The notes: a model not told the origin generated them from the letters alone. Shown: positions 1-64,000, numbered from the stretch's first letter. The stretch is DNA of 64,000 nt from Candidatus Tepidifontimicrobium thermophilum (GCA_031459915.1 JAVKHO010000003.1:1-64000), one strand, 5' to 3'. Translations and numbers: made by a program.

Positions 1-96
1 TCGGCGCCCGGCTACCGCGTGCTGGTGACCCAGCACTACCCCCGCCCCGGAGCCACGGGGGCGCGCTTCGACCTGGTGCTGGAACCCGAAACCTGA
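1..96 (+). CDS. 3' end of a gene, probably an intradiol ring-cleavage dioxygenase-like protein (partial)
   Basis: Frame 1 reads SAPGYRVLVTQHYPRPGATGARFDLVLEPET*, resembling the APGY..L.TQ.Y...FD.VL C-terminus of intradiol dioxygenases. Only 31 aa are visible. Confidence 0.5.
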   Translation, partial: SAPGYRVLVTQHYPRPGATGARFDLVLEPET

Positions 97-105
97 GTCG
101 AGGAG

Positions 106-738
106 GTGCGGATGAGGCAGGCCGTCCTGGCGTTTCTCGTCGTGGTGGGTTCGCTGTGCCTGCTGGCGCAGGCCGGTGCTGCACCGGAGCCGGGTCTGGA
201 GCGTTACGTGGTGGCCCCCTCGGAGTCCGAAGCCCGTTACCGGGTGGGGGAGACGTTCCTGGGCGACAACCGGTTCAACGTAGCAGTCGGCCGCACACGC
301 CAGGTGGAAGGGGAGATTTTGGTGAACCGGCGCAACCCGAGCTCGAGCCGCGTGGGCCCCATCACCGTGGACCTGAGTGCCCTAGAGTCGGACAGCACGC
401 GCCGGGACAACGCCATCCGGCAGAGGTGGCTGGAGTCGGCGCGCTTTCCCAAGGCTCGGTTCGTGTCCACGGAAATCCGCGGGGCGCCGGCTGCCTACCG
501 GGACGGGCAGGTTGTGGAGCTGCAGCTGGTCGGCGACCTCACGGTCCGCGACGTGACGCGCCGGGTGACGTGGCAGGCCACCGTGCGCCTTGCGGGCAAC
601 GAGCTGCGGGCCCAGGCGGCCACCACGGTCCGCATGACCGACTTCGGATTTGACCCACCGAGCATCCTGGGCTTCGTGCGGGCGGAGAACGAGGCCAAGT
701 TGGAGCTGGACCTGGTGGCCAGGCGGGCCAACCTCTAG
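106..738 (+). CDS. YceI family secreted (lipid/polyisoprenoid-binding) protein
   Basis: Signal peptide; motifs L.SD...RD, LES..FP.A.F, GDLTVRDVT and R.TDFG..PP; GAGGAGG RBS upstream. Confidence 0.9.
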   Translation: MRMRQAVLAFLVVVGSLCLLAQAGAAPEPGLERYVVAPSESEARYRVGETFLGDNRFNVAVGRTRQVEGEILVNRRNPSSSRVGPITVDLSALESDSTRRDNAIRQRWLESARFPKARFVSTEIRGAPAAYRDGQVVELQLVGDLTVRDVTRRVTWQATVRLAGNELRAQAATTVRMTDFGFDPPSILGFVRAENEAKLELDLVARRANL

Positions 739-774
739 GAGGGTCTACGGGGGGAACGACGGAAGGGGAGGAGG

Positions 775-1719
775 GTGGAGTTCCTCTGGCCTGCAGCGCT
801 GTGGGGTTTGGCTGCTCTGGCCGGGCTAGCCGCGGCATTCTGGCGGCAGTCCCGTCGGCGCGCACGCCAGGCGTGGAGCCACCCGTGGGCCGCGGGCGTG
901 GCGTGGCCTCCGCCACGGAGGAACCTGGCTGCCTTCCTGTACGTAGGTGCGCTCGGCGCGGTGGGGCTGGCCGTCGCGCGTCCGACCCTACCCCTGCGGG
1001 TGCCCGTTCGGGAGGCCGTGGTGGTGTTGAGTATCGACGTGAGCGGGAGCATGCGGTCCCAGGACATGCTCCCCAACCGGCTGGAGGCCGCGAGGGAGGC
1101 CGCGAGGGTGTTCATCCGCGGACTGTCCCGGGACACCGCGGTGGGCCTGGTGGCGTTCGCGGGGACCGCGGAGCTGCTGCAGCCTCCCACCCGGGACCAC
1201 CGCCGCGTGCTGCGTGCCCTGGACGACCTGACCTTCCGGCCGCGCACCGCCATCGGGGAGGGGCTGTTGGAAGCGGTGTCGGCCTTGCCGGGCCGCGTCC
1301 GCCCGCAGCTAGGATCGGACCCCGTCGTGCCCCGTCCGTTGCCGCGCGGGGTGGTGGTCCTGCTGTCGGACGGCCGCAGCAACACTGGGATCGACCCGGT
1401 AGAGGCCGCAGACCTGGCCCGGCGGCTGAATGTGGTGGTGTACACGGTGGGGATCGGAAGCCCCACACCCCGTGACAATCTCTGGACTCTCGGCGGCCCG
1501 CTGGACGAGGAAACGCTTAAGGAGATCGCCCGCAGGACGGGCGGGGAGTACTTCCACGCCGCGTCCGGTGCGTCCCTGGCGCGGGTGTACCGGCAGCTGG
1601 CCCGCCGCGTCAGCTGGGAGACCCGGCGCGAGGAGGTCTCTGGGCTGCTGGCTCTCGCGGCTGCGGGAGCACTGGCCGCGGCCTGGTACGCGGGGGCCCG
1701 AGCTTACCGGGTCCCGTGA
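775..1719 (+). CDS. VWA domain membrane protein (BatA/Ca-activated chloride channel homolog type)
   Basis: MIDAS motif DVSGSM, NRLEAA, TAIGEG, LLSDG and VYTVGIG; N- and C-terminal TM helices. Confidence 0.9.
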   Translation: MEFLWPAALWGLAALAGLAAAFWRQSRRRARQAWSHPWAAGVAWPPPRRNLAAFLYVGALGAVGLAVARPTLPLRVPVREAVVVLSIDVSGSMRSQDMLPNRLEAAREAARVFIRGLSRDTAVGLVAFAGTAELLQPPTRDHRRVLRALDDLTFRPRTAIGEGLLEAVSALPGRVRPQLGSDPVVPRPLPRGVVVLLSDGRSNTGIDPVEAADLARRLNVVVYTVGIGSPTPRDNLWTLGGPLDEETLKEIARRTGGEYFHAASGASLARVYRQLARRVSWETRREEVSGLLALAAAGALAAAWYAGARAYRVP

Positions 1720-1742
1720 GGGTCCCACACGAGGAGGCGGAG

Positions 1743-2687
1743 ATGGATGGTTCGCACCTGACCGACCTCGGTCGGTACATCCTGGAAGAGTGGGCAGAGG
1801 ACTACCGCGGGGGCCGACTGGACCGCCGGGAGTTTTTCCGGAGGGTCGTGACCCTGGCGGGGTCGCAGGCCGCCGCCATGGCCTTGCTGGCATCGGTAGG
1901 GGAACGGGCCGCCGCGGCCGAGGTGGAGGGCGTACTGGCGCAAGCTCCGCCCCCGCAGCAGACCGGCGGGGTCACCGTTCCGCCGGAGGATCCCGCCATC
2001 GAGGTGGCGGTCGTCAGGTTCCCCGCCGACTCCACCGAAGTCGCCGGTTACCTGGCCAGGCCCCGCGGCCGTCCGCAGGCGCCAGGCCTGGTGGTGGTGC
2101 ACGAGAACCGCGGACTGGTGGAGCACGTCAAGGACGTGGCCCGGCGGCTGGCGAAGGTCGGGTACGTGGCGGTCGCCCCGGACCTCGCTTCCCACGAGGG
2201 CGGGACCGACCGCTTCGCCGACCCGGCCCAGGTGACCGCCCTCCTCGGCCGCACCCCGGTGGAGCGCTTGGTGGGCATGCTGGTGGCGGCGGTGGAGTAC
2301 CTGCGCGGCCGTCCGTTCGTGCGGGCGGACCGCCTGGGCGCCATCGGGTGGTGCTTTGGCGGGGGGATGGTGTGGAGGCTGGTCACCCGGAGTGAGCACC
2401 TGCGCGCGGCGGTGCCCTTCTACGGACCCAACCCTCCGCTGGAGGATGTGCCGCGCATCCGGGCCGCCGTGCTGGGCATCTACGGGGAGCGGGACGAGCG
2501 GATCAACCAGGGGATCCCCGCGCTGCGGGAAGCGCTGCAGCGGGCGAGGGTGGCGCACGAGATCGTGGTGTACCCCGCTGCAGACCACGCGTTCTTCAAC
2601 GACACGGGGGCCCGCTACAACCCGGAGGCTGCCCGCCAGGCGTGGGAACGTGCGCTGGACTGGTTCCGGCGGTATCTTGACTCGTAG
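1743..2687 (+). CDS. Dienelactone hydrolase family protein (YghX-like) with Tat-like N-terminus
   Basis: HENRGL, nucleophile GWCFGG, PFYG and HAFFND motifs; N-terminal LDRREFFRR; ATG at 1743 after GAGGAGG. Confidence 0.9.
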   Translation: MDGSHLTDLGRYILEEWAEDYRGGRLDRREFFRRVVTLAGSQAAAMALLASVGERAAAAEVEGVLAQAPPPQQTGGVTVPPEDPAIEVAVVRFPADSTEVAGYLARPRGRPQAPGLVVVHENRGLVEHVKDVARRLAKVGYVAVAPDLASHEGGTDRFADPAQVTALLGRTPVERLVGMLVAAVEYLRGRPFVRADRLGAIGWCFGGGMVWRLVTRSEHLRAAVPFYGPNPPLEDVPRIRAAVLGIYGERDERINQGIPALREALQRARVAHEIVVYPAADHAFFNDTGARYNPEAARQAWERALDWFRRYLDS

Positions 2688-2723
2688 GCGAGGGTTCGAA
2701 AGTGGCGAAGAACGGTCGGACCC

Positions 2724-4214
2724 TTGAGGACAAAGCCGGGCCAGCGGTGCCGTAGCGTGCGACGTCTCTTCGGAAGCCTGTTGGCAATCGGGCTGGTGGC
2801 CTTCCTGGCCTGGCGGGTGACCGCGGCGCTGCAGGCGCGCCGGTCACCCGCAGGTCCTCCCCCTCAGAGGGTCGCGCTGGTTCAGGTGGAGCCCGCCCCG
2901 CGGGGGAAGTTGGTGCGGGAGGCCGTGTACACCGGCGAGGTGCAGGCGGCGGCCACCGTGGACGTATTCGCCAGGATCGGGGGCGTGGTGGAACAGGTGC
3001 GCGTGGCTGAGGGCGACGCGGTGTCCGCGGGCCAAGTCCTGATACGGCTGGACCCGCGGGAGCTGCGCTACCAGCTGGAGCAGGCCCTGGCGGCCAGGGA
3101 GACGCAGAGGGTGCAGGTGCGTCAGGCCGAGGCGCAGGTGCGCACGCTGCGCACTCAGGTGGAGCAGGCTCGGGCGGGCGTGGAGGTGCAGCGTGCGAAG
3201 CTCGCGCAGCTCCTGGCGGGGCCGGCTGCGGAGCAGGTGCGTCAAGCGGAGGAGCAGGTCCGGCAGGCTCGGGCGGCCCTGGAGTACAGCCAGGCTCAGC
3301 TGAGGCGGACGGAGGAGCTGTTCCGGCAGGGGTTCGTGGCCGAACAGGCGGTGGACGCGGCCCGTACCGAGGTGACGGTGCAGGAGGCGCGCCTGCGCGC
3401 CGCGGAAGCGCAGCTGGCCCTGCTGCGCCGCGGCCCGTCCCGGGAGGAGGTGGAGGTCCTGCACACCCAGGTCCGCCAGGCCGAAGTGGCGCTCCGGCAA
3501 GCAGAGTCCCAGGCCGCGCAGGCGCAGGTGGCCCTGGAGCATGCGCGCAGGGTGCTCGCGCAGTCGGAGGTGGCAGTCCGGCAGGCCCAAGCTCTCCTCG
3601 CGGAGAGCGTGGTTCGTAGCCCCGTACAGGGGGTGGTAGCGCAGCGGTCCGTGGACCCGGGCGACACGGTCACCCCGTCCGCGCGTCTCCTGCAGCTGGT
3701 GAGGGTGGAGCCTGCGGTGGTGGTGGTGACTGTGCCGGAGCGGGAGCTGCTGGCCCTGCGGCCGGGGACCTTCGTGGAGGTGACCGCGGACGCTCTGGGA
3801 GACCGCCGCTTCGCGGGACGGGTGGTCCGGGTTGGGCCCGTGCTGTCCCCCGATACACGCACTGCTGAAGTGCGCGTGGAGGTGTCCAACCCGCGGGGCG
3901 ACCTGAAGCCAGGAATGACGGCGCGGGTGCGGGTGGTGCTGGGCCGCCGGGAGGGCGTGGTAACAGTGCCGGTGCAGGCCGTGGTCCGGCAGGGAGAGCG
4001 GACCGTGGTGTTCGTGGTGGAGGACGGGGTCGCGCGGGCCCGAGAGGTCACGCTCGGCCTGTCCGACGGAGTGCGGGTGGAGCTGCGCGGCGGGGTGCGG
4101 GCGGGCGAGAGCGTGGTGGTGGCAGGTCAGGAGACGCTGCGGGACGGCGTCCCGGTGAGGACCCCCCCCAAGGAGGTGCGCTCGGCTCCCTCGCAGACCC
4201 GGAGGCGGCCGTGA
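2724..4214 (+). CDS. RND efflux periplasmic adaptor (membrane fusion protein)
   Basis: N-terminal TM, lipoyl halves (GDAVSAGQVL / VRSPVQGVV), long coiled coil, LKPGMTA. Start may be the GTG near 2757. Confidence 0.9.
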   Translation: MRTKPGQRCRSVRRLFGSLLAIGLVAFLAWRVTAALQARRSPAGPPPQRVALVQVEPAPRGKLVREAVYTGEVQAAATVDVFARIGGVVEQVRVAEGDAVSAGQVLIRLDPRELRYQLEQALAARETQRVQVRQAEAQVRTLRTQVEQARAGVEVQRAKLAQLLAGPAAEQVRQAEEQVRQARAALEYSQAQLRRTEELFRQGFVAEQAVDAARTEVTVQEARLRAAEAQLALLRRGPSREEVEVLHTQVRQAEVALRQAESQAAQAQVALEHARRVLAQSEVAVRQAQALLAESVVRSPVQGVVAQRSVDPGDTVTPSARLLQLVRVEPAVVVVTVPERELLALRPGTFVEVTADALGDRRFAGRVVRVGPVLSPDTRTAEVRVEVSNPRGDLKPGMTARVRVVLGRREGVVTVPVQAVVRQGERTVVFVVEDGVARAREVTLGLSDGVRVELRGGVRAGESVVVAGQETLRDGVPVRTPPKEVRSAPSQTRRRP

Positions 4215-7200
4215 GCCCGTACCGCTTGAGCCTGGCAAGACCCATCGGGACGTGCATCGTGTTCTCCGCGGTAGTTCTCGTGGGCCTGGCCAGCCTGGCG
4301 GGCCTGCCCATCGACCTGCTTCCGGACATCACCCTGCCCCGTCTGACGGTGGTGACGGACTACCCCGGTGCGGGGCCCGAGGAGGTGGAGAACCTCGTCT
4401 CCCGGGTGGTCGAGGAGGCGGTGAGCACCGTGCCCGGCGTTCGGGACGTGGTGTCCGTCTCCAGCCTGGGTACCTCCCGGGTCACCGCCACTTTCACCTT
4501 CGGGCGCGACCTGGACGCGGCCGCCGCCGACTTGCGGTCCGCGGTGGAGCGCGTGCGCCGCAGGCTCCCGGAGGACGCCACGCAACCCGTGGTATTCAAG
4601 TTCGACCCCTCGCAGATGCCCATCCTCCAGATCGGGCTCGTGGCTGCGCCCGGCTCTCGAGTAGACCTGGCCCGGCTGGTGCGGCTGGCGGAAGAGCAGG
4701 TGCTGTTCCGGATCGAGCGGGTGCCCGGGGTGGCGGTGGTGGAGTTGCGCGGCGGGACGCGCGAGGAGATCCGGGTGGAGGCAGACCGGTCCCGGCTGCA
4801 GGCCCTGCGGCTGTCGGACCGGGACTTGGTCCGTGCGCTGGCGAGCTCCAACCTTTCGGCGCCCGTGGGGCTCGTCACGGAGGGACCCCGCAGCCTCACC
4901 GTCCGGCTGGTGAGCCGCTTCGACAACCTGGACCAGATCCGGTCCACCGTGGTGGCGGTCCGTGGGGGCCGGGCCGTGCGGGTTCAGGACGTGGCCACGG
5001 TGCGCCGGACGGTGGCGGACCCCACGGGCCTCGTGCGGGTGAACGGACAGCCCGGGATCCTGCTCCAGGTTCAGCGGCAGCCGGGGGTGAACACCGTGGC
5101 GGTGTCGGACGGCGTCCGCCGAGAGGTGGAGCGTCTGGACGCGCAGCTGGCGGACGTGCGGTTTTTGGTGGTGGGCGACAGCGCGCAGTTCATCCGCAGC
5201 GCCATCCGCTCGGTCCAGCAGTCCCTGCTGGCGGGCGCGGTTCTCGCGGTGGCGGTGCTGTGGCTGTTCCTGAAGGACGTCCGCAGCGTCCTGGTGGTGG
5301 CGGTCACCATCCCCATCTCCCTGCTGGCCGCCTTCGCCCTCATGTACTTCGCGGGTTACACGTTGAACCTCATGACCCTGGGCGCCCTGGCGCTGGGGGT
5401 AGGCATGCTGGTGGACACCGCCATCGTGGTCCTGGAGAACGTGTTCCGCCACCGGGAGCGCGGGGCTGCCGGCAAGGAGGCCGCCCTGCTCGGCGTCCGG
5501 CAGGTGGCGGGAGCCGTCACCGCGTCCACCCTCACCACCGTGGTGGTGTTCTTGCCGGTGATCTTCCTCCGCAGCGGTGCCGTGGTCACCCAGATGTTCG
5601 TGCAGTTCAGCTTCGTAGTCGTCTTCGCGCTGCTGTGCGCCCTGGCGGTGTCCTTGACGCTGACTCCTGTGCTGGCGTCCTGGCTTCCCGCTTTGCGCTC
5701 TTCGGAGTCCACACGGTGGATGGAGCCCGTGGTCGCAGGGTACCGGTCCCTGCTGCAGGCGGCCCTGCGCCGGCGGTGGGCCGTGTTCGGGTTGGCGGGC
5801 GCCGCGGCGTTGATGACGGTAGGCCTGGTCCCCCTGGTGGGGTCCGAGCTGATCCCCCAGACCGACGAGGGGGAGGTGTTCGTGAACGTGCGCCTCCCCG
5901 CGGCGACGTCCCTCGAGGTGGCGGACCGGGTCCTGCAGGGCCTGGAGGCGACGGCCCGGCGGGTGGCCCCCGAGGTCCGGGACGTCACCATCCTCAGCGG
6001 TACCGCCTCCTTCGGGAGCTGGAGCGGGATCCTCCGGGTGCGGCTGGCGCCGCGCTCCGAGCGCCGCCGCTCCACGGAGGAGGTGGCCGCGGTCCTGCGC
6101 CGGTCTTTGGTGGTCCCCGGGGGTCGGGTGGTGGTCCGGCCGAGCGCAGGGGCGCTGAATATCCTGCGGTTCGGGACCGGCCAGGATCCCATCTCCGTGG
6201 AGGTGCGCGGGTTCGACCTGCGACAGGGGATGCAGGTAGCCGAGCAGGTGCGGACCCTGCTGGAGACCGTACCGGGGGTGACGGACGCCACCATCCAACG
6301 GGAGGAGCAGGCCCCGGAGCTGGCGGTCCGAGTGGACCCGGAGAGCGCGGCCCGGTTCGGGCTCACCCCCGCCCGGGTGGCGGAGGCGCTGCAGGCGGCG
6401 GTGGCCGGTGAGGCCGCGACCCTGGTCCGTGAGGGCGGTACCGAGGTCCAGGTGGTGGTGCGGCTGCCTGAGGCGCACCGGAGGCTGGCCCAGGACGTGC
6501 TGGAGGTGCCCATCATCACGCCGGACGGCCGCGCCGTGCTGCTCAAGCAGGTGGCCACCCTGGTCCGCGACCTGGGCCCCGCACAGATCTACCGCCGTGG
6601 CCGAGAGCGGGTCATCACCGTCACCGCGGGCCTGACCGGCCGGGACTTCGGCAGCGTGGCGGAGGAGGTCCGGCAGCGCCTTGCGCGCATGACGCTCCCG
6701 CCGGGGTTCGCGGTGGCCCTCAGCGACGAGTACGAGGAGCAGCAGCGGGCCAACCGGCAGCTGGCCGCGGGGTTCGGGCTCGCGGTCCTGCTGGTGTACG
6801 CGGTGATGGCGGTGCAGTTCGAGCGCCTGCTGGAACCCCTTCTGATCATGATCTCCGTCCCCTTCGCCCTTACTGGCTCGTTCCTCCTGTTGTTCCTCAC
6901 GGGGACCACGCTGAACGTCCAGTCCTTCATCGGGCTCATCGTGCTCGCCGGCGTGGTGGTGAACAACGCCATCGTCCTGCTGGACTTCATCCTGCAGTTG
7001 CACCGGGACGAGGGCCGGCCGCTGTACGAGGCGGTGGAGGAGGCCGCCCGGACCCGGCTGCGGCCGGTCCTCATGACGACCCTCACCACGGTGCTGGCGC
7101 TGGTGCCCACCGCTCTGGGCGTGGGCGAGGGCGCGGAGCTGCAGGCCCCCCTGGCGCGGAGCGTGATCGGGGGGATGGTGTTCTCCACCCTGGTGACCCT

Positions 7201-7330
7201 GGTCCTGATTCCCACCCTGTACGTGGCCGTGGAGGAGGTGCGCCAACGGCGGCGAGCCCCACAGCCGGTGACCCGGCCCGCGGTGGTAGCCGGTGCCTCC
7301 CAGGAGGCCGGGGGCACGCCGCCGGCCTGA
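4211..7330 (+). CDS. RND efflux permease (AcrB/AcrD/AcrF family)
   Basis: 1039 aa; GMLVDTAIVVLENV, VVVNNAIVLLD and RLRPVLMTTLTT motifs; GTGA overlap with the adaptor gene. Confidence 0.95.
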   Translation: MSPYRLSLARPIGTCIVFSAVVLVGLASLAGLPIDLLPDITLPRLTVVTDYPGAGPEEVENLVSRVVEEAVSTVPGVRDVVSVSSLGTSRVTATFTFGRDLDAAAADLRSAVERVRRRLPEDATQPVVFKFDPSQMPILQIGLVAAPGSRVDLARLVRLAEEQVLFRIERVPGVAVVELRGGTREEIRVEADRSRLQALRLSDRDLVRALASSNLSAPVGLVTEGPRSLTVRLVSRFDNLDQIRSTVVAVRGGRAVRVQDVATVRRTVADPTGLVRVNGQPGILLQVQRQPGVNTVAVSDGVRREVERLDAQLADVRFLVVGDSAQFIRSAIRSVQQSLLAGAVLAVAVLWLFLKDVRSVLVVAVTIPISLLAAFALMYFAGYTLNLMTLGALALGVGMLVDTAIVVLENVFRHRERGAAGKEAALLGVRQVAGAVTASTLTTVVVFLPVIFLRSGAVVTQMFVQFSFVVVFALLCALAVSLTLTPVLASWLPALRSSESTRWMEPVVAGYRSLLQAALRRRWAVFGLAGAAALMTVGLVPLVGSELIPQTDEGEVFVNVRLPAATSLEVADRVLQGLEATARRVAPEVRDVTILSGTASFGSWSGILRVRLAPRSERRRSTEEVAAVLRRSLVVPGGRVVVRPSAGALNILRFGTGQDPISVEVRGFDLRQGMQVAEQVRTLLETVPGVTDATIQREEQAPELAVRVDPESAARFGLTPARVAEALQAAVAGEAATLVREGGTEVQVVVRLPEAHRRLAQDVLEVPIITPDGRAVLLKQVATLVRDLGPAQIYRRGRERVITVTAGLTGRDFGSVAEEVRQRLARMTLPPGFAVALSDEYEEQQRANRQLAAGFGLAVLLVYAVMAVQFERLLEPLLIMISVPFALTGSFLLLFLTGTTLNVQSFIGLIVLAGVVVNNAIVLLDFILQLHRDEGRPLYEAVEEAARTRLRPVLMTTLTTVLALVPTALGVGEGAELQAPLARSVIGGMVFSTLVTLVLIPTLYVAVEEVRQRRRAPQPVTRPAVVAGASQEAGGTPPA

Positions 7331-7378
7331 CCGCGCAACCTTCCTCGGCCCGCAGGAGTCTGAATCCCTGGAGGCGTT

Positions 7379-8629
7379 ATGCGCGCACGGGCCCTGACTC
7401 TGTTGCTGTTGGTGTCCACCGCGGCGCCCGCGAGGGCCCAGATCCCGCAACCCCTTTCCCTGGCAGAAGCGGTCCGCACCGCGCTGGAACGTAGCCCTCA
7501 AGTCCGCGCGGCCCGCAGCACGGTCCAGGCCGCGGAGGCCCAGGTGTGGGCGGCAAGGGCAGCGCTGGCCCCCACGGCGAACCTGCAGGCCGCTTCCGCC
7601 CTTTCGGGTACGGTCACGAGCTACCAGGTGGGCGCGGGGGTCACCTACCTGCTGTACGACGGTGGGGCGCGACAAGCGCAGGTCCGGCAGCTGGAGGCCC
7701 AGGCCCGCGCAGCCCGGGAGCAGCTGGCGGCGGTGGCCAACCAGGTGGCGCTTGCTGCGGTGCAGACCTTCATGAGCACTGTGCTGAGCCAGCAGGTGAT
7801 CGCCCTGCGGCAGCAGGCGGTGGAGCAGGCGAGGCTGCAGGTGGAGGGAGCCCGGGCCCGAGTGCGGGCGGGGACCGCGCCCCAGGCGGACGTGATCAGC
7901 GCAGAGGCACAGCTGGCCGCCGCGGAGGTTCAGCTCCTGCAGGCGGAGGCGGACTTCGCCGCCAGCCAGGAGGCCCTGCGGGTACTGCTGGGCCTGCCTC
8001 CGGCCGCGGCCCTCACCCTGGCGGTCCCGGGCCCGCCGCCTCCCTTCGAGCTGTCGGAGGAGGAGGTGGTGCGGCGGGCGCTACAGCGTCCCGAGGTGCG
8101 CCGCGCGGAAGCGGACGTGGCCGCCGCGGAGGCTGCGTTGGTAGTGGCGATGTTGCAGGGAGGGCTCACGGTAACCCTGGACGGCCGCTACGTGATCCTG
8201 GGAAGCGGAACCAGCCCCTCAGGCACGTGGTCCGTCGGTGCTTCGGTGTCGGTGCCGGTGGCAGACGGAGGGCAGCGGCAGGCAAGGGTGGAGGCGGCCC
8301 GGGCGGGCCTGGAGGCCGCACGGTCGAACCTGGAGCAGGTTCGTTTAGAGGCCCGGCGGGACGCGGTGCAGGCGCTCCTCGCGTATCGATCCGCGGCAGC
8401 TCGGGAGCAGGCGGCGCGCCGGGCCGCAGAGGCGGCCCAGGAGGCCCTGCGGGTGGCTCAGGGCCGTTACCAGGCAGGTGTGGGGAGCATCCTCGAGGTG
8501 GCCACAGCGCAGGCCCAGTTCGCCAGCGTGCAGGAGAGCCTCCTGCAGGCCCAGGCAGCCCGATGGACCTCGCTGGCGGCCCTGCGCAGGGCCGTGGGCC
8601 TTCCGGTCCTGGCGGAGGTGGTGCAGTGA
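7379..8629 (+). CDS. TolC family outer-membrane efflux protein
   Basis: Signal peptide; LSLAEAVRTAL; two OEP repeats ending R.RAG....DV and RYQAG....LEV. Confidence 0.88.
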   Translation: MRARALTLLLLVSTAAPARAQIPQPLSLAEAVRTALERSPQVRAARSTVQAAEAQVWAARAALAPTANLQAASALSGTVTSYQVGAGVTYLLYDGGARQAQVRQLEAQARAAREQLAAVANQVALAAVQTFMSTVLSQQVIALRQQAVEQARLQVEGARARVRAGTAPQADVISAEAQLAAAEVQLLQAEADFAASQEALRVLLGLPPAAALTLAVPGPPPPFELSEEEVVRRALQRPEVRRAEADVAAAEAALVVAMLQGGLTVTLDGRYVILGSGTSPSGTWSVGASVSVPVADGGQRQARVEAARAGLEAARSNLEQVRLEARRDAVQALLAYRSAAAREQAARRAAEAAQEALRVAQGRYQAGVGSILEVATAQAQFASVQESLLQAQAARWTSLAALRRAVGLPVLAEVVQ

Positions 8630-10095
8630 GGCGCTGGTGGCCAGTGGGGCTGGCGGCCCTGGTCGTGGTGGCGGCCGGTTACGGGTACTGGCGCGCGAGG
8701 ACCGGTCGGGCTGAGGCGCCCCGGTGGCGCACCGCGGTGGTGCAGCGGGGCGAGCTGCGCGTGGCCGTGACGGCATCCGGAACCGTACAGCCAGCGTCCC
8801 AGGTGGAGGTGAAGTCGAGGGCCACCGGAGTCGTGCGGGCGGTGTACGCGCGGGAGGGGGACGCGGTGCGGGCGGGGCAGGTCCTGGTGCTCATCGAGGA
8901 CCCTGACGCGCAGAGCGCGGTGAGGGACGCGGAGGCACAGCTCGCGGCGGCACAGGCGCGGCTTGCTCAGGCACAGGCCCAGCGGGCGTCGTTGCGCGCC
9001 CAGGCGGGGGCGGAGGTCCGCCAAGCTCAGGCGGCGCTGGCCGCGGCGCGGGCGCGCCTGGACAAGTTGCGGCAAGGGGCCAGGCCCGAGGAGGTGGCCC
9101 AAGCAGAGCAGGCGGTGAGGGCCGCGGAAGCTGAGCTGACCCTGCGGCGGCAGGACCTGACGCGGGCCACCCAGCTGTACGGGCAGGGGTTCGTGCCACG
9201 TCAGCAGGTCGACCAGGCCCAGGCCAGTCTGGCGGCTGCGGAGGCGGCCTACCGGAGCGCCCTGGAGCGTCTGGAACAGTTGCAGGCCGGCCCCACCGCC
9301 GCCGAACTGCAGGAGGCACAGGCCGCGGTGCGCCAAGCGGAGGCGCAGGTGCAGCAGGCGCGGGCCCGGTTGCTGGAGGACTGGGTGCGGCAGCAGGAGG
9401 TGGCCGCAGCACAGGCGGCAGTGGACCAGGCGCGGGTGAGGCTGCGGAACGCCCGGGATCGGCTGGCGGAGAGCCGGATCCGCGCGCCCGTCTCCGGGAT
9501 CGTGGCGCGCCGGTCGGTGGAGGTGGGACAGTCGGTGATCGGCACCGCGCAGGGCGGCACGCCGGTGATGAGCCTCGCGGTCACCGAGCCCCTGTACGCC
9601 AGGGTGCTAGTGGACGAGGTGGACATCGCCCGCATCCGCGTCGGCACGCCCGCGGTGGTCCGTGCGGACGCGCTTCCGGAGGCAGCGTTCCCGGGTCAGG
9701 TGGAGGCGGTGGCGGCCAGCGCGCAGGTGAACAACAACGTGGTGCAGTACGAGGTGAGCGTCCGGGTCGAGGATCCGCGGCGGCTCCTCAAGCTGGGGAT
9801 GACGGTCGAAGCAGAGTTCCAGCTGCTGAGGCGGTCCGGCGTCCTGCTGGTGCCGCGGGAGGCGGTCCGCGGGGAGCGGTCCAGGCTGGTGCTGGTGGTG
9901 CAAGGGGGCCGCCTGCTGCCCCGGCCGGTGACGGTGGGCGACACCGACGGGCGGATGGTGGAGATCCGGGCCGGACTGCGGGAAGGGGAGGTGGTCTACC
10001 TCGGCGAGGAGCGGGGGGCAGCACCCGCTGGCCAGCCCAGGAACCCCTTCCTCCCCCAGTTCCCCAGACGGCCGCCCTCGCCCGGAAGGCCGTGA
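8626..10095 (+). CDS. MacA/HlyD-type efflux periplasmic adaptor
   Basis: GTG at 8626 overlaps the TolC stop; VTASGTVQP, EGDAVRAGQVL, IRAPVSGIV and VDEVDIA motifs. True gene is the 3' part of ORF 7546..10095. Confidence 0.88.
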   Translation: MRRWWPVGLAALVVVAAGYGYWRARTGRAEAPRWRTAVVQRGELRVAVTASGTVQPASQVEVKSRATGVVRAVYAREGDAVRAGQVLVLIEDPDAQSAVRDAEAQLAAAQARLAQAQAQRASLRAQAGAEVRQAQAALAAARARLDKLRQGARPEEVAQAEQAVRAAEAELTLRRQDLTRATQLYGQGFVPRQQVDQAQASLAAAEAAYRSALERLEQLQAGPTAAELQEAQAAVRQAEAQVQQARARLLEDWVRQQEVAAAQAAVDQARVRLRNARDRLAESRIRAPVSGIVARRSVEVGQSVIGTAQGGTPVMSLAVTEPLYARVLVDEVDIARIRVGTPAVVRADALPEAAFPGQVEAVAASAQVNNNVVQYEVSVRVEDPRRLLKLGMTVEAEFQLLRRSGVLLVPREAVRGERSRLVLVVQGGRLLPRPVTVGDTDGRMVEIRAGLREGEVVYLGEERGAAPAGQPRNPFLPQFPRRPPSPGRP

Positions 10096-10793
10096 TGTTG
10101 ATCGAACTCCGCGACGTCTGGAAGGTGTACCGCATGGACGGGGTCGAAGTGCAGGCCCTGCGGGGCGTGGACCTGCGCGTGGAGGCGGGCGAGTTCGTGG
10201 CCATCATGGGCCCCTCGGGTTCCGGGAAGTCAACGTGCATGAACGTGTTGGGGCTGCTGGACCGCCCCACGTCGGGGGAGTACCGGTTCGAAGGCCGCGA
10301 CACTACCGCTCTGAGCGAGGTGGAAGCAGCGCGGCTGCGGAACCGGCGCATCGGGTTCGTGTTCCAGTCCTTCAACCTCCTGCCGCGGGCCACCGCCCTG
10401 GAGAACGTGGAGCTCCCCCTGGTGTACGCGGGAGTCCGGGACCGGCAGCGAGCCCTGGCCGCCCTACGGTCTGTGGGGCTCGAGCACCGGGCCCGACACC
10501 TGCCGTCGCAGCTGTCGGGAGGAGAACAGCAACGGGTCGCCATCGCCCGGGCCCTGGTGATGCAGCCCGCGGTGGTGCTGGCGGACGAGCCCACGGGCAA
10601 CCTGGACAGCCGGGCGAGCGCAGAGGTGATGCAGCTGTTCCAGCGTTTGAACCGGGAAGGCGTCACGGTGATCCTCGTCACCCACGAGGCGGAAGTGGCC
10701 GCGTTTGCGCGCCGCATCGTGCAGTTCCGCGACGGCCGCATCGTGGCGGACCGGCCGAACCCGCCCCGGGTCCCGGAGGGAAGTCTGCGATGA
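10092..10793 (+). CDS. ABC transporter ATP-binding protein (MacB/LolD type)
   Basis: Walker A GPSGSGKST, signature LSGGEQQRVAIARAL, ADEPTGNLD. Confidence 0.95.
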   Translation: MMLIELRDVWKVYRMDGVEVQALRGVDLRVEAGEFVAIMGPSGSGKSTCMNVLGLLDRPTSGEYRFEGRDTTALSEVEAARLRNRRIGFVFQSFNLLPRATALENVELPLVYAGVRDRQRALAALRSVGLEHRARHLPSQLSGGEQQRVAIARALVMQPAVVLADEPTGNLDSRASAEVMQLFQRLNREGVTVILVTHEAEVAAFARRIVQFRDGRIVADRPNPPRVPEGSLR

Positions 10794-12010
10794 CCCTGCA
10801 GGCCAGCGTGCGGGTGGCGTTGCGGGCTCTCGCCGCGAACCCCTTGCGTTCTTTGCTCACCACGCTGGGGGTCATCATCGGCGTAGCGGCAGTCGTTACC
10901 ACGGTGAGTATCGGGGCCGGGGCGCGCCAGAGCGTGGAGGCCCAGCTTACCGCACTGGGGACGAACCTGCTCACCGTCCTGCCAGGTCGGGTGGAGGCGC
11001 CAGGGCGCGTGGGCTTCGGGCTGGGCAGCGCGCAGACCCTCACGTGGGGGGACGCCCTGGCCGTCCAGCGCTCGATCCCCGGGGTGGAGGCGGTGGCCGC
11101 GGAGTTCAGCCGGAGCGCGCGGGTGGTGGCTGGCCCCTACAACGACACCACCAACGTGAGCGGCGTGACCCCCTCCTTCCCCGAGGTCCGGAACTGGCAC
11201 CCCGTGGAGGGCAGCTTTTTCACCGACCAGGACCTGCGGAGCCGGGCCCGGGTGGCGGTGATCGGCCAGACGGTCCGGGAGACACTGTTCCCCGGCGGGG
11301 AGAGCCCCGTGGGCCAGACGATCCGGATCAATCGGGCGCTGTTCACCGTGGTGGGCGTGATGGAGCGGAAGGGATCCACGGGGTTCGGGGACCGGGACGA
11401 CGTGGTGTTCGTACCCCTCTCCACCGCCCAGAGGCGCCTGTTCGGGGTGGACTACGTGCGGGCGGTGTACGTGAAGGTCCGCGAGGCGGGGCGCATGGGG
11501 GAGGTGGCGGCTCAGGTCGAGGGTTTGTTGCGGGAGCGGCACCGCATCCCGGAGGACGCGGAGCCCGACTTCGTGGTGCGCAACCAGGCGGACGTGGTTC
11601 AGGCGTTCACCGGGGTCACCCGGACCATCACGTTGCTCCTGGCCGCCATCGCCGCCGTGTCCCTGGTGGTGGGAGGGATCGGGATCATGAACATCATGCT
11701 GGTCTCGGTGACCGAACGTACGCGGGAAATCGGGATCCGCAAGGCGGTGGGGGCCACGCGGCGGGACGTCCTTATGCAGTTCCTCGTGGAAGCCGTGCTG
11801 CTGAGCGCAGGCGGAGGACTGGTGGGAGTGGGGCTCGGGGTGGCCGCGGCTCGCACCGTGTCCGCGGTGGCGGGCTGGGCCACGGTGGTCACGGCGCAGG
11901 CCGTCCTGCTGGCGTTCGGGTTTGCCGCGGCGGTGGGCGTGTTTTTCGGCCTGTACCCCGCCCACCGGGCCGCCTCCCTGGACCCCATCGTGGCCCTTCG
12001 GTACGAGTGA
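10790..12010 (+). CDS. ABC transporter permease (MacB/FtsX family)
   Basis: LRSLLTTLGVIIGV, GGIGIMNIMLVSVTERTREIGIRKAVGA, LDPIVALRYE; ATGA overlap with the ATPase gene. Confidence 0.95.
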   Translation: MTLQASVRVALRALAANPLRSLLTTLGVIIGVAAVVTTVSIGAGARQSVEAQLTALGTNLLTVLPGRVEAPGRVGFGLGSAQTLTWGDALAVQRSIPGVEAVAAEFSRSARVVAGPYNDTTNVSGVTPSFPEVRNWHPVEGSFFTDQDLRSRARVAVIGQTVRETLFPGGESPVGQTIRINRALFTVVGVMERKGSTGFGDRDDVVFVPLSTAQRRLFGVDYVRAVYVKVREAGRMGEVAAQVEGLLRERHRIPEDAEPDFVVRNQADVVQAFTGVTRTITLLLAAIAAVSLVVGGIGIMNIMLVSVTERTREIGIRKAVGATRRDVLMQFLVEAVLLSAGGGLVGVGLGVAAARTVSAVAGWATVVTAQAVLLAFGFAAAVGVFFGLYPAHRAASLDPIVALRYE

Positions 12011-12019
12011 GGAGCGGCG

Positions 12020-12430
12020 GTGCGGGGGTGGGTACCTGTCGTTGTGTTGGTGGCGCTCCTTTTGGGGTGCGCTCGGGGAGGGACCGAGCCTCGCGGCGAC
12101 CCCGCGGTACGCGTGGCTCTGGCTGTCCTGGTGCTACAACGGAGCCCCGCGCCCCTGAGCCGCCAGCAGGCGCAGAGGGCTTTGGGGATCCTGCAGGCCT
12201 TACGGGAGCTCAAGCCGGAGGAGCGCGAGGCGGCCCGCAGCCTTGCGTCGCAGTTCGACGCCTTGCTGACCGCCTCCCAGCGGGAGGTGCTGCGGTCCGC
12301 GCGGGAGCGCCTGCGGGAAAGGGTGGGTGGAGGGCCACGGCCGAGCCCGGATCCGCAGAGGCTAGCGGAGCTGCGCCGCAGGCTGCTGGACCGGGCGATC
12401 CAGGTTTTGAGAGCCTCCGGCCGCTCCTGA
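12020..12430 (+). CDS. Hypothetical lipoprotein associated with the MacAB operon
   Basis: Lipobox-like LLLGC; helical body with LSRQQAQ and LLTASQRE repeats; RBS GAGGAG. Confidence 0.6.
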   Translation: MRGWVPVVVLVALLLGCARGGTEPRGDPAVRVALAVLVLQRSPAPLSRQQAQRALGILQALRELKPEEREAARSLASQFDALLTASQREVLRSARERLRERVGGGPRPSPDPQRLAELRRRLLDRAIQVLRASGRS

Positions 12431-12556
12431 TCTGCTGCCCGGGCGTACGGGGCGGGCTTGCCTTCACGGCCCGCACCGGCGCACGCGGGCTTTCGGAACT
12501 CCGGCCGCTTGGATCCCGTATCTCCACCGAGACGGGGCGAGGGAGGGGAGCACACG

Positions 12557-13294
12557 GTGAGAGGCGTAGCGGCGGCGGCCCTGGTCCTGGCGGTAGCTGC
12601 AGCGGGCCTGGCAGGCCCGGTGGCCAGGGTGGAGCGGCAGGGCGTGGAGCTGGTGCTTTCGGTGGACAAGGACGCCTACGCGCGGGGGGAGCCGGTCCAG
12701 ATGGAGCTGGTGGTGCACAACCCCGGCCCGGGGGCGGTGACGTTCCAGTTCAGCGACAGCCAGCGGTACGACTTCGTGGTCCAGGACGACCGTGGAGCGG
12801 TGGTGTGGTACTGGTCCCGCGACAAGATGTTCGCACAGGTTCTCGGGAGCCTCACCCTGATGCCGGGGGAGGAGCGGCGCTTCCGGGAGCGGTGGGACCA
12901 GCGGGACCTTGAGGGCAGGGCAGTCCCCGCGGGCCGCTACTGGATCGTGGGGCTGTTTCCGCCTCAGCGGCCGATCCTGCCCGAGCTGGTCGGCGTCCGT
13001 GGCCCCCGGGTCGGGGTGGACATTGGGCTGCCGTCGCGTAGCGCCGTCTCGGCGTATCACAAGGTGTTCCGCCCCGGCCGGGTCCGCGTGCGGTTCTTCC
13101 CGTGGGCGGCGGAACGGGAGGTCCGGCGGCTGCTCCGGGCTTTGGACCTGCGGGTGGAGCGGACGGGCCCGTCTGGATTCTGGGTGGTGCGCACGCGGGA
13201 GGCCGACGAGACGTGGGAGGTCGCCCAGGCTCTGAACCGGTCGCCCCTGGTGGAGTGGGCGGTCCCCGACTACGTGCTCGTGCCGCGGCGGTAG
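12557..13294 (+). CDS. Secreted BsuPI (intracellular proteinase inhibitor-like) domain protein with a C-terminal S8 propeptide-like domain
   Basis: F.FSDSQRYDFVV.D..G.VVWYWS.DKMFAQV is the BsuPI-like motif; the C-terminus PGRVRVRF...P.VEWAVPDY resembles subtilase prodomains; signal peptide from GTG 12557. Confidence 0.7.
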   Translation: MRGVAAAALVLAVAAAGLAGPVARVERQGVELVLSVDKDAYARGEPVQMELVVHNPGPGAVTFQFSDSQRYDFVVQDDRGAVVWYWSRDKMFAQVLGSLTLMPGEERRFRERWDQRDLEGRAVPAGRYWIVGLFPPQRPILPELVGVRGPRVGVDIGLPSRSAVSAYHKVFRPGRVRVRFFPWAAEREVRRLLRALDLRVERTGPSGFWVVRTREADETWEVAQALNRSPLVEWAVPDYVLVPRR

Positions 13295-13315
13295 AGTTCT
13301 CACGGTGCTGGTGTC

Positions 13316-13321
13316 TATACT
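13316..13321 (+). promoter_or_regulatory. Putative -10 element (TATACT) for tRNA-Glu
   Basis: TATACT 11 nt before the tRNA in very GC-rich DNA. Confidence 0.55.
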
Positions 13322-13332
13322 GGGGTGGGCAC

Positions 13333-13410
13333 GCCCCGGTCGTCTAGCCAGGCCTAGGACTCCGGTCTTTCAAGCCGGCAACACGGGTTCGAATCCCGTC
13401 CGGGGCACCA
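13333..13410 (+). tRNA. tRNA-Glu (anticodon TTC)
   Basis: Acceptor stem GCCCCGG/CCGGGGC, anticodon arm CCGGT-CTTTCAA-GCCGG, GGTTCGAATCC, encoded CCA. Confidence 0.97.
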
Positions 13411-14264
13411 CGGCACTCCGAGCTCAGGCAACGAGCCAGCTCGGCCCCCGCGAGGATCACCAGGGCAGCGAGGTACACCCACAGGAGGAACACGATGACG
13501 CCCGCAAGCGACCCGTAGACCGCCTGGTAGCGGGGGAAGGCTTCCACGGCCCGGAATACCAGTGCCCGCGCGGTCTCGAACAGGACGGTGGCGAAGAGAC
13601 TTCCGGCCACCAGGGCGCGCCAGGGGAAGGGCTGGGCCGGCAGCAGCCGGTACGCTAGGAGAAAGGTAAAAGCCGCGAGCGCGCCCGGGCCGAAGCGTCC
13701 GAAGAAGTCCAGGCCCGGGAGGAATCGCAGGATCTCAGCGCCCAGCCAGGGCGCGAGCCTCAGGAGGATCGCCCGGGCGACCGCCAGGGACATGGACGCA
13801 CCCAGCAGCCCCGCAAGGACCAGAGTGGCGAACATGTCCACAAGCCTCCTGCGCCACAAGGGCCGTGGGGTCTGTACCTCCAGGACACGGTTTAGAGCGT
13901 GGCGCAGCGCTCCCGTCGCCGCGCTCCCGGACCACAGGAAGAGCGCCATCGCGGCGGCGCCCACCGGCCCCCGGGTCTTCACCGCTTCGTACACGGATCG
14001 CTCCACAGCTGCGGCCGCCTGCGGGGGAAGGTAGGTCCTCAGAACGCGGCTCAGTTCCGCCTGCAGCTGCGTTTGGTCCAGGAGAGCGGCTCCCAGGGCG
14101 GTGGCCATCAGCAGGAGGGGGAACACGGATAGCAGGGCGTAGTAGGCCACCGTGGCCGCCAGGGAGGGCCCGTCGTGGGCGCGGAATCCGGACATCACGC
14201 AGCGGCCCACCGCCCAGGCTCCCCGTAGCGTTACCGCAGGGCGGGGGACACAAGGGGCTGGCAC
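13344..14264 (-). CDS. YihY/virulence factor BrkB family membrane protein
   Basis: AATVAYYALLSVFPLLL and YGSLAGVIVFLLWVYLAALVILAGAE motifs. Start uncertain (ATG 14195 possible); 3' end runs antisense into tRNA-Glu. Confidence 0.88.
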   Translation of the reverse strand: MPAPCVPRPAVTLRGAWAVGRCVMSGFRAHDGPSLAATVAYYALLSVFPLLLMATALGAALLDQTQLQAELSRVLRTYLPPQAAAAVERSVYEAVKTRGPVGAAAMALFLWSGSAATGALRHALNRVLEVQTPRPLWRRRLVDMFATLVLAGLLGASMSLAVARAILLRLAPWLGAEILRFLPGLDFFGRFGPGALAAFTFLLAYRLLPAQPFPWRALVAGSLFATVLFETARALVFRAVEAFPRYQAVYGSLAGVIVFLLWVYLAALVILAGAELARCLSSECRGAPDGIRTRVAGLKDRSPRPG

Positions 14265-14379
14265 AGGGACCCTCCCAGCTGTGAGGTCCTGCCGTGAGTG
14301 TACCCGACCGCGCCTCCTGTAGGTCAGGAGGCCGGCGCGTTGGGTGCCCGGCTCCCGGAGCGGCTGGCCCGCGTGTTGC

Positions 14380-14409
14380 TTGTGGCCGTCGGCTTTCCCT
14401 TCCTATAAT
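14380..14409 (+). promoter_or_regulatory. Sigma70-type promoter of tRNA-Val
   Basis: TTGTGG-18nt-TATAAT ending 9 nt before the tRNA. Confidence 0.6.
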
Positions 14410-14418
14410 AGGCCGTGC

Positions 14419-14493
14419 GGGCGGTTAGCTCAGCGGGAGAGCGCTTGCTTCACACGCAAGAGGCCGGAGGTTCGAACCCTCCACCGCCCACCA
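14419..14493 (+). tRNA. tRNA-Val (anticodon CAC)
   Basis: GGGCGGT...TAGCTCAG; anticodon arm CTTGC-TTCACAC-GCAAG; GGTTCGAACC; CCA end. Confidence 0.97.
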
Positions 14494-14578
14494 ACCTGCC
14501 GCCGGCGTCTCGTTGCCCGCTCCGGCCTGTGGGGTGTGCGGGCGACAGCTCGCCACGGAAGGCCTTCGGGGGGATGCC

Positions 14579-15685
14579 TTGGATCCGCGGGTTGAACGTC
14601 TCGCCCAGGTGCTGGTCCGCTACTCGCTCCGGGTCCGGCCGGGCTGGTTGGTCCGCATCAGCGCCCCGGCGGTGGCGCAGCCCCTCATCCTCGCCGCGTA
14701 CCGTGAGGTCCTGCGGGTGGGGGCACACCCGCTGCTGCGGGTCACCGTGGACGGGGTCGAGGAGGCCTTCTACCGGGAGGCGAGCGAGGAGCAGCTGCGG
14801 TACGTGTCCGAGCTGCAGCGGCAAGAAGTGGAGCAGATCGACGCGTCTCTGGGCGTCTGGGCGGACACCAACACCCGCAGTCTCACCAACGTGCCGCCGG
14901 AACGCCGCCGGATCCGGGCGGAGGCTACGCGGCCTCTAAGCCAGCGGTTCCTCGAGCGAGCGGCGCAGGGGACACTGCGCTGGGTCGGCACCCAGTACCC
15001 CACCCAAGCCGCGGCCCAGGAGGCGGAGATGTCCCTGGAGGAGTACGAGGAGTTCGTGTACGGGGCAGGTTTCCTAGACCGGCCGGACCCGGTGGCGGAG
15101 TGGGAGAGCGTACGCAAGCGGCAGCAGCGGATCGCGGAGTTCCTGTCCACCAAGCGCACCCTCCGGGTGGTGGCGGAGGACACGGACTTGGTCGTCGGGG
15201 TCGCAGGGCGGCGGTGGATCAACGCCGCGGGCGAGCACAACTTCCCTGACGGGGAGGTATTCACCGGTCCCGAGGAGGACCGCACCACCGGGCACGTGCG
15301 CTTCACCTTCCCCGCCCTGTACGGGGGCCGAGAGGTCACCGGCGTGCGGCTGGTGTTCGAGGGAGGGCGGGTCGTCCACGCGGAGGCCGACAAGGGCCGG
15401 GAGTTCCTTCAGGAGATGCTGAACACCGACCCTGGGGCCCGCGTCCTGGGGGAGTTCGCCTTCGGGCTCAACCCTCACATCCAGCGGTTCACCCGGAACA
15501 CCCTGTTTGACGAGAAGATCGGCGGGACGGTGCATATGGCGCTGGGTTCTTCCTACCCCGAGACCGGCGGCCGGAACCAGTCCGGCATCCACTGGGACCT
15601 GATTTGCGACCTGCGCCAGGGCGGGGAAGTGTACGCGGACGGAGAACTGATCCTCCGGGACGGCCGCCTCCTGCTCGACACGTGA
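14579..15685 (+). CDS. Aminopeptidase, M29 family (aminopeptidase T/AmpS)
   Basis: MDPRVERLAQVLV.YS N-terminus; NFPDGEVFT, LGEFAFG, LFDEKIGGTVHMALG and SGIHWD motifs. Confidence 0.93.
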   Translation: MDPRVERLAQVLVRYSLRVRPGWLVRISAPAVAQPLILAAYREVLRVGAHPLLRVTVDGVEEAFYREASEEQLRYVSELQRQEVEQIDASLGVWADTNTRSLTNVPPERRRIRAEATRPLSQRFLERAAQGTLRWVGTQYPTQAAAQEAEMSLEEYEEFVYGAGFLDRPDPVAEWESVRKRQQRIAEFLSTKRTLRVVAEDTDLVVGVAGRRWINAAGEHNFPDGEVFTGPEEDRTTGHVRFTFPALYGGREVTGVRLVFEGGRVVHAEADKGREFLQEMLNTDPGARVLGEFAFGLNPHIQRFTRNTLFDEKIGGTVHMALGSSYPETGGRNQSGIHWDLICDLRQGGEVYADGELILRDGRLLLDT

Positions 15686-15715
15686 GCCGCTGCGGTGTCC
15701 GGCGGCAGCCGGGGC

Positions 15716-16000
15716 TCAGGGCCAGGGCCAGTCCGCTTCCACCTCCGTGAGCAGGGCGTCGAAGAGCTGGCGCTGCTCCTCGGCGACCTCGTCGGCCCGC
15801 TCCGCGTACGCGGGGTGCTCCTGCGCCTTCAGGTACACATTGGCCAGCACGTTCTGCTGCAGGGCCCGCAGCAGGTCGAGGACCTCTGCTCGCGGAAATG
15901 GACCGAACTCCCCCGCCCGCAGCCGATCCACCAGCTCCCGGACCGGGCGCAGCTCGACCACGCACACCTGCTCGTAGGCGTCCCAGAGGCGGTCGCTCAC
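15716..16000 (-). CDS. Hypothetical 94-aa helical protein, translationally coupled to pyk
   Basis: GTG at 16000 overlaps the pyk TGA (GTGA); MSDRLWDAYEQVCVVELRPV... has protein-like composition. Confidence 0.65.
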   Translation of the reverse strand: MSDRLWDAYEQVCVVELRPVRELVDRLRAGEFGPFPRAEVLDLLRALQQNVLANVYLKAQEHPAYAERADEVAEEQRQLFDALLTEVEADWPWP

Positions 16001-17454
16001 GGCCTTGCCGCCCGCCGTACCCGGTGCACCTTCACGAAGTTCGTCCGGCCGCGGGCGATGATGGGTGCGGAGCCGGTCACCACCAGCACGTCTCCGGGCT
16101 CCACCAACCCCCTGCGGAGGAGCTCCTCCTCCGCGTGGGTCAGCATGGCGTCCGTATCCTCCCGGAATTCGATCACCACAGGGTGAACCCCCCACCACAG
16201 GCAGAGCCCGCGCGCGACGGCCTCGTCCTCCGTGAGGGCCACGATGGGTTCTGCAGGCCGGTTTTTCGAGACGAGCTGGGCGGTCCTGCCGCTGCGGGTG
16301 ATCACCACGATAGCCTTGGCCCGAAGGTCGTGGCTCAGGCGGCACGCAGCGGCCGCCACGGCTTCCGCGATCCCCAGGCGGCGGTCGTGCTGGCGGGGCG
16401 CCTGGTAGAGCTGAGGGCTGGCGGCTTCCACCTCCACCGCGATCCGATCCATCATGCGGACGGCCTCCAGCGGATAGCGGCCGGCGGCGGTCTCCGCCGA
16501 CAGCATCACCGCGTCGGTGCCGTCCAAGATGGCGTTGGCCACGTCGGACGCCTCGGCACGGGTGGGCCGCGGGTGGTCCACCATGGACTCCAGCATCTGG
16601 GTGGCGGTGATCACGGGGATCCCGAGCTCGTTCGCCCGGCGGATGATGTGCTTCTGCAGGGTGGGCACGCGCTCCGGTGCCAGCTCCACGCCCAGGTCTC
16701 CGCGGGCCACCATGACCCCGTCGCTGGCCTGCATGATCTCCTCCAGGTGGTCCACGGCTTCGGCCTTCTCCAGCTTGGCCACCAGGGGAACCGTGCGGCC
16801 TAGCCGCTCCATGAGCTCCCGAGCCTGGACCACGTCCTCCGCCCGCCGGACGAAGGACAGAGCCACGAAGTCCACGCCGGCCTCCAGTCCGAACCGCAGG
16901 TCCTCCACGTCCTTGTCCGTGAGGGCCGGCGCCCGCAGGGTGACGCCCGGGAGGTTGATCCCCTTGTGCTCCTCCAGCAACCCGCCCCGCACCACCCGCG
17001 CCCGGACCTCCTGTGGGCCCACCGAGGTCACCGCCAGCTCGAGTTCGCCGTCCGCCAGCAGGATGCGGTCCCCGGCGCGGACCTCCCGTACCAGCTCCGG
17101 GTAGGTGACCGACAGACGCTGGGCGGTCCCTCCTTCCGTGTGGGCCCCAATCACCACCTCACTTCCCTCTTCGAGGACTACGGGCCGGTGGTCGCGGAGC
17201 TCTCCCACCCGGATCTTCGGCCCCTGGAGATCCTGGAGGATGGCCACCGGCCGGCCCAGCTCCGCGCTGAAGCGGCGGACGAGCTGGATCCAGCGCCGGT
17301 GTTCCTCCCGGGTCCCGTGGGAGAAGTTGAATCGCATCACGTCCACACCCGCCTCCACGAGGGCGCGCAGGCGGTCGGGTTCCCCCGTGGCGGGACCGAT
17401 GGTGGCGACGATCTTGGTGCGCCGGTGCCGAGGCAGGGTGCACTTCGAGGCCAT
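15997..17454 (-). CDS. pyk: Pyruvate kinase
   Basis: RTKIVATIGP, RFNFSHG, DLQGPKIR (Lys form, associated with K+-independent enzymes), MVARGDLGVE and ATQMLESM motifs. Confidence 0.97.
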   Translation of the reverse strand: MASKCTLPRHRRTKIVATIGPATGEPDRLRALVEAGVDVMRFNFSHGTREEHRRWIQLVRRFSAELGRPVAILQDLQGPKIRVGELRDHRPVVLEEGSEVVIGAHTEGGTAQRLSVTYPELVREVRAGDRILLADGELELAVTSVGPQEVRARVVRGGLLEEHKGINLPGVTLRAPALTDKDVEDLRFGLEAGVDFVALSFVRRAEDVVQARELMERLGRTVPLVAKLEKAEAVDHLEEIMQASDGVMVARGDLGVELAPERVPTLQKHIIRRANELGIPVITATQMLESMVDHPRPTRAEASDVANAILDGTDAVMLSAETAAGRYPLEAVRMMDRIAVEVEAASPQLYQAPRQHDRRLGIAEAVAAAACRLSHDLRAKAIVVITRSGRTAQLVSKNRPAEPIVALTEDEAVARGLCLWWGVHPVVIEFREDTDAMLTHAEEELLRRGLVEPGDVLVVTGSAPIIARGRTNFVKVHRVRRAARP

Positions 17455-17480
17455 CTCCAGACTCCCTCCCGTGTCTCCAC

Positions 17481-17489
17481 AGCATACCA
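17481..17489 (-). promoter_or_regulatory. Extended -10 promoter (TGGTATGCT) for pyk
   Basis: TG-N-TATGCT on the minus strand about 27 nt upstream of the ATG, with GGGAGGGAG RBS in between. Confidence 0.5.
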
Positions 17490-17568
17490 CGTGGCTCCCG
17501 CTGCCTTTCCAAGATAGGAAGATAGGAAGTCGGTGCGGGACCCTGGAAATACCCGCGGGGAGGCAGCG

Positions 17569-18720
17569 GTGGGCGAGCCCAACGTGCCGGGGCCGGGAGA
17601 GCGACTCCGCCTAGGAGGCTACGTGCGGCTGCTGGTGGCCGTGACGGTGGTGGCGCTGGTCGGCCTGTCGTGGTTGGGCGCGTACCGGGGTTGGGGATGG
17701 GCTGCCTGGCCGGACCTGGCGGCCCTGGCCCTGATCACCTTGCTCGCGGCCTTCGGGCTGGACGATGAGCCCGTGGACGCGGTAGAGATCGGGGTGGCAG
17801 CGGGCTTCGTGGTAGTGGGCCCCTTCCTGTCCGTGGGGATGGCAGCGGTGCTGTCCCCCCTGCTGGATCTCCTTCGCCGCGTGCACACGCTGCGGGCGGG
17901 CTACCGTTTTGGGCGCCGGGTCCTCCCGGCAGTCGTTGCGGCGGCAGCCTACTCGTACGCGGTACCCGTCCAGCGGTGGGTCGACCTGGGGCGGAACGCC
18001 ACCGGTTACCTCCTGGTGGGGATCGTGTGGAGCATAGCCGCCCTGGCCATCCGGGCCCGTTACTTCGCCACGCTGTCGGGGGTGCCCATGATGCGCAGCC
18101 TGCGGCTCCACGCCCGGCCGGGGCTGGGCCCCCTGGTGGTGTCCGTACCCCTCGGGGTCGCGGTCGCCTCGCTGTTCCAGGCGGATCCTGCGGCAGTCGT
18201 GGTCCTCCTGCTACCGGCCCTGGTGGCCCGCAGACTCACCACCGGAGGGCGGGCCAGCGCGGAGACGGACCCCTTGACCGGCTTCGATCTCCCCCACCGC
18301 CTGTGGGAGCGGCTGCACCAGGAGATGCTGCGGGCCCGGCGCCAAAGACAACCCCTCGCGGTGTTAGTCTTGGTGCTGGAGAACTTGGAGGAGCTCCGGC
18401 GTGTCCTGGGAACTCCTGGGACGGGAGCCGTGGTGCAGGAAGTAGCCCGTGCGGTGCAGCGGGAGCTGCGCCGGTCCGACTACGTGGCCCACCTCACCGA
18501 GGAGCGCCTCGTTTGCCTGCTACCGGGTGCCACGGTAGAGCAGGCGGAGCGGGTGGCTGCCCGGATCCGCAGCGAGGTGGTCATGCGGACACCGGCGCGG
18601 GTGTCCTTCGGCGTGTCCGCGTACAGCGGCGGTGCCGAGGAGCCCAGTGCGGTGCTCGGCGCCGCGGACGTGGCCGCGGAGCGGGCGCGGCGGGCCGGAG
18701 ACCGGGTGGTCCGGGGTTGA
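17569..18720 (+). CDS. Membrane protein with a degenerate GGDEF domain
   Basis: About 7 TM helices then TDPLTG; RRSD I-site; active-site position reads LTEER instead of GGDEF. Start 17533 or 17569. Confidence 0.8.
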   Translation: MGEPNVPGPGERLRLGGYVRLLVAVTVVALVGLSWLGAYRGWGWAAWPDLAALALITLLAAFGLDDEPVDAVEIGVAAGFVVVGPFLSVGMAAVLSPLLDLLRRVHTLRAGYRFGRRVLPAVVAAAAYSYAVPVQRWVDLGRNATGYLLVGIVWSIAALAIRARYFATLSGVPMMRSLRLHARPGLGPLVVSVPLGVAVASLFQADPAAVVVLLLPALVARRLTTGGRASAETDPLTGFDLPHRLWERLHQEMLRARRQRQPLAVLVLVLENLEELRRVLGTPGTGAVVQEVARAVQRELRRSDYVAHLTEERLVCLLPGATVEQAERVAARIRSEVVMRTPARVSFGVSAYSGGAEEPSAVLGAADVAAERARRAGDRVVRG

Positions 18721-18729
18721 TGGTATAAT
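18721..18729 (+). promoter_or_regulatory. Extended -10 promoter (TGGTATAAT) for tRNA-Thr and the downstream RNA
   Basis: Perfect TGnTATAAT 11 nt before the tRNA. Confidence 0.7.
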
Positions 18730-18740
18730 CGCCGCGGGCC

Positions 18741-18816
18741 GCCGGCGTAGCTCAGTCGGCAGAGCGGCTGATTCGTAATCAGCAGGTCAGGGGTTCGAAT
18801 CCCCTCGCCGGCTCCA
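18741..18816 (+). tRNA. tRNA-Thr (anticodon CGT)
   Basis: GCCGGCG/CGCCGGC acceptor stem; anticodon arm GCTGA-TTCGTAA-TCAGC; GGTTCGAATCC; CCA end. Confidence 0.97.
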
Positions 18817-18832
18817 GCGGGAACTCCTCGTG

Positions 18833-19080
18833 AGGTCTGACCGGACGGACTTGGTGGACCGCTCCACCGGTCCTGCGACTCCCACAAGTGAGGTAGGATC
18901 CGCTGCACACGCGCCCGAGCCCGTGGGCCTCAGGGATCGGGAGCTGCAAGGGGTGCGCGCGACCCGCGGTCGCTAAAGCGAACCTATGTACGGGTCCTTG
19001 GGCGTTTTCCAGTTCCGCAAGGAACCGAGACCCGCGGGCTGCAGCTCCCGTCCCGCAGGATTCAAGCGGCAGGTCAACCT
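18833..19080 (+). ncRNA. Candidate structured ncRNA (possibly a divergent 6S RNA, otherwise unclassified)
   Basis: No credible ORF; nested helices including a 15-bp stem 18933-18948/19040-19054, a closing stem 18834-18842/19072-19079 and a GTTCC-GCAA-GGAAC GNRA hairpin; 6S-like words CCCGAGCC, GGGAGC and GGATTCAAG. Confidence 0.55.
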
Positions 19081-19108
19081 TGACAGCCTCCGGGGGTGTC
19101 CGTATGAT
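19080..19108 (+). promoter_or_regulatory. Near-consensus sigma70 promoter of the nuo operon
   Basis: TTGACA-17nt-TATGAT. Confidence 0.8.
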
Positions 19109-19279
19109 GCCCGTGGGCCGCGGCCGGACGCGCGACCCGGCGCGTCCCCTCGCGTTTGTTTTCCCGCCTTCCCACCGGCGCAGGTGGTGCGCCGATCGCG
19201 GCACCAGGAAGGACAGAGCCGCGTCGCCGGCGAACCCGTGCGCGGACGAGGAGGGAACCGAACCCTTTGAGGTGAGCGG

Positions 19280-19636
19280 GTGCCGCTGGACTGGGCGTAC
19301 GTGGCGGTCTTCGCGCTCGTGGGAGCGGGGATGGCGGCCCTCCCCCTGGGGCTGGTGTGGTTGCTGGCGCCGCGCAGCCAGTACCCCCAGAAGCGCATTG
19401 CCTACGAATCCGGGATCATCCCCTTTGGCGAGGCCTGGAGCCAGTTCCACGTCCGGTACTACCTGTTCGGGTTGGCCTTCCTCCTGTTCGACATCGAGGT
19501 CATCTACATCTACCCGTGGGCCGTGGTCCTCCGCGAGCTGGGCGGCTTCGCCTTCGTGGAGATGCTGATCTTCCTGGGCGTGTTGGGAGTCGGCTTGGCC
19601 TACGCGTGGAAGAAGGGTGCGCTGGAGTGGGCCTAG
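19280..19636 (+). CDS. nuoA: NADH-quinone oxidoreductase subunit A
   Basis: YESG..P, RYYLFGLAFLLFDIE...YPWA and YAWKKGALEW motifs. Confidence 0.96.
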   Translation: MPLDWAYVAVFALVGAGMAALPLGLVWLLAPRSQYPQKRIAYESGIIPFGEAWSQFHVRYYLFGLAFLLFDIEVIYIYPWAVVLRELGGFAFVEMLIFLGVLGVGLAYAWKKGALEWA

Positions 19637-20643
19637 GAGGGTTTCTCGGCTCGGTCTGGCAGGTGGAGCTTGTCCGCATGGTGGTCCTGGCCGCCGTGGT
19701 GTTCACCTTCCTGGCGGTCGGGGGCCCGCTGTTTTTGGTGCTCGCGGAGCGGAAGATCAGCGCCTGGATCCAGGCCCGCGTGGGGCCCAAGCACGTGGGC
19801 CCTCACGGCCTGCTCCAGACGGTGGCAGACACCCTGAAGCTGCTCTACAAGGAGAACATCGTCCCGCACCGGGCGGACGTGGTGCTGTTCTCCGTAGCCC
19901 CCGTCCTGGTGGCGGTGGCGGCCCTTCTGGACTGGGTGGTGATCCCCTTCGCGCCCGGCTGGGTGGTGCGGGATCTGAACGTGGGGATCCTGTACTTCGC
20001 CGCGGTGAGCAGCCTGACGGTCATCGGTATCGTGACGGGGGGCTGGGCGTCCAACAACAAGTACTCGCTGCTGGGCGGTCTGCGGTCCGCGGCCCAGATG
20101 GTATCCTACGAGCTGCCCCTGGCTTTCTCCCTGCTCCTGGTGGCCACCGTCACGGGGACCCTGTCTACGGTGCGCATCGTGGAGGCTCAGCCGTATCCCG
20201 CGTACTTGTACCCGTCTGTGGGGGTGGCCGCGGTCGTGTTCCTGGTGGCGGCCACCGCGGAGACCAACCGGATCCCCTTTGACCTCCCGGAGGCAGAGGC
20301 GGAGCTGGTGGCGGGGTACTTCTCGGAGTACACGCCCATGCGCTTCGCCCTGTTCCAGCTGGGGGAGTACGGGTCGCTGCTGGCCAGCTCGGCGTTGTTC
20401 ACCACGCTGTTCCTAGGTGGGTGGAAGGGCCCCTTTTCGCTGCCCTGGTTGGGTCCCGTGGGGAACGGTCTGGTGTGGTTCCTCCTGAAAACGTACGCGG
20501 TCGTTTTCTTCCTCATGTGGGTGCGGTGGACGTACCCACGGTTCCGGATCGACCAGTTGCTGGGGCTTTCCTGGAAGGTGCTGCTCCCCGTGAGCATGGT
20601 GAACCTTCTCGTGGCGGGCGGGCTGGTGGTGATCGTGCGGTGA
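19627..20643 (+). CDS. nuoH: NADH-quinone oxidoreductase subunit H
   Basis: ERKISAWIQARVGP, SNNKYSLLGGLRSAAQMVSYE, ETNRIPFDLPEAE and PRFRIDQ motifs; GTG 19627 overlaps the nuoA end. Confidence 0.95.
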   Translation: MGLGGFLGSVWQVELVRMVVLAAVVFTFLAVGGPLFLVLAERKISAWIQARVGPKHVGPHGLLQTVADTLKLLYKENIVPHRADVVLFSVAPVLVAVAALLDWVVIPFAPGWVVRDLNVGILYFAAVSSLTVIGIVTGGWASNNKYSLLGGLRSAAQMVSYELPLAFSLLLVATVTGTLSTVRIVEAQPYPAYLYPSVGVAAVVFLVAATAETNRIPFDLPEAEAELVAGYFSEYTPMRFALFQLGEYGSLLASSALFTTLFLGGWKGPFSLPWLGPVGNGLVWFLLKTYAVVFFLMWVRWTYPRFRIDQLLGLSWKVLLPVSMVNLLVAGGLVVIVR

Positions 20644-21134
20644 ACGCGGAGGCCCTGGCCTTCTATGCGCTGGCCGCCATGGTCCTCGTGGGCGGGGCGC
20701 TGGTGGTGTACTCTCGCAACCTAGTCCACGCCGCGGTGTCCCTGGTCCCCACCCTCCTCGGGGTGGCTGGGTTGTACGTGCTCCTGCACGCGGAGTTCGT
20801 CACCGCGATCCAGATCCTCATCTACGTGGGGGCGATCACCGTTCTCATCCTGTTCGTCATCCTGCTCACGGAGGGGGCCACGGGCCTCCGGGTGCGGCAG
20901 CGTAACGAACAGGTTCCCCTGGCCCTGGGAGTGTGCGGGGCGCTGGTGGTGCTCCTGTGGGTGGTTCTCCTGCGGGTGCCGTGGGGTCCAGCAGCCGGAC
21001 CGCTGCCCCCCTACAACCCCGGAGCCGTGGGCCGCAGCTTCCTCATGCCCTACGTGTTGGCCTTCGAGGTAACCTCCCTGGTGATCCTGGCTTCGCTGGT
21101 GGGGGCCATCGTCATCGCCCGGAGGGAGGAATGA
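20640..21134 (+). CDS. nuoJ: NADH-quinone oxidoreductase subunit J
   Basis: N.VHAA, L.AEF....QILIYVGAI.VL.LF and FE..S..L...LVGA motifs. Confidence 0.95.
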   Translation: MNAEALAFYALAAMVLVGGALVVYSRNLVHAAVSLVPTLLGVAGLYVLLHAEFVTAIQILIYVGAITVLILFVILLTEGATGLRVRQRNEQVPLALGVCGALVVLLWVVLLRVPWGPAAGPLPPYNPGAVGRSFLMPYVLAFEVTSLVILASLVGAIVIARREE

Positions 21135-21439
21135 TCGGACTACCCCACTACCTCGTCCTGTCCAGTCTGCTGTTCGGCATGGGACTCTACGGAGTCCTTA
21201 CGAGGAGGAACGCGGTGGCCATCCTGATGGGTATCGAGCTCATGTTGAACGCAGCCAACGTGAACTTCGTGGCCTTCACCAAGTTCGTGGATCCTACCTT
21301 CGTCCGCGGCCACGTGGCGGCCCTCGTGATCATCACTCTGGCGGCGTGTGAGGCGGCGGTCGGGCTCGCCCTGATCATCAACGCGTACCGCCACCTGGAG
21401 ACGGTGAACGTGGACCAGGTGGATTTGCTGAAGGGCTAG
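21131..21439 (+). CDS. nuoK: NADH-quinone oxidoreductase subunit K
   Basis: RRNAVAILMGIELMLNAANVNF and AACEAAVGLAL motifs. Confidence 0.96.
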   Translation: MIGLPHYLVLSSLLFGMGLYGVLTRRNAVAILMGIELMLNAANVNFVAFTKFVDPTFVRGHVAALVIITLAACEAAVGLALIINAYRHLETVNVDQVDLLKG

Positions 21440-21448
21440 GAGGACGCG

Positions 21449-23518
21449 GTGGCCCGCCTGGCCTGGTTGATCCCCTTGTTCCCGCTGGCCGGGTACGGGA
21501 TCCTGATCTTCCGGGGCCGGGCCCTGGGAGACCGCGCCCCCTACGTGGCCATCGGGGCGATGGCCCTGTCGGCCGTGCTGGGCTGGGGGACGTTCCTGGA
21601 GCAGGTCCTGGGCGCGCCTCCCTTCGTGTGGCGGGCCGCGTGGGCGGTGGGCGGGGAGCGGGTGATCACCGTGGGCTACACCGTGGACCCGCTGTCCAGC
21701 ATCACCGTGGCCATGATCACCCTGGTGGGCGGGCTGATCTTCGTCTATTCCGTCGGCTACATGCACGGGGACCCCTACTACGCCCGCTTCTTCGCCTTCC
21801 TTTCGTTGTTCTGTGCGGGCATGCTCACCATGGTCTTGGCCAACAGCTTCCTCCTGATGCTCATCGGGTGGGAAGTCATCGGCTTGTGCTCCTACCTCCT
21901 GATCGGCTTCTACTTCCGCCGGCGTTCCGCCAACCTGGCTCAGATGAAGGCGTTCCTCACCACCCGGGTGGGGGACACCCTCATGCTGGTGGGCATCATG
22001 GCCCTGTTCTGGCAGTTCGGCACCCTGGACTACCAGACGGTGTTCGAGGCCGTCCGAGAGGGAGCGGAGAAGGCGTCCGCGGTGGTCCGTCTGGGTCCGT
22101 GGGAGGTCCCCCTGGTCACCCTCACCGCGCTGCTGATCTTCGGCGGGCCCATCGGGAAGAGTGGCCAGTTCCCCCTGCACGTGTGGCTTCCGGACGCCAT
22201 GGAAGGCCCAACCCCCGTTTCCGCCCTGATCCACGCAGCCACCATGGTGGCCGCGGGCGTCTACCTCGTGGGACGTGCCTATCCCCTGTTCTTCTTCACC
22301 CCGCACCACGAGGCTCTGGCGTGGGTGGCGTGGGTGGGAACCGTGACGGCCCTCATGGCTGGGCTGATCGCCCTCGCGCAGGACGACATCAAGCGCATCC
22401 TGGCGTACTCCACCATCAGCCAGCTAGGTTTCATGATGGCCGGCCTGGGCGTCCTGGGTTACACCGCGGGGCTGTTCCACCTCCTGACCCACGCCTTCTT
22501 CAAGGCCCTGCTGTTCCTGGCGGCGGGCAGCGTGATCCACGCGGTTCACACCAACAACATCAAGGAGATGGGCGGCCTCTGGCGAGCCATGCCCGTCACC
22601 TTCTGGACGTTCCTGGCGGGGTTCCTGGCGCTGGCGGGGGTGTTCCCCTTCGCGGGCTTCTGGAGCAAGGACGAGATCCTGCTGGAGGCGTACCACCACA
22701 ACCCCGGGATCTACGCCCTCCTCACCGCGGCTGCGTTCCTCACGGCCCTTTACATGTCCCGACTGGTCGCATACGCCTTTTTCGGCCGCTACCGAGGGCC
22801 GGAGCAACCGGAACCCGATCCGTGGTTGCCGGAGGACTACGCGCGGGCTGGAGTCCGCGGCCCTCACCACGGGCACGGTGCGCACCACGGACCCCACGAG
22901 AGCCCTCCTGTGATGACCGTCCCTCTGGTGGTGTTGGCGTTCTTCGCGCTCGTGGCGGGGTTCGTAGGGATTCCGGGCACAGGCCCAGAGGGGGGCTCCT
23001 GGATCCACCACTTCCTCAAGTTCGAGGGCTTCGAGGAGGCGGGCATCCGCGCGCCCAGTTTCTCGTGGCCTCTGGCGCTGCGCTCCCTGGCGGTGGCGTT
23101 CGCGGGGGTGGGGGTGGCATGGGTGGTCTACGGGGCCAGGTGGGTTCGTAGCGACCAGGTGCGCGAGTGGGTCGGGCCCCTCTACCCCTTCCTGCGCAAC
23201 CGGATGTACATCGACACCGTCTACGCGTGGGTGTTCGTGCGCGGCGGGCTCGCCCTGGCCGCGGGGCTGCGGTGGTTCGACGTGCACGTCGTGGACGGGC
23301 TGGTCAACCTGGTGGGTTGGGTGACGGTGCTGGTGAGCCGCCTGCACCGGCTGTTCGACACCTACGTGGTGGACGGGTTGGTGAACCTAGTGGGGGGGCT
23401 GACCCGGGGATTGGGGATCCTGCTGCGCCCCCTGCAGACCGGGCGCGCGTACAACTACATCCTGGTGGCGGCGGCAGGGGTAGCGATCATCGTGGTGGTG
23501 AGTCTGTGGAAACTGTGA
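21449..23518 (+). CDS. nuoL: NADH-quinone oxidoreductase subunit L
   Basis: GKSGQFPLHVWLPDAMEGPTPVSALIHAATMV and HAFFKALLFL motifs. Confidence 0.96.
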   Translation: MARLAWLIPLFPLAGYGILIFRGRALGDRAPYVAIGAMALSAVLGWGTFLEQVLGAPPFVWRAAWAVGGERVITVGYTVDPLSSITVAMITLVGGLIFVYSVGYMHGDPYYARFFAFLSLFCAGMLTMVLANSFLLMLIGWEVIGLCSYLLIGFYFRRRSANLAQMKAFLTTRVGDTLMLVGIMALFWQFGTLDYQTVFEAVREGAEKASAVVRLGPWEVPLVTLTALLIFGGPIGKSGQFPLHVWLPDAMEGPTPVSALIHAATMVAAGVYLVGRAYPLFFFTPHHEALAWVAWVGTVTALMAGLIALAQDDIKRILAYSTISQLGFMMAGLGVLGYTAGLFHLLTHAFFKALLFLAAGSVIHAVHTNNIKEMGGLWRAMPVTFWTFLAGFLALAGVFPFAGFWSKDEILLEAYHHNPGIYALLTAAAFLTALYMSRLVAYAFFGRYRGPEQPEPDPWLPEDYARAGVRGPHHGHGAHHGPHESPPVMTVPLVVLAFFALVAGFVGIPGTGPEGGSWIHHFLKFEGFEEAGIRAPSFSWPLALRSLAVAFAGVGVAWVVYGARWVRSDQVREWVGPLYPFLRNRMYIDTVYAWVFVRGGLALAAGLRWFDVHVVDGLVNLVGWVTVLVSRLHRLFDTYVVDGLVNLVGGLTRGLGILLRPLQTGRAYNYILVAAAGVAIIVVVSLWKL

Positions 23519-23564
23519 ACGGTCCGGTGCGAGGGCTGCGAATCTGGAATCCGGGAGTCGAAGG

Positions 23565-25073
23565 ATGCCGATCCTGACCCTTACCCTGTTCCTCCCCCTC
23601 GTAGGGGCGCTCGTGTTGCTGTTCCTCCCGAAGGAGGACGCGGACCGGATCCGCAGGGTCACGCTCGGGTTCACCCTGGCTACCTTCGTGGCGTCCCTGC
23701 TGATCCTGCCGCGGTTCGAGTTCGGGCGCCGGGAGATCCAGCTCATCGAGCAGGCTGCATGGATCCCGGCGGTGGGCATTCAGTACAAGGTCGGGGTGGA
23801 CGGGCTGAGCCTGGTCCTCGCGTTGCTCACTACGCTCCTCACGGTGCTGTCGGTCCTGTACTCCTTCCGCGAGACGCACCGGGTGAAGGAATACAACCTG
23901 CTGTTCCTGCTCCTCGAAACTGGGATGCTGGGCGTGTTTTTCGCCCTGGACTTCTTCCTCTTCTACGTGTTCTGGGAGTTGACCCTGGTGCCCATGTACT
24001 TCCTCATCGGGATCTGGGGTGGGCCCCGGCGGGAATACGCCGCCATCAAGTTCTTCCTGTACACCCTGGTGGGGTCCCTGGCCATGTTGCTGGGCATCCT
24101 GCTCCTGTACTTCCACCTGCCGCCGGGCCAGCGGACTTTCGACGTGCTGGAGATCGTCCGGCAGCGTCCGCTGGCGGGTACGGGCCTGCTGGCCCAGCTG
24201 GCTTTCTGGGGCTTCTTCCTCTCCTTCGCCATCAAGGTGCCCATGTGGCCGTTCCACACGTGGTTGCCTGACGCGCACGTGGAGGCGCCTACCGCGGGGA
24301 GCGTGATCCTGGCCGCCATTCTCCTGAAGCTCGGGACGTACGGGTTCGTGCGGTTCAGCCTCCCCCTGTTCCCGGAGGTGTTCCACCAGCACGCGCTGCT
24401 CATTGCGACCCTGGCGGTGATCGGGGTGATCTACGGCGCCCTCGTGGCCATGGCGCAGACGGACCTTAAGAAGCTGGTCGCTTACTCCTCCGTGAACCAC
24501 ATGGGCTACGTGATGCTGGCAGTGGCCGCGGCCGCTTACGCCTACGGCCGGCAGGAGCTGGCGGACGCTGCCGCCACGGCCTTGAACGGAGCCACCATGG
24601 AGATGCTAGCCCACGGGATCATCACGGGGGCCCTGTTCCTGGTGGTGGGCGTGATCTATGACGACCGCGCGCACACCCGAGGCGTGGACGACTTCGGTGG
24701 GCTGTGGGCGGTGCTCCCGAAGTACGGTGCCGTGTCCATCACGGCGATGTTCGCGTCTCTGGGGCTGCCGGGGCTCATGGGCTTCGTGGCGGAGTTCCTC
24801 ATCTTCGTGGGCTCGTTCAGCATCATCCCGGTGTTCACCGCCTTGGCGGCCCTGGGCGTGGTGATCACCGCCGCCTTCTTCCTGTGGACCATCCAGCGGA
24901 TCTTCCTGGGGCCCACCAACCCGCGGTGGGTGAACCTGCCGGACTTGGACCGCCGGGAGGCGTGGACGTTGTTCCCGCTGGTGGTCCTCATGATCGCGTT
25001 CGGAGTCTACCCCAAGCCATTGCTGGACATCATCAACCTCACCAGCAGCCAGCTGGTGGCGATGCTGCGATGA
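23565..25073 (+). CDS. nuoM: NADH-quinone oxidoreductase subunit M
   Basis: FYVFWELTLVPMYFLIGIWG and PFHTWLPDAHVEAPTAGSV motifs. Confidence 0.96.
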   Translation: MPILTLTLFLPLVGALVLLFLPKEDADRIRRVTLGFTLATFVASLLILPRFEFGRREIQLIEQAAWIPAVGIQYKVGVDGLSLVLALLTTLLTVLSVLYSFRETHRVKEYNLLFLLLETGMLGVFFALDFFLFYVFWELTLVPMYFLIGIWGGPRREYAAIKFFLYTLVGSLAMLLGILLLYFHLPPGQRTFDVLEIVRQRPLAGTGLLAQLAFWGFFLSFAIKVPMWPFHTWLPDAHVEAPTAGSVILAAILLKLGTYGFVRFSLPLFPEVFHQHALLIATLAVIGVIYGALVAMAQTDLKKLVAYSSVNHMGYVMLAVAAAAYAYGRQELADAAATALNGATMEMLAHGIITGALFLVVGVIYDDRAHTRGVDDFGGLWAVLPKYGAVSITAMFASLGLPGLMGFVAEFLIFVGSFSIIPVFTALAALGVVITAAFFLWTIQRIFLGPTNPRWVNLPDLDRREAWTLFPLVVLMIAFGVYPKPLLDIINLTSSQLVAMLR

Positions 25074-26521
25074 ACTGGGCGGACCTGAGGTGGTTGGTCC
25101 CGGAGCTGGTCGTGGCTGCCGCGGCCGTGGCCCTTTTAGGGGCGGACCTCGTGCTCCCCGCGGACCGGAAGCGGTGGCTGGGAGGGTTGGCCCTGGCTTC
25201 CCTGGTGGCCGCGGGGGCCGCCTGCGCGGTGGTGCTGACCGACCTGGGCGGCCTGGGGGCCCCAGGGGTCCGCGTCTTCGCGGACACGTACACGGTGGAC
25301 GCTTTCGCGGTGTACTTCAAGCTGGTGGCCCTGGCGGCGGTGGCCTTGGTGGTTCTCGTGAGCTTGGACTACTTCCCCGGCAGGACCCCACACCTGGGAG
25401 AGGTGTTCAGCCTCCTCCTGTTCTCGGGTGTGGGGCTCCTGCTCATGGCCAGCGCCTCGGACCTGATCCTGCTCCTGCTCAGCATCGAGTTTGTGTCCCT
25501 GAGCTCGTACCTCCTGGCGGGGTTCCTTAAGAGGGACCCGAAGAGCAATGAGGCGGGGGTGAAGTACTTCCTGTACGGTGCGGCCACCACCGGGGTGATG
25601 GCCTACGGGTTCTCCCTCCTCTACGGCCTGACGGGCAGCACCATCCTGTACGACATTGCGGCCCGGCTCGACCGGGCGGGCCCTGCGGCGTACCTGGCGG
25701 TGGGAATGGCCCTGGCCGGATTCGGGTTCAAGGTGTCCATGGTCCCCTTCCACCAGTGGACCCCGGACGTGTACGAGGGCGCGCCCACGCCGATCACCGC
25801 TTTCCTGTCCGTGGGGCCCAAGGCGGCCGGTTTCGCAGCCCTGGTGCGCACCCTGAGCATCGGGATCCCCCTGGAACAGGTGAACTGGCCGGTTCTGCTG
25901 GCGGCCCTGAGCGCGGTGACCATGACCGTGGGGAACCTGCTGGCGCTGCTGCAGCGCAACCTGAAGAGGATGCTGGCGTACTCCAGCATCGCGCATGCCG
26001 GCTACGTACTCATCGCCCTCGCCGCGTGGAAGTCGGCCTGGGCCCTACAGGGCTTGCTGTACTACCTGTTAGCGTACCTGTTCATGAACCTGGGGGCGTT
26101 CTTCGTGGCCATGGTGGCCGCGGAAGGCACGGGCTCCGACGAGATTCCTGACCACGCGGGGCTGAGCCAGCGGGCGCCTTGGGTCGCCGGGGCCATGGTG
26201 GTCTTCATGTTGTCGCTGACGGGCATCCCGCCTACGGCGGGCTTCTTCGGGAAGTTCTACCTCTTCGCGGCCGCGGTGGACGCGGGCCTGCTGTGGCTGG
26301 CGGCGCTCGCGGTGGCCAACAGCGTGATCTCGCTGTACTACTACGTGGGCGTGCTACGGGCCCTGTACCTCATGCCCCCAGCGGCTCCCGGTCCGGTCCC
26401 GGTCCCCGCCGGACTGCGGGTGGGCGTGCTGGTGGCCCTGATCGGCACGCTGGCGGCGGGCTTGTACCCGGAGCCGGTGGTGACGTTCGTGGAGGTGGCC
26501 CGACGGCTGCTGGGGAGTTAG
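25070..26521 (+). CDS. nuoN: NADH-quinone oxidoreductase subunit N
   Basis: EAGVKYF, FKVSMVPFHQWTPDVYEGAPTP and KRMLAYSSIAHAGY motifs; ATGA overlap with nuoM. Confidence 0.96.
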   Translation: MNWADLRWLVPELVVAAAAVALLGADLVLPADRKRWLGGLALASLVAAGAACAVVLTDLGGLGAPGVRVFADTYTVDAFAVYFKLVALAAVALVVLVSLDYFPGRTPHLGEVFSLLLFSGVGLLLMASASDLILLLLSIEFVSLSSYLLAGFLKRDPKSNEAGVKYFLYGAATTGVMAYGFSLLYGLTGSTILYDIAARLDRAGPAAYLAVGMALAGFGFKVSMVPFHQWTPDVYEGAPTPITAFLSVGPKAAGFAALVRTLSIGIPLEQVNWPVLLAALSAVTMTVGNLLALLQRNLKRMLAYSSIAHAGYVLIALAAWKSAWALQGLLYYLLAYLFMNLGAFFVAMVAAEGTGSDEIPDHAGLSQRAPWVAGAMVVFMLSLTGIPPTAGFFGKFYLFAAAVDAGLLWLAALAVANSVISLYYYVGVLRALYLMPPAAPGPVPVPAGLRVGVLVALIGTLAAGLYPEPVVTFVEVARRLLGS

Positions 26522-26744
26522 GGCGTGCTCGGGAACGGCGTGCTTGCGGCTGGCCCGCTGGAGCCCGGAGGGGCGGTGTCGGAGTGGCTCAGCTGTGGTA
26601 GCATAATCGGGGCGGTGTCCCGGCGCCGGGCCGGCGCGGCGGGGGCCGCCGTTCGCGTGCTTGGGCGGTTCGTCTCACCGCGGTGCGCCTGCGGTTTTCC
26701 GCACCCACGAAGCGAGGAGCGCGGGACGGAGGAGGAAGGGCAGC

Positions 26745-27089
26745 ATGGCTGAGGGCCACGACCGCCACCGGCCGAACGTTCTGGAGTTACTGGCGGAGAA
26801 GGAGCGGGAGCTGGAGCAGCGTCTCGCGGAGGCCCGCGCGGAGGCGGACCGCTTGGTGAAGGAGGCAGAAGCAGAGGCCGCGCGCATCCGGGCTCGAGCC
26901 CAGGAGGAAGCTGCCCGGCTGGAGCGGGAGGCGCGGGAGCGGGCGGAGGCAGAGGCGCGCGCGGCGGAGGAGGACGAGCTCCGGAGGGCCGAGGAGGAGG
27001 CCGAGCGGGTCCGGCAGAGCGCGCAGCACAATCTGGAAGCAGCGGTGCGCCGGGTGCTGGCCGCTGTCCTGCAGGGCTTGGAGCCATGA
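26745..27089 (+). CDS. V/A-type ATP synthase peripheral stalk subunit G/H
   Basis: E/A/R-rich coiled coil of 114 aa, first gene of the operon; RBS GGAGGA. Confidence 0.8.
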   Translation: MAEGHDRHRPNVLELLAEKERELEQRLAEARAEADRLVKEAEAEAARIRARAQEEAARLEREARERAEAEARAAEEDELRRAEEEAERVRQSAQHNLEAAVRRVLAAVLQGLEP

Positions 27090-29062
27090 TCGTCGAGATG
27101 AGCCGCGTGATCCTCCTGGGGCCCAAGCGGCTCCTGGGCGAGGTGACGGACGCGATCCAGCGGCTGGGACTGATGCACGTGGACCGCGTGGAGGCAGAAG
27201 AGGTGCCGCAGCTGCGGCCGGTGGAGCCGGGCAGCGAGGAGGAGGCCTTACAGCGACGGCTGGAGGCCCTGCTCGCACGCACCAAGGGACTGCTGGAGCT
27301 GCTGCCGCGGGTGGGGCCGGTGGAGATTCCCACCCTCGAGGATCGCAGCCTGGACGAGCTGGAGGCGTTGCTGGAACCCGTGGAGCGGGAGGCGCGCGAG
27401 CTGGTGCGCCAGCGGCGGGAGGCGGAGGAGGAGCTGGAGCTGGTGCGGTCGTACGAGGGAGCGGTCCGCGTGCTGTCCCCGCTGCTGGCGGCGCTTCGGG
27501 GGAGCCGCCACTTCGAGACGTACGGCTTCGTCCTGCGGGGCAAGGCGATGCCCGCGGTCACCGCGTTGCAGCGTGAACTGGAGCGGATCACCGGGGGGCG
27601 CGTGGAGGTGGTGGCCCGGCAGATTGACGAGAAGAACATCGGCGTGGTGGTGGCCTTCCACCGCCGGGATGGAGAGGCAGTTCGGTCCCTCCTGCAGCGG
27701 GCCGGGATCACGGAGCTCCGGCTGCCCGCCCGGTTCGCGGATCGCCCGGCTTCGGAGGCCCTGCAGGAGATGGCCCGGATGCGGGAGGAGCTCCCCCGAG
27801 TGGTGTCGGACTGCCAACGGCGCCTGGAGGCCCTCAGCCGGAGCGCCCGGGGAACCGTGCAGGCGGTGGAGGCGCGGCTGCGGGACGAGTTGGCCAAGCT
27901 AGAGGTCCTCCCGACCTTCGCCCAGTCCCGCTACGCGTTCGTCGTGCACGGCTGGGTGCCCACGAGGGAGATCCCGCGGCTGCGGGCGGCCCTCCGGCAG
28001 CGTTTCGGGGACCACGTGGTGGTGGTCGACAGTCCGGTGGACCCGCACGACCACGAGGAGGCCGCCCACGTCCCCGTAGCCCTGGAAAACGCTCCGCCGG
28101 TGCGGCCCTTTCAGCTCCTCCTCTCGATCTTCCGGCCGCCCCGGTACGGCACCTGGGACCCCAGTCCCCTGCTGGCGGTCACCTTTCCCCTGTTCGTGGG
28201 GCTGGTGATCGGTGACGTAGGCTACGGGGCTCTGTTCTTCGCCCTGGGGTGGTGGATGCGGAACCGCGCCCGGCAGGGCCAGCCGCTGGAGGTGAACCTC
28301 CTGAATCTACGCGTGGCCCCCGACACCCTGCAGGCGGTGTCGTGGATCGTCCGGGTGATCGCCTTCTGGGTGATGGTCTTCGGCGCGCTGTACGCGGAGG
28401 TGTTCGGGAACCTGCCGGAGCTGCTGTTCCGGGTCCACCCTCTGTTTGACCGGGTGCGGGCGCAGCGGGATCTGTACTTCCAGCTCATCGTGTTGCTCGG
28501 GATGGGGATGATCTACGGCGGGCTGCTGGGGCACCTGGCACAGGCCGTACGACACCGGAACCTCCGTGGGATCTTCGAGAGCGCGGTGATGGTGCTGACC
28601 CTGACGTGGGTGCTCCTGCTGCTCGGGGGGCTGTCGGGGCTCCTGCCGGCGGCGGTGGTCCCCGTGAGCTGGTCGTTCCTGTGGGCCGCGCTGGCGGTGT
28701 TCGGGTTGGGTCTGGCCTTTCGGGCGGCCAACCCCATGTGGTTCCTGGAGTCCGCCACCGCGTTCGGCCACGTCCTGAGCCATGCCCGGCTCATGGCCTT
28801 CGGGCTGGCGGCGGCGGCGCTCGCGACAGCCGCCAACGAACTGGGGCCCAGTATGGCGGAGACCTTCGGCCTGAGCGGCCTGGTGGGGACGGTGGTGGCG
28901 TCCCTGATCTCCGCCCTGGCCCAGGTCCTGTTCTTCGTGTTCACCATCGTGGGACACGTGATCCAGCCGGCGCGTCTGCACTGGGTGGAGTTCTTCACCA
29001 AGGTGAAGTACCACGAGGAGACCGGACAACCGTACCGACCATTCCAACGGACAGGGAGGTGA
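27086..29062 (+). CDS. atpI: V/A-type ATP synthase subunit I (a)
   Basis: P.YG..DP, GDVGYG, GHVLSHARLMA and RLHWVEFFTK motifs. Confidence 0.95.
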   Translation: MIVEMSRVILLGPKRLLGEVTDAIQRLGLMHVDRVEAEEVPQLRPVEPGSEEEALQRRLEALLARTKGLLELLPRVGPVEIPTLEDRSLDELEALLEPVEREARELVRQRREAEEELELVRSYEGAVRVLSPLLAALRGSRHFETYGFVLRGKAMPAVTALQRELERITGGRVEVVARQIDEKNIGVVVAFHRRDGEAVRSLLQRAGITELRLPARFADRPASEALQEMARMREELPRVVSDCQRRLEALSRSARGTVQAVEARLRDELAKLEVLPTFAQSRYAFVVHGWVPTREIPRLRAALRQRFGDHVVVVDSPVDPHDHEEAAHVPVALENAPPVRPFQLLLSIFRPPRYGTWDPSPLLAVTFPLFVGLVIGDVGYGALFFALGWWMRNRARQGQPLEVNLLNLRVAPDTLQAVSWIVRVIAFWVMVFGALYAEVFGNLPELLFRVHPLFDRVRAQRDLYFQLIVLLGMGMIYGGLLGHLAQAVRHRNLRGIFESAVMVLTLTWVLLLLGGLSGLLPAAVVPVSWSFLWAALAVFGLGLAFRAANPMWFLESATAFGHVLSHARLMAFGLAAAALATAANELGPSMAETFGLSGLVGTVVASLISALAQVLFFVFTIVGHVIQPARLHWVEFFTKVKYHEETGQPYRPFQRTGR

Positions 29063-29070
29063 ACGACAGG

Positions 29071-29397
29071 ATGCGTAACACCTGGTGGGTCGTGGTGCTG
29101 GCGGCACTGGTGGTGGCCGTGGCGGGGTTCCCCGCGCTGGCCGCGGAGGCTCCGGAGGCGGCCCCGCGGGCCGGGGATGGCGTGCGGGCCGGGCTGCTGG
29201 GAATCGCGGCCGCGCTGTCGGTGGCGTTCGGTGCTCTGGGAACCGCGTGGGCCCAGTCCCGGATCGGGGCCGCGGCAGCCGGAGCCATGGCGGAGCGTCC
29301 GGAGATCGGAGGCCTCATGCTGGTCTTCCTGGCCCTGCCGGAGACCATGATCATCCTGGGCTTCCTGGTGGCCTTCTTCCTGATCGGCCGCATCTAG
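29071..29397 (+). CDS. atpK: V/A-type ATP synthase proteolipid subunit K/L (c)
   Basis: AQSRIGAAAAGA...LPETM with the ion-binding Glu; signal-peptide-like N-terminal extension as in Thermus. Confidence 0.93.
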   Translation: MRNTWWVVVLAALVVAVAGFPALAAEAPEAAPRAGDGVRAGLLGIAAALSVAFGALGTAWAQSRIGAAAAGAMAERPEIGGLMLVFLALPETMIILGFLVAFFLIGRI

Positions 29398-29403
29398 CTC
29401 CCC

Positions 29404-29988
29404 ATGGCCTCGGAGTTGATCGACCTGCTCGAGCGTGAGGCGGAGGCGGAGCGACAGCGCCTGCTGAGCCAGGCGCGAGAGCAGGCGGAGGGGCTGCTCC
29501 GACAAGCGCAGGCGGAGGCCCAGGCGCTGCTGGAGGCGCAACGCCAGCGGGTGGCCGAGGCTGTAGAGGCCGCCCGGGTCCGGGCGCGGGGAGTTGCGCA
29601 GCTGCGCGCCGCCTCGAAGGTCCTGGAAGCGAAGGACGAACAGCTGCAGGAGGTGTTCCGCCGGGCGGCGGCGGAGCTGGAGCGAATCACTCAGGATCCG
29701 GCCCGCTACGAGTCGATCCTCCGGGGCCTGCTCCGTGAGGCGGCCGAAGGGTTCAACGGGCCCGTGGTGGTGGACTGCGCGGAGCGGGACGTCCGCGCGG
29801 TGGAGGCGGCCGCGCGGGAGCTTGGCCTGCACCTCGTGCGGGTGAACGCGGACCCGACCCTGAGAGGCGGGGTGCGGGTTTCCAGCGAGGACGGTCGGTT
29901 CGTGGTGGAGAACACCCTGCTTTCGCGCCTGCGCCGGGCCCAGCAGCTGTTGCTGGCCGACGTGGCGGCCATCCTCTGGGAGGAGTAG
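29404..29988 (+). CDS. atpE: V/A-type ATP synthase subunit E
   Basis: Coiled-coil N-terminus; GGVRV...GR..VENTL..RL. Confidence 0.92.
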   Translation: MASELIDLLEREAEAERQRLLSQAREQAEGLLRQAQAEAQALLEAQRQRVAEAVEAARVRARGVAQLRAASKVLEAKDEQLQEVFRRAAAELERITQDPARYESILRGLLREAAEGFNGPVVVDCAERDVRAVEAAARELGLHLVRVNADPTLRGGVRVSSEDGRFVVENTLLSRLRRAQQLLLADVAAILWEE

Positions 29989-31017
29989 GTGCCGGCGGAC
30001 TTCGGGTACATCAACGCCCGGGTGAAGGGGATGCGCTCCCGGCTCCTTCCGCCCGGGAGGCTGGAGGAGCTCCTGGGCCTTCCGGACCTGGACGCGTTCC
30101 TCCAGGCCCTGGTCCACACGCCCTACGGACCTGAGCTGCAGGAGGCCCTGACCCGGTACCAGGGGTTGCGGGCGGTGGACGAAGCGCTGGCGCGGGCCTT
30201 CCAGAAGGCCGCGCGGCGGGTGCTGTCCTTCGCGGACGGCAAGCCGCGGACCCTAATCCAGGTGCTGCTGATGCAGTGGGACGTGCACAACCTCCGGGCG
30301 GTCCTGCGGGCCAAGCACGCGGGATACCCCCCGGAGGCGGTGGAGCCTACCCTGGTGCCCGCGGCGGAACTTTCAGACGTCCGGCTGCGGGAGCTGTTGC
30401 AGCAGCCGGATGTACCCGCGGTGCTGGCCACCCTGGCCACGTGGGCTCACCCTCTGGCGGAGGCCCTGACGGCGGCGCTGGCGGAGTACTACGCCTCCAA
30501 GGATCTCCTGGTCCTGGAGCTGGCCCTGGATCGGGCGTACTACACCTGGGCCCTGCAGGCCGCGCGAGGGCGTGGGTACGACGCGTCGCGGGTCGCGGAG
30601 CTGGTGCGCACCCAGCTGGACTTCACCAATGTGAAGACCGCCTTCAAACTCCAGCAGCTCCCGGACCTGACCCCGGAGCAGCGGGAGCAGTTCTTCCTGG
30701 AAGGTGGGGCGGTGGTCACCCGAGAGGTGTTCCGTAACCTGGCGGATCCGCGGACCGCGGAGGTGGGGATCCGGGAGATCCGGGCCCGGGGCATCCAACC
30801 GGAGGGGCGTACCCCGGCGGAGGTGGAGCGGTGGCTGGAGCACGAGGCCATCCGGCGGATGGCGGACCTGTACCTGGGTGACCCTCTGGGCGTGGACGTG
30901 GTGGTGGGCTACCTGACCCTGCTGGCCAACGAGGTGCGCAACCTGCGGCTGATCGCACGCAGCAAGGCCGTGGGGATCCCGCGGGACCTGGTCCGCAGGG
31001 AGATGGCGCTGGTGTAG
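29989..31017 (+). CDS. atpC: V/A-type ATP synthase subunit C (d)
   Basis: FGYINARVKGMRSRLL and EVRNLRLIAR motifs. Confidence 0.93.
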   Translation: MPADFGYINARVKGMRSRLLPPGRLEELLGLPDLDAFLQALVHTPYGPELQEALTRYQGLRAVDEALARAFQKAARRVLSFADGKPRTLIQVLLMQWDVHNLRAVLRAKHAGYPPEAVEPTLVPAAELSDVRLRELLQQPDVPAVLATLATWAHPLAEALTAALAEYYASKDLLVLELALDRAYYTWALQAARGRGYDASRVAELVRTQLDFTNVKTAFKLQQLPDLTPEQREQFFLEGGAVVTREVFRNLADPRTAEVGIREIRARGIQPEGRTPAEVERWLEHEAIRRMADLYLGDPLGVDVVVGYLTLLANEVRNLRLIARSKAVGIPRDLVRREMALV

Positions 31018-31020
31018 GCG

Positions 31021-31341
31021 ATGGCGTACCGGGTGGCGGTGATCACGGACGCGGAGACGGCCACGGGGTTCCGCCTGGCGGGGGCGGACGTGTTTGAGGC
31101 GGAGGAGCCCCGGCACGCGGTGGCGGTGCTCCGAGACCTGGTGCGGGGGGACTACGGACTGGTAGCGGTGAACGAGGCCTTGCTAGAGGGGGTGGAGGGG
31201 GATGTCGCTCGGGTCCTGCGGGGGCGAGACCTGCCCGTAGTGGTCCCGTTCCCGGCAGCGCGGGCCCGGCTGGAGTCCGGCGAGGACTACATCGCCCGGC
31301 TGGTGAAAGAGCACATTGGGTTCTACGTGAAGCTGCGGTGA
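31021..31341 (+). CDS. atpF: V/A-type ATP synthase subunit F
   Basis: AVITD.ETATGFRLAG; IGF C-terminus. Confidence 0.93.
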   Translation: MAYRVAVITDAETATGFRLAGADVFEAEEPRHAVAVLRDLVRGDYGLVAVNEALLEGVEGDVARVLRGRDLPVVVPFPAARARLESGEDYIARLVKEHIGFYVKLR

Positions 31342-31368
31342 AGGAGGTCGAGGAAGGAGGCGGTGGCC

Positions 31369-33117
31369 ATGCAGGGCGAGATCGTGAAGATCGCGGGTCC
31401 GGCGGTGATCGCCCGCGGGATGCGGGGGGCCCGGATGTACGACATCGTCCGCGTCGGCAACGAGCGGCTGGTGGGAGAGATCATCCGGCTCAGCGGGGAC
31501 ACCGCCTTCATCCAGGTGTACGAGGACACTTCGGGCCTCCTGGTGGGCGAGCCGGTGGAGAGCACCGGTCTGCCCCTTGCGGTGGAGCTGGGGCCGGGGC
31601 TGCTGAGCAACATCTTCGATGGGATCCAGCGGCCGCTGCCCGCGGTTCGCAGCCAGCAGGGCGACTTCATCCGCAGGGGCGCGGTGGCTCCGGCGCTGGA
31701 CCGACAGCGGCGTTGGGCATTCCGACCCACCGTTCCCGTGGGTCAGGAGGTGGGCCCTGGGGACGTGATTGGGGAGGTGCAGGAGTTCGGCTTCGCGCAC
31801 CGCATCCTGGTCCCGCCCGACGCGCGGCCCTCCCGGGTGGCGGAGATCCGGGAGGGGGAGTTCACCGTGACGGACGTGGTGGCCCGCCTGGAGGATGGAC
31901 GGGAGCTCCGGCTGATGCACACCTGGCCCGTGCGGCTGGCGCGGCCCGAAGCCCGGCGGCTGGATCCCCGGGAACCCCTGGTCACCGGACAGCGGATCAT
32001 CGACGTACTGTTCCCCGTGGCCATGGGGGGGACGGCAGCCATTCCCGGCCCCTTCGGGAGCGGGAAGACCGTGATGCAGCAGACCCTAGCCAAGTGGGCA
32101 GACGCGGACGTGATCATCTACGTCGGCTGCGGGGAGCGCGGCAACGAGATGACCCACGTCCTGGACGAGTTCCCGGAGCTGGAGGACCCCCGCACGGGTC
32201 GACCCCTGATGGAGCGGACCATCATCATCGCCAACACGAGCAACATGCCCGTGGCCGCCCGGGAGGCGAGCGTGTACACGGGGATCACCATGGCCGAGTA
32301 CTGGCGGGACCAGGGGTACAAGGTCGCCCTGATGGCGGACTCCACCAGCCGGTGGGCGGAGGCCATGCGGGAGATCTCCAGCCGGTTGGAGGAGATGCCC
32401 GCGGAGGAAGGTTACCCGCCCTACCTGTCCAGCCGCCTGGCGGCTTTCTACGAGCGGGCGGGCCGGGTGGTGTGCCTGGGCCGGCCGGAGCGGCGCGGCG
32501 CCATCACCGTCATCGGGGCGGTCTCGCCTCCCGGCGGAGACCTTTCCGAGCCCGTCACCCAGGCGACCCTTCGGATCGTGGGCACCTTCTGGTCCCTGGA
32601 CGCGGCGCTCGCGAACCGGCGCCACTTCCCTTCGATCCACTGGCTGCGGTCCTACAGCCTGTACACGCCCCTGTTCCGGGAGTGGTACCGGCAGAACCTG
32701 CCGGAGGACTTCGAGGCGCTGCGGGAGCGGGCCTCCGCCCTGCTCCAGAAGGAGGCCGAGCTGCAGGAGATCGTGCAGCTGGTGGGGCCGGACGCCCTGC
32801 AGGACGACCAGCGCCTGGTCATCGAGGCGGGCAAGATGCTCCGGGAGGACTTCCTCCAGCAGTCCGCCTTCTCCGAGGTGGACGCGTACTGCCCGCCCAT
32901 CAAGTCGTACGGGATCCTGAAGGCGATCCTGAGCTTCTACGACGAGGCGAGTGCGGCGTTGCGGCGGGGCGTCCCCATGGACGACATCCTGAACCTGCCG
33001 CAGATCCAGGAGATCGCGCGGATGAAGGAGGTGCCCGCGGACCGGTTCCCCGCCTACACCGAAGAGTTCCTCCGCAGGATGGGGGAAGCGTTCCGGGAGC
33101 CCGCGGGCGCGCGCTGA
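31369..33117 (+). CDS. atpA: V/A-type ATP synthase subunit A (catalytic)
   Basis: [18 protein letters not shown] and [10 protein letters not shown] motifs; no intein seen. Confidence 0.97.
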
Positions 33118-33136
33118 GTCGAGGAGGCGAACGGCC

Positions 33137-34561
33137 ATGGAACTGGCGACCAAACGTTACCAGTCCATCTCGTACATCTCCGGCCCACTGCTGTTCGTGG
33201 AAGGGGCGCAGGACCTGGCGTACGGGGCCATCGTGAACATCCACCTGCCCGACGGCAGCGTCCGGGGCGGGCAGGTTATCGAGGTGTCCCGGCAGCACGC
33301 GGTCATCCAGGTGTTCGAGGAGACCACAGGCCTGGATGTGGCCCGGACCTCGGTGAGCCTGCGGGAGGACGTGGCCCGCTTCGGGGTGAGCCCGGAGATC
33401 ATCGGCCGGAGGTTCAACGGGCGCGGGGAGCCCATTGACGGGCTGCCGCCCATCATCCCGGAGAAGCGCCTGCCCATCATCGGGTCTCCCATCAACCCCG
33501 TGGCCCGACAGCGGCCCCAGGAGTTCATCCAGACGGGGATCAGCAGCATCGACGGCCTGAACACCCTGGTGCGGGGCCAGAAGCTACCCATCTTCTCGGG
33601 GGCGGGCCTGCCCCACAACGAGATCGCAGCGCAGATCGCCCGGCAGGCGAAGGTCCTGGGGGAGGCGGAGGAGTTCGCGGTGGTGTTCGCCGCCATGGGG
33701 ATCACCCAGCGGGAGGCGGCGTACTTCATCGAGCAGTTCGAGGCCACGGGGGCCCTGTCGCGCAGCGTGGTGTTCCTGAACCTGGCCGACGACCCTACCA
33801 TCGAGCGCCTCATGACCCCCCGGCTGGCGCTGACCACCGCGGAGTACATGGCCTTCGAGCTGGACAAGCAGGTCCTGGTGATCCTGACCGACATGACCAA
33901 CTATTGCGAGAGCCTCCGGGAGATCGGCGCCGCGCGGGAGGAGATCCCCGGGCGGCGCGGGTACCCCGGCTACATGTATACGGACCTCGCGACCATCTAC
34001 GAGCGGGCGGGTCGGATCCAGGGACGGAAGGGGTCGGTGACCCAGCTCCCGATCCTGACCATGCCCGACGACGACATCACCCACCCCATCCCCGACCTGA
34101 CGGGCTACATCACCGAGGGACAGATCGTGCTGAGCCGGGCCCTGCACCGGCAGGGGATCTACCCGCCCATCAACCCACTCCCGAGCCTGTCCCGGTTGAT
34201 GAACGACGGCATCGGCCCGGGCCGGACGCGGGAGGACCACGCGGGGCTGAAGGACCAGCTGTTCAGCGCGTACGCCAACGGGGTGGACCTCCGGCGGCTG
34301 GTGGCCATCATCGGGGAGGAGGCCCTGACGGAGCGGGACCGGCTGTACCTGCGCTTCGCGGAGGCCTTCGAACGGGAGTTCCTCAACCAGGGCAACACGG
34401 AGCGGAGCATCGAGGAGACCCTGAACCTGGGCTGGAAGCTCCTGTCGCTGCTCCCCAGGGCGGAGCTGAAGCGTGTGAAGCAGGACCACGTGGAGAAGTA
34501 CTACTTCGGCGAAGCCGTAGAGCAGCTGTGGGCGGAGGAGGAGCGCCTGTCCCGGCGCTAG
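33137..34561 (+). CDS. atpB: V/A-type ATP synthase subunit B
   Basis: [23 protein letters not shown] and [15 protein letters not shown] motifs. Confidence 0.97.
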
Positions 34562-34594
34562 GCGCGCCGGCGTAGAGCCAAGGGGGCCGTCGCC

Positions 34595-35230
34595 ATGCCG
34601 GAACTCGTCAGCCCCACCCGGATGAACCTCCTGCAGCGGAAGAACCAGCTGCGCGTGGCGCAGCAGGGGGTGGACCTGCTCAAGCGGAAGCGGGACGCCC
34701 TGGTGTCGGAGTTCTTCCAGGTGGTGCGTCAGGCCCTGGAGGCCCGGGAGCGGCTGAACACAGTCTCCGAGAAGGCCTACGTGATCCTGAGCCTGGCGAA
34801 GGCGGTGGACGGACGTCAGGCCCTGGAGGCCGCCGCCCTAACGGAACGGCGGCCCGTGATGGTGGACATAGAAATCCGCAACATCTGGGGCATCAAGGTG
34901 CCCGAGGTGCGCAGCCAGCGCGTCCGCCGGTCGTTCCTGGAGCGGGGCCTGAGCCCTACCGCCACCAGCGTGCGGACCCTCGAGAGCCAGGAGGCTTTCG
35001 AGGAGGTGCTGAACGCCATTCTAGAGGTGGCGAGCACCGAGCTGCGGCTGCGCAAGATCGGGGAGGAGATCAAGAAGACCACCCGTCGGGTGAACGCCCT
35101 CGAGCAGGTGGTGATCCCCAGGATCCGGGCGGAGATCCGGTACATCAACGACGTGCTGGAGCAGCGGGCCCGGGAGGATGTGTTCCGGCTCAAGAGGATC
35201 AAGAAGAAGCTGGAGGCACGCCAGGCCTGA
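34595..35230 (+). CDS. atpD: V/A-type ATP synthase subunit D
   Basis: PTRMNL, LLKRKRDAL and TTRRVNALE motifs. Confidence 0.96.
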   Translation: MPELVSPTRMNLLQRKNQLRVAQQGVDLLKRKRDALVSEFFQVVRQALEARERLNTVSEKAYVILSLAKAVDGRQALEAAALTERRPVMVDIEIRNIWGIKVPEVRSQRVRRSFLERGLSPTATSVRTLESQEAFEEVLNAILEVASTELRLRKIGEEIKKTTRRVNALEQVVIPRIRAEIRYINDVLEQRAREDVFRLKRIKKKLEARQA

Positions 35231-35260
35231 GGGCCCGGGCGCAGCCGCTATACTAGAGGC

Positions 35261-36031
35261 GTGCCGACCCGCAGCGAACCCAGGGGAGGACGCCCAGGGT
35301 GGCCTGAGGGCGTGCGGCGGACGCGGCTCCAGCTGGTCCTCACGGCAGCCCTCCTGGCCGCCGGGCTGCTGGTGACCTGGCAGCTCAAGGCGGAGCGGTC
35401 CATCCGCGCGAGCCTTCGGATCCCCTCCCAGCGGCTCGAGGAGCTGGCGTTCCTCCTCCAGGAGCAAAGCCGCCACAGGGAGCGCCTGGAGGACGAGATC
35501 GCCAGCTTGCGGGCGCAGCTGGCCCGTTACGAGGAAGCGGCCACCCGCAACCAGGGGGCGCAGCGGGAGCTGCGGCGCCGGCTAGAGGCGCTGAGGCTGG
35601 CTGCCGGGGTGGAGGCCCTGCGGGGCCCCGGCGTGGTGGTGGAGCTCCGGGACAGTCCCCAGCGCCTGCAGCCGGGCGACGACCCCAACCTGGTCCTGAT
35701 CCACTACACCGACGTCCAGGCCGTGGTGGCAACCCTTTGGGCAGCGGGGGCGGAGGCGGTAGCCATCAACGGCGAACGGGTGGTTTCCACCACGGGTCTG
35801 AGCTGTGTGGGGACCACGATCCTGTGTAACGCGAGGCGGCTGGCACCGCCCTACGTGATCGTGGCCCTGGGCGATCCTGAGGCCCTGCTCACAGCCCTGG
35901 AGGCCGAGGACAGCCCCCTGGCTACCCTGCGGGCGTTCCAGTTCCCCGTGCGGGTGACCCGGTCCACGGACCTGCGGGTACCCGCGTACCGGGGCGGCTT
36001 CCAGTTCCGGTTTGCGCGGGCGGACCGCTGA
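35261..36031 (+). CDS. DUF881 family protein (YlxW/YlxX-like)
   Basis: TM plus coiled coil, then GPGVVVEL.D, AGAEAVAING.R and PPYVI.A.GDP. TATACT at 35249-35254. Start 35261 or 35312. Confidence 0.85.
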   Translation: MPTRSEPRGGRPGWPEGVRRTRLQLVLTAALLAAGLLVTWQLKAERSIRASLRIPSQRLEELAFLLQEQSRHRERLEDEIASLRAQLARYEEAATRNQGAQRELRRRLEALRLAAGVEALRGPGVVVELRDSPQRLQPGDDPNLVLIHYTDVQAVVATLWAAGAEAVAINGERVVSTTGLSCVGTTILCNARRLAPPYVIVALGDPEALLTALEAEDSPLATLRAFQFPVRVTRSTDLRVPAYRGGFQFRFARADR

Positions 36032-36068
36032 GCCTGAGTTTCAGGGCGAACGGAGGGAGGGGTCGTGG

Positions 36069-36449
36069 ATGTGGCTTCCGTTAGGGGGGCTAGCGGCGGG
36101 GGTGCTGCTGGGCCTGCTGGTGGGCGTGGAGATCCCCCTGGGCTTAGTGAAGTACACCGCCATCGCGGTGCTGGCGGCTTTGGACACCCTCCTGGGAGGG
36201 CTGCGGGCGCAGCTCGAGGGACGGTTCGACCTGGTGGTGTTCACGAGCGGCTTTGTGGTGAACACCTCCTTCGCGGCCCTCCTGACCGCCATCGGAGACC
36301 TGCTCGGCGTGGACGTGTACCTGGGGGCGGTGATCGTGTTCAGCATGCGGATCTTCAACAACGTGAGCTTCATCCGCCGGGACCTCCTCCGGGGGTTCAC
36401 GCGGGAGCCCGTGACGGTGCGCGGTACCGGAGCATCCGAAGGGAGGTGA
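36069..36449 (+). CDS. sbp: Small basic protein Sbp (DUF1290)
   Basis: YTAIAVLAALDTLLGGLRA, F.SGF..N, GD.LGVD.Y and RIFNN...IRR motifs. Confidence 0.88.
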   Translation: MWLPLGGLAAGVLLGLLVGVEIPLGLVKYTAIAVLAALDTLLGGLRAQLEGRFDLVVFTSGFVVNTSFAALLTAIGDLLGVDVYLGAVIVFSMRIFNNVSFIRRDLLRGFTREPVTVRGTGASEGR

Positions 36450-36453
36450 AACC

Positions 36454-37467
36454 ATGACCGTGCGGGTGGGGATCAATGGGTTCGGCCGGATCGGCCGGCA
36501 GGTCCTGAGGGCCATGCTTCAGAGGTGCCCGGACACCCTAGAGGTGGTGGCGATCAACGACTTGGTGGACGCCCAGATGAACGCGTACCTGTTCAAGTAC
36601 GACACCAACTACGGCGTGTACCCGGGGACCGTGGAGGTCCGGGATGGGGAGATCGCCATCGATGGGCACCCCATCCGGGTGTTCGCGGAGCGCGACCCGG
36701 GGAGGATCCCGTGGCGGGAGGTGGGCGTGGAGCTCGTGGTGGAGTCCACCGGGCTGTTCACCGACGCCCAGAAGGCGCGGGCGCACCTGGACGCCGGCGC
36801 GAAGCGGGTGATCATCTCCGCCCCGGCCAAGAACGAGGACCTCACCGTCGTGCTGGGGGTGAACGAGGACCGCTACGACCCCGCCCGCCACCGGATCGTA
36901 TCCAACGCATCGTGCACCACCAACGGACTGGCGCCGGTGGCGCGGGTTCTGCACGAGGAGTTCGGCATCGAGAAGGGAATCCTCACCACGGTGCACGCGT
37001 ACACCAACTCCCAGCGGCTGCTGGATGTGGCCGCCAAGGACCCCCGGGACGCACGCGCTGCGGCCATGAACATCGTCCCGTCGGAAACGGGGGCTGCCCG
37101 GGCCGTCGGGCTGGTGATCCCCGAGCTCCAGGGGAAGTTCACGGGGATGGCCTTCCGGGTGCCCGTGTCCACGGTCTCCGTCATCGACTTCACTGTGCTC
37201 CTGCGGCGCCAGGTGACGCGGGAGGAGGTAAACGGCGCCGTCCGCCGGTGGGCGGAGGAACGGATCCCAGAAATCCTCGGCTACACAGAGGAACCCCTCG
37301 TGAGCAGCGACCTGAAGGGGGACTCCCGGTCGTCCATCTTCAGCGGTCTGGACACCCTGGTGGTGGGCGGCAACCTGGTGAAGGTGGTGTCCTGGTACGA
37401 CAACGAGTGGGGCTACGCCTGCCGCGTGGCGGACCTGGCTCGGTACATGGCGGAGCGCGGGGTGTAG
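36454..37467 (+). CDS. gap: Glyceraldehyde-3-phosphate dehydrogenase, type I
   Basis: GINGFGRIGR, SNASCTTN and WYDNEWGY motifs. Confidence 0.97.
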   Translation: MTVRVGINGFGRIGRQVLRAMLQRCPDTLEVVAINDLVDAQMNAYLFKYDTNYGVYPGTVEVRDGEIAIDGHPIRVFAERDPGRIPWREVGVELVVESTGLFTDAQKARAHLDAGAKRVIISAPAKNEDLTVVLGVNEDRYDPARHRIVSNASCTTNGLAPVARVLHEEFGIEKGILTTVHAYTNSQRLLDVAAKDPRDARAAAMNIVPSETGAARAVGLVIPELQGKFTGMAFRVPVSTVSVIDFTVLLRRQVTREEVNGAVRRWAEERIPEILGYTEEPLVSSDLKGDSRSSIFSGLDTLVVGGNLVKVVSWYDNEWGYACRVADLARYMAERGV

Positions 37468-37513
37468 GGGCCGGGGCCGGGCCCCGGCCGCTGGCTGGCG
37501 GAGAGGCTGCGGG

Positions 37514-38698
37514 ATGGAGAAGCGGACGATCCGGGACGTGGACGTGGCGGGCCGGCGGGTGCTGGTCCGGGTGGACTTCAACGTTCCGCTGGACGAGCAG
37601 GGCCGGGTGACCGACGACCGGCGCATCCGGGAGTCGTTGCCCACCGTGCGGTACCTGCTCGACCGCGGCGCTGCGGTGATCCTGATGTCTCACCTGGGGC
37701 GTCCCGGCGGGCGCGTGGTAGAGAGCCTGCGGATGGTCCCCGTGGGCGAGCGGCTGGCGCAGTTGTTGGCCCGGCCCGTGCAGGTCCTGCCGGACTGCGT
37801 GGGCCCGGAGGTGGAGGCCGCGGTGGCCCGGATGCAGCCGGGGGACGTGGCGCTGCTGGAGAACCTGCGCTTCCACCCAGAGGAGGAGGCCAACGACCCC
37901 GACTTTGCCGGCCGTCTGGCCCGGCTGGCGGATCTGTACGTGAACGACGCGTTCGGCACCGCCCATCGGGCCCACGCCTCCACCGTGGCTGTGGCCCGGT
38001 ACCTGCCCGCGGTGGCGGGTCTCCTCATGGAGAAGGAGATCCGCTACCTCAGCCGCCTTCTGGAGAACCCCGACCACCCCTTCGTGGCGGTGCTGGGCGG
38101 TAAGAAGGTCTCCGACAAGATCGGGGTGCTCAGCAACCTGCTGGAACGCGTGGACGCAGTACTGGTGGGAGGTGGGATGGCCTACACCTTCCTGAGGGCC
38201 TCGGGTCACCGCGTGGGGCGTTCGGTGGTGGAGGAGGACAAGCTGGAGCTGGCGCGGGACCTGATGGCACGGGCGCGGGCGCGGGGGGTGGAGTTGGTGC
38301 TTCCGGAAGACGTGGTGGCGGCGGAGGGGCCCAGTGCCGAGGCGCCGAGGCGTGTGGTCCCGGCGGACGAGATCCCGGAGGGGTGGATGGGCCTGGACAT
38401 CGGGCCGGCCACGGCGCGGCGGTTCGCGCAGGTGGTCGAAGGCGCGCGGCTGGTGGTGTGGAACGGACCCATGGGGGTGTTCGAGCTGGAACCCTTCGCG
38501 GAGGGGACCCGGCGGGTGGCGGAAGCGGTGGCCCGGTGCCGCGGGACCACCGTGGTGGGCGGAGGGGATACCGCGGCGGCGGTGGATCAGTTCGGCCTGC
38601 TGGAACGCTTCGACCACGTGAGCACGGGCGGGGGCGCCACCCTGGAGTTCCTGGAAGGCAGGGAGCTGCCGGGGATTCAGGTCCTGCAGGACCGGTAA
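37514..38698 (+). CDS. pgk: Phosphoglycerate kinase
   Basis: RVDFNVP, NDAFGTAHRAHAS and STGGGA motifs. Confidence 0.97.
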   Translation: MEKRTIRDVDVAGRRVLVRVDFNVPLDEQGRVTDDRRIRESLPTVRYLLDRGAAVILMSHLGRPGGRVVESLRMVPVGERLAQLLARPVQVLPDCVGPEVEAAVARMQPGDVALLENLRFHPEEEANDPDFAGRLARLADLYVNDAFGTAHRAHASTVAVARYLPAVAGLLMEKEIRYLSRLLENPDHPFVAVLGGKKVSDKIGVLSNLLERVDAVLVGGGMAYTFLRASGHRVGRSVVEEDKLELARDLMARARARGVELVLPEDVVAAEGPSAEAPRRVVPADEIPEGWMGLDIGPATARRFAQVVEGARLVVWNGPMGVFELEPFAEGTRRVAEAVARCRGTTVVGGGDTAAAVDQFGLLERFDHVSTGGGATLEFLEGRELPGIQVLQDR

Positions 38699-38701
38699 AC
38701 C

Positions 38702-39484
38702 GTGCGTACCCCCCTGGTGGCCGCCAACTGGAAGATGCACAAGACGCGGGCGGAGGCCGCGGCGTTCGTGGAGGTGGCCCTGCCGGGCCTGGCTGCCGCG
38801 GACGGCGTGGAGGTGGTGCTCTGCCCGCCGTACACGGCCCTGGAGACCGTGGGCCGCCTCCTGGCGGGGTCTGCGGTGCGGCTGGGCGCGCAGAACCTGC
38901 ACTGGGAGCGCCAGGGGGCGTTCACGGGGGAGGTGTCGCCCACCATGCTGGCGGACGTGGGTTGCACGTACGTCATTGTGGGGCACTCGGAGCGGCGGCG
39001 GCTGTTCGGCGAGACCGACGACCGCGTACGGCGCAAGGTGCGGGCGGCCTTCGACGCAGAGCTGGTGCCCATCCTGTGCGTGGGCGAGACCCTGGAGGAA
39101 CGACAGGCAGGCTTCACGGACTCCCGCGTCACCGACCAGCTGGCGGAGGCGACCGCGGACCTCTCCGCGGAGGAGGTGGCGCGTCTGGTAGTCGCCTACG
39201 AGCCCGTATGGGCCATCGGGACCGGGCACGCGGCCACGGGCGAGGAGGCGAACCGCGTGAGTGGGCTCATCCGTGCCTGGCTGCGGGGACGCTTCGGTGC
39301 CGCCGCGGACGCCACACGTGTCCAGTACGGCGGCAGCGTGACCACCCGGAACGCGGCGGAGTTCCTGGAGCAGCCCGAGGTGGACGGTGCCCTGGTGGGC
39401 GGGGCCAGCTTGGATCCGGAGGAGTTCGTGGGAATCGTCCAGCTGGCGGCCGGCGCCGGGAGGGCGCGGGGAGCTACTGGGTAG
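38702..39484 (+). CDS. tpiA: Triosephosphate isomerase
   Basis: NWKM, GHSERR, AYEPVWAIGTG, YGGSV and LVGGASL motifs. Confidence 0.97.
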   Translation: MRTPLVAANWKMHKTRAEAAAFVEVALPGLAAADGVEVVLCPPYTALETVGRLLAGSAVRLGAQNLHWERQGAFTGEVSPTMLADVGCTYVIVGHSERRRLFGETDDRVRRKVRAAFDAELVPILCVGETLEERQAGFTDSRVTDQLAEATADLSAEEVARLVVAYEPVWAIGTGHAATGEEANRVSGLIRAWLRGRFGAAADATRVQYGGSVTTRNAAEFLEQPEVDGALVGGASLDPEEFVGIVQLAAGAGRARGATG

Positions 39485-39509
39485 CGATGCCCCCGGAGCC
39501 CTCCCGCGC

Positions 39510-39814
39510 CTGTCCTGGCGGTACCTGCGGGTGTGTTCGCACCGGCGTTTGCGTCCACGCTGATAGGGCACCGGTGGGTCGAACGAATGGTCGTCCAGCC
39601 ACGCCTGCACGGGTCCCCGGACGGTGTGACGGCCGGGGTCGTCGGTCCCATCGCAACCACCGCTGTGGCGCTGTTCCGTGTCGGCGTGGGCAGCTCGATG
39701 GCGGCCGCCACGTTCGGCCTCTCCTTGGTGGTGCTCTACGCCTGGAAGGCGAAGGCCGCGGCGGCCGCGGTCGTGCTGGGGGCGGGATTGCTGGGAATGG
39801 TGGGGCGGCCTTAG
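39510..39814 (+). pseudogene. C-terminal remnant of a chromate transporter (ChrA family)
   Basis: AGVFAPAF..TLIGHRW.E....PRLH...DGVTAGVVG.IA matches the last helices of ChrA proteins; only about 100 aa, no RBS, prolines at normally hydrophobic positions. Confidence 0.6.
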
Positions 39815-39895
39815 GGAACTGGCGAGCACGGCCGGTTGCAGGAACGAAGTCGCGTCGGTAGAATGGCCGCGGCACCCCACCGGGAGGAGACAGGC

Positions 39896-40114
39896 GTGGA
39901 CAAGGTCGTGTTGATCCTGCACTTCGTCCTCGCAGCGGCGGCAGTGGGCCTGGTGCTGCTGCAAGGGCCCAAGGGAGAGGGTCTCGGAGCCATCGGCGGG
40001 AGCGCCCGGCTGTTCCACGGGCCGAGGCCCCGCGAGACCTTCTTCACCCGGACCACCGCGGTGGTAGCCGTCCTGTTCGCGCTCACCAGCACCTACCTGG
40101 CGTTCGTGCGCTGA
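39896..40114 (+). CDS. secG: Preprotein translocase subunit SecG
   Basis: [14 protein letters not shown] and F.TR.T motifs; TAGAAT at 39859-39864; synteny tpiA-secG-tRNA-Leu. Confidence 0.92.
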
Positions 40115-40141
40115 CCTCTGGCCGCGGGTTCACGGCCGGGC

Positions 40142-40147
40142 TATAAT
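40142..40147 (+). promoter_or_regulatory. -10 element (TATAAT) for tRNA-Leu
   Basis: TATAAT followed by a short GC hairpin leader and the tRNA. Confidence 0.6.
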
Positions 40148-40176
40148 CGGGCTGGCCGGTCCCAGGCCGGCCACCT

Positions 40177-40261
40177 GCCCGGATGGCGGAACTGGCAGAC
40201 GCGCACGTTTGAGGGGCGTGTGGGGAAACCCGTGGGGGTTCGAATCCCCCTCCGGGCACCA
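40177..40261 (+). tRNA. tRNA-Leu (anticodon GAG)
   Basis: GCCCGGA/TCCGGGC acceptor stem; anticodon arm CACGT-TTGAGGG-GCGTG; long variable arm; GGTTCGAATCC; CCA. Confidence 0.97.
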
Positions 40262-40265
40262 GGTC

Positions 40266-41138
40266 TCAGTCCGTGTACGGAACTCCCAGGGCCTGTGGCT
40301 TCGCCAGTCCCCAGCGGGTCCGGAACCACGGGGTGCTGATGACGGTGAGGATGGCGATGGTCACGCCGAAGGGGACCGTCCGCCACACGTACCGGGAGAG
40401 CACGCCGGGCAGGACGTACTCGGGGCTCAGGGACAGCTGCCACATGGCGCCGAACAGTACCGATCCCCCCAAAAGAACCCACGGGTTCCACATGGAGAAG
40501 AACACCAGCGCCAGGCTCACGAACCCCCAACCCATGAGGAAGTTGTAGTTCCACACGGGGTTATAGGAGAGGGTGTACGCCGCGCCTGCCAGGCCCGCCA
40601 GGGTGCCGCCGAACACCACGCACAGGTACCGGATCCCGGCCACGTTCACGCCCGAGGCCGCCGCGGCGGCTGGGCTTTCGCCCACGGAGCGGATCGCAAG
40701 TCCCAACGACGTCCGGGAAAGCACGAACCAGACCGCGGCCACCAGCAGGGTTCCGCAGTACACGAAGGGGGACAGGCCCACAAGCGCGGGAAAGCGCGGC
40801 AGGCCCAGCGGGCCGGTGTGGGGGCTTCCCAAGTACGTGGTCAGGCCGAAGCTGAGGATCCATAGGCCCATACCGCTGACCACCTGGTCGCCCCGCAGGC
40901 GGATGGAGAACAGGCCGTGGATCCAGCCCAGCAGGCCGCCCACTGCGATCCCCGCGGCCAGTCCCGCCGGGTAGCTCCCGGTGGACTGGGCCACCAGGAA
41001 AGCGGCGGTCCCGCCGAACAGCATGAGTCCTTCCAGCCCGACGTTGAGGATCCCGGACCGCTGGTTCACGAGCTCGCCCAAAGCCGCCAGCAGGAACACC
41101 GTGGACGCCTCCAGGCTCCGGGCCAGCAGCTCGTTCAC
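40266..41138 (-). CDS. ABC permease, nucleoside/purine (CUT2, NupC-like)
   Basis: AALGE...[12 protein letters not shown] and GL.IRSVGE.P.AA motifs; GTG at 41138. True gene is the 3' part of ORF 40266..42497. Confidence 0.9.
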
Positions 41139-42277
41139 CGGGCACCCTCCGGGCGGGGCGGCGCAGAGGTGGGGGCGGGCGCGGTACGCCGCCACACCAC
41201 CCGGTACCGGTCCACCAAGTGCGAGAACACGAAGGTGGTCATCAGCAGGCCCAGGATGGCGTAGTCCACGCCGAAGGGCAGGCGCAAAGCCCCCTGAGCG
41301 AAGCGCCCCCCCACGGACAGGCCGGCGAACAGCAACGCCATGGGGACCGCTCCCACGGCGCTCCCACGGGCGATGAGGGCGCAGATGATGCCGTAAAAGG
41401 ACAGGTCGCCGTAGTACCCGTAGTTGGTAGGGATCTTGTACAGGCCGGGCACAGCGGCGAAGTAATGGTAACCCGCCAGGCCCGAGAAGGCCCCGCCCAG
41501 CACGAACACCCACAGGGACACCCGGACGGGGTCGATCCCGGCATACCGGGCTGCCTGCGGGTTCAGGCCGAAGGTGCGGACGCGGTAGCCCGCGGCCGCC
41601 CGGGAGAAGACGAAGTCCACGACCACGGCCGCTGCCAGGCCGAGGAAGGCGCTGGGCGGCAGGCCCAGCGGGAGGGGGGGGCGGAAGGCCTCCGGCAGCG
41701 TGAAGCTTTCGCCCTCCGCGGTGGCGCTCATGAACGCACCGCCCTCCTTGATGAAGTCCGAAACCAGCCAGAACATCACGGAGTTGAGCATCATGGTCAC
41801 GAGAATCTCGTTCACCGCCAGCTTCGCCCGCAGCAGGCCCACCAGGGCGCCGAGGGAGGCGCCCGCCAGCGCTGCGGCCAAGGGCATGGACAGGAGCGCG
41901 ACGCCCCCGGCGGTGCCGGAGCCCAGCTCCCGGGCCCCCGCCCAGAAGGGCACCGCGAACGCCGCCAGCGCCCCCGCGTAAACCTGACCCGGCAGCCCAA
42001 TGTTCCACAGCCCGCCCCGCAGGGGGATCAGGAAGGCCAGGGTGCACAGCAGCAGGTAGACCGCCCGGTGCACGGTCGCGCCCAGGCCCGAGGGGTTGGC
42101 GAAGGCGTAGCCGAAGGCGATCCGGTAGGCGGTCCACGGGCCCGACTCTGGAGTCCAGAACAGCACGCTGGCCAACAGGAGCGCCAGAGCCACAGCCAGG
42201 AGGGCACCCAGAGCCACGCGGGGGGGCGAAGGGGCCTCCGCCCTTTCCACGGACAGGCGGTATGCGCCGATCCTCAA
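41135..42277 (-). CDS. ABC permease, nucleoside/purine (CUT2, NupB-like)
   Basis: GLWNIGLPGQ, NEILVTMMLN and G.NP.AARYAG motifs. Confidence 0.9.
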   Translation of the reverse strand: MRIGAYRLSVERAEAPSPPRVALGALLAVALALLLASVLFWTPESGPWTAYRIAFGYAFANPSGLGATVHRAVYLLLCTLAFLIPLRGGLWNIGLPGQVYAGALAAFAVPFWAGARELGSGTAGGVALLSMPLAAALAGASLGALVGLLRAKLAVNEILVTMMLNSVMFWLVSDFIKEGGAFMSATAEGESFTLPEAFRPPLPLGLPPSAFLGLAAAVVVDFVFSRAAAGYRVRTFGLNPQAARYAGIDPVRVSLWVFVLGGAFSGLAGYHYFAAVPGLYKIPTNYGYYGDLSFYGIICALIARGSAVGAVPMALLFAGLSVGGRFAQGALRLPFGVDYAILGLLMTTFVFSHLVDRYRVVWRRTAPAPTSAPPRPEGAR

Positions 42278-43818
42278 GCGCGCCTCCCCAGCGAGCCGGC
42301 CATCCACGCGCCCACGGTCTCAGGATCCGCCTCGTTCCGCGGCACGAGAGCCACGAACCGGCCCTCGTACAGGGCTCCCACTCGGTCGCTGACCGCGAAG
42401 ATCTCGTCCAAGTCCTCTGAGATGAGCAGAACCGCAGCGCCGCGTGCCTTGGCTTCCAGAAGCTGGGCCCGCACGAAGCTAGCCGCCTCCACGTCAAGGC
42501 CCTGGGTGGGCAGGTGAGCGACCAGCAGGCGCGGCTGCCGGGACAGCACCCGGCCGAGCACCAGCTTCTGTAGGTTTCCCCCCGACAGGTGCTGCGCCCG
42601 CACGTACGGGTGGGGAGCTTTCACCCGGAAGGTCGCCAGGATCTGACGGGTCAGCCGTTCCAGGCGGGCCCGGTCCAGCATCCCCCGGGGACAGAACTCC
42701 GGGTCGAAGTGGTAGTTGAGCCCGGTGTTCTCCACGAGGCTGAGGGCCGCTACGCTGGCGACCTCGGTACGTTCCGCGGGCACGTAGCCCAGCCCCAGGC
42801 GCCACCGGTCGAGGGTCGGAAGGTGGGTGACATCGCGGCCCAGCAGGCGCACGCGGCCGGAGACGGCCGGTCGAAGCCCCGCCAGCACCTGAGCCAGCTC
42901 CTCCTGCCCGTTGCCGGTGACCCCCGCTACGCCCACGATCTCGCCCTCGTGTACTGTGAGGGAGACGCCTCGCAGGCTCAGCACCCCCTTGTCGTTGTAC
43001 GCAGACAGGTCCTCCACTTCCAGCACCACGGGGCCGCGATGGTCGGGTGCTTGCACGGTGGGGAGGGTAACCTCCTGGCCCACCATGTGCTGGACCAGTT
43101 CGTGGTCGGTGGTGTCCGACACCGACAGCCGGGCTGCAACGCGGCCAGCGCGGAGCACCGTGACGGTTCGGGCCACCGCGCGCACCACGGGCAGCTTGTG
43201 GGTGACCAGAACCACGGTGACGCCGTCCTGGTCCACGAGGGCGCGCAGCGCCCGCAGCAGGGCCTGTACCTCCGGGGGCGTCAGGGCGGAGGTCGGCTCG
43301 TCCAGGATCAGAATGCGGACCCCCGCGTACAGGGCCTTCAGGATCTCCACCCACTGCTTCTCGCCTTCCGACAGCTGCCACACGCGGGCTCCCAGGTCCA
43401 CGTGGACACCGTACCGGGCACACAGGGCCTCGAGCTCCTGACGGGCCCGGCGCAGGTCTAGCAGCCCCCGGGCCCTGGGGTGACCCAGGACCAGGTTCTC
43501 CAGTACCGTGTGGGCAGGGACCAGTCTGCGGGTCTGGTGAACCATCCCGATGCCAGACGCCAGCGCGTCGTGGGGCGAGCGGAAGCGAACGCGTCGGCCG
43601 CGCAGGTACACTTCTCCCTCGTCCGGGTGGATCAGCCCGAAGAGGATGTTCATGAGGGTGGTCTTGCCGGCTCCGTTCTGACCTAGCACCGCGTGGACTT
43701 CCCCCTCCGCCACCTCGAGATCCACGCGGTCCAGGGCCCGGACCCCGGGGAAGGACTTGCTGATTCCCCGGGCGGCGAGAACAGGTGGGGGTGTGCGGTG
43801 CTCCAGCTCCGGCGTCAC
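42274..43818 (-). CDS. ABC ATP-binding protein, duplicated NBD (CUT2, NupA-like)
   Basis: GQNGAGKTTL, LDEPT, LSGGNLQK and LISEDLDE motifs. Confidence 0.94.
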   Translation of the reverse strand: MTPELEHRTPPPVLAARGISKSFPGVRALDRVDLEVAEGEVHAVLGQNGAGKTTLMNILFGLIHPDEGEVYLRGRRVRFRSPHDALASGIGMVHQTRRLVPAHTVLENLVLGHPRARGLLDLRRARQELEALCARYGVHVDLGARVWQLSEGEKQWVEILKALYAGVRILILDEPTSALTPPEVQALLRALRALVDQDGVTVVLVTHKLPVVRAVARTVTVLRAGRVAARLSVSDTTDHELVQHMVGQEVTLPTVQAPDHRGPVVLEVEDLSAYNDKGVLSLRGVSLTVHEGEIVGVAGVTGNGQEELAQVLAGLRPAVSGRVRLLGRDVTHLPTLDRWRLGLGYVPAERTEVASVAALSLVENTGLNYHFDPEFCPRGMLDRARLERLTRQILATFRVKAPHPYVRAQHLSGGNLQKLVLGRVLSRQPRLLVAHLPTQGLDVEAASFVRAQLLEAKARGAAVLLISEDLDEIFAVSDRVGALYEGRFVALVPRNEADPETVGAWMAGSLGRRA

Positions 43819-43825
43819 GGTCTGA

Positions 43826-43857
43826 CGGGGGCCGCGCCCGGCCGGGCGCGGCCCCCG
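43826..43857. repeat. Perfect 32-bp GC palindrome (stem-loop) between the BMP gene and the ATPase gene
   Basis: CGGGGGCCGCGCCCGG|CCGGGCGCGGCCCCCG. Confidence 0.85.
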
Positions 43858-43863
43858 GGGGGT

Positions 43864-45120
43864 TCACTTCAGGACGTTCAAACCGTTCAGGTCGAAGTTG
43901 AACTTCGACAGCAGCCACTCGTCGGTGGGCGTCTGCCCCGCCGGCTTCACCACGGTACCCTTCGGCGGGATGGGGGTCCCCGGGAGCGCTAGCCCGGTCC
44001 CGTTGCTCACCAGGGCGTGCACCTGGAAGGGGTCCCACTGCCCTCTGCGCATCTGCTCCCGCCGCTGAACCACCAGCCGCACGATGGACTCGGGGATCTG
44101 CCGGCGCGCCTTGGGGCTGATCGCGTCCACGCCCACCTTCTTGTTGTTCATGATGTCCACGGTGGACACCACGGTCCCGTCCGCGAGGGTCATGGTGTCC
44201 CGCATCCCGAGGTACAGGAGGTTGCGCGGGCTGCGGTTGCCCGCCAGGTAGTCCCGCACCATCCGGTCGTACAGGACCTCCCACCGGGTGTCGAAGGACA
44301 CCGCTACCGTGTCCGTGTTGGACCAGCCGTAGAAGCCCACGATGTCCATGTCCTTCCCCACGAACCAGATCCCTCGCTGCTGCGCTACGTCCAGGGGCGA
44401 GCCGGAGTCCGTCTGTTGGGTGAGGACGTCCACCCTGTACTGCGTGACCAGGGTCGTGGCCACCTCCCGCTCCTCCGTGGGCTTGTACCAGTCTCCCACG
44501 TACTTCACGTACACGTTCACGCGCTTTCCCAAGGCACGGGCGGCGTCCTGCACGCCCAGGAAGAATCCCGCGGTGCGCCGGAGCACCTGGACGTTGGGGA
44601 AGGCGGAGACCACGCCCACGTTACCGGTCCGGGTCAGGGCGCCCGCAATCAGCCCCTCCAGGTACAGCGCCTGGTACTGGCGGGGGAAGAACCGGATGAA
44701 GTTGGTCTTGCGGCTGACGTCGCTCGCCACCACGGAGCCGAAGTACACGTTGGGGTACTTGTCCGCGATGTCCTTCAGGGGCAGGCCCATGAACTCCGCG
44801 TTGCCGACCACGATGTTGGCTCCCTGACGGATGAGCTCCTCCGCGTACGGGACCGTCAGGTCCGGTCCGACCTCCTCGCGGTACACGTACTTGACGTTGG
44901 GGTACTTCTGCGCGATGCGCTGGCCCGCTCGGTGATGCGCACCCGACCATGTGGTGCCCTTGATGACGCTGAAGTGAAGGATGGCCAGGGTGACGGTGGG
45001 CGGGGCCGCGGACGCGGAGTGCACGTGCCACAGGGAACCTACGGCCAGCACGAGGACCAGGGCCACGGCTGAGGCCCGGAGCCAGGCGCGCGGAGCGCTC
45101 GAACAGGTGTGCCGATCCAT
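43864..45120 (-). CDS. BMP family (PnrA/Med-like) ABC substrate-binding protein, purine/nucleoside type
   Basis: WSGAH..., YQALYLEG.IAG, VGDWY.P..E and DVL.Q.TD motifs; Sec signal without a lipobox Cys. Confidence 0.88.
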   Translation of the reverse strand: MDRHTCSSAPRAWLRASAVALVLVLAVGSLWHVHSASAAPPTVTLAILHFSVIKGTTWSGAHHRAGQRIAQKYPNVKYVYREEVGPDLTVPYAEELIRQGANIVVGNAEFMGLPLKDIADKYPNVYFGSVVASDVSRKTNFIRFFPRQYQALYLEGLIAGALTRTGNVGVVSAFPNVQVLRRTAGFFLGVQDAARALGKRVNVYVKYVGDWYKPTEEREVATTLVTQYRVDVLTQQTDSGSPLDVAQQRGIWFVGKDMDIVGFYGWSNTDTVAVSFDTRWEVLYDRMVRDYLAGNRSPRNLLYLGMRDTMTLADGTVVSTVDIMNNKKVGVDAISPKARRQIPESIVRLVVQRREQMRRGQWDPFQVHALVSNGTGLALPGTPIPPKGTVVKPAGQTPTDEWLLSKFNFDLNGLNVLK

Positions 45121-45277
45121 GGCTGCCCCCCAGAAATGCGAGGCTCGCCGGCGAGCCGCCGGCGGCAAGACGCGGCCTAGATTCTTCGCAGGCGCGCGGT
45201 TCTCCTCCTACGGCGAGAGGGCTCGATGGACAGCGGGTCGAATCCACGCACGCAGGAACGCGTTCCATGGGAGTGCC

Positions 45278-47035
45278 ATGCCGGTTCTCGCGCGGGTCCG
45301 CAGAGGCAGCTACCACGATTCGGTGGCCCTGCTGCAGGCGCAGCAGGCGCTCCGACAGATGCCGGGGGTGGAAGAGGCGGGGGTGGTCATGGCCACGCCC
45401 GCCAACCTCGCGTTGCTCCGGGGGGCAGGCCTGGACGCGCCGGAGCTCCAGGGGGCGGGGCCGGACGACCTGGTGGCGGTGGTCCGGGCGCGGACGCAGG
45501 CGGAGGGTGAGCGGGCGCTGGAACGCCTGGACGAGTTGCTGTCGCCGCGGGGGCCAGCCGGGGGCGCACCCTACCGGCCCCGCACGGTCCGGACGGCGGT
45601 GCGTGCCCTCCCGGGGGCCAACGTGGCCGTGGTGTCCGTACCGGGCCGGTTCGCGGCAGCCGTGGCGGAGGAGGCCCTGCGGGAAGGGCTCCACGTCTTC
45701 CTGTTCAGCGACAACGTGGCGCTGGAGGAGGAGGTGCGGCTCAAGCGCCTCGCGGCCGAGCGAGGGCTTCTCGTGATGGGGCCCGACTGCGGGACCGCCC
45801 TAGTGGCCGGAGCAGGGTTGGGGTTCGCCAACGCGGTCCGTCGCGGCCGTGTGGGAATCGTGGCCGCCTCGGGCACAGGCCTCCAGGAGGTGGCGTGCCT
45901 GGTGCACCGCTGGGGTAGCGGGATCTCCCACGGCCTGGGCACGGGCGGGCGTGACCTGTCCGACGCAGTGGGAGGGGCGAGCTTCGCCACAGCCCTTGCA
46001 GCCCTGGCGGAGGACCCTGGTACCGACGTGGTCGTGCTCCTGTCCAAGCCGCCGTCCCCTCACGTGGCGAGGCAGGTGCTCGCGTTGGCCCGGAGGTGCG
46101 AAAAGCCGGTGGTGGTGAACTTCCTGGGTGCGCAGCCACCGCCTCAGGTGGGGAACCTGTACTTCGCGTCGACCCTGGAGGAGGCGGCACGCTTGGCGGT
46201 CCGGCTTTCTGGTGGGCACCCACCCGCGGAGGCCGAGCTCGAGCCGGAGGCGGTGCCGTGGGCTGCGGGGCAGCGGTGGCTTCGGGGTCTGTTCGTGGGG
46301 GGCAGCCTGTGCGCGGAGGCCCAGCTGGTGCTGCGGGGGAGTCTGGGCCGGGTGTGGTCCAACGTCCCTCTCAGCCCGGACGCGCGGCTACCGGACCCGC
46401 TGGTGAGCCGGGAGCACACCGTGGTGGACTTAGGGTCCGACGAGTTCACCGTGGGGCGGCTGCACCCCATGCTGGACCCGTCCGTGCGCAGCCAAAGGCT
46501 GTTGCACGAGGCGCGGGATGCGGAGGTGGCGGTCCTGCTCGTGGACGTGGTTTTGGGCTTCGGAGCGCACCCGGACCCCGCGGGCGAGCTCGCACAGGCG
46601 TGGGAGGAGGCGGTGGGTACCGCCCGGAGGGCGGGCCGGGAGCTGGTGTGCGTGGCCTCGGTGTGCGGGACGGAGCTGGACCCGCAGCCGCACGGGAGCC
46701 AGGTGGAGCGGCTGCGGGGAGGTGGGGTGGTGGTGGCGCCCACCAACGCCGCGGCGGCCCGGATGGCGGGAGCCCTGTGCGGCCGGTCGGAGCCCCGGGG
46801 AGAAGCGGGGCCGCTGCCGCCCGTGGACCTCCCGGACGGAGAGGGTCGGACCCACGGAGTCCCCGCGGCGGTTCGGGAGCTCCTCCGAGGGCCAGTTCGG
46901 GCCGTTAACGTGGGCCTGGAGTCGTTCGCGCAGAGCCTGCAGTCGCAGGGCGTTCCGGTGGTGTCCGTGGACTGGAAGCCACCCGCGGCAGGCGATGCGG
47001 AGCTGCTGGAGCTGCTGTCGCGGCTGGGCGGCTGA
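45278..47035 (+). CDS. fdrA: FdrA family protein (acyl-CoA synthetase-like; AllF/YahF homolog)
   Basis: Y.DSV.L, FSDNV, VMGPDCGT, AASGTGLQEV, GTGGRDLS and DLG.DEFT.GR.HPM.DP motifs, plus the FdrA-type C-terminus NVGL.SFA...W.PPA.G. Confidence 0.93.
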   Translation: MPVLARVRRGSYHDSVALLQAQQALRQMPGVEEAGVVMATPANLALLRGAGLDAPELQGAGPDDLVAVVRARTQAEGERALERLDELLSPRGPAGGAPYRPRTVRTAVRALPGANVAVVSVPGRFAAAVAEEALREGLHVFLFSDNVALEEEVRLKRLAAERGLLVMGPDCGTALVAGAGLGFANAVRRGRVGIVAASGTGLQEVACLVHRWGSGISHGLGTGGRDLSDAVGGASFATALAALAEDPGTDVVVLLSKPPSPHVARQVLALARRCEKPVVVNFLGAQPPPQVGNLYFASTLEEAARLAVRLSGGHPPAEAELEPEAVPWAAGQRWLRGLFVGGSLCAEAQLVLRGSLGRVWSNVPLSPDARLPDPLVSREHTVVDLGSDEFTVGRLHPMLDPSVRSQRLLHEARDAEVAVLLVDVVLGFGAHPDPAGELAQAWEEAVGTARRAGRELVCVASVCGTELDPQPHGSQVERLRGGGVVVAPTNAAAARMAGALCGRSEPRGEAGPLPPVDLPDGEGRTHGVPAAVRELLRGPVRAVNVGLESFAQSLQSQGVPVVSVDWKPPAAGDAELLELLSRLGG

Positions 47036-47139
47036 ACGTCCCCGAGGGTTCAGGTTAAGATGGGGAGGGCCCGGCTCCGGAGGCCCACCGGGCCCGCGCT
47101 CCGCTTGACGCGGACTTTCCCGGGACGTGGAGGCGACCC

Positions 47140-48381
47140 ATGGACGTGGACGCGGCCAACGACGTGGTGGTGCGGAGGATCCTGGATGCGCACCCTGTGC
47201 TGGTCGGCGTGGGCAGGGCCCTGGACGTGGTCCCGGGCATGCGGAAGGATCTCATCCTGCACGCGGGCCCCCCAGTCACCTGGGACCGCATGTGCGGTCC
47301 GCTTCGCGGGGCGGTTATCGGCGCGCTGCTGTACGAGGGCATGGCCCGGGACGAGCGGGAGGCCGTGGAGCTGGCGGCCTCCGGCGCGGTGCGGTTCGAG
47401 CCCTGCCACCACCACGCGGCCGTGGGCCCCATGGCGGGGGTGACTTCCGCGTCCATGCCCGTCTACATCGTGGAGAACCGCACGCACGGCAACCGCGCGT
47501 ACTCCAACTTCAACGAGGGGTACGGCCGGGTGCTGCGGTACGGCGCGTACGCGCCGGAGGTCCTGGATCGGCTCCGGTGGATCAACGAGACCGTGGCGCC
47601 CGCGCTCGGACAGGCGCTTCAGCGCATGGGCGGGCTGGACATGAAGGCGACCATCGCCCGGCAGCTCACCATGGGGGACGAAGGGCACAACCGGAACGTG
47701 GCGGGCTCCAGCCTCTTTGCCCGCCAGCTGGCCCCTGCCCTGGCGGACTGTGGCCTTGCCCGAGACGAGCTGAGGGGCGTGCTCCGCTACCTGGCGGAGA
47801 ACGACCTCGCCATCCTCAACCCGGTGATGGCGGCCTGCAAGGCCACCCTGGACGCAGCCCACGGGGTCACGGGGTCCAGCGTGGTCACCTGTATGGCCCG
47901 GAACGGCACGGAGTTCGGGATCCGGGTCTCCGGCCTGGGAGACCGGTGGTTCACCGCCCCGGCCCCAGTGCCGAAAGGGCTGTACTTCCCGGGCTTCCGG
48001 GAGGAGGACGCCAACCCCGACATCGGCGACTCCACCATCACGGAGACGGCGGGGATCGGTGCCTTTGCCATGGCCGCGGCACCCGCCATCGTGAAGTTCG
48101 TGGGGGGAACCCCGCAGGACGCCCTCGCCGCCACCCTGGAGATGTACGAGATCACCTTGACGGAGAATCCTGCCTTCGCCATCCCCCAGCTGGACTTCCG
48201 GGGAACTCCTACGGCCATCGACGTCCGGAAGGTGGTGCGGACCGGGATCACGCCCAGGGTCAACACGGGCATCGCCCACCGCGAGCCCGGCGTCGGGCAG
48301 ATCGGCGCCGGCCTGGTGCGGCCGCCCGTGGCGCCCTTCCAGGAGGCCCTCCGCGCACTAGCGGAGCTGGTTTCCCCATGA
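47140..48381 (+). CDS. DUF1116 protein (YlbE/AllG, YahG homolog)
   Basis: ILHAGPP, PCHHH.AVGPMAG, MGDEGHNRN, MARNGTEFGIR, PDIGDSTITE and NTGIAH motifs. Confidence 0.92.
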   Translation: MDVDAANDVVVRRILDAHPVLVGVGRALDVVPGMRKDLILHAGPPVTWDRMCGPLRGAVIGALLYEGMARDEREAVELAASGAVRFEPCHHHAAVGPMAGVTSASMPVYIVENRTHGNRAYSNFNEGYGRVLRYGAYAPEVLDRLRWINETVAPALGQALQRMGGLDMKATIARQLTMGDEGHNRNVAGSSLFARQLAPALADCGLARDELRGVLRYLAENDLAILNPVMAACKATLDAAHGVTGSSVVTCMARNGTEFGIRVSGLGDRWFTAPAPVPKGLYFPGFREEDANPDIGDSTITETAGIGAFAMAAAPAIVKFVGGTPQDALAATLEMYEITLTENPAFAIPQLDFRGTPTAIDVRKVVRTGITPRVNTGIAHREPGVGQIGAGLVRPPVAPFQEALRALAELVSP

Positions 48382-49892
48382 GCGCACCCCTGGTCCGGCT
48401 GCGGGGCGTGTACAAGCGCTTCGGGCCCGTGGTGGCTCTGGACGGCGCGGACTTCGAGCTTGCCGCGGGTGAGATCCACGGGCTGTTGGGGGAGAACGGC
48501 GCGGGCAAGACCACCCTGATGAACGTGCTGGCGGGGCTGTACCGGGCGGACGCGGGCGACTTGGAAGTCGCCGGCCGTCCCGTCAGTATCCGGGAGCCCC
48601 GGGACGCGGTCCGGCTGGGCGTCGGGATGGTCCACCAGCATTTCGAGCTGGTGGGCCACTTCACCGCCCTGGAGAACGTGATCCTGGGCCGGGAGGGAAG
48701 CGGCTGGCTCCGACGGGAGCGGCTGCGGCGGGAGGTGGAGGCCCTTATGGAGCGGGTGGGCCTCGCGATCCCCCTGGACCGGCGTGTCCGCGACCTCCCG
48801 GTGGGCGTCCGGCAGAAGGTGGAGATCCTGAAAGCCCTGTACCGCGGCGCGCGCGTGCTGATCCTGGACGAACCCACCACCCTGCTGACCCCGCAGGAGG
48901 TGGACGCGCTGTTCGCGTCCCTCCGGACGCTGGTGGACGCCGGTGTGTCCGTGGTGTTCATCACCCACAAGCTGCAGGAGGTCCTCCGGAGCTGCGACCG
49001 CGTCACCGTGATGCGGCGAGGGCGCCGCGTGGTCACGGTAAATCGGCAGGAGGCGGACCCCGTACGGCTGGTGGAGTGGATGGTGGGCACCGCCCCTCCG
49101 CCCCCTCCGGCCCGGGAGGCTACCCGTCCGGGCAGCCCGGTCCTGGAGCTGGAGGCGGTGCGGGTGGTGGATCAGCGGGGCGTGGCGGTCCTCGACGGCT
49201 GCAGCCTGGCCGTCTGCGAGGGTGAGTTGGTGGGCGTGGCGGGGGTCAGCGGGAACGGCCAGCAGGCCCTGGCCGCGGTGGTGGCGGGCACCGCGCGGCC
49301 GGCGGCGGGCGTGCTGCGGATCCGAGGTCGGCCCGCGGCGCGGCACGGGGTGCTGGACCGCATGGGGGCGGGGGTGTTGAGCATCCCCGAGGACCGCCTG
49401 AGGGACGGGATCCTGCCGCGGATGAGCGTGGCGGAGAACGTGATCCTCGGACGGCACCGCCTGTACTTCCCGGGTGTCCGCTACGACCCGGAGACGAGCC
49501 GTCGGCTGGCCCGCCACGCCATCGAGGAGTTCCGCATCGTCTGCCCGGGACCCGACGCGGCCGCGGGCCAGCTCAGCGGGGGCAACCTTCAGAGGCTGAT
49601 CGCCGCGCGGGTGTTCCACGCCGCACGGGAGCGTGAGGCCCGGCTGCTGGTGGCCCACAACCCCACCCGAGGTCTGGACGTGCCGTCCACCGAGTTCCTG
49701 CACGCGCGGCTCGTGGAGTTCTGCGGCAAGGGTGGCGCGGTACTGCTGATCTCGGAGGACCTGGACGAGCTGCTGAAGCTGGCGGACCGCATCGTGGTGC
49801 TGTACCGAGGCCGTGTGGTGGCGCAGTTTCCGAAAGACCAGTTCGACCGCTACGCCATCGGGCGGGCCATGACGGGGGGCGTGCTGGCTTGA
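48378..49892 (+). CDS. ABC ATP-binding protein, duplicated NBD (CUT2)
   Basis: GENGAGKTTL, LDEPT, LSGGNLQR and LISEDLDE motifs; ATGA overlap with the DUF1116 gene. Confidence 0.94.
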   Translation: MSAPLVRLRGVYKRFGPVVALDGADFELAAGEIHGLLGENGAGKTTLMNVLAGLYRADAGDLEVAGRPVSIREPRDAVRLGVGMVHQHFELVGHFTALENVILGREGSGWLRRERLRREVEALMERVGLAIPLDRRVRDLPVGVRQKVEILKALYRGARVLILDEPTTLLTPQEVDALFASLRTLVDAGVSVVFITHKLQEVLRSCDRVTVMRRGRRVVTVNRQEADPVRLVEWMVGTAPPPPPAREATRPGSPVLELEAVRVVDQRGVAVLDGCSLAVCEGELVGVAGVSGNGQQALAAVVAGTARPAAGVLRIRGRPAARHGVLDRMGAGVLSIPEDRLRDGILPRMSVAENVILGRHRLYFPGVRYDPETSRRLARHAIEEFRIVCPGPDAAAGQLSGGNLQRLIAARVFHAAREREARLLVAHNPTRGLDVPSTEFLHARLVEFCGKGGAVLLISEDLDELLKLADRIVVLYRGRVVAQFPKDQFDRYAIGRAMTGGVLA

Positions 49893-50923
49893 CCACGGAG
49901 GCGGCAGCGCGTGGCCGCTGGCAGGTGGTGTGGCCGTACGCGGGGGCCCTGGCCATCGCCCTCGCTCTCCTGGCCGCCCTGGTGGCCATGCTGGGAGGAG
50001 ACGCCGCCCAGGCCCTGGCGGGCCTCGTGCGCTCTTCCCTGGGCAGTGGCGCGGGGCTGGGCCAGACTTTCAATAAGACCACGCCGCTGCTGCTCGGCAG
50101 CCTGGCAGTGATCCTGGGGCTGCGGGGCGGCGTGTTCAACATCGGGGTGGACGGACAGATCTACGCGGGCGCGGTGGCTGCCACGGGGGCGGCCTTCGTC
50201 TTGTCCGCAGGGCCGAAGACCGCGGTCCTGCCGGCGGTGTTGCTGGCGGGCTTGGCGGGCGGAGCCGTGTGGGGCTCGCTACCGGGCGTGCTGCGGGCGC
50301 GGCTGGGGGTCAGCGAGATCTTCGTCACGGTCATGCTGAACTTCGTGGCGGTGTTCCTGGTGGAGTACCTGAGCACCGGACCGTGGAATGACCCCACCGC
50401 GGGGGAGGCCATCACCCGGGCCATTCCCCCGCAGGCCACCCTGCCCTACCTCTGGCCCCGCGCCGGTGCCCATGCGGGGATCCTCCTGGCCCTGGCGGCG
50501 GCGGCGGGGGTGTGGTGGTTGCTGTTCCGGACGGTCTTCGGCTACGAGCTGCGGGCTGCGGGAGACAATCCCTCCGCGGCGCTTTTGGGTGGCGTGCCCG
50601 TGCGTCGGGCGGTGGGCCTCGCCCTGGTGGCCAGCGGAGCGCTGGCGGGGCTGGCGGGCGCGGTGGAGGTGAGCGGGTTCCACTACCGGCTCATCCTGGG
50701 GCTTTCACCGGGCTACGGCATGATGGCCATCCTGATCGCGGTCCTCAGCCGGCGCCACCCGCTGCTGGCGGTGCCGGCCGCGATGGGTTTCGCGGCCCTC
50801 TTGGTGGGGACGGACTCCCTGCAGCGGAGCGTGGGACTGCCGGCCAGCGCGGTGTTCGTGGTGCAGGCGGTGGTGTTGTTGGTCCTGCTGGCTACGGAGG
50901 GCGTGCGGCGAGGTGGGCCATGA
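49889..50923 (+). CDS. ABC permease (CUT2, NupB-like)
   Basis: GVFNIGVDGQ, SEIFVTVMLN and GYELRA.G.NP motifs. Confidence 0.9.
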   Translation: MTTEAAARGRWQVVWPYAGALAIALALLAALVAMLGGDAAQALAGLVRSSLGSGAGLGQTFNKTTPLLLGSLAVILGLRGGVFNIGVDGQIYAGAVAATGAAFVLSAGPKTAVLPAVLLAGLAGGAVWGSLPGVLRARLGVSEIFVTVMLNFVAVFLVEYLSTGPWNDPTAGEAITRAIPPQATLPYLWPRAGAHAGILLALAAAAGVWWLLFRTVFGYELRAAGDNPSAALLGGVPVRRAVGLALVASGALAGLAGAVEVSGFHYRLILGLSPGYGMMAILIAVLSRRHPLLAVPAAMGFAALLVGTDSLQRSVGLPASAVFVVQAVVLLVLLATEGVRRGGP

Positions 50924-51858
50924 GCTGGGAGCTCTTCCTGGACCCCTCCCTGCTCCGCCTGGCGGTGGCCATGTCGGTGCCCCTGGTGCTGGCCAGCGCG
51001 GGCGAGCTCCTCATGGAGCGCTCCGGGCTGCTGAATGTGGCCATCGAGGGCATGGTAACGCTGGGGGCAGCGGCGGCGTTTCTGGCCAGCTTCGCCGCGG
51101 GGAGCACCGGGCTGGGGATGCTGGCCGCGGCGCTGTCCGGGGTGGTCGTGGCGGCGGTGTTCGCCCACTACGCGGTGGCGTGGAGGCAGGAGCAGGTGAC
51201 CGTGGGCCTCACCCTCTACGTCCTGTGCCTGGGCCTGTCGTCCCTCCTGTACCGTGTGGTGGTGGGCGTCCGGCTCACGCCTCCGCGGGTGGAGACCCTG
51301 CAACCGGTGGTGCTTCCGGTTCTGGGATGGCTTCCCGTGGTGGGCGAGGTGTTGTTCCACCAGCACGCCCTGGTCTACCTGTCGGCCGCCGTGGTGGCGG
51401 TGGTGCACCTGGTCCTCTTCCGAACGAGCCTGGGGCTGCGGCTGCGGGCGGTGGGGGAGAACCCCGTGGCTGCGGACACGGTGGGTGTGGACGTGTTCCG
51501 TCTGCGGAAGGCGGCGGCAGCAGCGGGTGGAGCTCTGGTGGGGCTGGCGGGTGCCAGCCTCCCCTTCACCCTGACGGGGACCTTCACGGAGGGGATCGCG
51601 GGCGGACGGGGGTGGATCGCCCTGATGCTGGTGATCTTCGGCCGGTGGACGCCGGTGGGGGCCGCCGCGGGGGCCCTGCTGTTCGCGTACGTGGAGGCGC
51701 TGCAGTTCAAGCTGGCCATGGTCAGCCGGGCGGTTCCGCCTCAGTTCCTGCAGATGTTGCCCTACGCGTTCGCGGTGGCGGTGCTGGTCCGCGCCTCCCG
51801 CGGTGCGCGGGCACCGGAGGCGCTCGGGAAGCCGTACCACCGGGAGGCGCGTGCGTAG
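50920..51858 (+). CDS. ABC permease (CUT2, NupC-like)
   Basis: GE...ERSGLLNVAIEG, GRGWIAL..VIFGRW and P.ALGKPY motifs. Confidence 0.92.
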   Translation: MSWELFLDPSLLRLAVAMSVPLVLASAGELLMERSGLLNVAIEGMVTLGAAAAFLASFAAGSTGLGMLAAALSGVVVAAVFAHYAVAWRQEQVTVGLTLYVLCLGLSSLLYRVVVGVRLTPPRVETLQPVVLPVLGWLPVVGEVLFHQHALVYLSAAVVAVVHLVLFRTSLGLRLRAVGENPVAADTVGVDVFRLRKAAAAAGGALVGLAGASLPFTLTGTFTEGIAGGRGWIALMLVIFGRWTPVGAAAGALLFAYVEALQFKLAMVSRAVPPQFLQMLPYAFAVAVLVRASRGARAPEALGKPYHREARA

Positions 51859-51884
51859 GGGACCAACCCGAAGGAGGTGGTGAC

Positions 51885-52865
51885 GTGCGAAGGCTCTTGT
51901 GGCTGCTGTTGGCGATCCTGGTGGTGGCCGGGCCCTCCGGCGCGGGTCCGGCCCGGCCCCGCATGGCCATGATCCTGCCGGGGGTGATCCAGGACGCGGA
52001 CTTCAACGCCGTGGGCTACCAGGCCCTCAAGGAGGTGCAATCCACCACGGGGGTGCAGACCGGGCACTCCGAGCAGGTGGCGGTGGCGGACGCGGAGCGG
52101 GTGGCCCGGGAGTACCTGGGCGCGGGCTACAGCATCGTGGCGTTCCACGGCGGCCAGTACCTCACCATCGTGCAGAAGCTGGCGCCCCTGTTCCCGGACG
52201 CCACCTTCATCATGGAGTCCTCCGGGCAGATCCCTAGCCTGCCCGGAAACGTTTGGAACATCGGCCGGAAGTTCTACGAGGGCTTCTACGTGTTGGGGGT
52301 CCTGGGAGCCCTGGCCACCCGCTCCAACAAGATCGGGTACATCGCGGGGATCCGGTTGCCGGACTTCGTTGCGTCGCTGAACGCGGTGTTCCAGGCGGTG
52401 GGCAAGTACAACCCCCGGGCGGAGGTCCTGTACACCTTCGTGGGCGACCAGAACGACCCCGTGAAGGCCCGACAGGCCGCGGAGTCCCAGATCGCCGCGG
52501 GGGTCGACTTCATCGTGATCAGCGTGAATTTGGGCACGGTGGGCGTCATCGAGGCGGCCCGAGCCGCCCGGCGGCCGGTGCTCCTGACCACCTTCTACAC
52601 CGACAAGAGCAGCTACGCGCCCCAGCACTTCACCACCTCCCTGGTGTCCAACTTCGGCAAGCCCTACGTGGAGGTGGTCCGGCAGATCCTCGCGGGCCGA
52701 CGGTCCGGCTACTACGAGATGCGGCCGGGAGCAGGCTTCGGGCTGACCCCGCCGAGGAACGTGCCGCCGGAGGTGTCCCGTCGGGTCCAGGAGGTGTGGC
52801 GGGCGGTGGTGCTGCGCCAGGAGCGCATCGAGGAGGTGACCGACCGCATCGTGGAGCGCCGCTAG
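51885..52865 (+). CDS. BMP family ABC substrate-binding protein
   Basis: PG.I.D..FN..GY, HGGQY and Y.GD.NDP.KA motifs; signal peptide from GTG 51885 after AAGGAGG. Confidence 0.88.
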   Translation: MRRLLWLLLAILVVAGPSGAGPARPRMAMILPGVIQDADFNAVGYQALKEVQSTTGVQTGHSEQVAVADAERVAREYLGAGYSIVAFHGGQYLTIVQKLAPLFPDATFIMESSGQIPSLPGNVWNIGRKFYEGFYVLGVLGALATRSNKIGYIAGIRLPDFVASLNAVFQAVGKYNPRAEVLYTFVGDQNDPVKARQAAESQIAAGVDFIVISVNLGTVGVIEAARAARRPVLLTTFYTDKSSYAPQHFTTSLVSNFGKPYVEVVRQILAGRRSGYYEMRPGAGFGLTPPRNVPPEVSRRVQEVWRAVVLRQERIEEVTDRIVERR

Positions 52866-52956
52866 CGGCCGGCCCGCGGATCCAGACCGCGGAGGTGGTA
52901 CGCTCACGGGAGAGGGCGTGGCCTCTAAGGTTGCGCCAGCGGAAGGGAGAAGCGCG

Positions 52957-54696
52957 ATGGCGGAGAGGAAGGCGCCGGGCCAGGTAAGCTGCCCGCGGTG
53001 CGGGAACTCGGTGGACGAGTCGGTGCTGGCGGCTTCCTGGTACGTGTGCCCGAACTGCCACGCCCACCTGCCCATGCCGGCTTCCCTGCGGGTGACGCAA
53101 CTGGCGGACGCTCGGTCCTTCCGGGAGTGGGACCGGGGCCTGACTTCGGTGGACCCCCTGCGTTTCGCGGACCAGAAGCCGTACCGGGAACGTCTGGCGG
53201 AAGCGCGGCACCTGACGGGCCTGCGGGAGGCGGTGGTGACCGGCCAGGCGTCCCTGGACGGCCGGCCCTTCGTGCTCGTCGCCTTCGACTTCCGGTTCCT
53301 GGGAGGCACCATGGGGTCCGCGGTGGGTGAGAAGGTGGCGCGGGCCTTCGAGCGGGCCACCCGGAAGCGGCTTCCGGTGATCGCGGTGACCGCTTCGGGG
53401 GGGGCGCGGATGCAGGAGGGGATGCTGTCCCTGTTGCAGATGGCGAAGACCTCGGCGGCCGCGGGGCAGCACCACTCCGCGGGGCTCCCGTACATCGCGG
53501 TGCTGACGAACCCCACGTTCGGCGGGGTGGCCGCGTCCTTCGGGGTGCGGGCGGACGTGCTGGTGGCGGAGCCGGAGGCCCTGGTGGGGTTCGTGGGTCC
53601 GCGGGTGGTGGAAATGACCACCGGCGAGCCGGCGCCGGAGGAGGCCTACCGGGCCGAGACGCTCCTGCAGCACGGGCTGGTGGACATGGTGGTCCCGCGC
53701 GGACAGCAGCGGCGGGTGCTGAGCTACCTGCTGCGGCACCTGCGCCCCGCCCCGGCGGGCCGCGCTGCCCGGCCGCAGCTGCCTCCCCTGCCGGAAGCCG
53801 CGCACCTGTCCGCCTGGGAGACCGTGCAGCTGGCGCGCCGCGTGGGCAGGCCCACGTCGGTGGACTACCTGTCGCGGGTGTTTGACGGGTTCGTGGAACT
53901 GCACGGGGATCGAGCTTCCGGGGACGACCCTGCGGTGGTGACAGGGCTGGCGGAGCTGGCGGGCCAGACGGTGTTCGTGGTGGCCCAGGAGCGGGGGCGG
54001 ACGGAAGACGAGCAGGCGCGACGTCGGCGGGGGATGGCCCTCCCCGAGGGCTTCCGGAAGGCCTGCCGAGTCATGCGGCTGGCGAGCAAGTTCCAGCTAC
54101 CCCTGGTGACGCTGGTGGACACGCCGGGGGCGTACCCAGGGCCGGAGTCGGAGCGGCGGGGGATCGCGGTGGCCATCGCGGAGTGTCTAGCCACCATGGT
54201 GGCGCTGCCGGTCCCCACGGTGGCGGTGGTGATCGGGGAAGGGGGCAGCGGCGGAGCCCTGGCCCTGGCCACCGCGGATCGGGTGCTGATGCTGGAGCAC
54301 GCCATCTACTCCGTCATCTCCCCGGAGGGAGCGGCGGCCATCCTGTACCGGAACGCCGGCCGCGCGCCGGAGGTGGCGGAGGCGTTGCGGCTGACGTCCT
54401 CGGATCTGAAGCGCCTGGGGGTGGTGGATCGGGTAGTGCCGGAGCCTCCGGGGGGCGCCCACACGGACCCCCAGAAGGCCGCGGAGCTGCTGCGGGATCA
54501 CTTGGTGGACGCCCTGCGGGAGGTCCAGGGGCATCCCCTGAGGCGGCTCCTGCGGGAGCGCTACCGCCGGTACCGGCACATCGGGAAGGTGGGGGCGTAC
54601 TGGAAGGTGGTGCTGCAGGAGGAACTGGAGGACCTCCGGGAGGGCGTGGCGCGGCGGCTTCGCCGGCCCGCTCCGAAAGTCCCGGAAGCGCCTTGA
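52957..54696 (+). CDS. accDA: Fused acetyl-CoA carboxylase carboxyltransferase beta-alpha (AccD-AccA)
   Basis: N-terminal Cys4 zinc finger, SGGARMQEG and GFVGPRV (beta part); ELHGDR, DTPGAYPG, GEGGSGGALA and YSVISPEG (alpha part). Confidence 0.92.
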   Translation: MAERKAPGQVSCPRCGNSVDESVLAASWYVCPNCHAHLPMPASLRVTQLADARSFREWDRGLTSVDPLRFADQKPYRERLAEARHLTGLREAVVTGQASLDGRPFVLVAFDFRFLGGTMGSAVGEKVARAFERATRKRLPVIAVTASGGARMQEGMLSLLQMAKTSAAAGQHHSAGLPYIAVLTNPTFGGVAASFGVRADVLVAEPEALVGFVGPRVVEMTTGEPAPEEAYRAETLLQHGLVDMVVPRGQQRRVLSYLLRHLRPAPAGRAARPQLPPLPEAAHLSAWETVQLARRVGRPTSVDYLSRVFDGFVELHGDRASGDDPAVVTGLAELAGQTVFVVAQERGRTEDEQARRRRGMALPEGFRKACRVMRLASKFQLPLVTLVDTPGAYPGPESERRGIAVAIAECLATMVALPVPTVAVVIGEGGSGGALALATADRVLMLEHAIYSVISPEGAAAILYRNAGRAPEVAEALRLTSSDLKRLGVVDRVVPEPPGGAHTDPQKAAELLRDHLVDALREVQGHPLRRLLRERYRRYRHIGKVGAYWKVVLQEELEDLREGVARRLRRPAPKVPEAP

Positions 54697-54762
54697 GCCG
54701 CAGGAGGACGTGGCTCCAACGGCGTACAGGAAATCCCATCCCAGGCTGTGGAGGTGAGGCAC

Positions 54763-55599
54763 ATGGCCTTCGACCTGTTTGACCTGCGGGGCTGCCGGGT
54801 GCTGGACCTCTCCCAGAACTTCAGCATGGACTCCCCGCCCTTCGCGTACTACGACGGGCCCACCATCAAGTGGGTGAAGAAGATCGCCTTCGAGGGGGTG
54901 AACGCCCAGCACATCTCCACCACCAACCACATCGCCACCCACCTGGACTCCCCCCTGCACTTCTACGACCCCGGCCCGGACATCTCCGGGATCCCCATCG
55001 ACCGGCTCGTGGGACCCGCGTGCATCGTGGACCTCCAGCAGTTCGGGATCGGGGACTACGACGTGTACGGTCCGCAGCACTTCGAGGAGTGGGAGCGGCG
55101 CACCGGTATCCGCATCGAACCCGACGACATCCTGGTGATCCACACCGGCTACCACGCCTACTACAACGAGGACTGGTCCCCCCACACGAAGGAGCACCAC
55201 CCGGACGCGGCGCCGGATCTCCCGCGGTCCTTCCTCAAGCATCCCGGACCGCGGGCGGAGTTCTGCGAGTGGGTCCTGGACCGGAAGATCCGCTGGCTGG
55301 CGGTGGACGCCATCTCCACCGACCACCCCTTCAACACCAAGGTCCGGGAGGCGCGCCGGGACCTGATCCCCGAGGTGGAGCGCAAGATCGGCATGTCCCT
55401 GGACGAGGCATTCCCCTGGCCGCGGGACTACCAGGCCACCCACACGAAGCTGTTCCCCCGGGGGGTGTTCCACGTGGAAAACGTCGGCGGCGAGATCGAC
55501 CTCGTGCTGAATCGCCGGGTGTGGGTCGGCGCCTTCCCCTTCCGGTTCAAGGGCGGGGAGGCGGCGTTCTGCCGCTTCGTGGCCTTCGTGCGGGAGTGA
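54763..55599 (+). CDS. Cyclase family metal-dependent amidohydrolase (kynurenine formamidase/isatin hydrolase-like)
   Basis: H..THLD.P.HF metal motif, HTG, D..STDHP and HVEN. Confidence 0.88.
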   Translation: MAFDLFDLRGCRVLDLSQNFSMDSPPFAYYDGPTIKWVKKIAFEGVNAQHISTTNHIATHLDSPLHFYDPGPDISGIPIDRLVGPACIVDLQQFGIGDYDVYGPQHFEEWERRTGIRIEPDDILVIHTGYHAYYNEDWSPHTKEHHPDAAPDLPRSFLKHPGPRAEFCEWVLDRKIRWLAVDAISTDHPFNTKVREARRDLIPEVERKIGMSLDEAFPWPRDYQATHTKLFPRGVFHVENVGGEIDLVLNRRVWVGAFPFRFKGGEAAFCRFVAFVRE

Positions 55600-55600
55600 C

Positions 55601-56794
55601 GTGCAACCCCTGGAGGACGTCCTGGTGGTGGACCTGACCCGGGCGCTGGCGGGGCCGTACTGCACCATGATGCTGGCGGACCTGGGCGCCCGGGTGATCA
55701 AGGTGGAGGCCCCGGAGGGCGGGGACGACACCCGCGGCTGGGGTCCGCCCTTCCTCGAGGGCGAGAGCGCGTACTTCATGAGCGTCAACCGCAACAAGGA
55801 GTCGGTGGCGCTGAACCTCAAGCACCCCCGCGGGGTGGAGGTGCTGCACCGGTTGCTGGAGCGGGCCGACGTGCTGGTGGAGAACTTCCGGCCGGGGGTG
55901 ATGGAGCGCCTGGGGTTGGACTACCCTCGGGTGCATGACCGGTACCCGCGCTTGGTGTACTGCTCCATCTCCGGATTCGGGCAGACCGGACCCTACCGGG
56001 AAAAGCCCGCCTACGACCTCATCCTGCAGGGGATGGGCGGGATCATGGGGATCACCGGCGAGGAGGACGGCCCGCCGGTGAAGGTCGGCGTGGCGGTGGC
56101 GGACATCTGCGCGGGCATGTTCGCGGCGTTCGGGATCCTGGCGGCCCTGCGGGTACGGGACCGCACGGGCAGGGGCCAGTGGGTGGACGCATCCCTGCTG
56201 GACGGACAGGTGGCGTGGCTCACCTACGCCGCCGCCAACTACTTCGCCACGGGGAAGGACCCTGTGCGGATGGGGTCCGCGCACCCGAACCTGTGCCCGT
56301 ATCAGGCGTTCCAGACGCAGGACGGATACCTCAACGTGGCGGTGGGAAGTGAGGCGATCTGGAAGCGGTTCTGCGAGGTCGTAGATCCGCGGCTGGCGGA
56401 CGACGAGCGTTTCCGTACCAACGCCGAGCGGGTCCGTCACCGCAACGAGCTGGTCCCGCTGCTGCAGGCGCGCTTCCGGCAGCGCCCCACCCAGGAGTGG
56501 GTTCAGATCCTGGAAGCGGCGGGCGTTCCCTGCGGCCCGATCTACACCGTCTCCCAGGTGTTCCAGGACCCGCAGACCCTGCACCGGCAGATGCGGGTGG
56601 AGCTGGACCACCCGAAGGCGGGGCGCGTCGTGGTCACGGGGGTGCCGGTCAAGTTCTCGGAGACCCCGGGGTCGGTGCGTACCCCGCCGCCGCTGCTGGG
56701 CCAGCACACACGGCCCGTCCTGCGGGAGCTGGGCTACAGCGACGAGGAGGTGGACCAGCTCCGGCGCGTCGGCGCGGTGGGTGTAGGCTCCTGA
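55601..56794 (+). CDS. Family III CoA-transferase (CaiB/BaiF, formyl-CoA transferase-like)
   Basis: LAGPYCTMMLADLGA.VIKVE, NRNKES, ENFRPG and catalytic VAD motifs. Confidence 0.93.
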   Translation: MQPLEDVLVVDLTRALAGPYCTMMLADLGARVIKVEAPEGGDDTRGWGPPFLEGESAYFMSVNRNKESVALNLKHPRGVEVLHRLLERADVLVENFRPGVMERLGLDYPRVHDRYPRLVYCSISGFGQTGPYREKPAYDLILQGMGGIMGITGEEDGPPVKVGVAVADICAGMFAAFGILAALRVRDRTGRGQWVDASLLDGQVAWLTYAAANYFATGKDPVRMGSAHPNLCPYQAFQTQDGYLNVAVGSEAIWKRFCEVVDPRLADDERFRTNAERVRHRNELVPLLQARFRQRPTQEWVQILEAAGVPCGPIYTVSQVFQDPQTLHRQMRVELDHPKAGRVVVTGVPVKFSETPGSVRTPPPLLGQHTRPVLRELGYSDEEVDQLRRVGAVGVGS

Positions 56795-56801
56795 GAGGGG
56801 C

Positions 56802-57734
56802 TCAGTCGGGCGCGGGCCAGCGGGGCCCGGCCCCCCGCAAGCCTTCCCAGTTCGTCCACAGCACAGCGGCCAGGATGAACGTGGCACCCGCGGCCTGCAG
56901 TGCCGTCAGGCGTTCCTGCAGGAGCAGGTGGGCGCTCAGGGCGGCCACTACCGGCTCCCACGTGGCCAGAAGGCTGGCCCGGGCGGGGGCCACCGCCCGT
57001 AACCCGTACAGGAACAGCCCGAAGGGCAGTACGGTGGCCAGCACCGCCAGGTGCAGGAAGCGTAGCCACTGGGTGGCGGTGTACGGCCGCAGCCAGGCCT
57101 CCCACGGAGGAACCACCAGGCTCCAGGCCACAGCGCCCGCCGCCAGCGCCAGGGCCAACACGCCCCAAGAGTCCGAATGGAGTACCTCGCGCCGGGCCAG
57201 CACCGTGTACGCGGCGAACAGCACCGCGGAGGCCAGGCCCCACCCCAGCCCCGCGGGCGTGACCAGGAGGCCTCGAGGACCCGCCACCAGCAGGAAGGCC
57301 CCGGACAGGGCTAGGGCCACCGTGGCGGTCCGCGAGGGAGTCATGGGGTCCCCCTCCGCTAGCCGCGCCCAGACCACCAGCAGCACGGGCGCCAGGTACT
57401 GCAGGAAGATGGCCGTGGCCACGTCCGCGGAGGCTATGGCGGCGTAGTACGCGAACTGGGTTCCGCTCAGGCACACGCCCAGCAGGCCCACCCGCCAGCG
57501 GCGCGCCCAGGCGTCCCGCAGGCCCCCCGGGCGGAGGGATCCCGCGTACAGCACGGCCACCGCGGCCGCACCCCAGAGGCGGATGGCTACCAGGGTGTGG
57601 GGGGCGACCTGCTCCGCGAACAGGGTCTTGGCCACAGCACCCGAAACGCCCCAAAGGCTGGCCGCCAGCAACACCGCGGCGTAGCCGGCGGCCCTGGAGG
57701 GAGCGGCCCGGCCCGTGAGGCTCATGGTGTACAC
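56802..57734 (-). CDS. EamA/DMT family transporter
   Basis: AASLWG, A.FLQYLAP and EPVVAA motifs; about 10 TM. Start may be ATG 57725. Confidence 0.9.
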   Translation of the reverse strand: MYTMSLTGRAAPSRAAGYAAVLLAASLWGVSGAVAKTLFAEQVAPHTLVAIRLWGAAAVAVLYAGSLRPGGLRDAWARRWRVGLLGVCLSGTQFAYYAAIASADVATAIFLQYLAPVLLVVWARLAEGDPMTPSRTATVALALSGAFLLVAGPRGLLVTPAGLGWGLASAVLFAAYTVLARREVLHSDSWGVLALALAAGAVAWSLVVPPWEAWLRPYTATQWLRFLHLAVLATVLPFGLFLYGLRAVAPARASLLATWEPVVAALSAHLLLQERLTALQAAGATFILAAVLWTNWEGLRGAGPRWPAPD

Positions 57735-57742
57735 TGGCGGCG

Positions 57743-58366
57743 ATGCTGCAGCGTCTGATCCCCCGCCGGTGGTTTGACCGCTTCGAGCGCTGGTGGGCCC
57801 GTCGGTACGGGGTGTTCGACTACGCGCCCGGCAGCGTGCTGCGGTTGCAGCTGCACCCTTACACGGGGCCTGAGCTGGAGCTTTCGGACGGCACGGTAGT
57901 GCGCCCGGGGGACCCGGTGGCGGAGGTGCATGTGGACAGTGCGCAGGTGGCGCGGCTTCACCAGGAGGCGGGGGATCCCCGCCGGGTGGGGCTGCAGTTC
58001 GCGCGACGGCTGACGGACGCCTTCACCGCCCTGGCCGCGTACTTCCGGGACAACCCGCACGTGGCCGCGGTGGCGGTGTTCGGCAACACCCTGTACTGGC
58101 AGGGCGCCGAACGGCTGGGGTGGGAGGTCCGTGACCTTACGCCGGGGTTCCACCGCTGGTTCCTCAACGTGTGGCTGCGCTTCCTGGTATGGTACTACCA
58201 CCCCCTGGGGACGCGGCGGACCGCGGGTCGGGCCCGCCTGGCTCGGGTGCGCCAGATCTGGATGTCCCGGAGCCGGCTACTCCAGCTGTACGGGTCTGCC
58301 CGCCGGGCCGGCTCCGTGGCCCGCCCTGAGCAGCTCGTCCAGGGAGACCGGTTCCAGGCCCCGTGA
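57743..58366 (+). CDS. YkoP-like protein
   Basis: Y.G.EL.LSDGT.VR.GD.VAE.H and AERLG.E motifs typical of the YkoP-like domain that accompanies polysaccharide deacetylases. Confidence 0.7.
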   Translation: MLQRLIPRRWFDRFERWWARRYGVFDYAPGSVLRLQLHPYTGPELELSDGTVVRPGDPVAEVHVDSAQVARLHQEAGDPRRVGLQFARRLTDAFTALAAYFRDNPHVAAVAVFGNTLYWQGAERLGWEVRDLTPGFHRWFLNVWLRFLVWYYHPLGTRRTAGRARLARVRQIWMSRSRLLQLYGSARRAGSVARPEQLVQGDRFQAP

Positions 58367-59002
58367 GCGCAACCCCTCCACCATGCGGGGTAGGGCTTCC
58401 AGGACGCGCTGCGGAGTGTCCGGGAACCCCCCCCGGTCGTGAAGGTTCACTACGGCCCCGGGGTGAGCCCGCCGGACCACCTCCCGTGCCATCTGCTCCG
58501 CGGCGGGTTTCCACCGATACCCCTCACCGCGCACGGTCCACAGGACCGCCACGAGCCCCAGGCGGCGGCAGGCCGCGAGCGCCGTTAGGTTGAAAGCGCC
58601 CCACGGCGGCCGGAAGTAAATCGGCCGCACGCCCGTGGCTTGCTGCACGGCCCGGACTCCTTCGGCCACCTCGCGCCAGGTGGCGCGAGGTCCCAGCGTC
58701 CACAGGTGGCCGTGGCTGAAGGTGTGGCTGCCCAGGGAGTGGCCTGCCCGAGCGACCTCGCGGGCGACGTCCGGCAACTCCAGGGCGTAGCGGCCGACGA
58801 AGAAGAAGGTGGCCCGCACCCGGTAGCGGGCCAGCACGTCCACAATGCGTAGGGTGTACTCGGGGTGGGGCCCGTCGTCGAAGGTGAGCGCCACCTGGGA
58901 CCGCCCAGGACCGCGTCGCACCGCAAACCCGGCCCTCGCCACCACCTGGGCACCCAGTGTGTACCCCACCCCCGCGGCGGCCAACACCGCCCACGGCCAC
59001 AC
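58277..59002 (-). CDS. Polysaccharide deacetylase (CE4/NodB family)
   Basis: ALTFDDGP, ATFF, GSHTFSH, FRPPWG and LHD motifs; N-terminal TM anchor. Confidence 0.93.
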   Translation of the reverse strand: MWPWAVLAAAGVGYTLGAQVVARAGFAVRRGPGRSQVALTFDDGPHPEYTLRIVDVLARYRVRATFFFVGRYALELPDVAREVARAGHSLGSHTFSHGHLWTLGPRATWREVAEGVRAVQQATGVRPIYFRPPWGAFNLTALAACRRLGLVAVLWTVRGEGYRWKPAAEQMAREVVRRAHPGAVVNLHDRGGFPDTPQRVLEALPRMVEGLRSRGLEPVSLDELLRAGHGAGPAGRPVQLE

Positions 59003-59004
59003 GC

Positions 59005-60210
59005 TTACCCCTCCTTGGGCTGCCAGCCACCCCTTGCGCTCTTCCGGCGCAACAGAGGTTCCAAGGAACGGGGCAGCAGCATGAGGTAGTTGACCGCCAC
59101 CAGGAATAGGAACAGTCCTGCGGCGTGGAACGGAGCGGAGGGCCCCACGGCGTCCCACAGGACGCCACCGAGGGCGGTGCCCAGGGCGACCCCCGCGCCC
59201 TCAACGGACATCGCGAGACCCAGGAGGGTGGCGCGCCGGGCAGGGGGCAGCAGGTCCATCAAAAGGGCATTCCACGCGGGCAGCATGGTGGCGTAGCCGA
59301 GCCCCAGGATCGCCACCAGGGGGATCAGGATCCACAGGGACCGGAAGAAGGGGAGGACGAAGAGCACCGCGGCTCCTGCTCCGATGCACATCGGGAGCAC
59401 CTCCAGCCGGTCCAGGCGGTCGATGAGACGGCCCAGGGGGACCAGCAAGAGTACCGTGAGGCCGGGTCCCGCCAGCAGCAGGACGCCGATCCACAGGGGC
59501 GTGAGTTTCAGGACCTCGCGGGCGTAGGGGGACAGGGTGGGTACCAGCATGCCCATAGCCAGAGTCTGCGCCGCCATCCCCGCCACCAGGGGCCACAGAC
59601 GCCCCGCGGTGAGTTCCACGTCGTGAACCGACTCCCGCAGCTCCTGCTGCACGTGACCGCGGGAGCGAGCCTCCAGCCGGCCTGCGAGGGGCAGCGCCGC
59701 CAGCTGGCAGGCCGCCACCAGCCCGAAGGCCGCGGCCGTGTGCACCTCCAGGAGGAAGTTGGCCAGCACGAACCCCAGGCCGGTCCCTACCAGCCAGCTG
59801 GTGAACACCGCGCCCATAGCGCTGCCGCGGCCGCCCTCCTCCGTGGCGTCCGCCACACCGCTCACCACCGCAGGCCAGACGGGGGAGGCTCCCGCCCCGC
59901 CCACCGCCGCCGCCAGCAGCAGCCCCCACACCGCCTCCACCTGAGCAAACAGCAGGGTAGCCAGGAGGGTCAGGGACAGCCCCGCCACCACGGGAAGTCG
60001 CCGACCCCACCGGTCCACCAGCCACCCGGACGGGACCTTCAGGGCCAGCTCCGACAGGTAGTAGACGGAGAGGGTGAGCCCCACCACGGACATTCCGTGC
60101 CCCACGCCGAAGCGCAGGTGGTTGGGCAGGAGGGTGAACAGCAACGCGCCCCGGGCGCACTCCACGAGTCCCACCAGGGCCGCGTGGGCGGTGGCGCGGT
60201 TACCGCGCAC
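59005..60210 (-). CDS. MFS transporter, LtaA-like glycolipid flippase candidate
   Basis: 12-TM MFS; VECARG, ASPVWP, RG.AMG.VF.SWL.G and LPAWN motifs resemble S. aureus LtaA; lies next to ugtP. Confidence 0.8.
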   Translation of the reverse strand: MRGNRATAHAALVGLVECARGALLFTLLPNHLRFGVGHGMSVVGLTLSVYYLSELALKVPSGWLVDRWGRRLPVVAGLSLTLLATLLFAQVEAVWGLLLAAAVGGAGASPVWPAVVSGVADATEEGGRGSAMGAVFTSWLVGTGLGFVLANFLLEVHTAAAFGLVAACQLAALPLAGRLEARSRGHVQQELRESVHDVELTAGRLWPLVAGMAAQTLAMGMLVPTLSPYAREVLKLTPLWIGVLLLAGPGLTVLLLVPLGRLIDRLDRLEVLPMCIGAGAAVLFVLPFFRSLWILIPLVAILGLGYATMLPAWNALLMDLLPPARRATLLGLAMSVEGAGVALGTALGGVLWDAVGPSAPFHAAGLFLFLVAVNYLMLLPRSLEPLLRRKSARGGWQPKEG

Positions 60211-61363
60211 CCCGCAAGGCCTCCGGGAGAAGTTGGGTGATGGCCTCCGCGGCCTCCTCAGCCGCTCGGGGCCTGCGGGCCCGCCGGGCGGCGGCCCGCA
60301 TGGACTCCAGCGCCGCGGGGTCGCTCACCAGCTGCGCCACGACCCGCCGGAGCTCCTCCGGGTCCCGTGCCACCCGTGCCGCTCCGGAGGCCACCAGCAT
60401 CCGCGTGTTCCACTCCTCCTGACCGGGGATGGGACGGTAGATGACCATGGGCAGCTCCCGCACCAACGCCTCGGACACGGTGATCCCGCCCGCCTTGGTG
60501 ACCAGCAGGTCCGCCACCGCCATCCACTCGTGCACGTTGGAGACGAACCCATACACGTGGAAGTCCGGCCGACGCCGGCTCCGCTGCCGCAGACGCGCCA
60601 CCAACGCCTCGTCCCGCCCGCACACGAACACCGCCTGGACCCGCTGCGGGAGTGCCGACAGGACCCGGTGGACGTCCAGGATGCCCCCCAGCATCGCATA
60701 GGCTCCCGCCATCACCAGCACCGTGATCCGGGAAGGGTCTACGCCGAGCCGGCTTGCCACCTGCGCCCGATCCACCGGCTGCGCGAACGCGGGGTCCACG
60801 GGGATCCCCGTGACCCGGATGCGGCCGGGCGGCACCCCACGATCCATCAGTCCCGCGCGGACCTCCTCGGAAGCCACGCAGTACAGGTCCACGTGCGGGT
60901 GGATCCACTGGGAGTGCACCGCGTAGTCGGTCAGCACCACCGCGGAGGGTTGCGACGCCTTCCCCTCACCCTTGAGCTCAGAAAGGGAACCTGCGGGCGT
61001 GGGGTGGACCGAGACCACCACGTGGGGGCAGCGTTGCCGGAGGTACGCCAGGAGCCGGGCCTTCCCCAGGCGGTTGATGAACCGTTGCGTGGTGGAGTCC
61101 GGCCGGATGTTGCCGGTGGCATAGTAGAAGGCGCCCCACAGGCGCGGCGCGTGACGGACGCTGCGGACGTACAGGGATCGGGTGAGCCGGTTCACCGCGG
61201 GGTTCACAAACTGTTCGAAGAAGTCCACCACGTCCACCCGGACCCGAGGCAACACCCGACGCCAAGCGTCCTCGAGGACCTCCGCCACCCGCTGGTGTCC
61301 GCCCCCATAGGAGGCGGAGAGCACCAGGAAGGAGGGTGCCTCGGAGCAAGGGGCGCGATCCAT
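60200..61363 (-). CDS. ugtP: MGDG synthase / UgtP-type diacylglycerol glycosyltransferase (GT28)
   Basis: SASYGGGH, TDYAVH..W, TGIPV, TKAGGITVSEAL and PIPGQEE.N motifs. Confidence 0.88.
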   Translation of the reverse strand: MDRAPCSEAPSFLVLSASYGGGHQRVAEVLEDAWRRVLPRVRVDVVDFFEQFVNPAVNRLTRSLYVRSVRHAPRLWGAFYYATGNIRPDSTTQRFINRLGKARLLAYLRQRCPHVVVSVHPTPAGSLSELKGEGKASQPSAVVLTDYAVHSQWIHPHVDLYCVASEEVRAGLMDRGVPPGRIRVTGIPVDPAFAQPVDRAQVASRLGVDPSRITVLVMAGAYAMLGGILDVHRVLSALPQRVQAVFVCGRDEALVARLRQRSRRRPDFHVYGFVSNVHEWMAVADLLVTKAGGITVSEALVRELPMVIYRPIPGQEEWNTRMLVASGAARVARDPEELRRVVAQLVSDPAALESMRAAARRARRPRAAEEAAEAITQLLPEALRGAR

Positions 61364-61366
61364 GGC

Positions 61367-62341
61367 CTACGGGACCTCCCCGGAGATCGCTGGCGCGACT
61401 TCCGGGGCCAGCTGGCAGGCGTCCTCCGCGGCCTTCCACGGAAGGGAGTCAGGCGGCAGCAGGATCCGCAGGGCACGGGGGAGCACCCGCGCCTGGATCC
61501 TCCTCGCCGCCTCCATGGGGTTACCGTCCACGTGGGTCTCCACGGGCCGGTCTGCGTCCACGGTGACCCGGCGGCACCTCTGGATCACGATTTCCGGGAT
61601 GGGGGACCTCCGGAGCATCTTGAGCGCCGCGTTCAGGGATCGCATGCGGCGCATCTCCTGGATGATGTACAGGTCCAGCAGCCCGTCACGGAGACTCGGG
61701 GTGGGCAGAGCGGCCACCCGCTCCCCGTACATGCGCCCGTTCACCACCGCTACCAGCAAGACCCGGCCCGTAAACCGCTCCGACTCGGTGGTGACCTCTA
61801 CCTCGAGGGGCTCGCGGCCAGCCACCAGCTCCAGCAGGCTCGCCAGGAAGTAGACCGCGCGGCCCCGCAGGATGCGCCGGTCCCGGAGGCGGTTGGCGCC
61901 CACCGCCACCCGGGCGTCGAAACCGATCCCGAAGACGTTGGCGAAGAATCGGCCGTTGGCCTCCGCCACGTCGAAGGGTGCGGGCTCCGCGTGGATCAAC
62001 GCCTGCGTGGCCCGCTGCAGGCTCCGGGGGATGGGCAACCCCCGCACAAACTCGTTGGCCGTCCCCGCGGGAATGATCCCCAGCGCGCTGCGCCCGCCGG
62101 CGCGCATCACCCCGTTCACCACCGCGTTTACGGTGCCGTCCCCGCCGACCGCCACGACGGCGGGGAACCCAGCCCGGCTCCCGCGCTCCGCGGTCTCCGC
62201 GAGGGCGTGGAACCCCGCGGCCTGTTGGACCTCGTAGGCCACGCCCCGGCTGCGGAGCGCCCGCGTCACCAGGGGCAACGCGTCCGCGATCCGCCCGCCA
62301 CCCGCGTACGGGTTGACCACCAGAAGCAGCGGCTGCACCAC
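61367..62341 (-). CDS. Diacylglycerol kinase family lipid kinase (DagK/YegS)
   Basis: VNP.AG, GGDGTVN, P.GTAN.F and GIGFDA motifs. Confidence 0.92.
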   Translation of the reverse strand: MVQPLLLVVNPYAGGGRIADALPLVTRALRSRGVAYEVQQAAGFHALAETAERGSRAGFPAVVAVGGDGTVNAVVNGVMRAGGRSALGIIPAGTANEFVRGLPIPRSLQRATQALIHAEPAPFDVAEANGRFFANVFGIGFDARVAVGANRLRDRRILRGRAVYFLASLLELVAGREPLEVEVTTESERFTGRVLLVAVVNGRMYGERVAALPTPSLRDGLLDLYIIQEMRRMRSLNAALKMLRRSPIPEIVIQRCRRVTVDADRPVETHVDGNPMEAARRIQARVLPRALRILLPPDSLPWKAAEDACQLAPEVAPAISGEVP

Positions 62342-62347
62342 AAGCCC

Positions 62348-62353
62348 ATTCTA
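62348..62353 (-). promoter_or_regulatory. -10 element (TAGAAT) for a probably leaderless DAG-kinase operon transcript
   Basis: TAGAAT overlaps the DUF2877 stop and ends 6 nt before the GTG; no SD sequence. Confidence 0.5.
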
Positions 62354-63193
62354 CGGTACCGGGCCGGGGGGAGCCGGCCGCGAGCCCTCGCCGGCCAGGA
62401 GCCCCGCCAGGAAGCCCGCCAGGGTGTCCGCGCCGGAGGTCTCACCGACCGACAGAACCTCCCGCGCAGCCGCTTCCCAGTCTCCTTCTGAAAGCGAAGC
62501 CGCGAGGCGGTGCCACGCTTCGGAGGCAAACCCTGCCGCAGCGGCCCGCAGGTAGGCTCGGGCGATGCGGTGCGTGCCCCGCGCGTGCTGCAGCAGGGTC
62601 TCCCGCGGCCGGCCCTGCAGGTAGAGGGCCAGCATCCAGCCGCACAGGAAGTCGTCCCCGCTGGGCGTGAGCCCCTGGCCGAGGCCGCAAAGCAGCCCGC
62701 AGCCGGATGCGTGCGCGCCCGCGGCGAGGGCAAGGGCTCCCTCCAGGGCCCTTCGATGCCAGTCGCGTAGGGAGGGACCGCGGCCTTGCAGCAGATGGGG
62801 GACCAGGCACGCGAGGCTTTCCGGCGGAGCTGACGCTACCAGCCACGCGCAGCAACGGCGCACCTGAACGGGGTCGGGCCTTGCGCGGGGCAGCGTGGGG
62901 TCCCACCGCGCCGCACCGTCGAGGTCCAGGGTCTGTTCGCCTGCTTGCAGGCAGGAGGGGGTGATCCGCACAGGATCCCCGGGCTGCAGGGACGCCCACG
63001 ACACACCTTCTGCGAGCAGACTCAGCGGGCCCCGACCGAGGTCCGGCGCCACCAGCGCGGCCACCGTCTCCTCAGGTCCCCAGAAGGCTACGTAGGCGCA
63101 GCGGCGGAAGGTGGCCAGCACGCGGCCCTGGGCGCCCCGGGCGCGGAGCGGCTCCAGCCAACGGGGGTACGCGAGGACGCGCACGGCGTTCAA
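62351..63193 (-). CDS. DUF2877 protein (YlbF/AllH, YahE homolog)
   Basis: L.GLG.GLTPSGDDFL.G and G.TSGADTLAG signatures; TTG at 63193 overlaps the CoxS stop. Confidence 0.88.
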   Translation of the reverse strand: MNAVRVLAYPRWLEPLRARGAQGRVLATFRRCAYVAFWGPEETVAALVAPDLGRGPLSLLAEGVSWASLQPGDPVRITPSCLQAGEQTLDLDGAARWDPTLPRARPDPVQVRRCCAWLVASAPPESLACLVPHLLQGRGPSLRDWHRRALEGALALAAGAHASGCGLLCGLGQGLTPSGDDFLCGWMLALYLQGRPRETLLQHARGTHRIARAYLRAAAAGFASEAWHRLAASLSEGDWEAAAREVLSVGETSGADTLAGFLAGLLAGEGSRPAPPGPVP

Positions 63194-63678
63194 GTGCGGC
63201 GGGCCTGCAGGCGGCGTGCCGCGTCCTCCACCGCGCGGACGATGTTCTGGTAGCCGGTGCACCGGCAGAGGTGGCCTGCGAGGGCTTCCCGGATCTGCTG
63301 GCGGGACGGAGCGGGGTGCTCCCGCAGGAAGGCGACCACCGTCATCAGGATGCCCGGCGTGCAGAATCCGCACTGCAGCCCGTGGTTCTCCCAGAAGGCT
63401 TCCTGGACGGGGTGGAGCCGATCCACAGTACCGAGCGCCTCCACCGTGGTTACCCGGTGGCCGGCGGCCTGGATCGCCAGCAACAGGCACGACCGTACAG
63501 GCTCGCCGTCCAGCCACACCGTACACGCACCGCACACGCCCTGCTCGCAGCCCACGTGGGTGCCGGTAAGCTGCAGGTCCTCCCGGAGGACGTCTGCCAG
63601 GGTCTTGCGGACAGGCACCGTGACGGTGTAAGCCGCGCCGTTCACCTCCAGCTGCACGGTCCGCAGGGGTTCACGCAT
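63190..63678 (-). CDS. 2Fe-2S small subunit of a xanthine dehydrogenase/CoxS-family molybdoenzyme
   Basis: GCEQGVCGACTV, QCGFCTPG and LCRCTGY motifs. Confidence 0.95.
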   Translation of the reverse strand: MREPLRTVQLEVNGAAYTVTVPVRKTLADVLREDLQLTGTHVGCEQGVCGACTVWLDGEPVRSCLLLAIQAAGHRVTTVEALGTVDRLHPVQEAFWENHGLQCGFCTPGILMTVVAFLREHPAPSRQQIREALAGHLCRCTGYQNIVRAVEDAARRLQARRT

Positions 63679-64000
63679 GGGCGCCTCCGGAGCGGGTCCG
63701 GGCGCGGGTCCAGGCGAGGCGGACGGTGCGCGCGGTCAGCACCGCGGCCAGGTGCCGCCGGAACTCACTGGAGGCGTGGAGGTCTCCGTCCGGCTGGAGG
63801 ACGCGGCGCGCCTCCGCGGAGGCGGCCCGGATTCCCTCTTCCAGGTCCGAGTGTTCTACCAGGGCGGCCTCCGCTTCGCGCAGCCGGACCGGTACCGGCC
63901 CTGCGCCCGCGTACGCCAGCCGGGCGTCCTGAATCCGTCCGTCCCCGGCCCGCACGCCTGCGGCCACCGCACACAGCGCGTAGTCCCCGTGACGGTTGCT
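63671..64000 (-). CDS. FAD-binding (CoxM-type) subunit of a xanthine dehydrogenase-family enzyme, C-terminal part (truncated by window)
   Basis: R.GDYAL, P.P.R..EAE.AL and DLHAS.EFRR.LA.VL C-terminal motifs. Confidence 0.88.
   Translation of the reverse strand, partial: SNRHGDYALCAVAAGVRAGDGRIQDARLAYAGAGPVPVRLREAEAALVEHSDLEEGIRAASAEARRVLQPDGDLHASSEFRRHLAAVLTARTVRLAWTRARTRSGGAHA

Follow-up and report, generated by a model that had tools for sequence, protein, structure and literature searches.

Two facing operons at positions 40,266 to 64,000 of the window analysed here (the whole stretch of 64,000 nt from Candidatus Tepidifontimicrobium thermophilum, GCA_031459915.1 JAVKHO010000003.1:1-64000) may well encode an oxidative pyrimidine pathway that would carry uracil to acetyl-CoA by way of a cyclase-family hydrolase, AllFGH, the CoA-transferase CaiB, and a fused carboxyltransferase, AccDA; judging from sequence, we place the probability of this reading at roughly 0.55. 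The named genes are real and are parts of one conserved system. Profile searches with Pfam and NCBIfam confirmed the genes and positions given in a preliminary description of the region. The survey of gene neighborhoods proposed there finds these genes together widely in other genomes and so leaves standing its view of a single N-heterocycle system distinct from canonical allantoin use, in keeping with the lack of any allantoinase or allantoate amidohydrolase above cut-off. Its predicted order of import, molybdenum-dependent hydroxylation, ring opening by the cyclase, cleavage by AllFGH, and CoA-dependent disposal likewise finds support at the level of sequence. Its emphasis on purines finds no such support: the gene context favors a pyrimidine, the more likely substrate, and malonate as the C3 acid.

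One operon (allF-allG-ABC-accDA-cyclase-caiB) lies on the plus strand. It begins with AllF/FdrA, likely an acyl-ureide phosphorylase subunit (45278..47035, NF004760), and AllG/DUF1116 (47140..48381, PF06545; 3CLQ), followed by an importer comprising an ABC ATPase (48378..49892), two CUT2 permeases (49889..50923 and 50920..51858; all three by Pfam), and an accessory BMP binding protein 2 that is confined to close kin (51885..52865). The fused AccD-AccA carboxyltransferase (52957..54696), the genome's second copy, is predicted to decarboxylate (methyl)malonyl-CoA, the cyclase-family metal amidohydrolase (54763..55599, PF04199) to open the barbiturate ring, and the family III CoA-transferase CaiB (55601..56794, PF02515) to activate malonate or malonamate. 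A second importer of the same makeup (BMP, ABC, and two permeases) precedes allF on the minus strand, with CUT2 permeases at 40266..41138 and 41135..42307 (both PF02653), an ATPase with two ATP-binding domains at 42274..43818 (PF00005), and the BMP/PnrA-like binding protein 1 at 43864..45120 (PF02608; top PDB match 6PI5, E 8e-25). The facing operon (coxL-G-M-S-allH plus eamA), also on the minus strand, includes AllH/DUF2877 (62351..63184, PF11392), the CoxS-type 2Fe-2S subunit (63190..63678, Pfam), and the 3′ end of the CoxM-type FAD subunit (63671..64000). The coxM, coxG, and coxL genes run on beyond the window to C23:67334, with coxG at about 64549-64998 and coxL, the Mo-binding large subunit anticipated there by the preliminary description, at C23 64995-67334. 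The reported coupling of allH to the molybdoenzyme genes stands as adjacency, which recurs in 29 of 30 loci, but not as an overlap. Three close relatives share the GTG at 63184, which lies 5 nt past the coxS stop here and 4-6 nt past it in them, whereas none of the three has the overlapping TTG at 63193; allH therefore more likely starts at the GTG, and the coupling is more likely a short gap.

For substrates and products throughout, we infer the following route. Uracil (or thymine) would first be converted to barbiturate by the hydroxylating CoxLMS-type molybdoenzyme. Ring opening by the cyclase-family hydrolase would then give ureidomalonate, which AllFGH would cleave with phosphate to malonamate and carbamoyl phosphate. 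Ureidomalonate is oxalurate with one additional CH2. The step from malonamate to malonate has no linked gene in this genome, in which no amidase is linked to the cluster. The CoA-transferase and fused AccDA would then take the C3 part through malonyl-CoA to acetyl-CoA and CO2, and carbamoyl phosphate would pass to an unlinked carbamate kinase or to biosynthesis. The oxidative pyrimidine pathway, as outlined in an excerpt of PMC3758960, comprises uracil/thymine dehydrogenase, barbiturase, and ureidomalonase. The present system resembles it in that CoxL belongs to a clade of barbiturase-linked enzymes (the likeness runs through those enzymes and not through the sequence of the characterized dehydrogenase), that genes of the same kinds lie around actinobacterial barbiturases, and that relatives carry pyrimidine-specific neighbors. 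It differs from the pathway in that excerpt in having a cyclase and no barbiturase, in a predicted phosphate-dependent split of the ureide to carbamoyl phosphate instead of hydrolysis to urea, and in a predicted CoA-dependent malonate disposal encoded alongside.

The cyclase carries the metal-binding motif H-x3-H-x-D plus downstream His and Glu residues; H56, H60, D62, and H66 are shared by at least 90% of 45 sequences, and E239 is invariant. The best Foldseek matches to its model are isatin hydrolases (E 5e-15, TM about 0.65), which open a cyclic amide. It shares its fold and metal motif with isatin hydrolase and kynurenine formamidase but is only about 20% identical to them, and the assignment as the kynurenine formamidase KynB was rejected at 37 bits against a TIGR03035 (arylformamidase) cut-off of 223. 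A model for AtzD-family barbiturase, positive on Embleya and on two of 41 relatives, has no match in this genome. The two enzymes also never share a locus: the cyclase occurs in 59 of 80 AllG loci and barbiturase in none, and no cyclase occurs in 80 barbiturase loci. Both sets are best matches that hold many kin, so the counts taken from them are not independent. The AllG loci further contain coxM (38), coxL (33), caiB (26), nitrilase (24), a uracil-permease-like NCS2 transporter (12), amidase (11), and cytosine deaminase (8); against the pyrimidine reading, our genome has no cytosine deaminase, NCS2 ortholog, or ortholog of the linked nitrilase. The barbiturase loci contain carbamate kinase (45, of which 43 directly upstream), caiB (19), accDA (17), coxL (12, six at ≥45%), allF (9), and allG (8). 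Six barbiturase loci use another XDH subfamily (about 30%), which also speaks against this reading. In Embleya, one region combines allH-allF-allG, a RutG/uracil-permease-like transporter, coxMSLG, nitrilase, and barbiturase (its top PDB match, 5HWE, scores 595 bits, and no cyanuric acid hydrolase scores above 324) with carbamate kinase, fused accDA, caiB, and a cytosine-deaminase-like gene. The Nonomuraea region is similar over about 45 kb, with no match to carbamate kinase in the stretch examined. This picture of barbiturase surroundings comes from metagenome contigs and two named records.

Among the 41 related genomes, AllG, AllH, the cyclase, the NF040766 CoxL, and the fused AccDA are jointly absent from four (G008, G010, G011, and G013). 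The regions of 14 relatives all retain caiB and accDA, four have a cytosine deaminase, and one (G009) has a CodB cytosine permease above cut-off. Transporters and deaminases vary within these clusters, which would also suit an unchanged architecture acting on another cyclic ureide, for which modified pyrimidines, triazine products, and further N-heterocycles would be candidates. Consistent with such a substrate, an Aminobacter plasmid encodes AllFGH, a BMP importer, and carbamate kinase together with a hydrolase of the cyanuric acid type, an extract of PMC12625717 places AllFGH beside triuret/biuret genes in nitrifiers, and both BMP proteins, of which BMP 1 is the conserved one (14 of 80 AllG loci), have an atrazine-binding protein as their best PDB match, the matches being weak. 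We nevertheless consider a different ureide unlikely: breaking down a carbon-free triazine ring takes no Mo hydroxylase and no malonyl-CoA step, the genome lacks a detectable AtzD-family gene, and the neighbors with a specific substrate above cut-off in relatives are cytosine deaminase and cytosine permease.

AllF, AllG, and AllH are each present once in the genome. AllF scores 536 bits on NF004760 (cut-off 433) and is 40% identical to E. coli FdrA, with H396 invariant in six of six aligned sequences; AllG is 50% identical to YlbE, and AllH is 25% identical to YlbF and retains the motifs GLTPSGDD and SGAD. For a confident model of AllH (pLDDT 92), Foldseek finds nothing at E ≤0.001 and VIA-align reaches a Z of 4.5 at most; without a close structural match it offers no mechanistic clue, nor is it proof of a new fold. 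As in the E. coli AllFGH and AllK system, all three subunits are present, with conserved polar residues kept. The E. coli enzyme is assigned oxalurate phosphorolysis, assayed in reverse, and oxalurate/oxamate is the only AllFGH reaction assayed (PMC11326118). Unlike the allFGH-allK operon, however, allH here lies 14 kb from allFG, on the other strand and after coxS, the kinase is on contig C33, and the partners are a Mo hydroxylase, the cyclase, CaiB, and AccDA.

That precedent favors a purine route like that of E. coli, in which an XDH-type enzyme would act on a purine, the cyclase would yield oxalurate, and AllFGH would yield oxamate. BMP proteins often bind purine nucleosides, which fits the same route, as do an allantoinase-like gene below threshold (273 bits, cut-off 358) and two Ldh_2 (AllD-family) genes, unlinked and in other contexts. 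A 36% identical cyclase on a Rhodococcus plasmid also keeps company with genes for DUF1116 proteins, Rieske oxygenases, and malate synthase; in our reading, these surroundings better resemble methylpurine use. Several observations make the purine route improbable. In contrast to E. coli allantoin use, allB, allC (the hydantoinase/allantoate amidohydrolase family), and uricase are all without a hit above cut-off in this 96% complete genome, and uricase occurs in only two of 41 relatives. CoxL scores 400 bits against xanthine dehydrogenase cut-offs of 780, CaiB falls below the oxalate CoA-transferase cut-offs, and a C2 acid would leave the carboxyltransferase without a use.

CaiB reaches the cut-off of no NCBIfam CoA-transferase subfamily. 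Separate accD, accA, accB, and accC genes lie on C32, and the fused AccDA was rejected as a housekeeping acetyl-CoA carboxylase, since it is unlinked to accB/accC, is not the sole carboxyltransferase, and tracks the cluster. Its AccA part resembles the housekeeping AccA (58%) more than it does the barbiturase-linked copies (36-42%). In FastTree analyses, barbiturase-linked copies stay apart from the cluster's CaiB, AccDA, and AllG as well as from the genome's carbamate kinase; CoxL alone is orthologous to that set. The carbamate kinase, sought just past the window in the preliminary description, lies on another, unlinked contig (C33:42821, above cut-off). It occurs at one of 80 AllG loci and does not track the cluster: two genomes without the cluster have it, and no copy turned up in several cluster-bearing genomes of 96-97% completeness; CarB is present and arginine deiminase was not found in our genome, and neither explains the kinase.

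This pattern, together with the missing linked amidase, would agree with a uracil pathway in which AllF is a CoA ligase and AllFG(H) passes the C3 acid to CoA with no free carbamoyl phosphate. AllF has CoA-binding and CoA-ligase domains (Pfam), which a portion of PMC3364942 also notes for E. coli FdrA. We find this version distinctly improbable, as the E. coli AllFGH assay mixture lists no CoA (PMC11326118), carbamate kinase sits directly upstream of so many barbiturases, and a separate CoA-transferase is retained in every one of the 14 regions.

Among the genome's seven XDH-type large subunits, the cluster CoxL alone exceeds the NF040766 cut-off. In quick trees, it groups with barbiturase-linked and Chloroflexota AllG-linked CoxL (SH-aLRT 100), apart from its paralogs. 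Like form II CoxL, it has a YRGAGR-type active-site motif (PYRGAGR), but it lacks AYXCSFR, the form I CO dehydrogenase motif in an excerpt of PMC7645674, and its gene context fits a heterocycle hydroxylase. The notion of an aerobic CO dehydrogenase beside chance neighbors, suggested by the NCBI name for NF040766 ('aerobic CO dehydrogenase'), is largely refuted by this motif, by a true AYRCSFR-bearing enzyme at C28:101887, and by the coxS-allH adjacency and the joint loss in four genomes.

Extending the pyrimidine reading, we tentatively suggest that AllFGH is a general acyl-ureide phosphorylase, the cyclase a second, unrelated barbiturase, and NF040766 a family of uracil/thymine dehydrogenases; that most barbiturase-bearing actinobacteria end in carbamoyl phosphate and not urea; that fused AccDA became a malonyl-CoA decarboxylase on two independent occasions; and that the cluster represents a widespread, energy-saving pyrimidine breakdown. 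Taken jointly, these proposals are somewhat more apt to fail in some part than to hold throughout. If correct, the pyrimidine reading would give functions to three orphan groups (the cyclase subfamily, AllFGH outside enterobacteria, and the form II-like CoxL clade), would add to pyrimidine catabolism an energy-conserving branch in common bacteria of soils, sediments, and hot springs, and would mean that the 'CO dehydrogenase' label misleads trace-gas surveys. Each step could be assayed with thermostable proteins and inexpensive substrates from commercial suppliers. Our literature searches found no description of this cluster; Seffernick 2012 and Aukema 2020, both on the family of AtzD and barbiturase, may cover such neighborhoods.

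Between the two operons, a block of ykoP, polysaccharide deacetylase, MFS, UgtP-like glycosyltransferase, and DagK genes (57743..62341; Pfam and locus counts) is foreign to the system, because dagK, ugtP, pda, and mfs occur in none of the 80 AllG loci and ykoP in two. The EamA exporter (56802..57725, minus strand, Pfam), separated from allH by this insert, directly follows allH in 11 of 30 loci of relatives; its assignment to the lipid insert was dropped for this reason, and its earlier inclusion in the system is upheld. Of the RNA runs, X1 consists of contigs, from which strand and level are not readable, and X4 and X5 gave six and two reads. In run X6, both operons are read in the sense direction at a low level.

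The C23 cluster of this 2.6-Mb genome (G000; 71% GC, 96% complete) is a genuine catabolic system that is conserved and transcribed but uncharacterised, and we put at slightly better than even (about 0.55) the probability that it carries out a novel form of oxidative pyrimidine degradation. Profile searches found in the window all the genes named in the preliminary description. The cluster begins directly past secG, as we read that ORF, and tRNA-Leu(GAG) (40177-40261), with 4 bases separating the end of the tRNA from the last gene of the first BMP importer. This importer lies on the minus strand, divergent from a plus-strand operon ordered allF-allG-ABC2-bmp2-accDA-cyclase-caiB. Facing that operon is coxL-coxG-coxM-coxS-allH, the first genes of which lie just beyond the window end; the Mo-binding large subunit expected there is coxL, at C23:64995-67334. 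The genes allF (FdrA), allG (DUF1116), and allH (DUF2877) are single copies in G000, and allH appears better placed with a GTG start at 63184 than as originally drawn. Its structure model (pLDDT 92) consists of a small beta domain and a helical domain, with no clear match in the PDB. The fused AccDA is the second carboxyltransferase of the genome; accD, accA, accB, and accC are separate genes on contig C32. Located 3.5 kb past coxL (C23:70811-73116) are an acyl-CoA-dehydrogenase-like gene and another family III CoA-transferase, a CaiB that falls outside the clade of the cluster's own.

Between allH and eamA are ykoP and genes for a polysaccharide deacetylase, an MFS transporter, a UgtP-like glycosyltransferase, and DagK (57743-62341). 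Because eamA follows allH in relatives, whereas dagK-ugtP does so only within the window's own family (all 6 cases when the 30 top-ranked AllH loci from 41 genomes are compared), this stretch is an insert splitting allH from eamA; its genes are likely a glycolipid or cell-surface module. First mates of a hot-spring RNA run map to the minus strand over 45428-58707 and to the plus strand over 59372-64000. For a stranded library of the usual kind, this pattern corresponds to sense transcription of both operons. Roughly 5% of the run was sampled, placing 265 reads (103 of them only 90-95% alike) at a depth below 6, part of them from other organisms.

The co-occurrence survey proposed in the preliminary description showed the genes together in AllG loci, AllH loci, and relatives' regions. 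Among the best 80 of 564 confirmed AllG loci from genome_contigs, tblastn identified allF in 68, the cyclase in 59, coxM in 38, coxL in 33, caiB in 26, bmp1 in 14, allH in 12, and accDA in 9, all lower bounds since 37 of the loci are shorter than 15 kb. The records span Chloroflexota, Firmicutes, Acidobacteriota, and others, and in two loci (L027 and L053) the two halves of the system directly abut. In the best 30 AllH loci of the 41 genomes, allH has coxS directly before it in 29 cases, eamA after it in 11, and a facing accDA in 6. Both caiB and accDA are present in 14/14 relatives' regions, picked for long contigs carrying allG plus cyclase or allH. Across the 41 genomes (including G023, which is marked as unpublished), AllG is present in 37, the cyclase and AllH in 36 each, fused AccDA in 35, and CoxL of the NF040766 subfamily in 33 (31 over cut-off); the locus sets may overlap, with many kin. 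All five are jointly absent from G008, G010, G011, and G013, three of which form one genus, so that about two losses are implied; most remaining absences fall in fragmented assemblies.

The uracil/thymine dehydrogenase that has been characterised belongs to the XDH family. We infer every chemical step of the proposed route: the BMP systems would import the substrate, CoxLMS would convert uracil to barbiturate, the cyclase barbiturate to ureidomalonate, and AllFGH ureidomalonate and phosphate to malonamate and carbamoyl phosphate, a step like that assigned to E. coli AllFGH, as outlined in PMC11326118, but with one additional CH2. An amidase, its gene linked in Chloroflexota but not in G000 (an unlinked copy, 41% identical, lies at C29:141940), would yield malonate, CaiB malonyl-CoA, and AccDA acetyl-CoA and CO2; thymine would lead to methylmalonyl-CoA and propionyl-CoA. 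The classical oxidative pathway is summarized as ending in urea and malonate (PMC3758960). In literature searches covering few subscription papers, we found no publication that connects either AllFGH or a cyclase with pyrimidine breakdown. PMC11604079 describes the phylum (CSP1-3/Sysuimicrobiota) as likely facultative anaerobes, and its main text makes no mention of uracil, purine, pyrimidine, or coxL.

The best two CoxL matches in the plasmid collection, from Nonomuraea and Embleya, lie ~10 kb from the same records' AllG matches, which rank first and third. These actinomycetes are aerobes, which suggests that the route extends beyond anaerobic bacteria. The Embleya region comprises allH-allF-allG, a RutG/uracil-permease-like transporter, coxM-S-L-G, a nitrilase, and an AtzD-family enzyme, followed by carbamate kinase (341 bits, slightly below the cut-off of 358), fused accDA, caiB, and a deaminase-like gene that shares 53% identity with the cytosine deaminase found in AllG loci. 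A PDB search with the AtzD-family enzyme placed barbiturase 5HWE on top at 595 bits; the highest-scoring cyanuric acid hydrolase reached 324. The window CoxL, the only one of seven G000 large subunits over the NF040766 cut-off (the two actinobacterial proteins score 1452 and 1541), forms one clade with barbiturase-linked and Chloroflexota CoxL (SH-aLRT 100), apart from its G000 paralogues, in quick IQ-TREE analyses of 49 rows and then of 17 chosen from these with long branches excluded. The pocket motifs PEE and PYGxIVPI are common to the window and actinobacterial proteins. A form I CoxL with an AYRCSFR motif lies at C28:101887-104238 in coxM-S-L order; a genuine aerobic CO dehydrogenase is likely present in G000, alongside six other XDH-family large subunits.

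In the best 80 of 570 metagenomic barbiturase loci, carbamate kinase is present in 45 (43 directly upstream), caiB in 19, accDA in 17, coxL in 12, allF in 9, and allG and an AllH-like cluster in 8 each. The most direct barbiturase-AllFGH link observed is an accDA-barbiturase-allH-allF-allG operon in five loci (L160, L164, L176, L188, and L189), some with cytosine deaminase; their XDH is of a different subfamily, ~30% identical to the window CoxL. The cyclase occurs in none of the best 80 barbiturase loci and barbiturase in none of the best 80 AllG loci, nor was barbiturase found in G000. Genes resembling a hydantoinase/oxoprolinase pair by appearance (for example, L158:6353-8557 and L162:4823-7087) accompany barbiturase in 24 and 21, respectively, of 84 clustered loci. 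The best 80 AllG loci also hold NCS2 transporters that match uracil permease best (12), cytosine deaminase scoring above the cut-off (8), nitrilase (24), NmrA-like (21), and amidase (11) genes. Cytosine deaminase and a CodB permease adjoin the cyclase in G009, a member of the window's family; no cytosine deaminase was found in G000. The cluster of another relative, G020, includes hydantoinase-, carbamoylase-, aminotransferase-, and aldehyde-dehydrogenase-like genes.

Counting against the uracil reading, the window CaiB, AccDA, and AllG and the G000 carbamate kinase fall outside the groups of barbiturase-linked copies; the match to barbiturase clusters is one of gene kinds, with orthology for CoxL only. 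The separate origins of the two fused AccDA genes may reflect convergence on a common need. Carbamate kinase, sought near the cluster, is instead unlinked on contig C33; it was found in 31/41 genomes, two of which lack the cluster, and was not found in several near-complete genomes of this set that carry the cluster. Because the kinase is unlinked and does not track the cluster, ATP gain is uncertain in the window's lineage. The only G000 copy, within the region C33:41730-44957, precedes an aminotransferase gene and diverges from a reductase gene resembling the 2,4-diaminopentanoate-dehydrogenase type by appearance; no arginine deiminase was found in G000.

Nor does AllFGH fix the substrate, because it also serves triazine or biuret contexts, the latter described in PMC12625717. 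An Aminobacter plasmid (L203:7226-19194) carries fdrA, DUF1116, a ring-opening amidohydrolase, carbamate kinase, an amidohydrolase, a BMP importer, and DUF2877 together, and similar DUF1116-amidohydrolase pairs occur on many enterobacterial plasmids. A distant cyclase (36% identical) in a different setting, beside DUF1116 on a Rhodococcus ruber plasmid (L114 and L266), also counts against uracil. These loci hold two DUF1116 genes, Rieske oxygenases, nitrilases, the cyclase, formate dehydrogenase, and malate synthase, with no fdrA annotated in the fetched stretches, and look like N-methyl-heterocycle catabolism. The window cyclase keeps the metal motif, and isatin hydrolases are the best structural matches of its model (pLDDT 88). 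A haloarchaeal cyclase (42%) on a Halorussus plasmid (L115:5103-20418) lies with XDH subunits, an NCS2-type permease, and an amidohydrolase.
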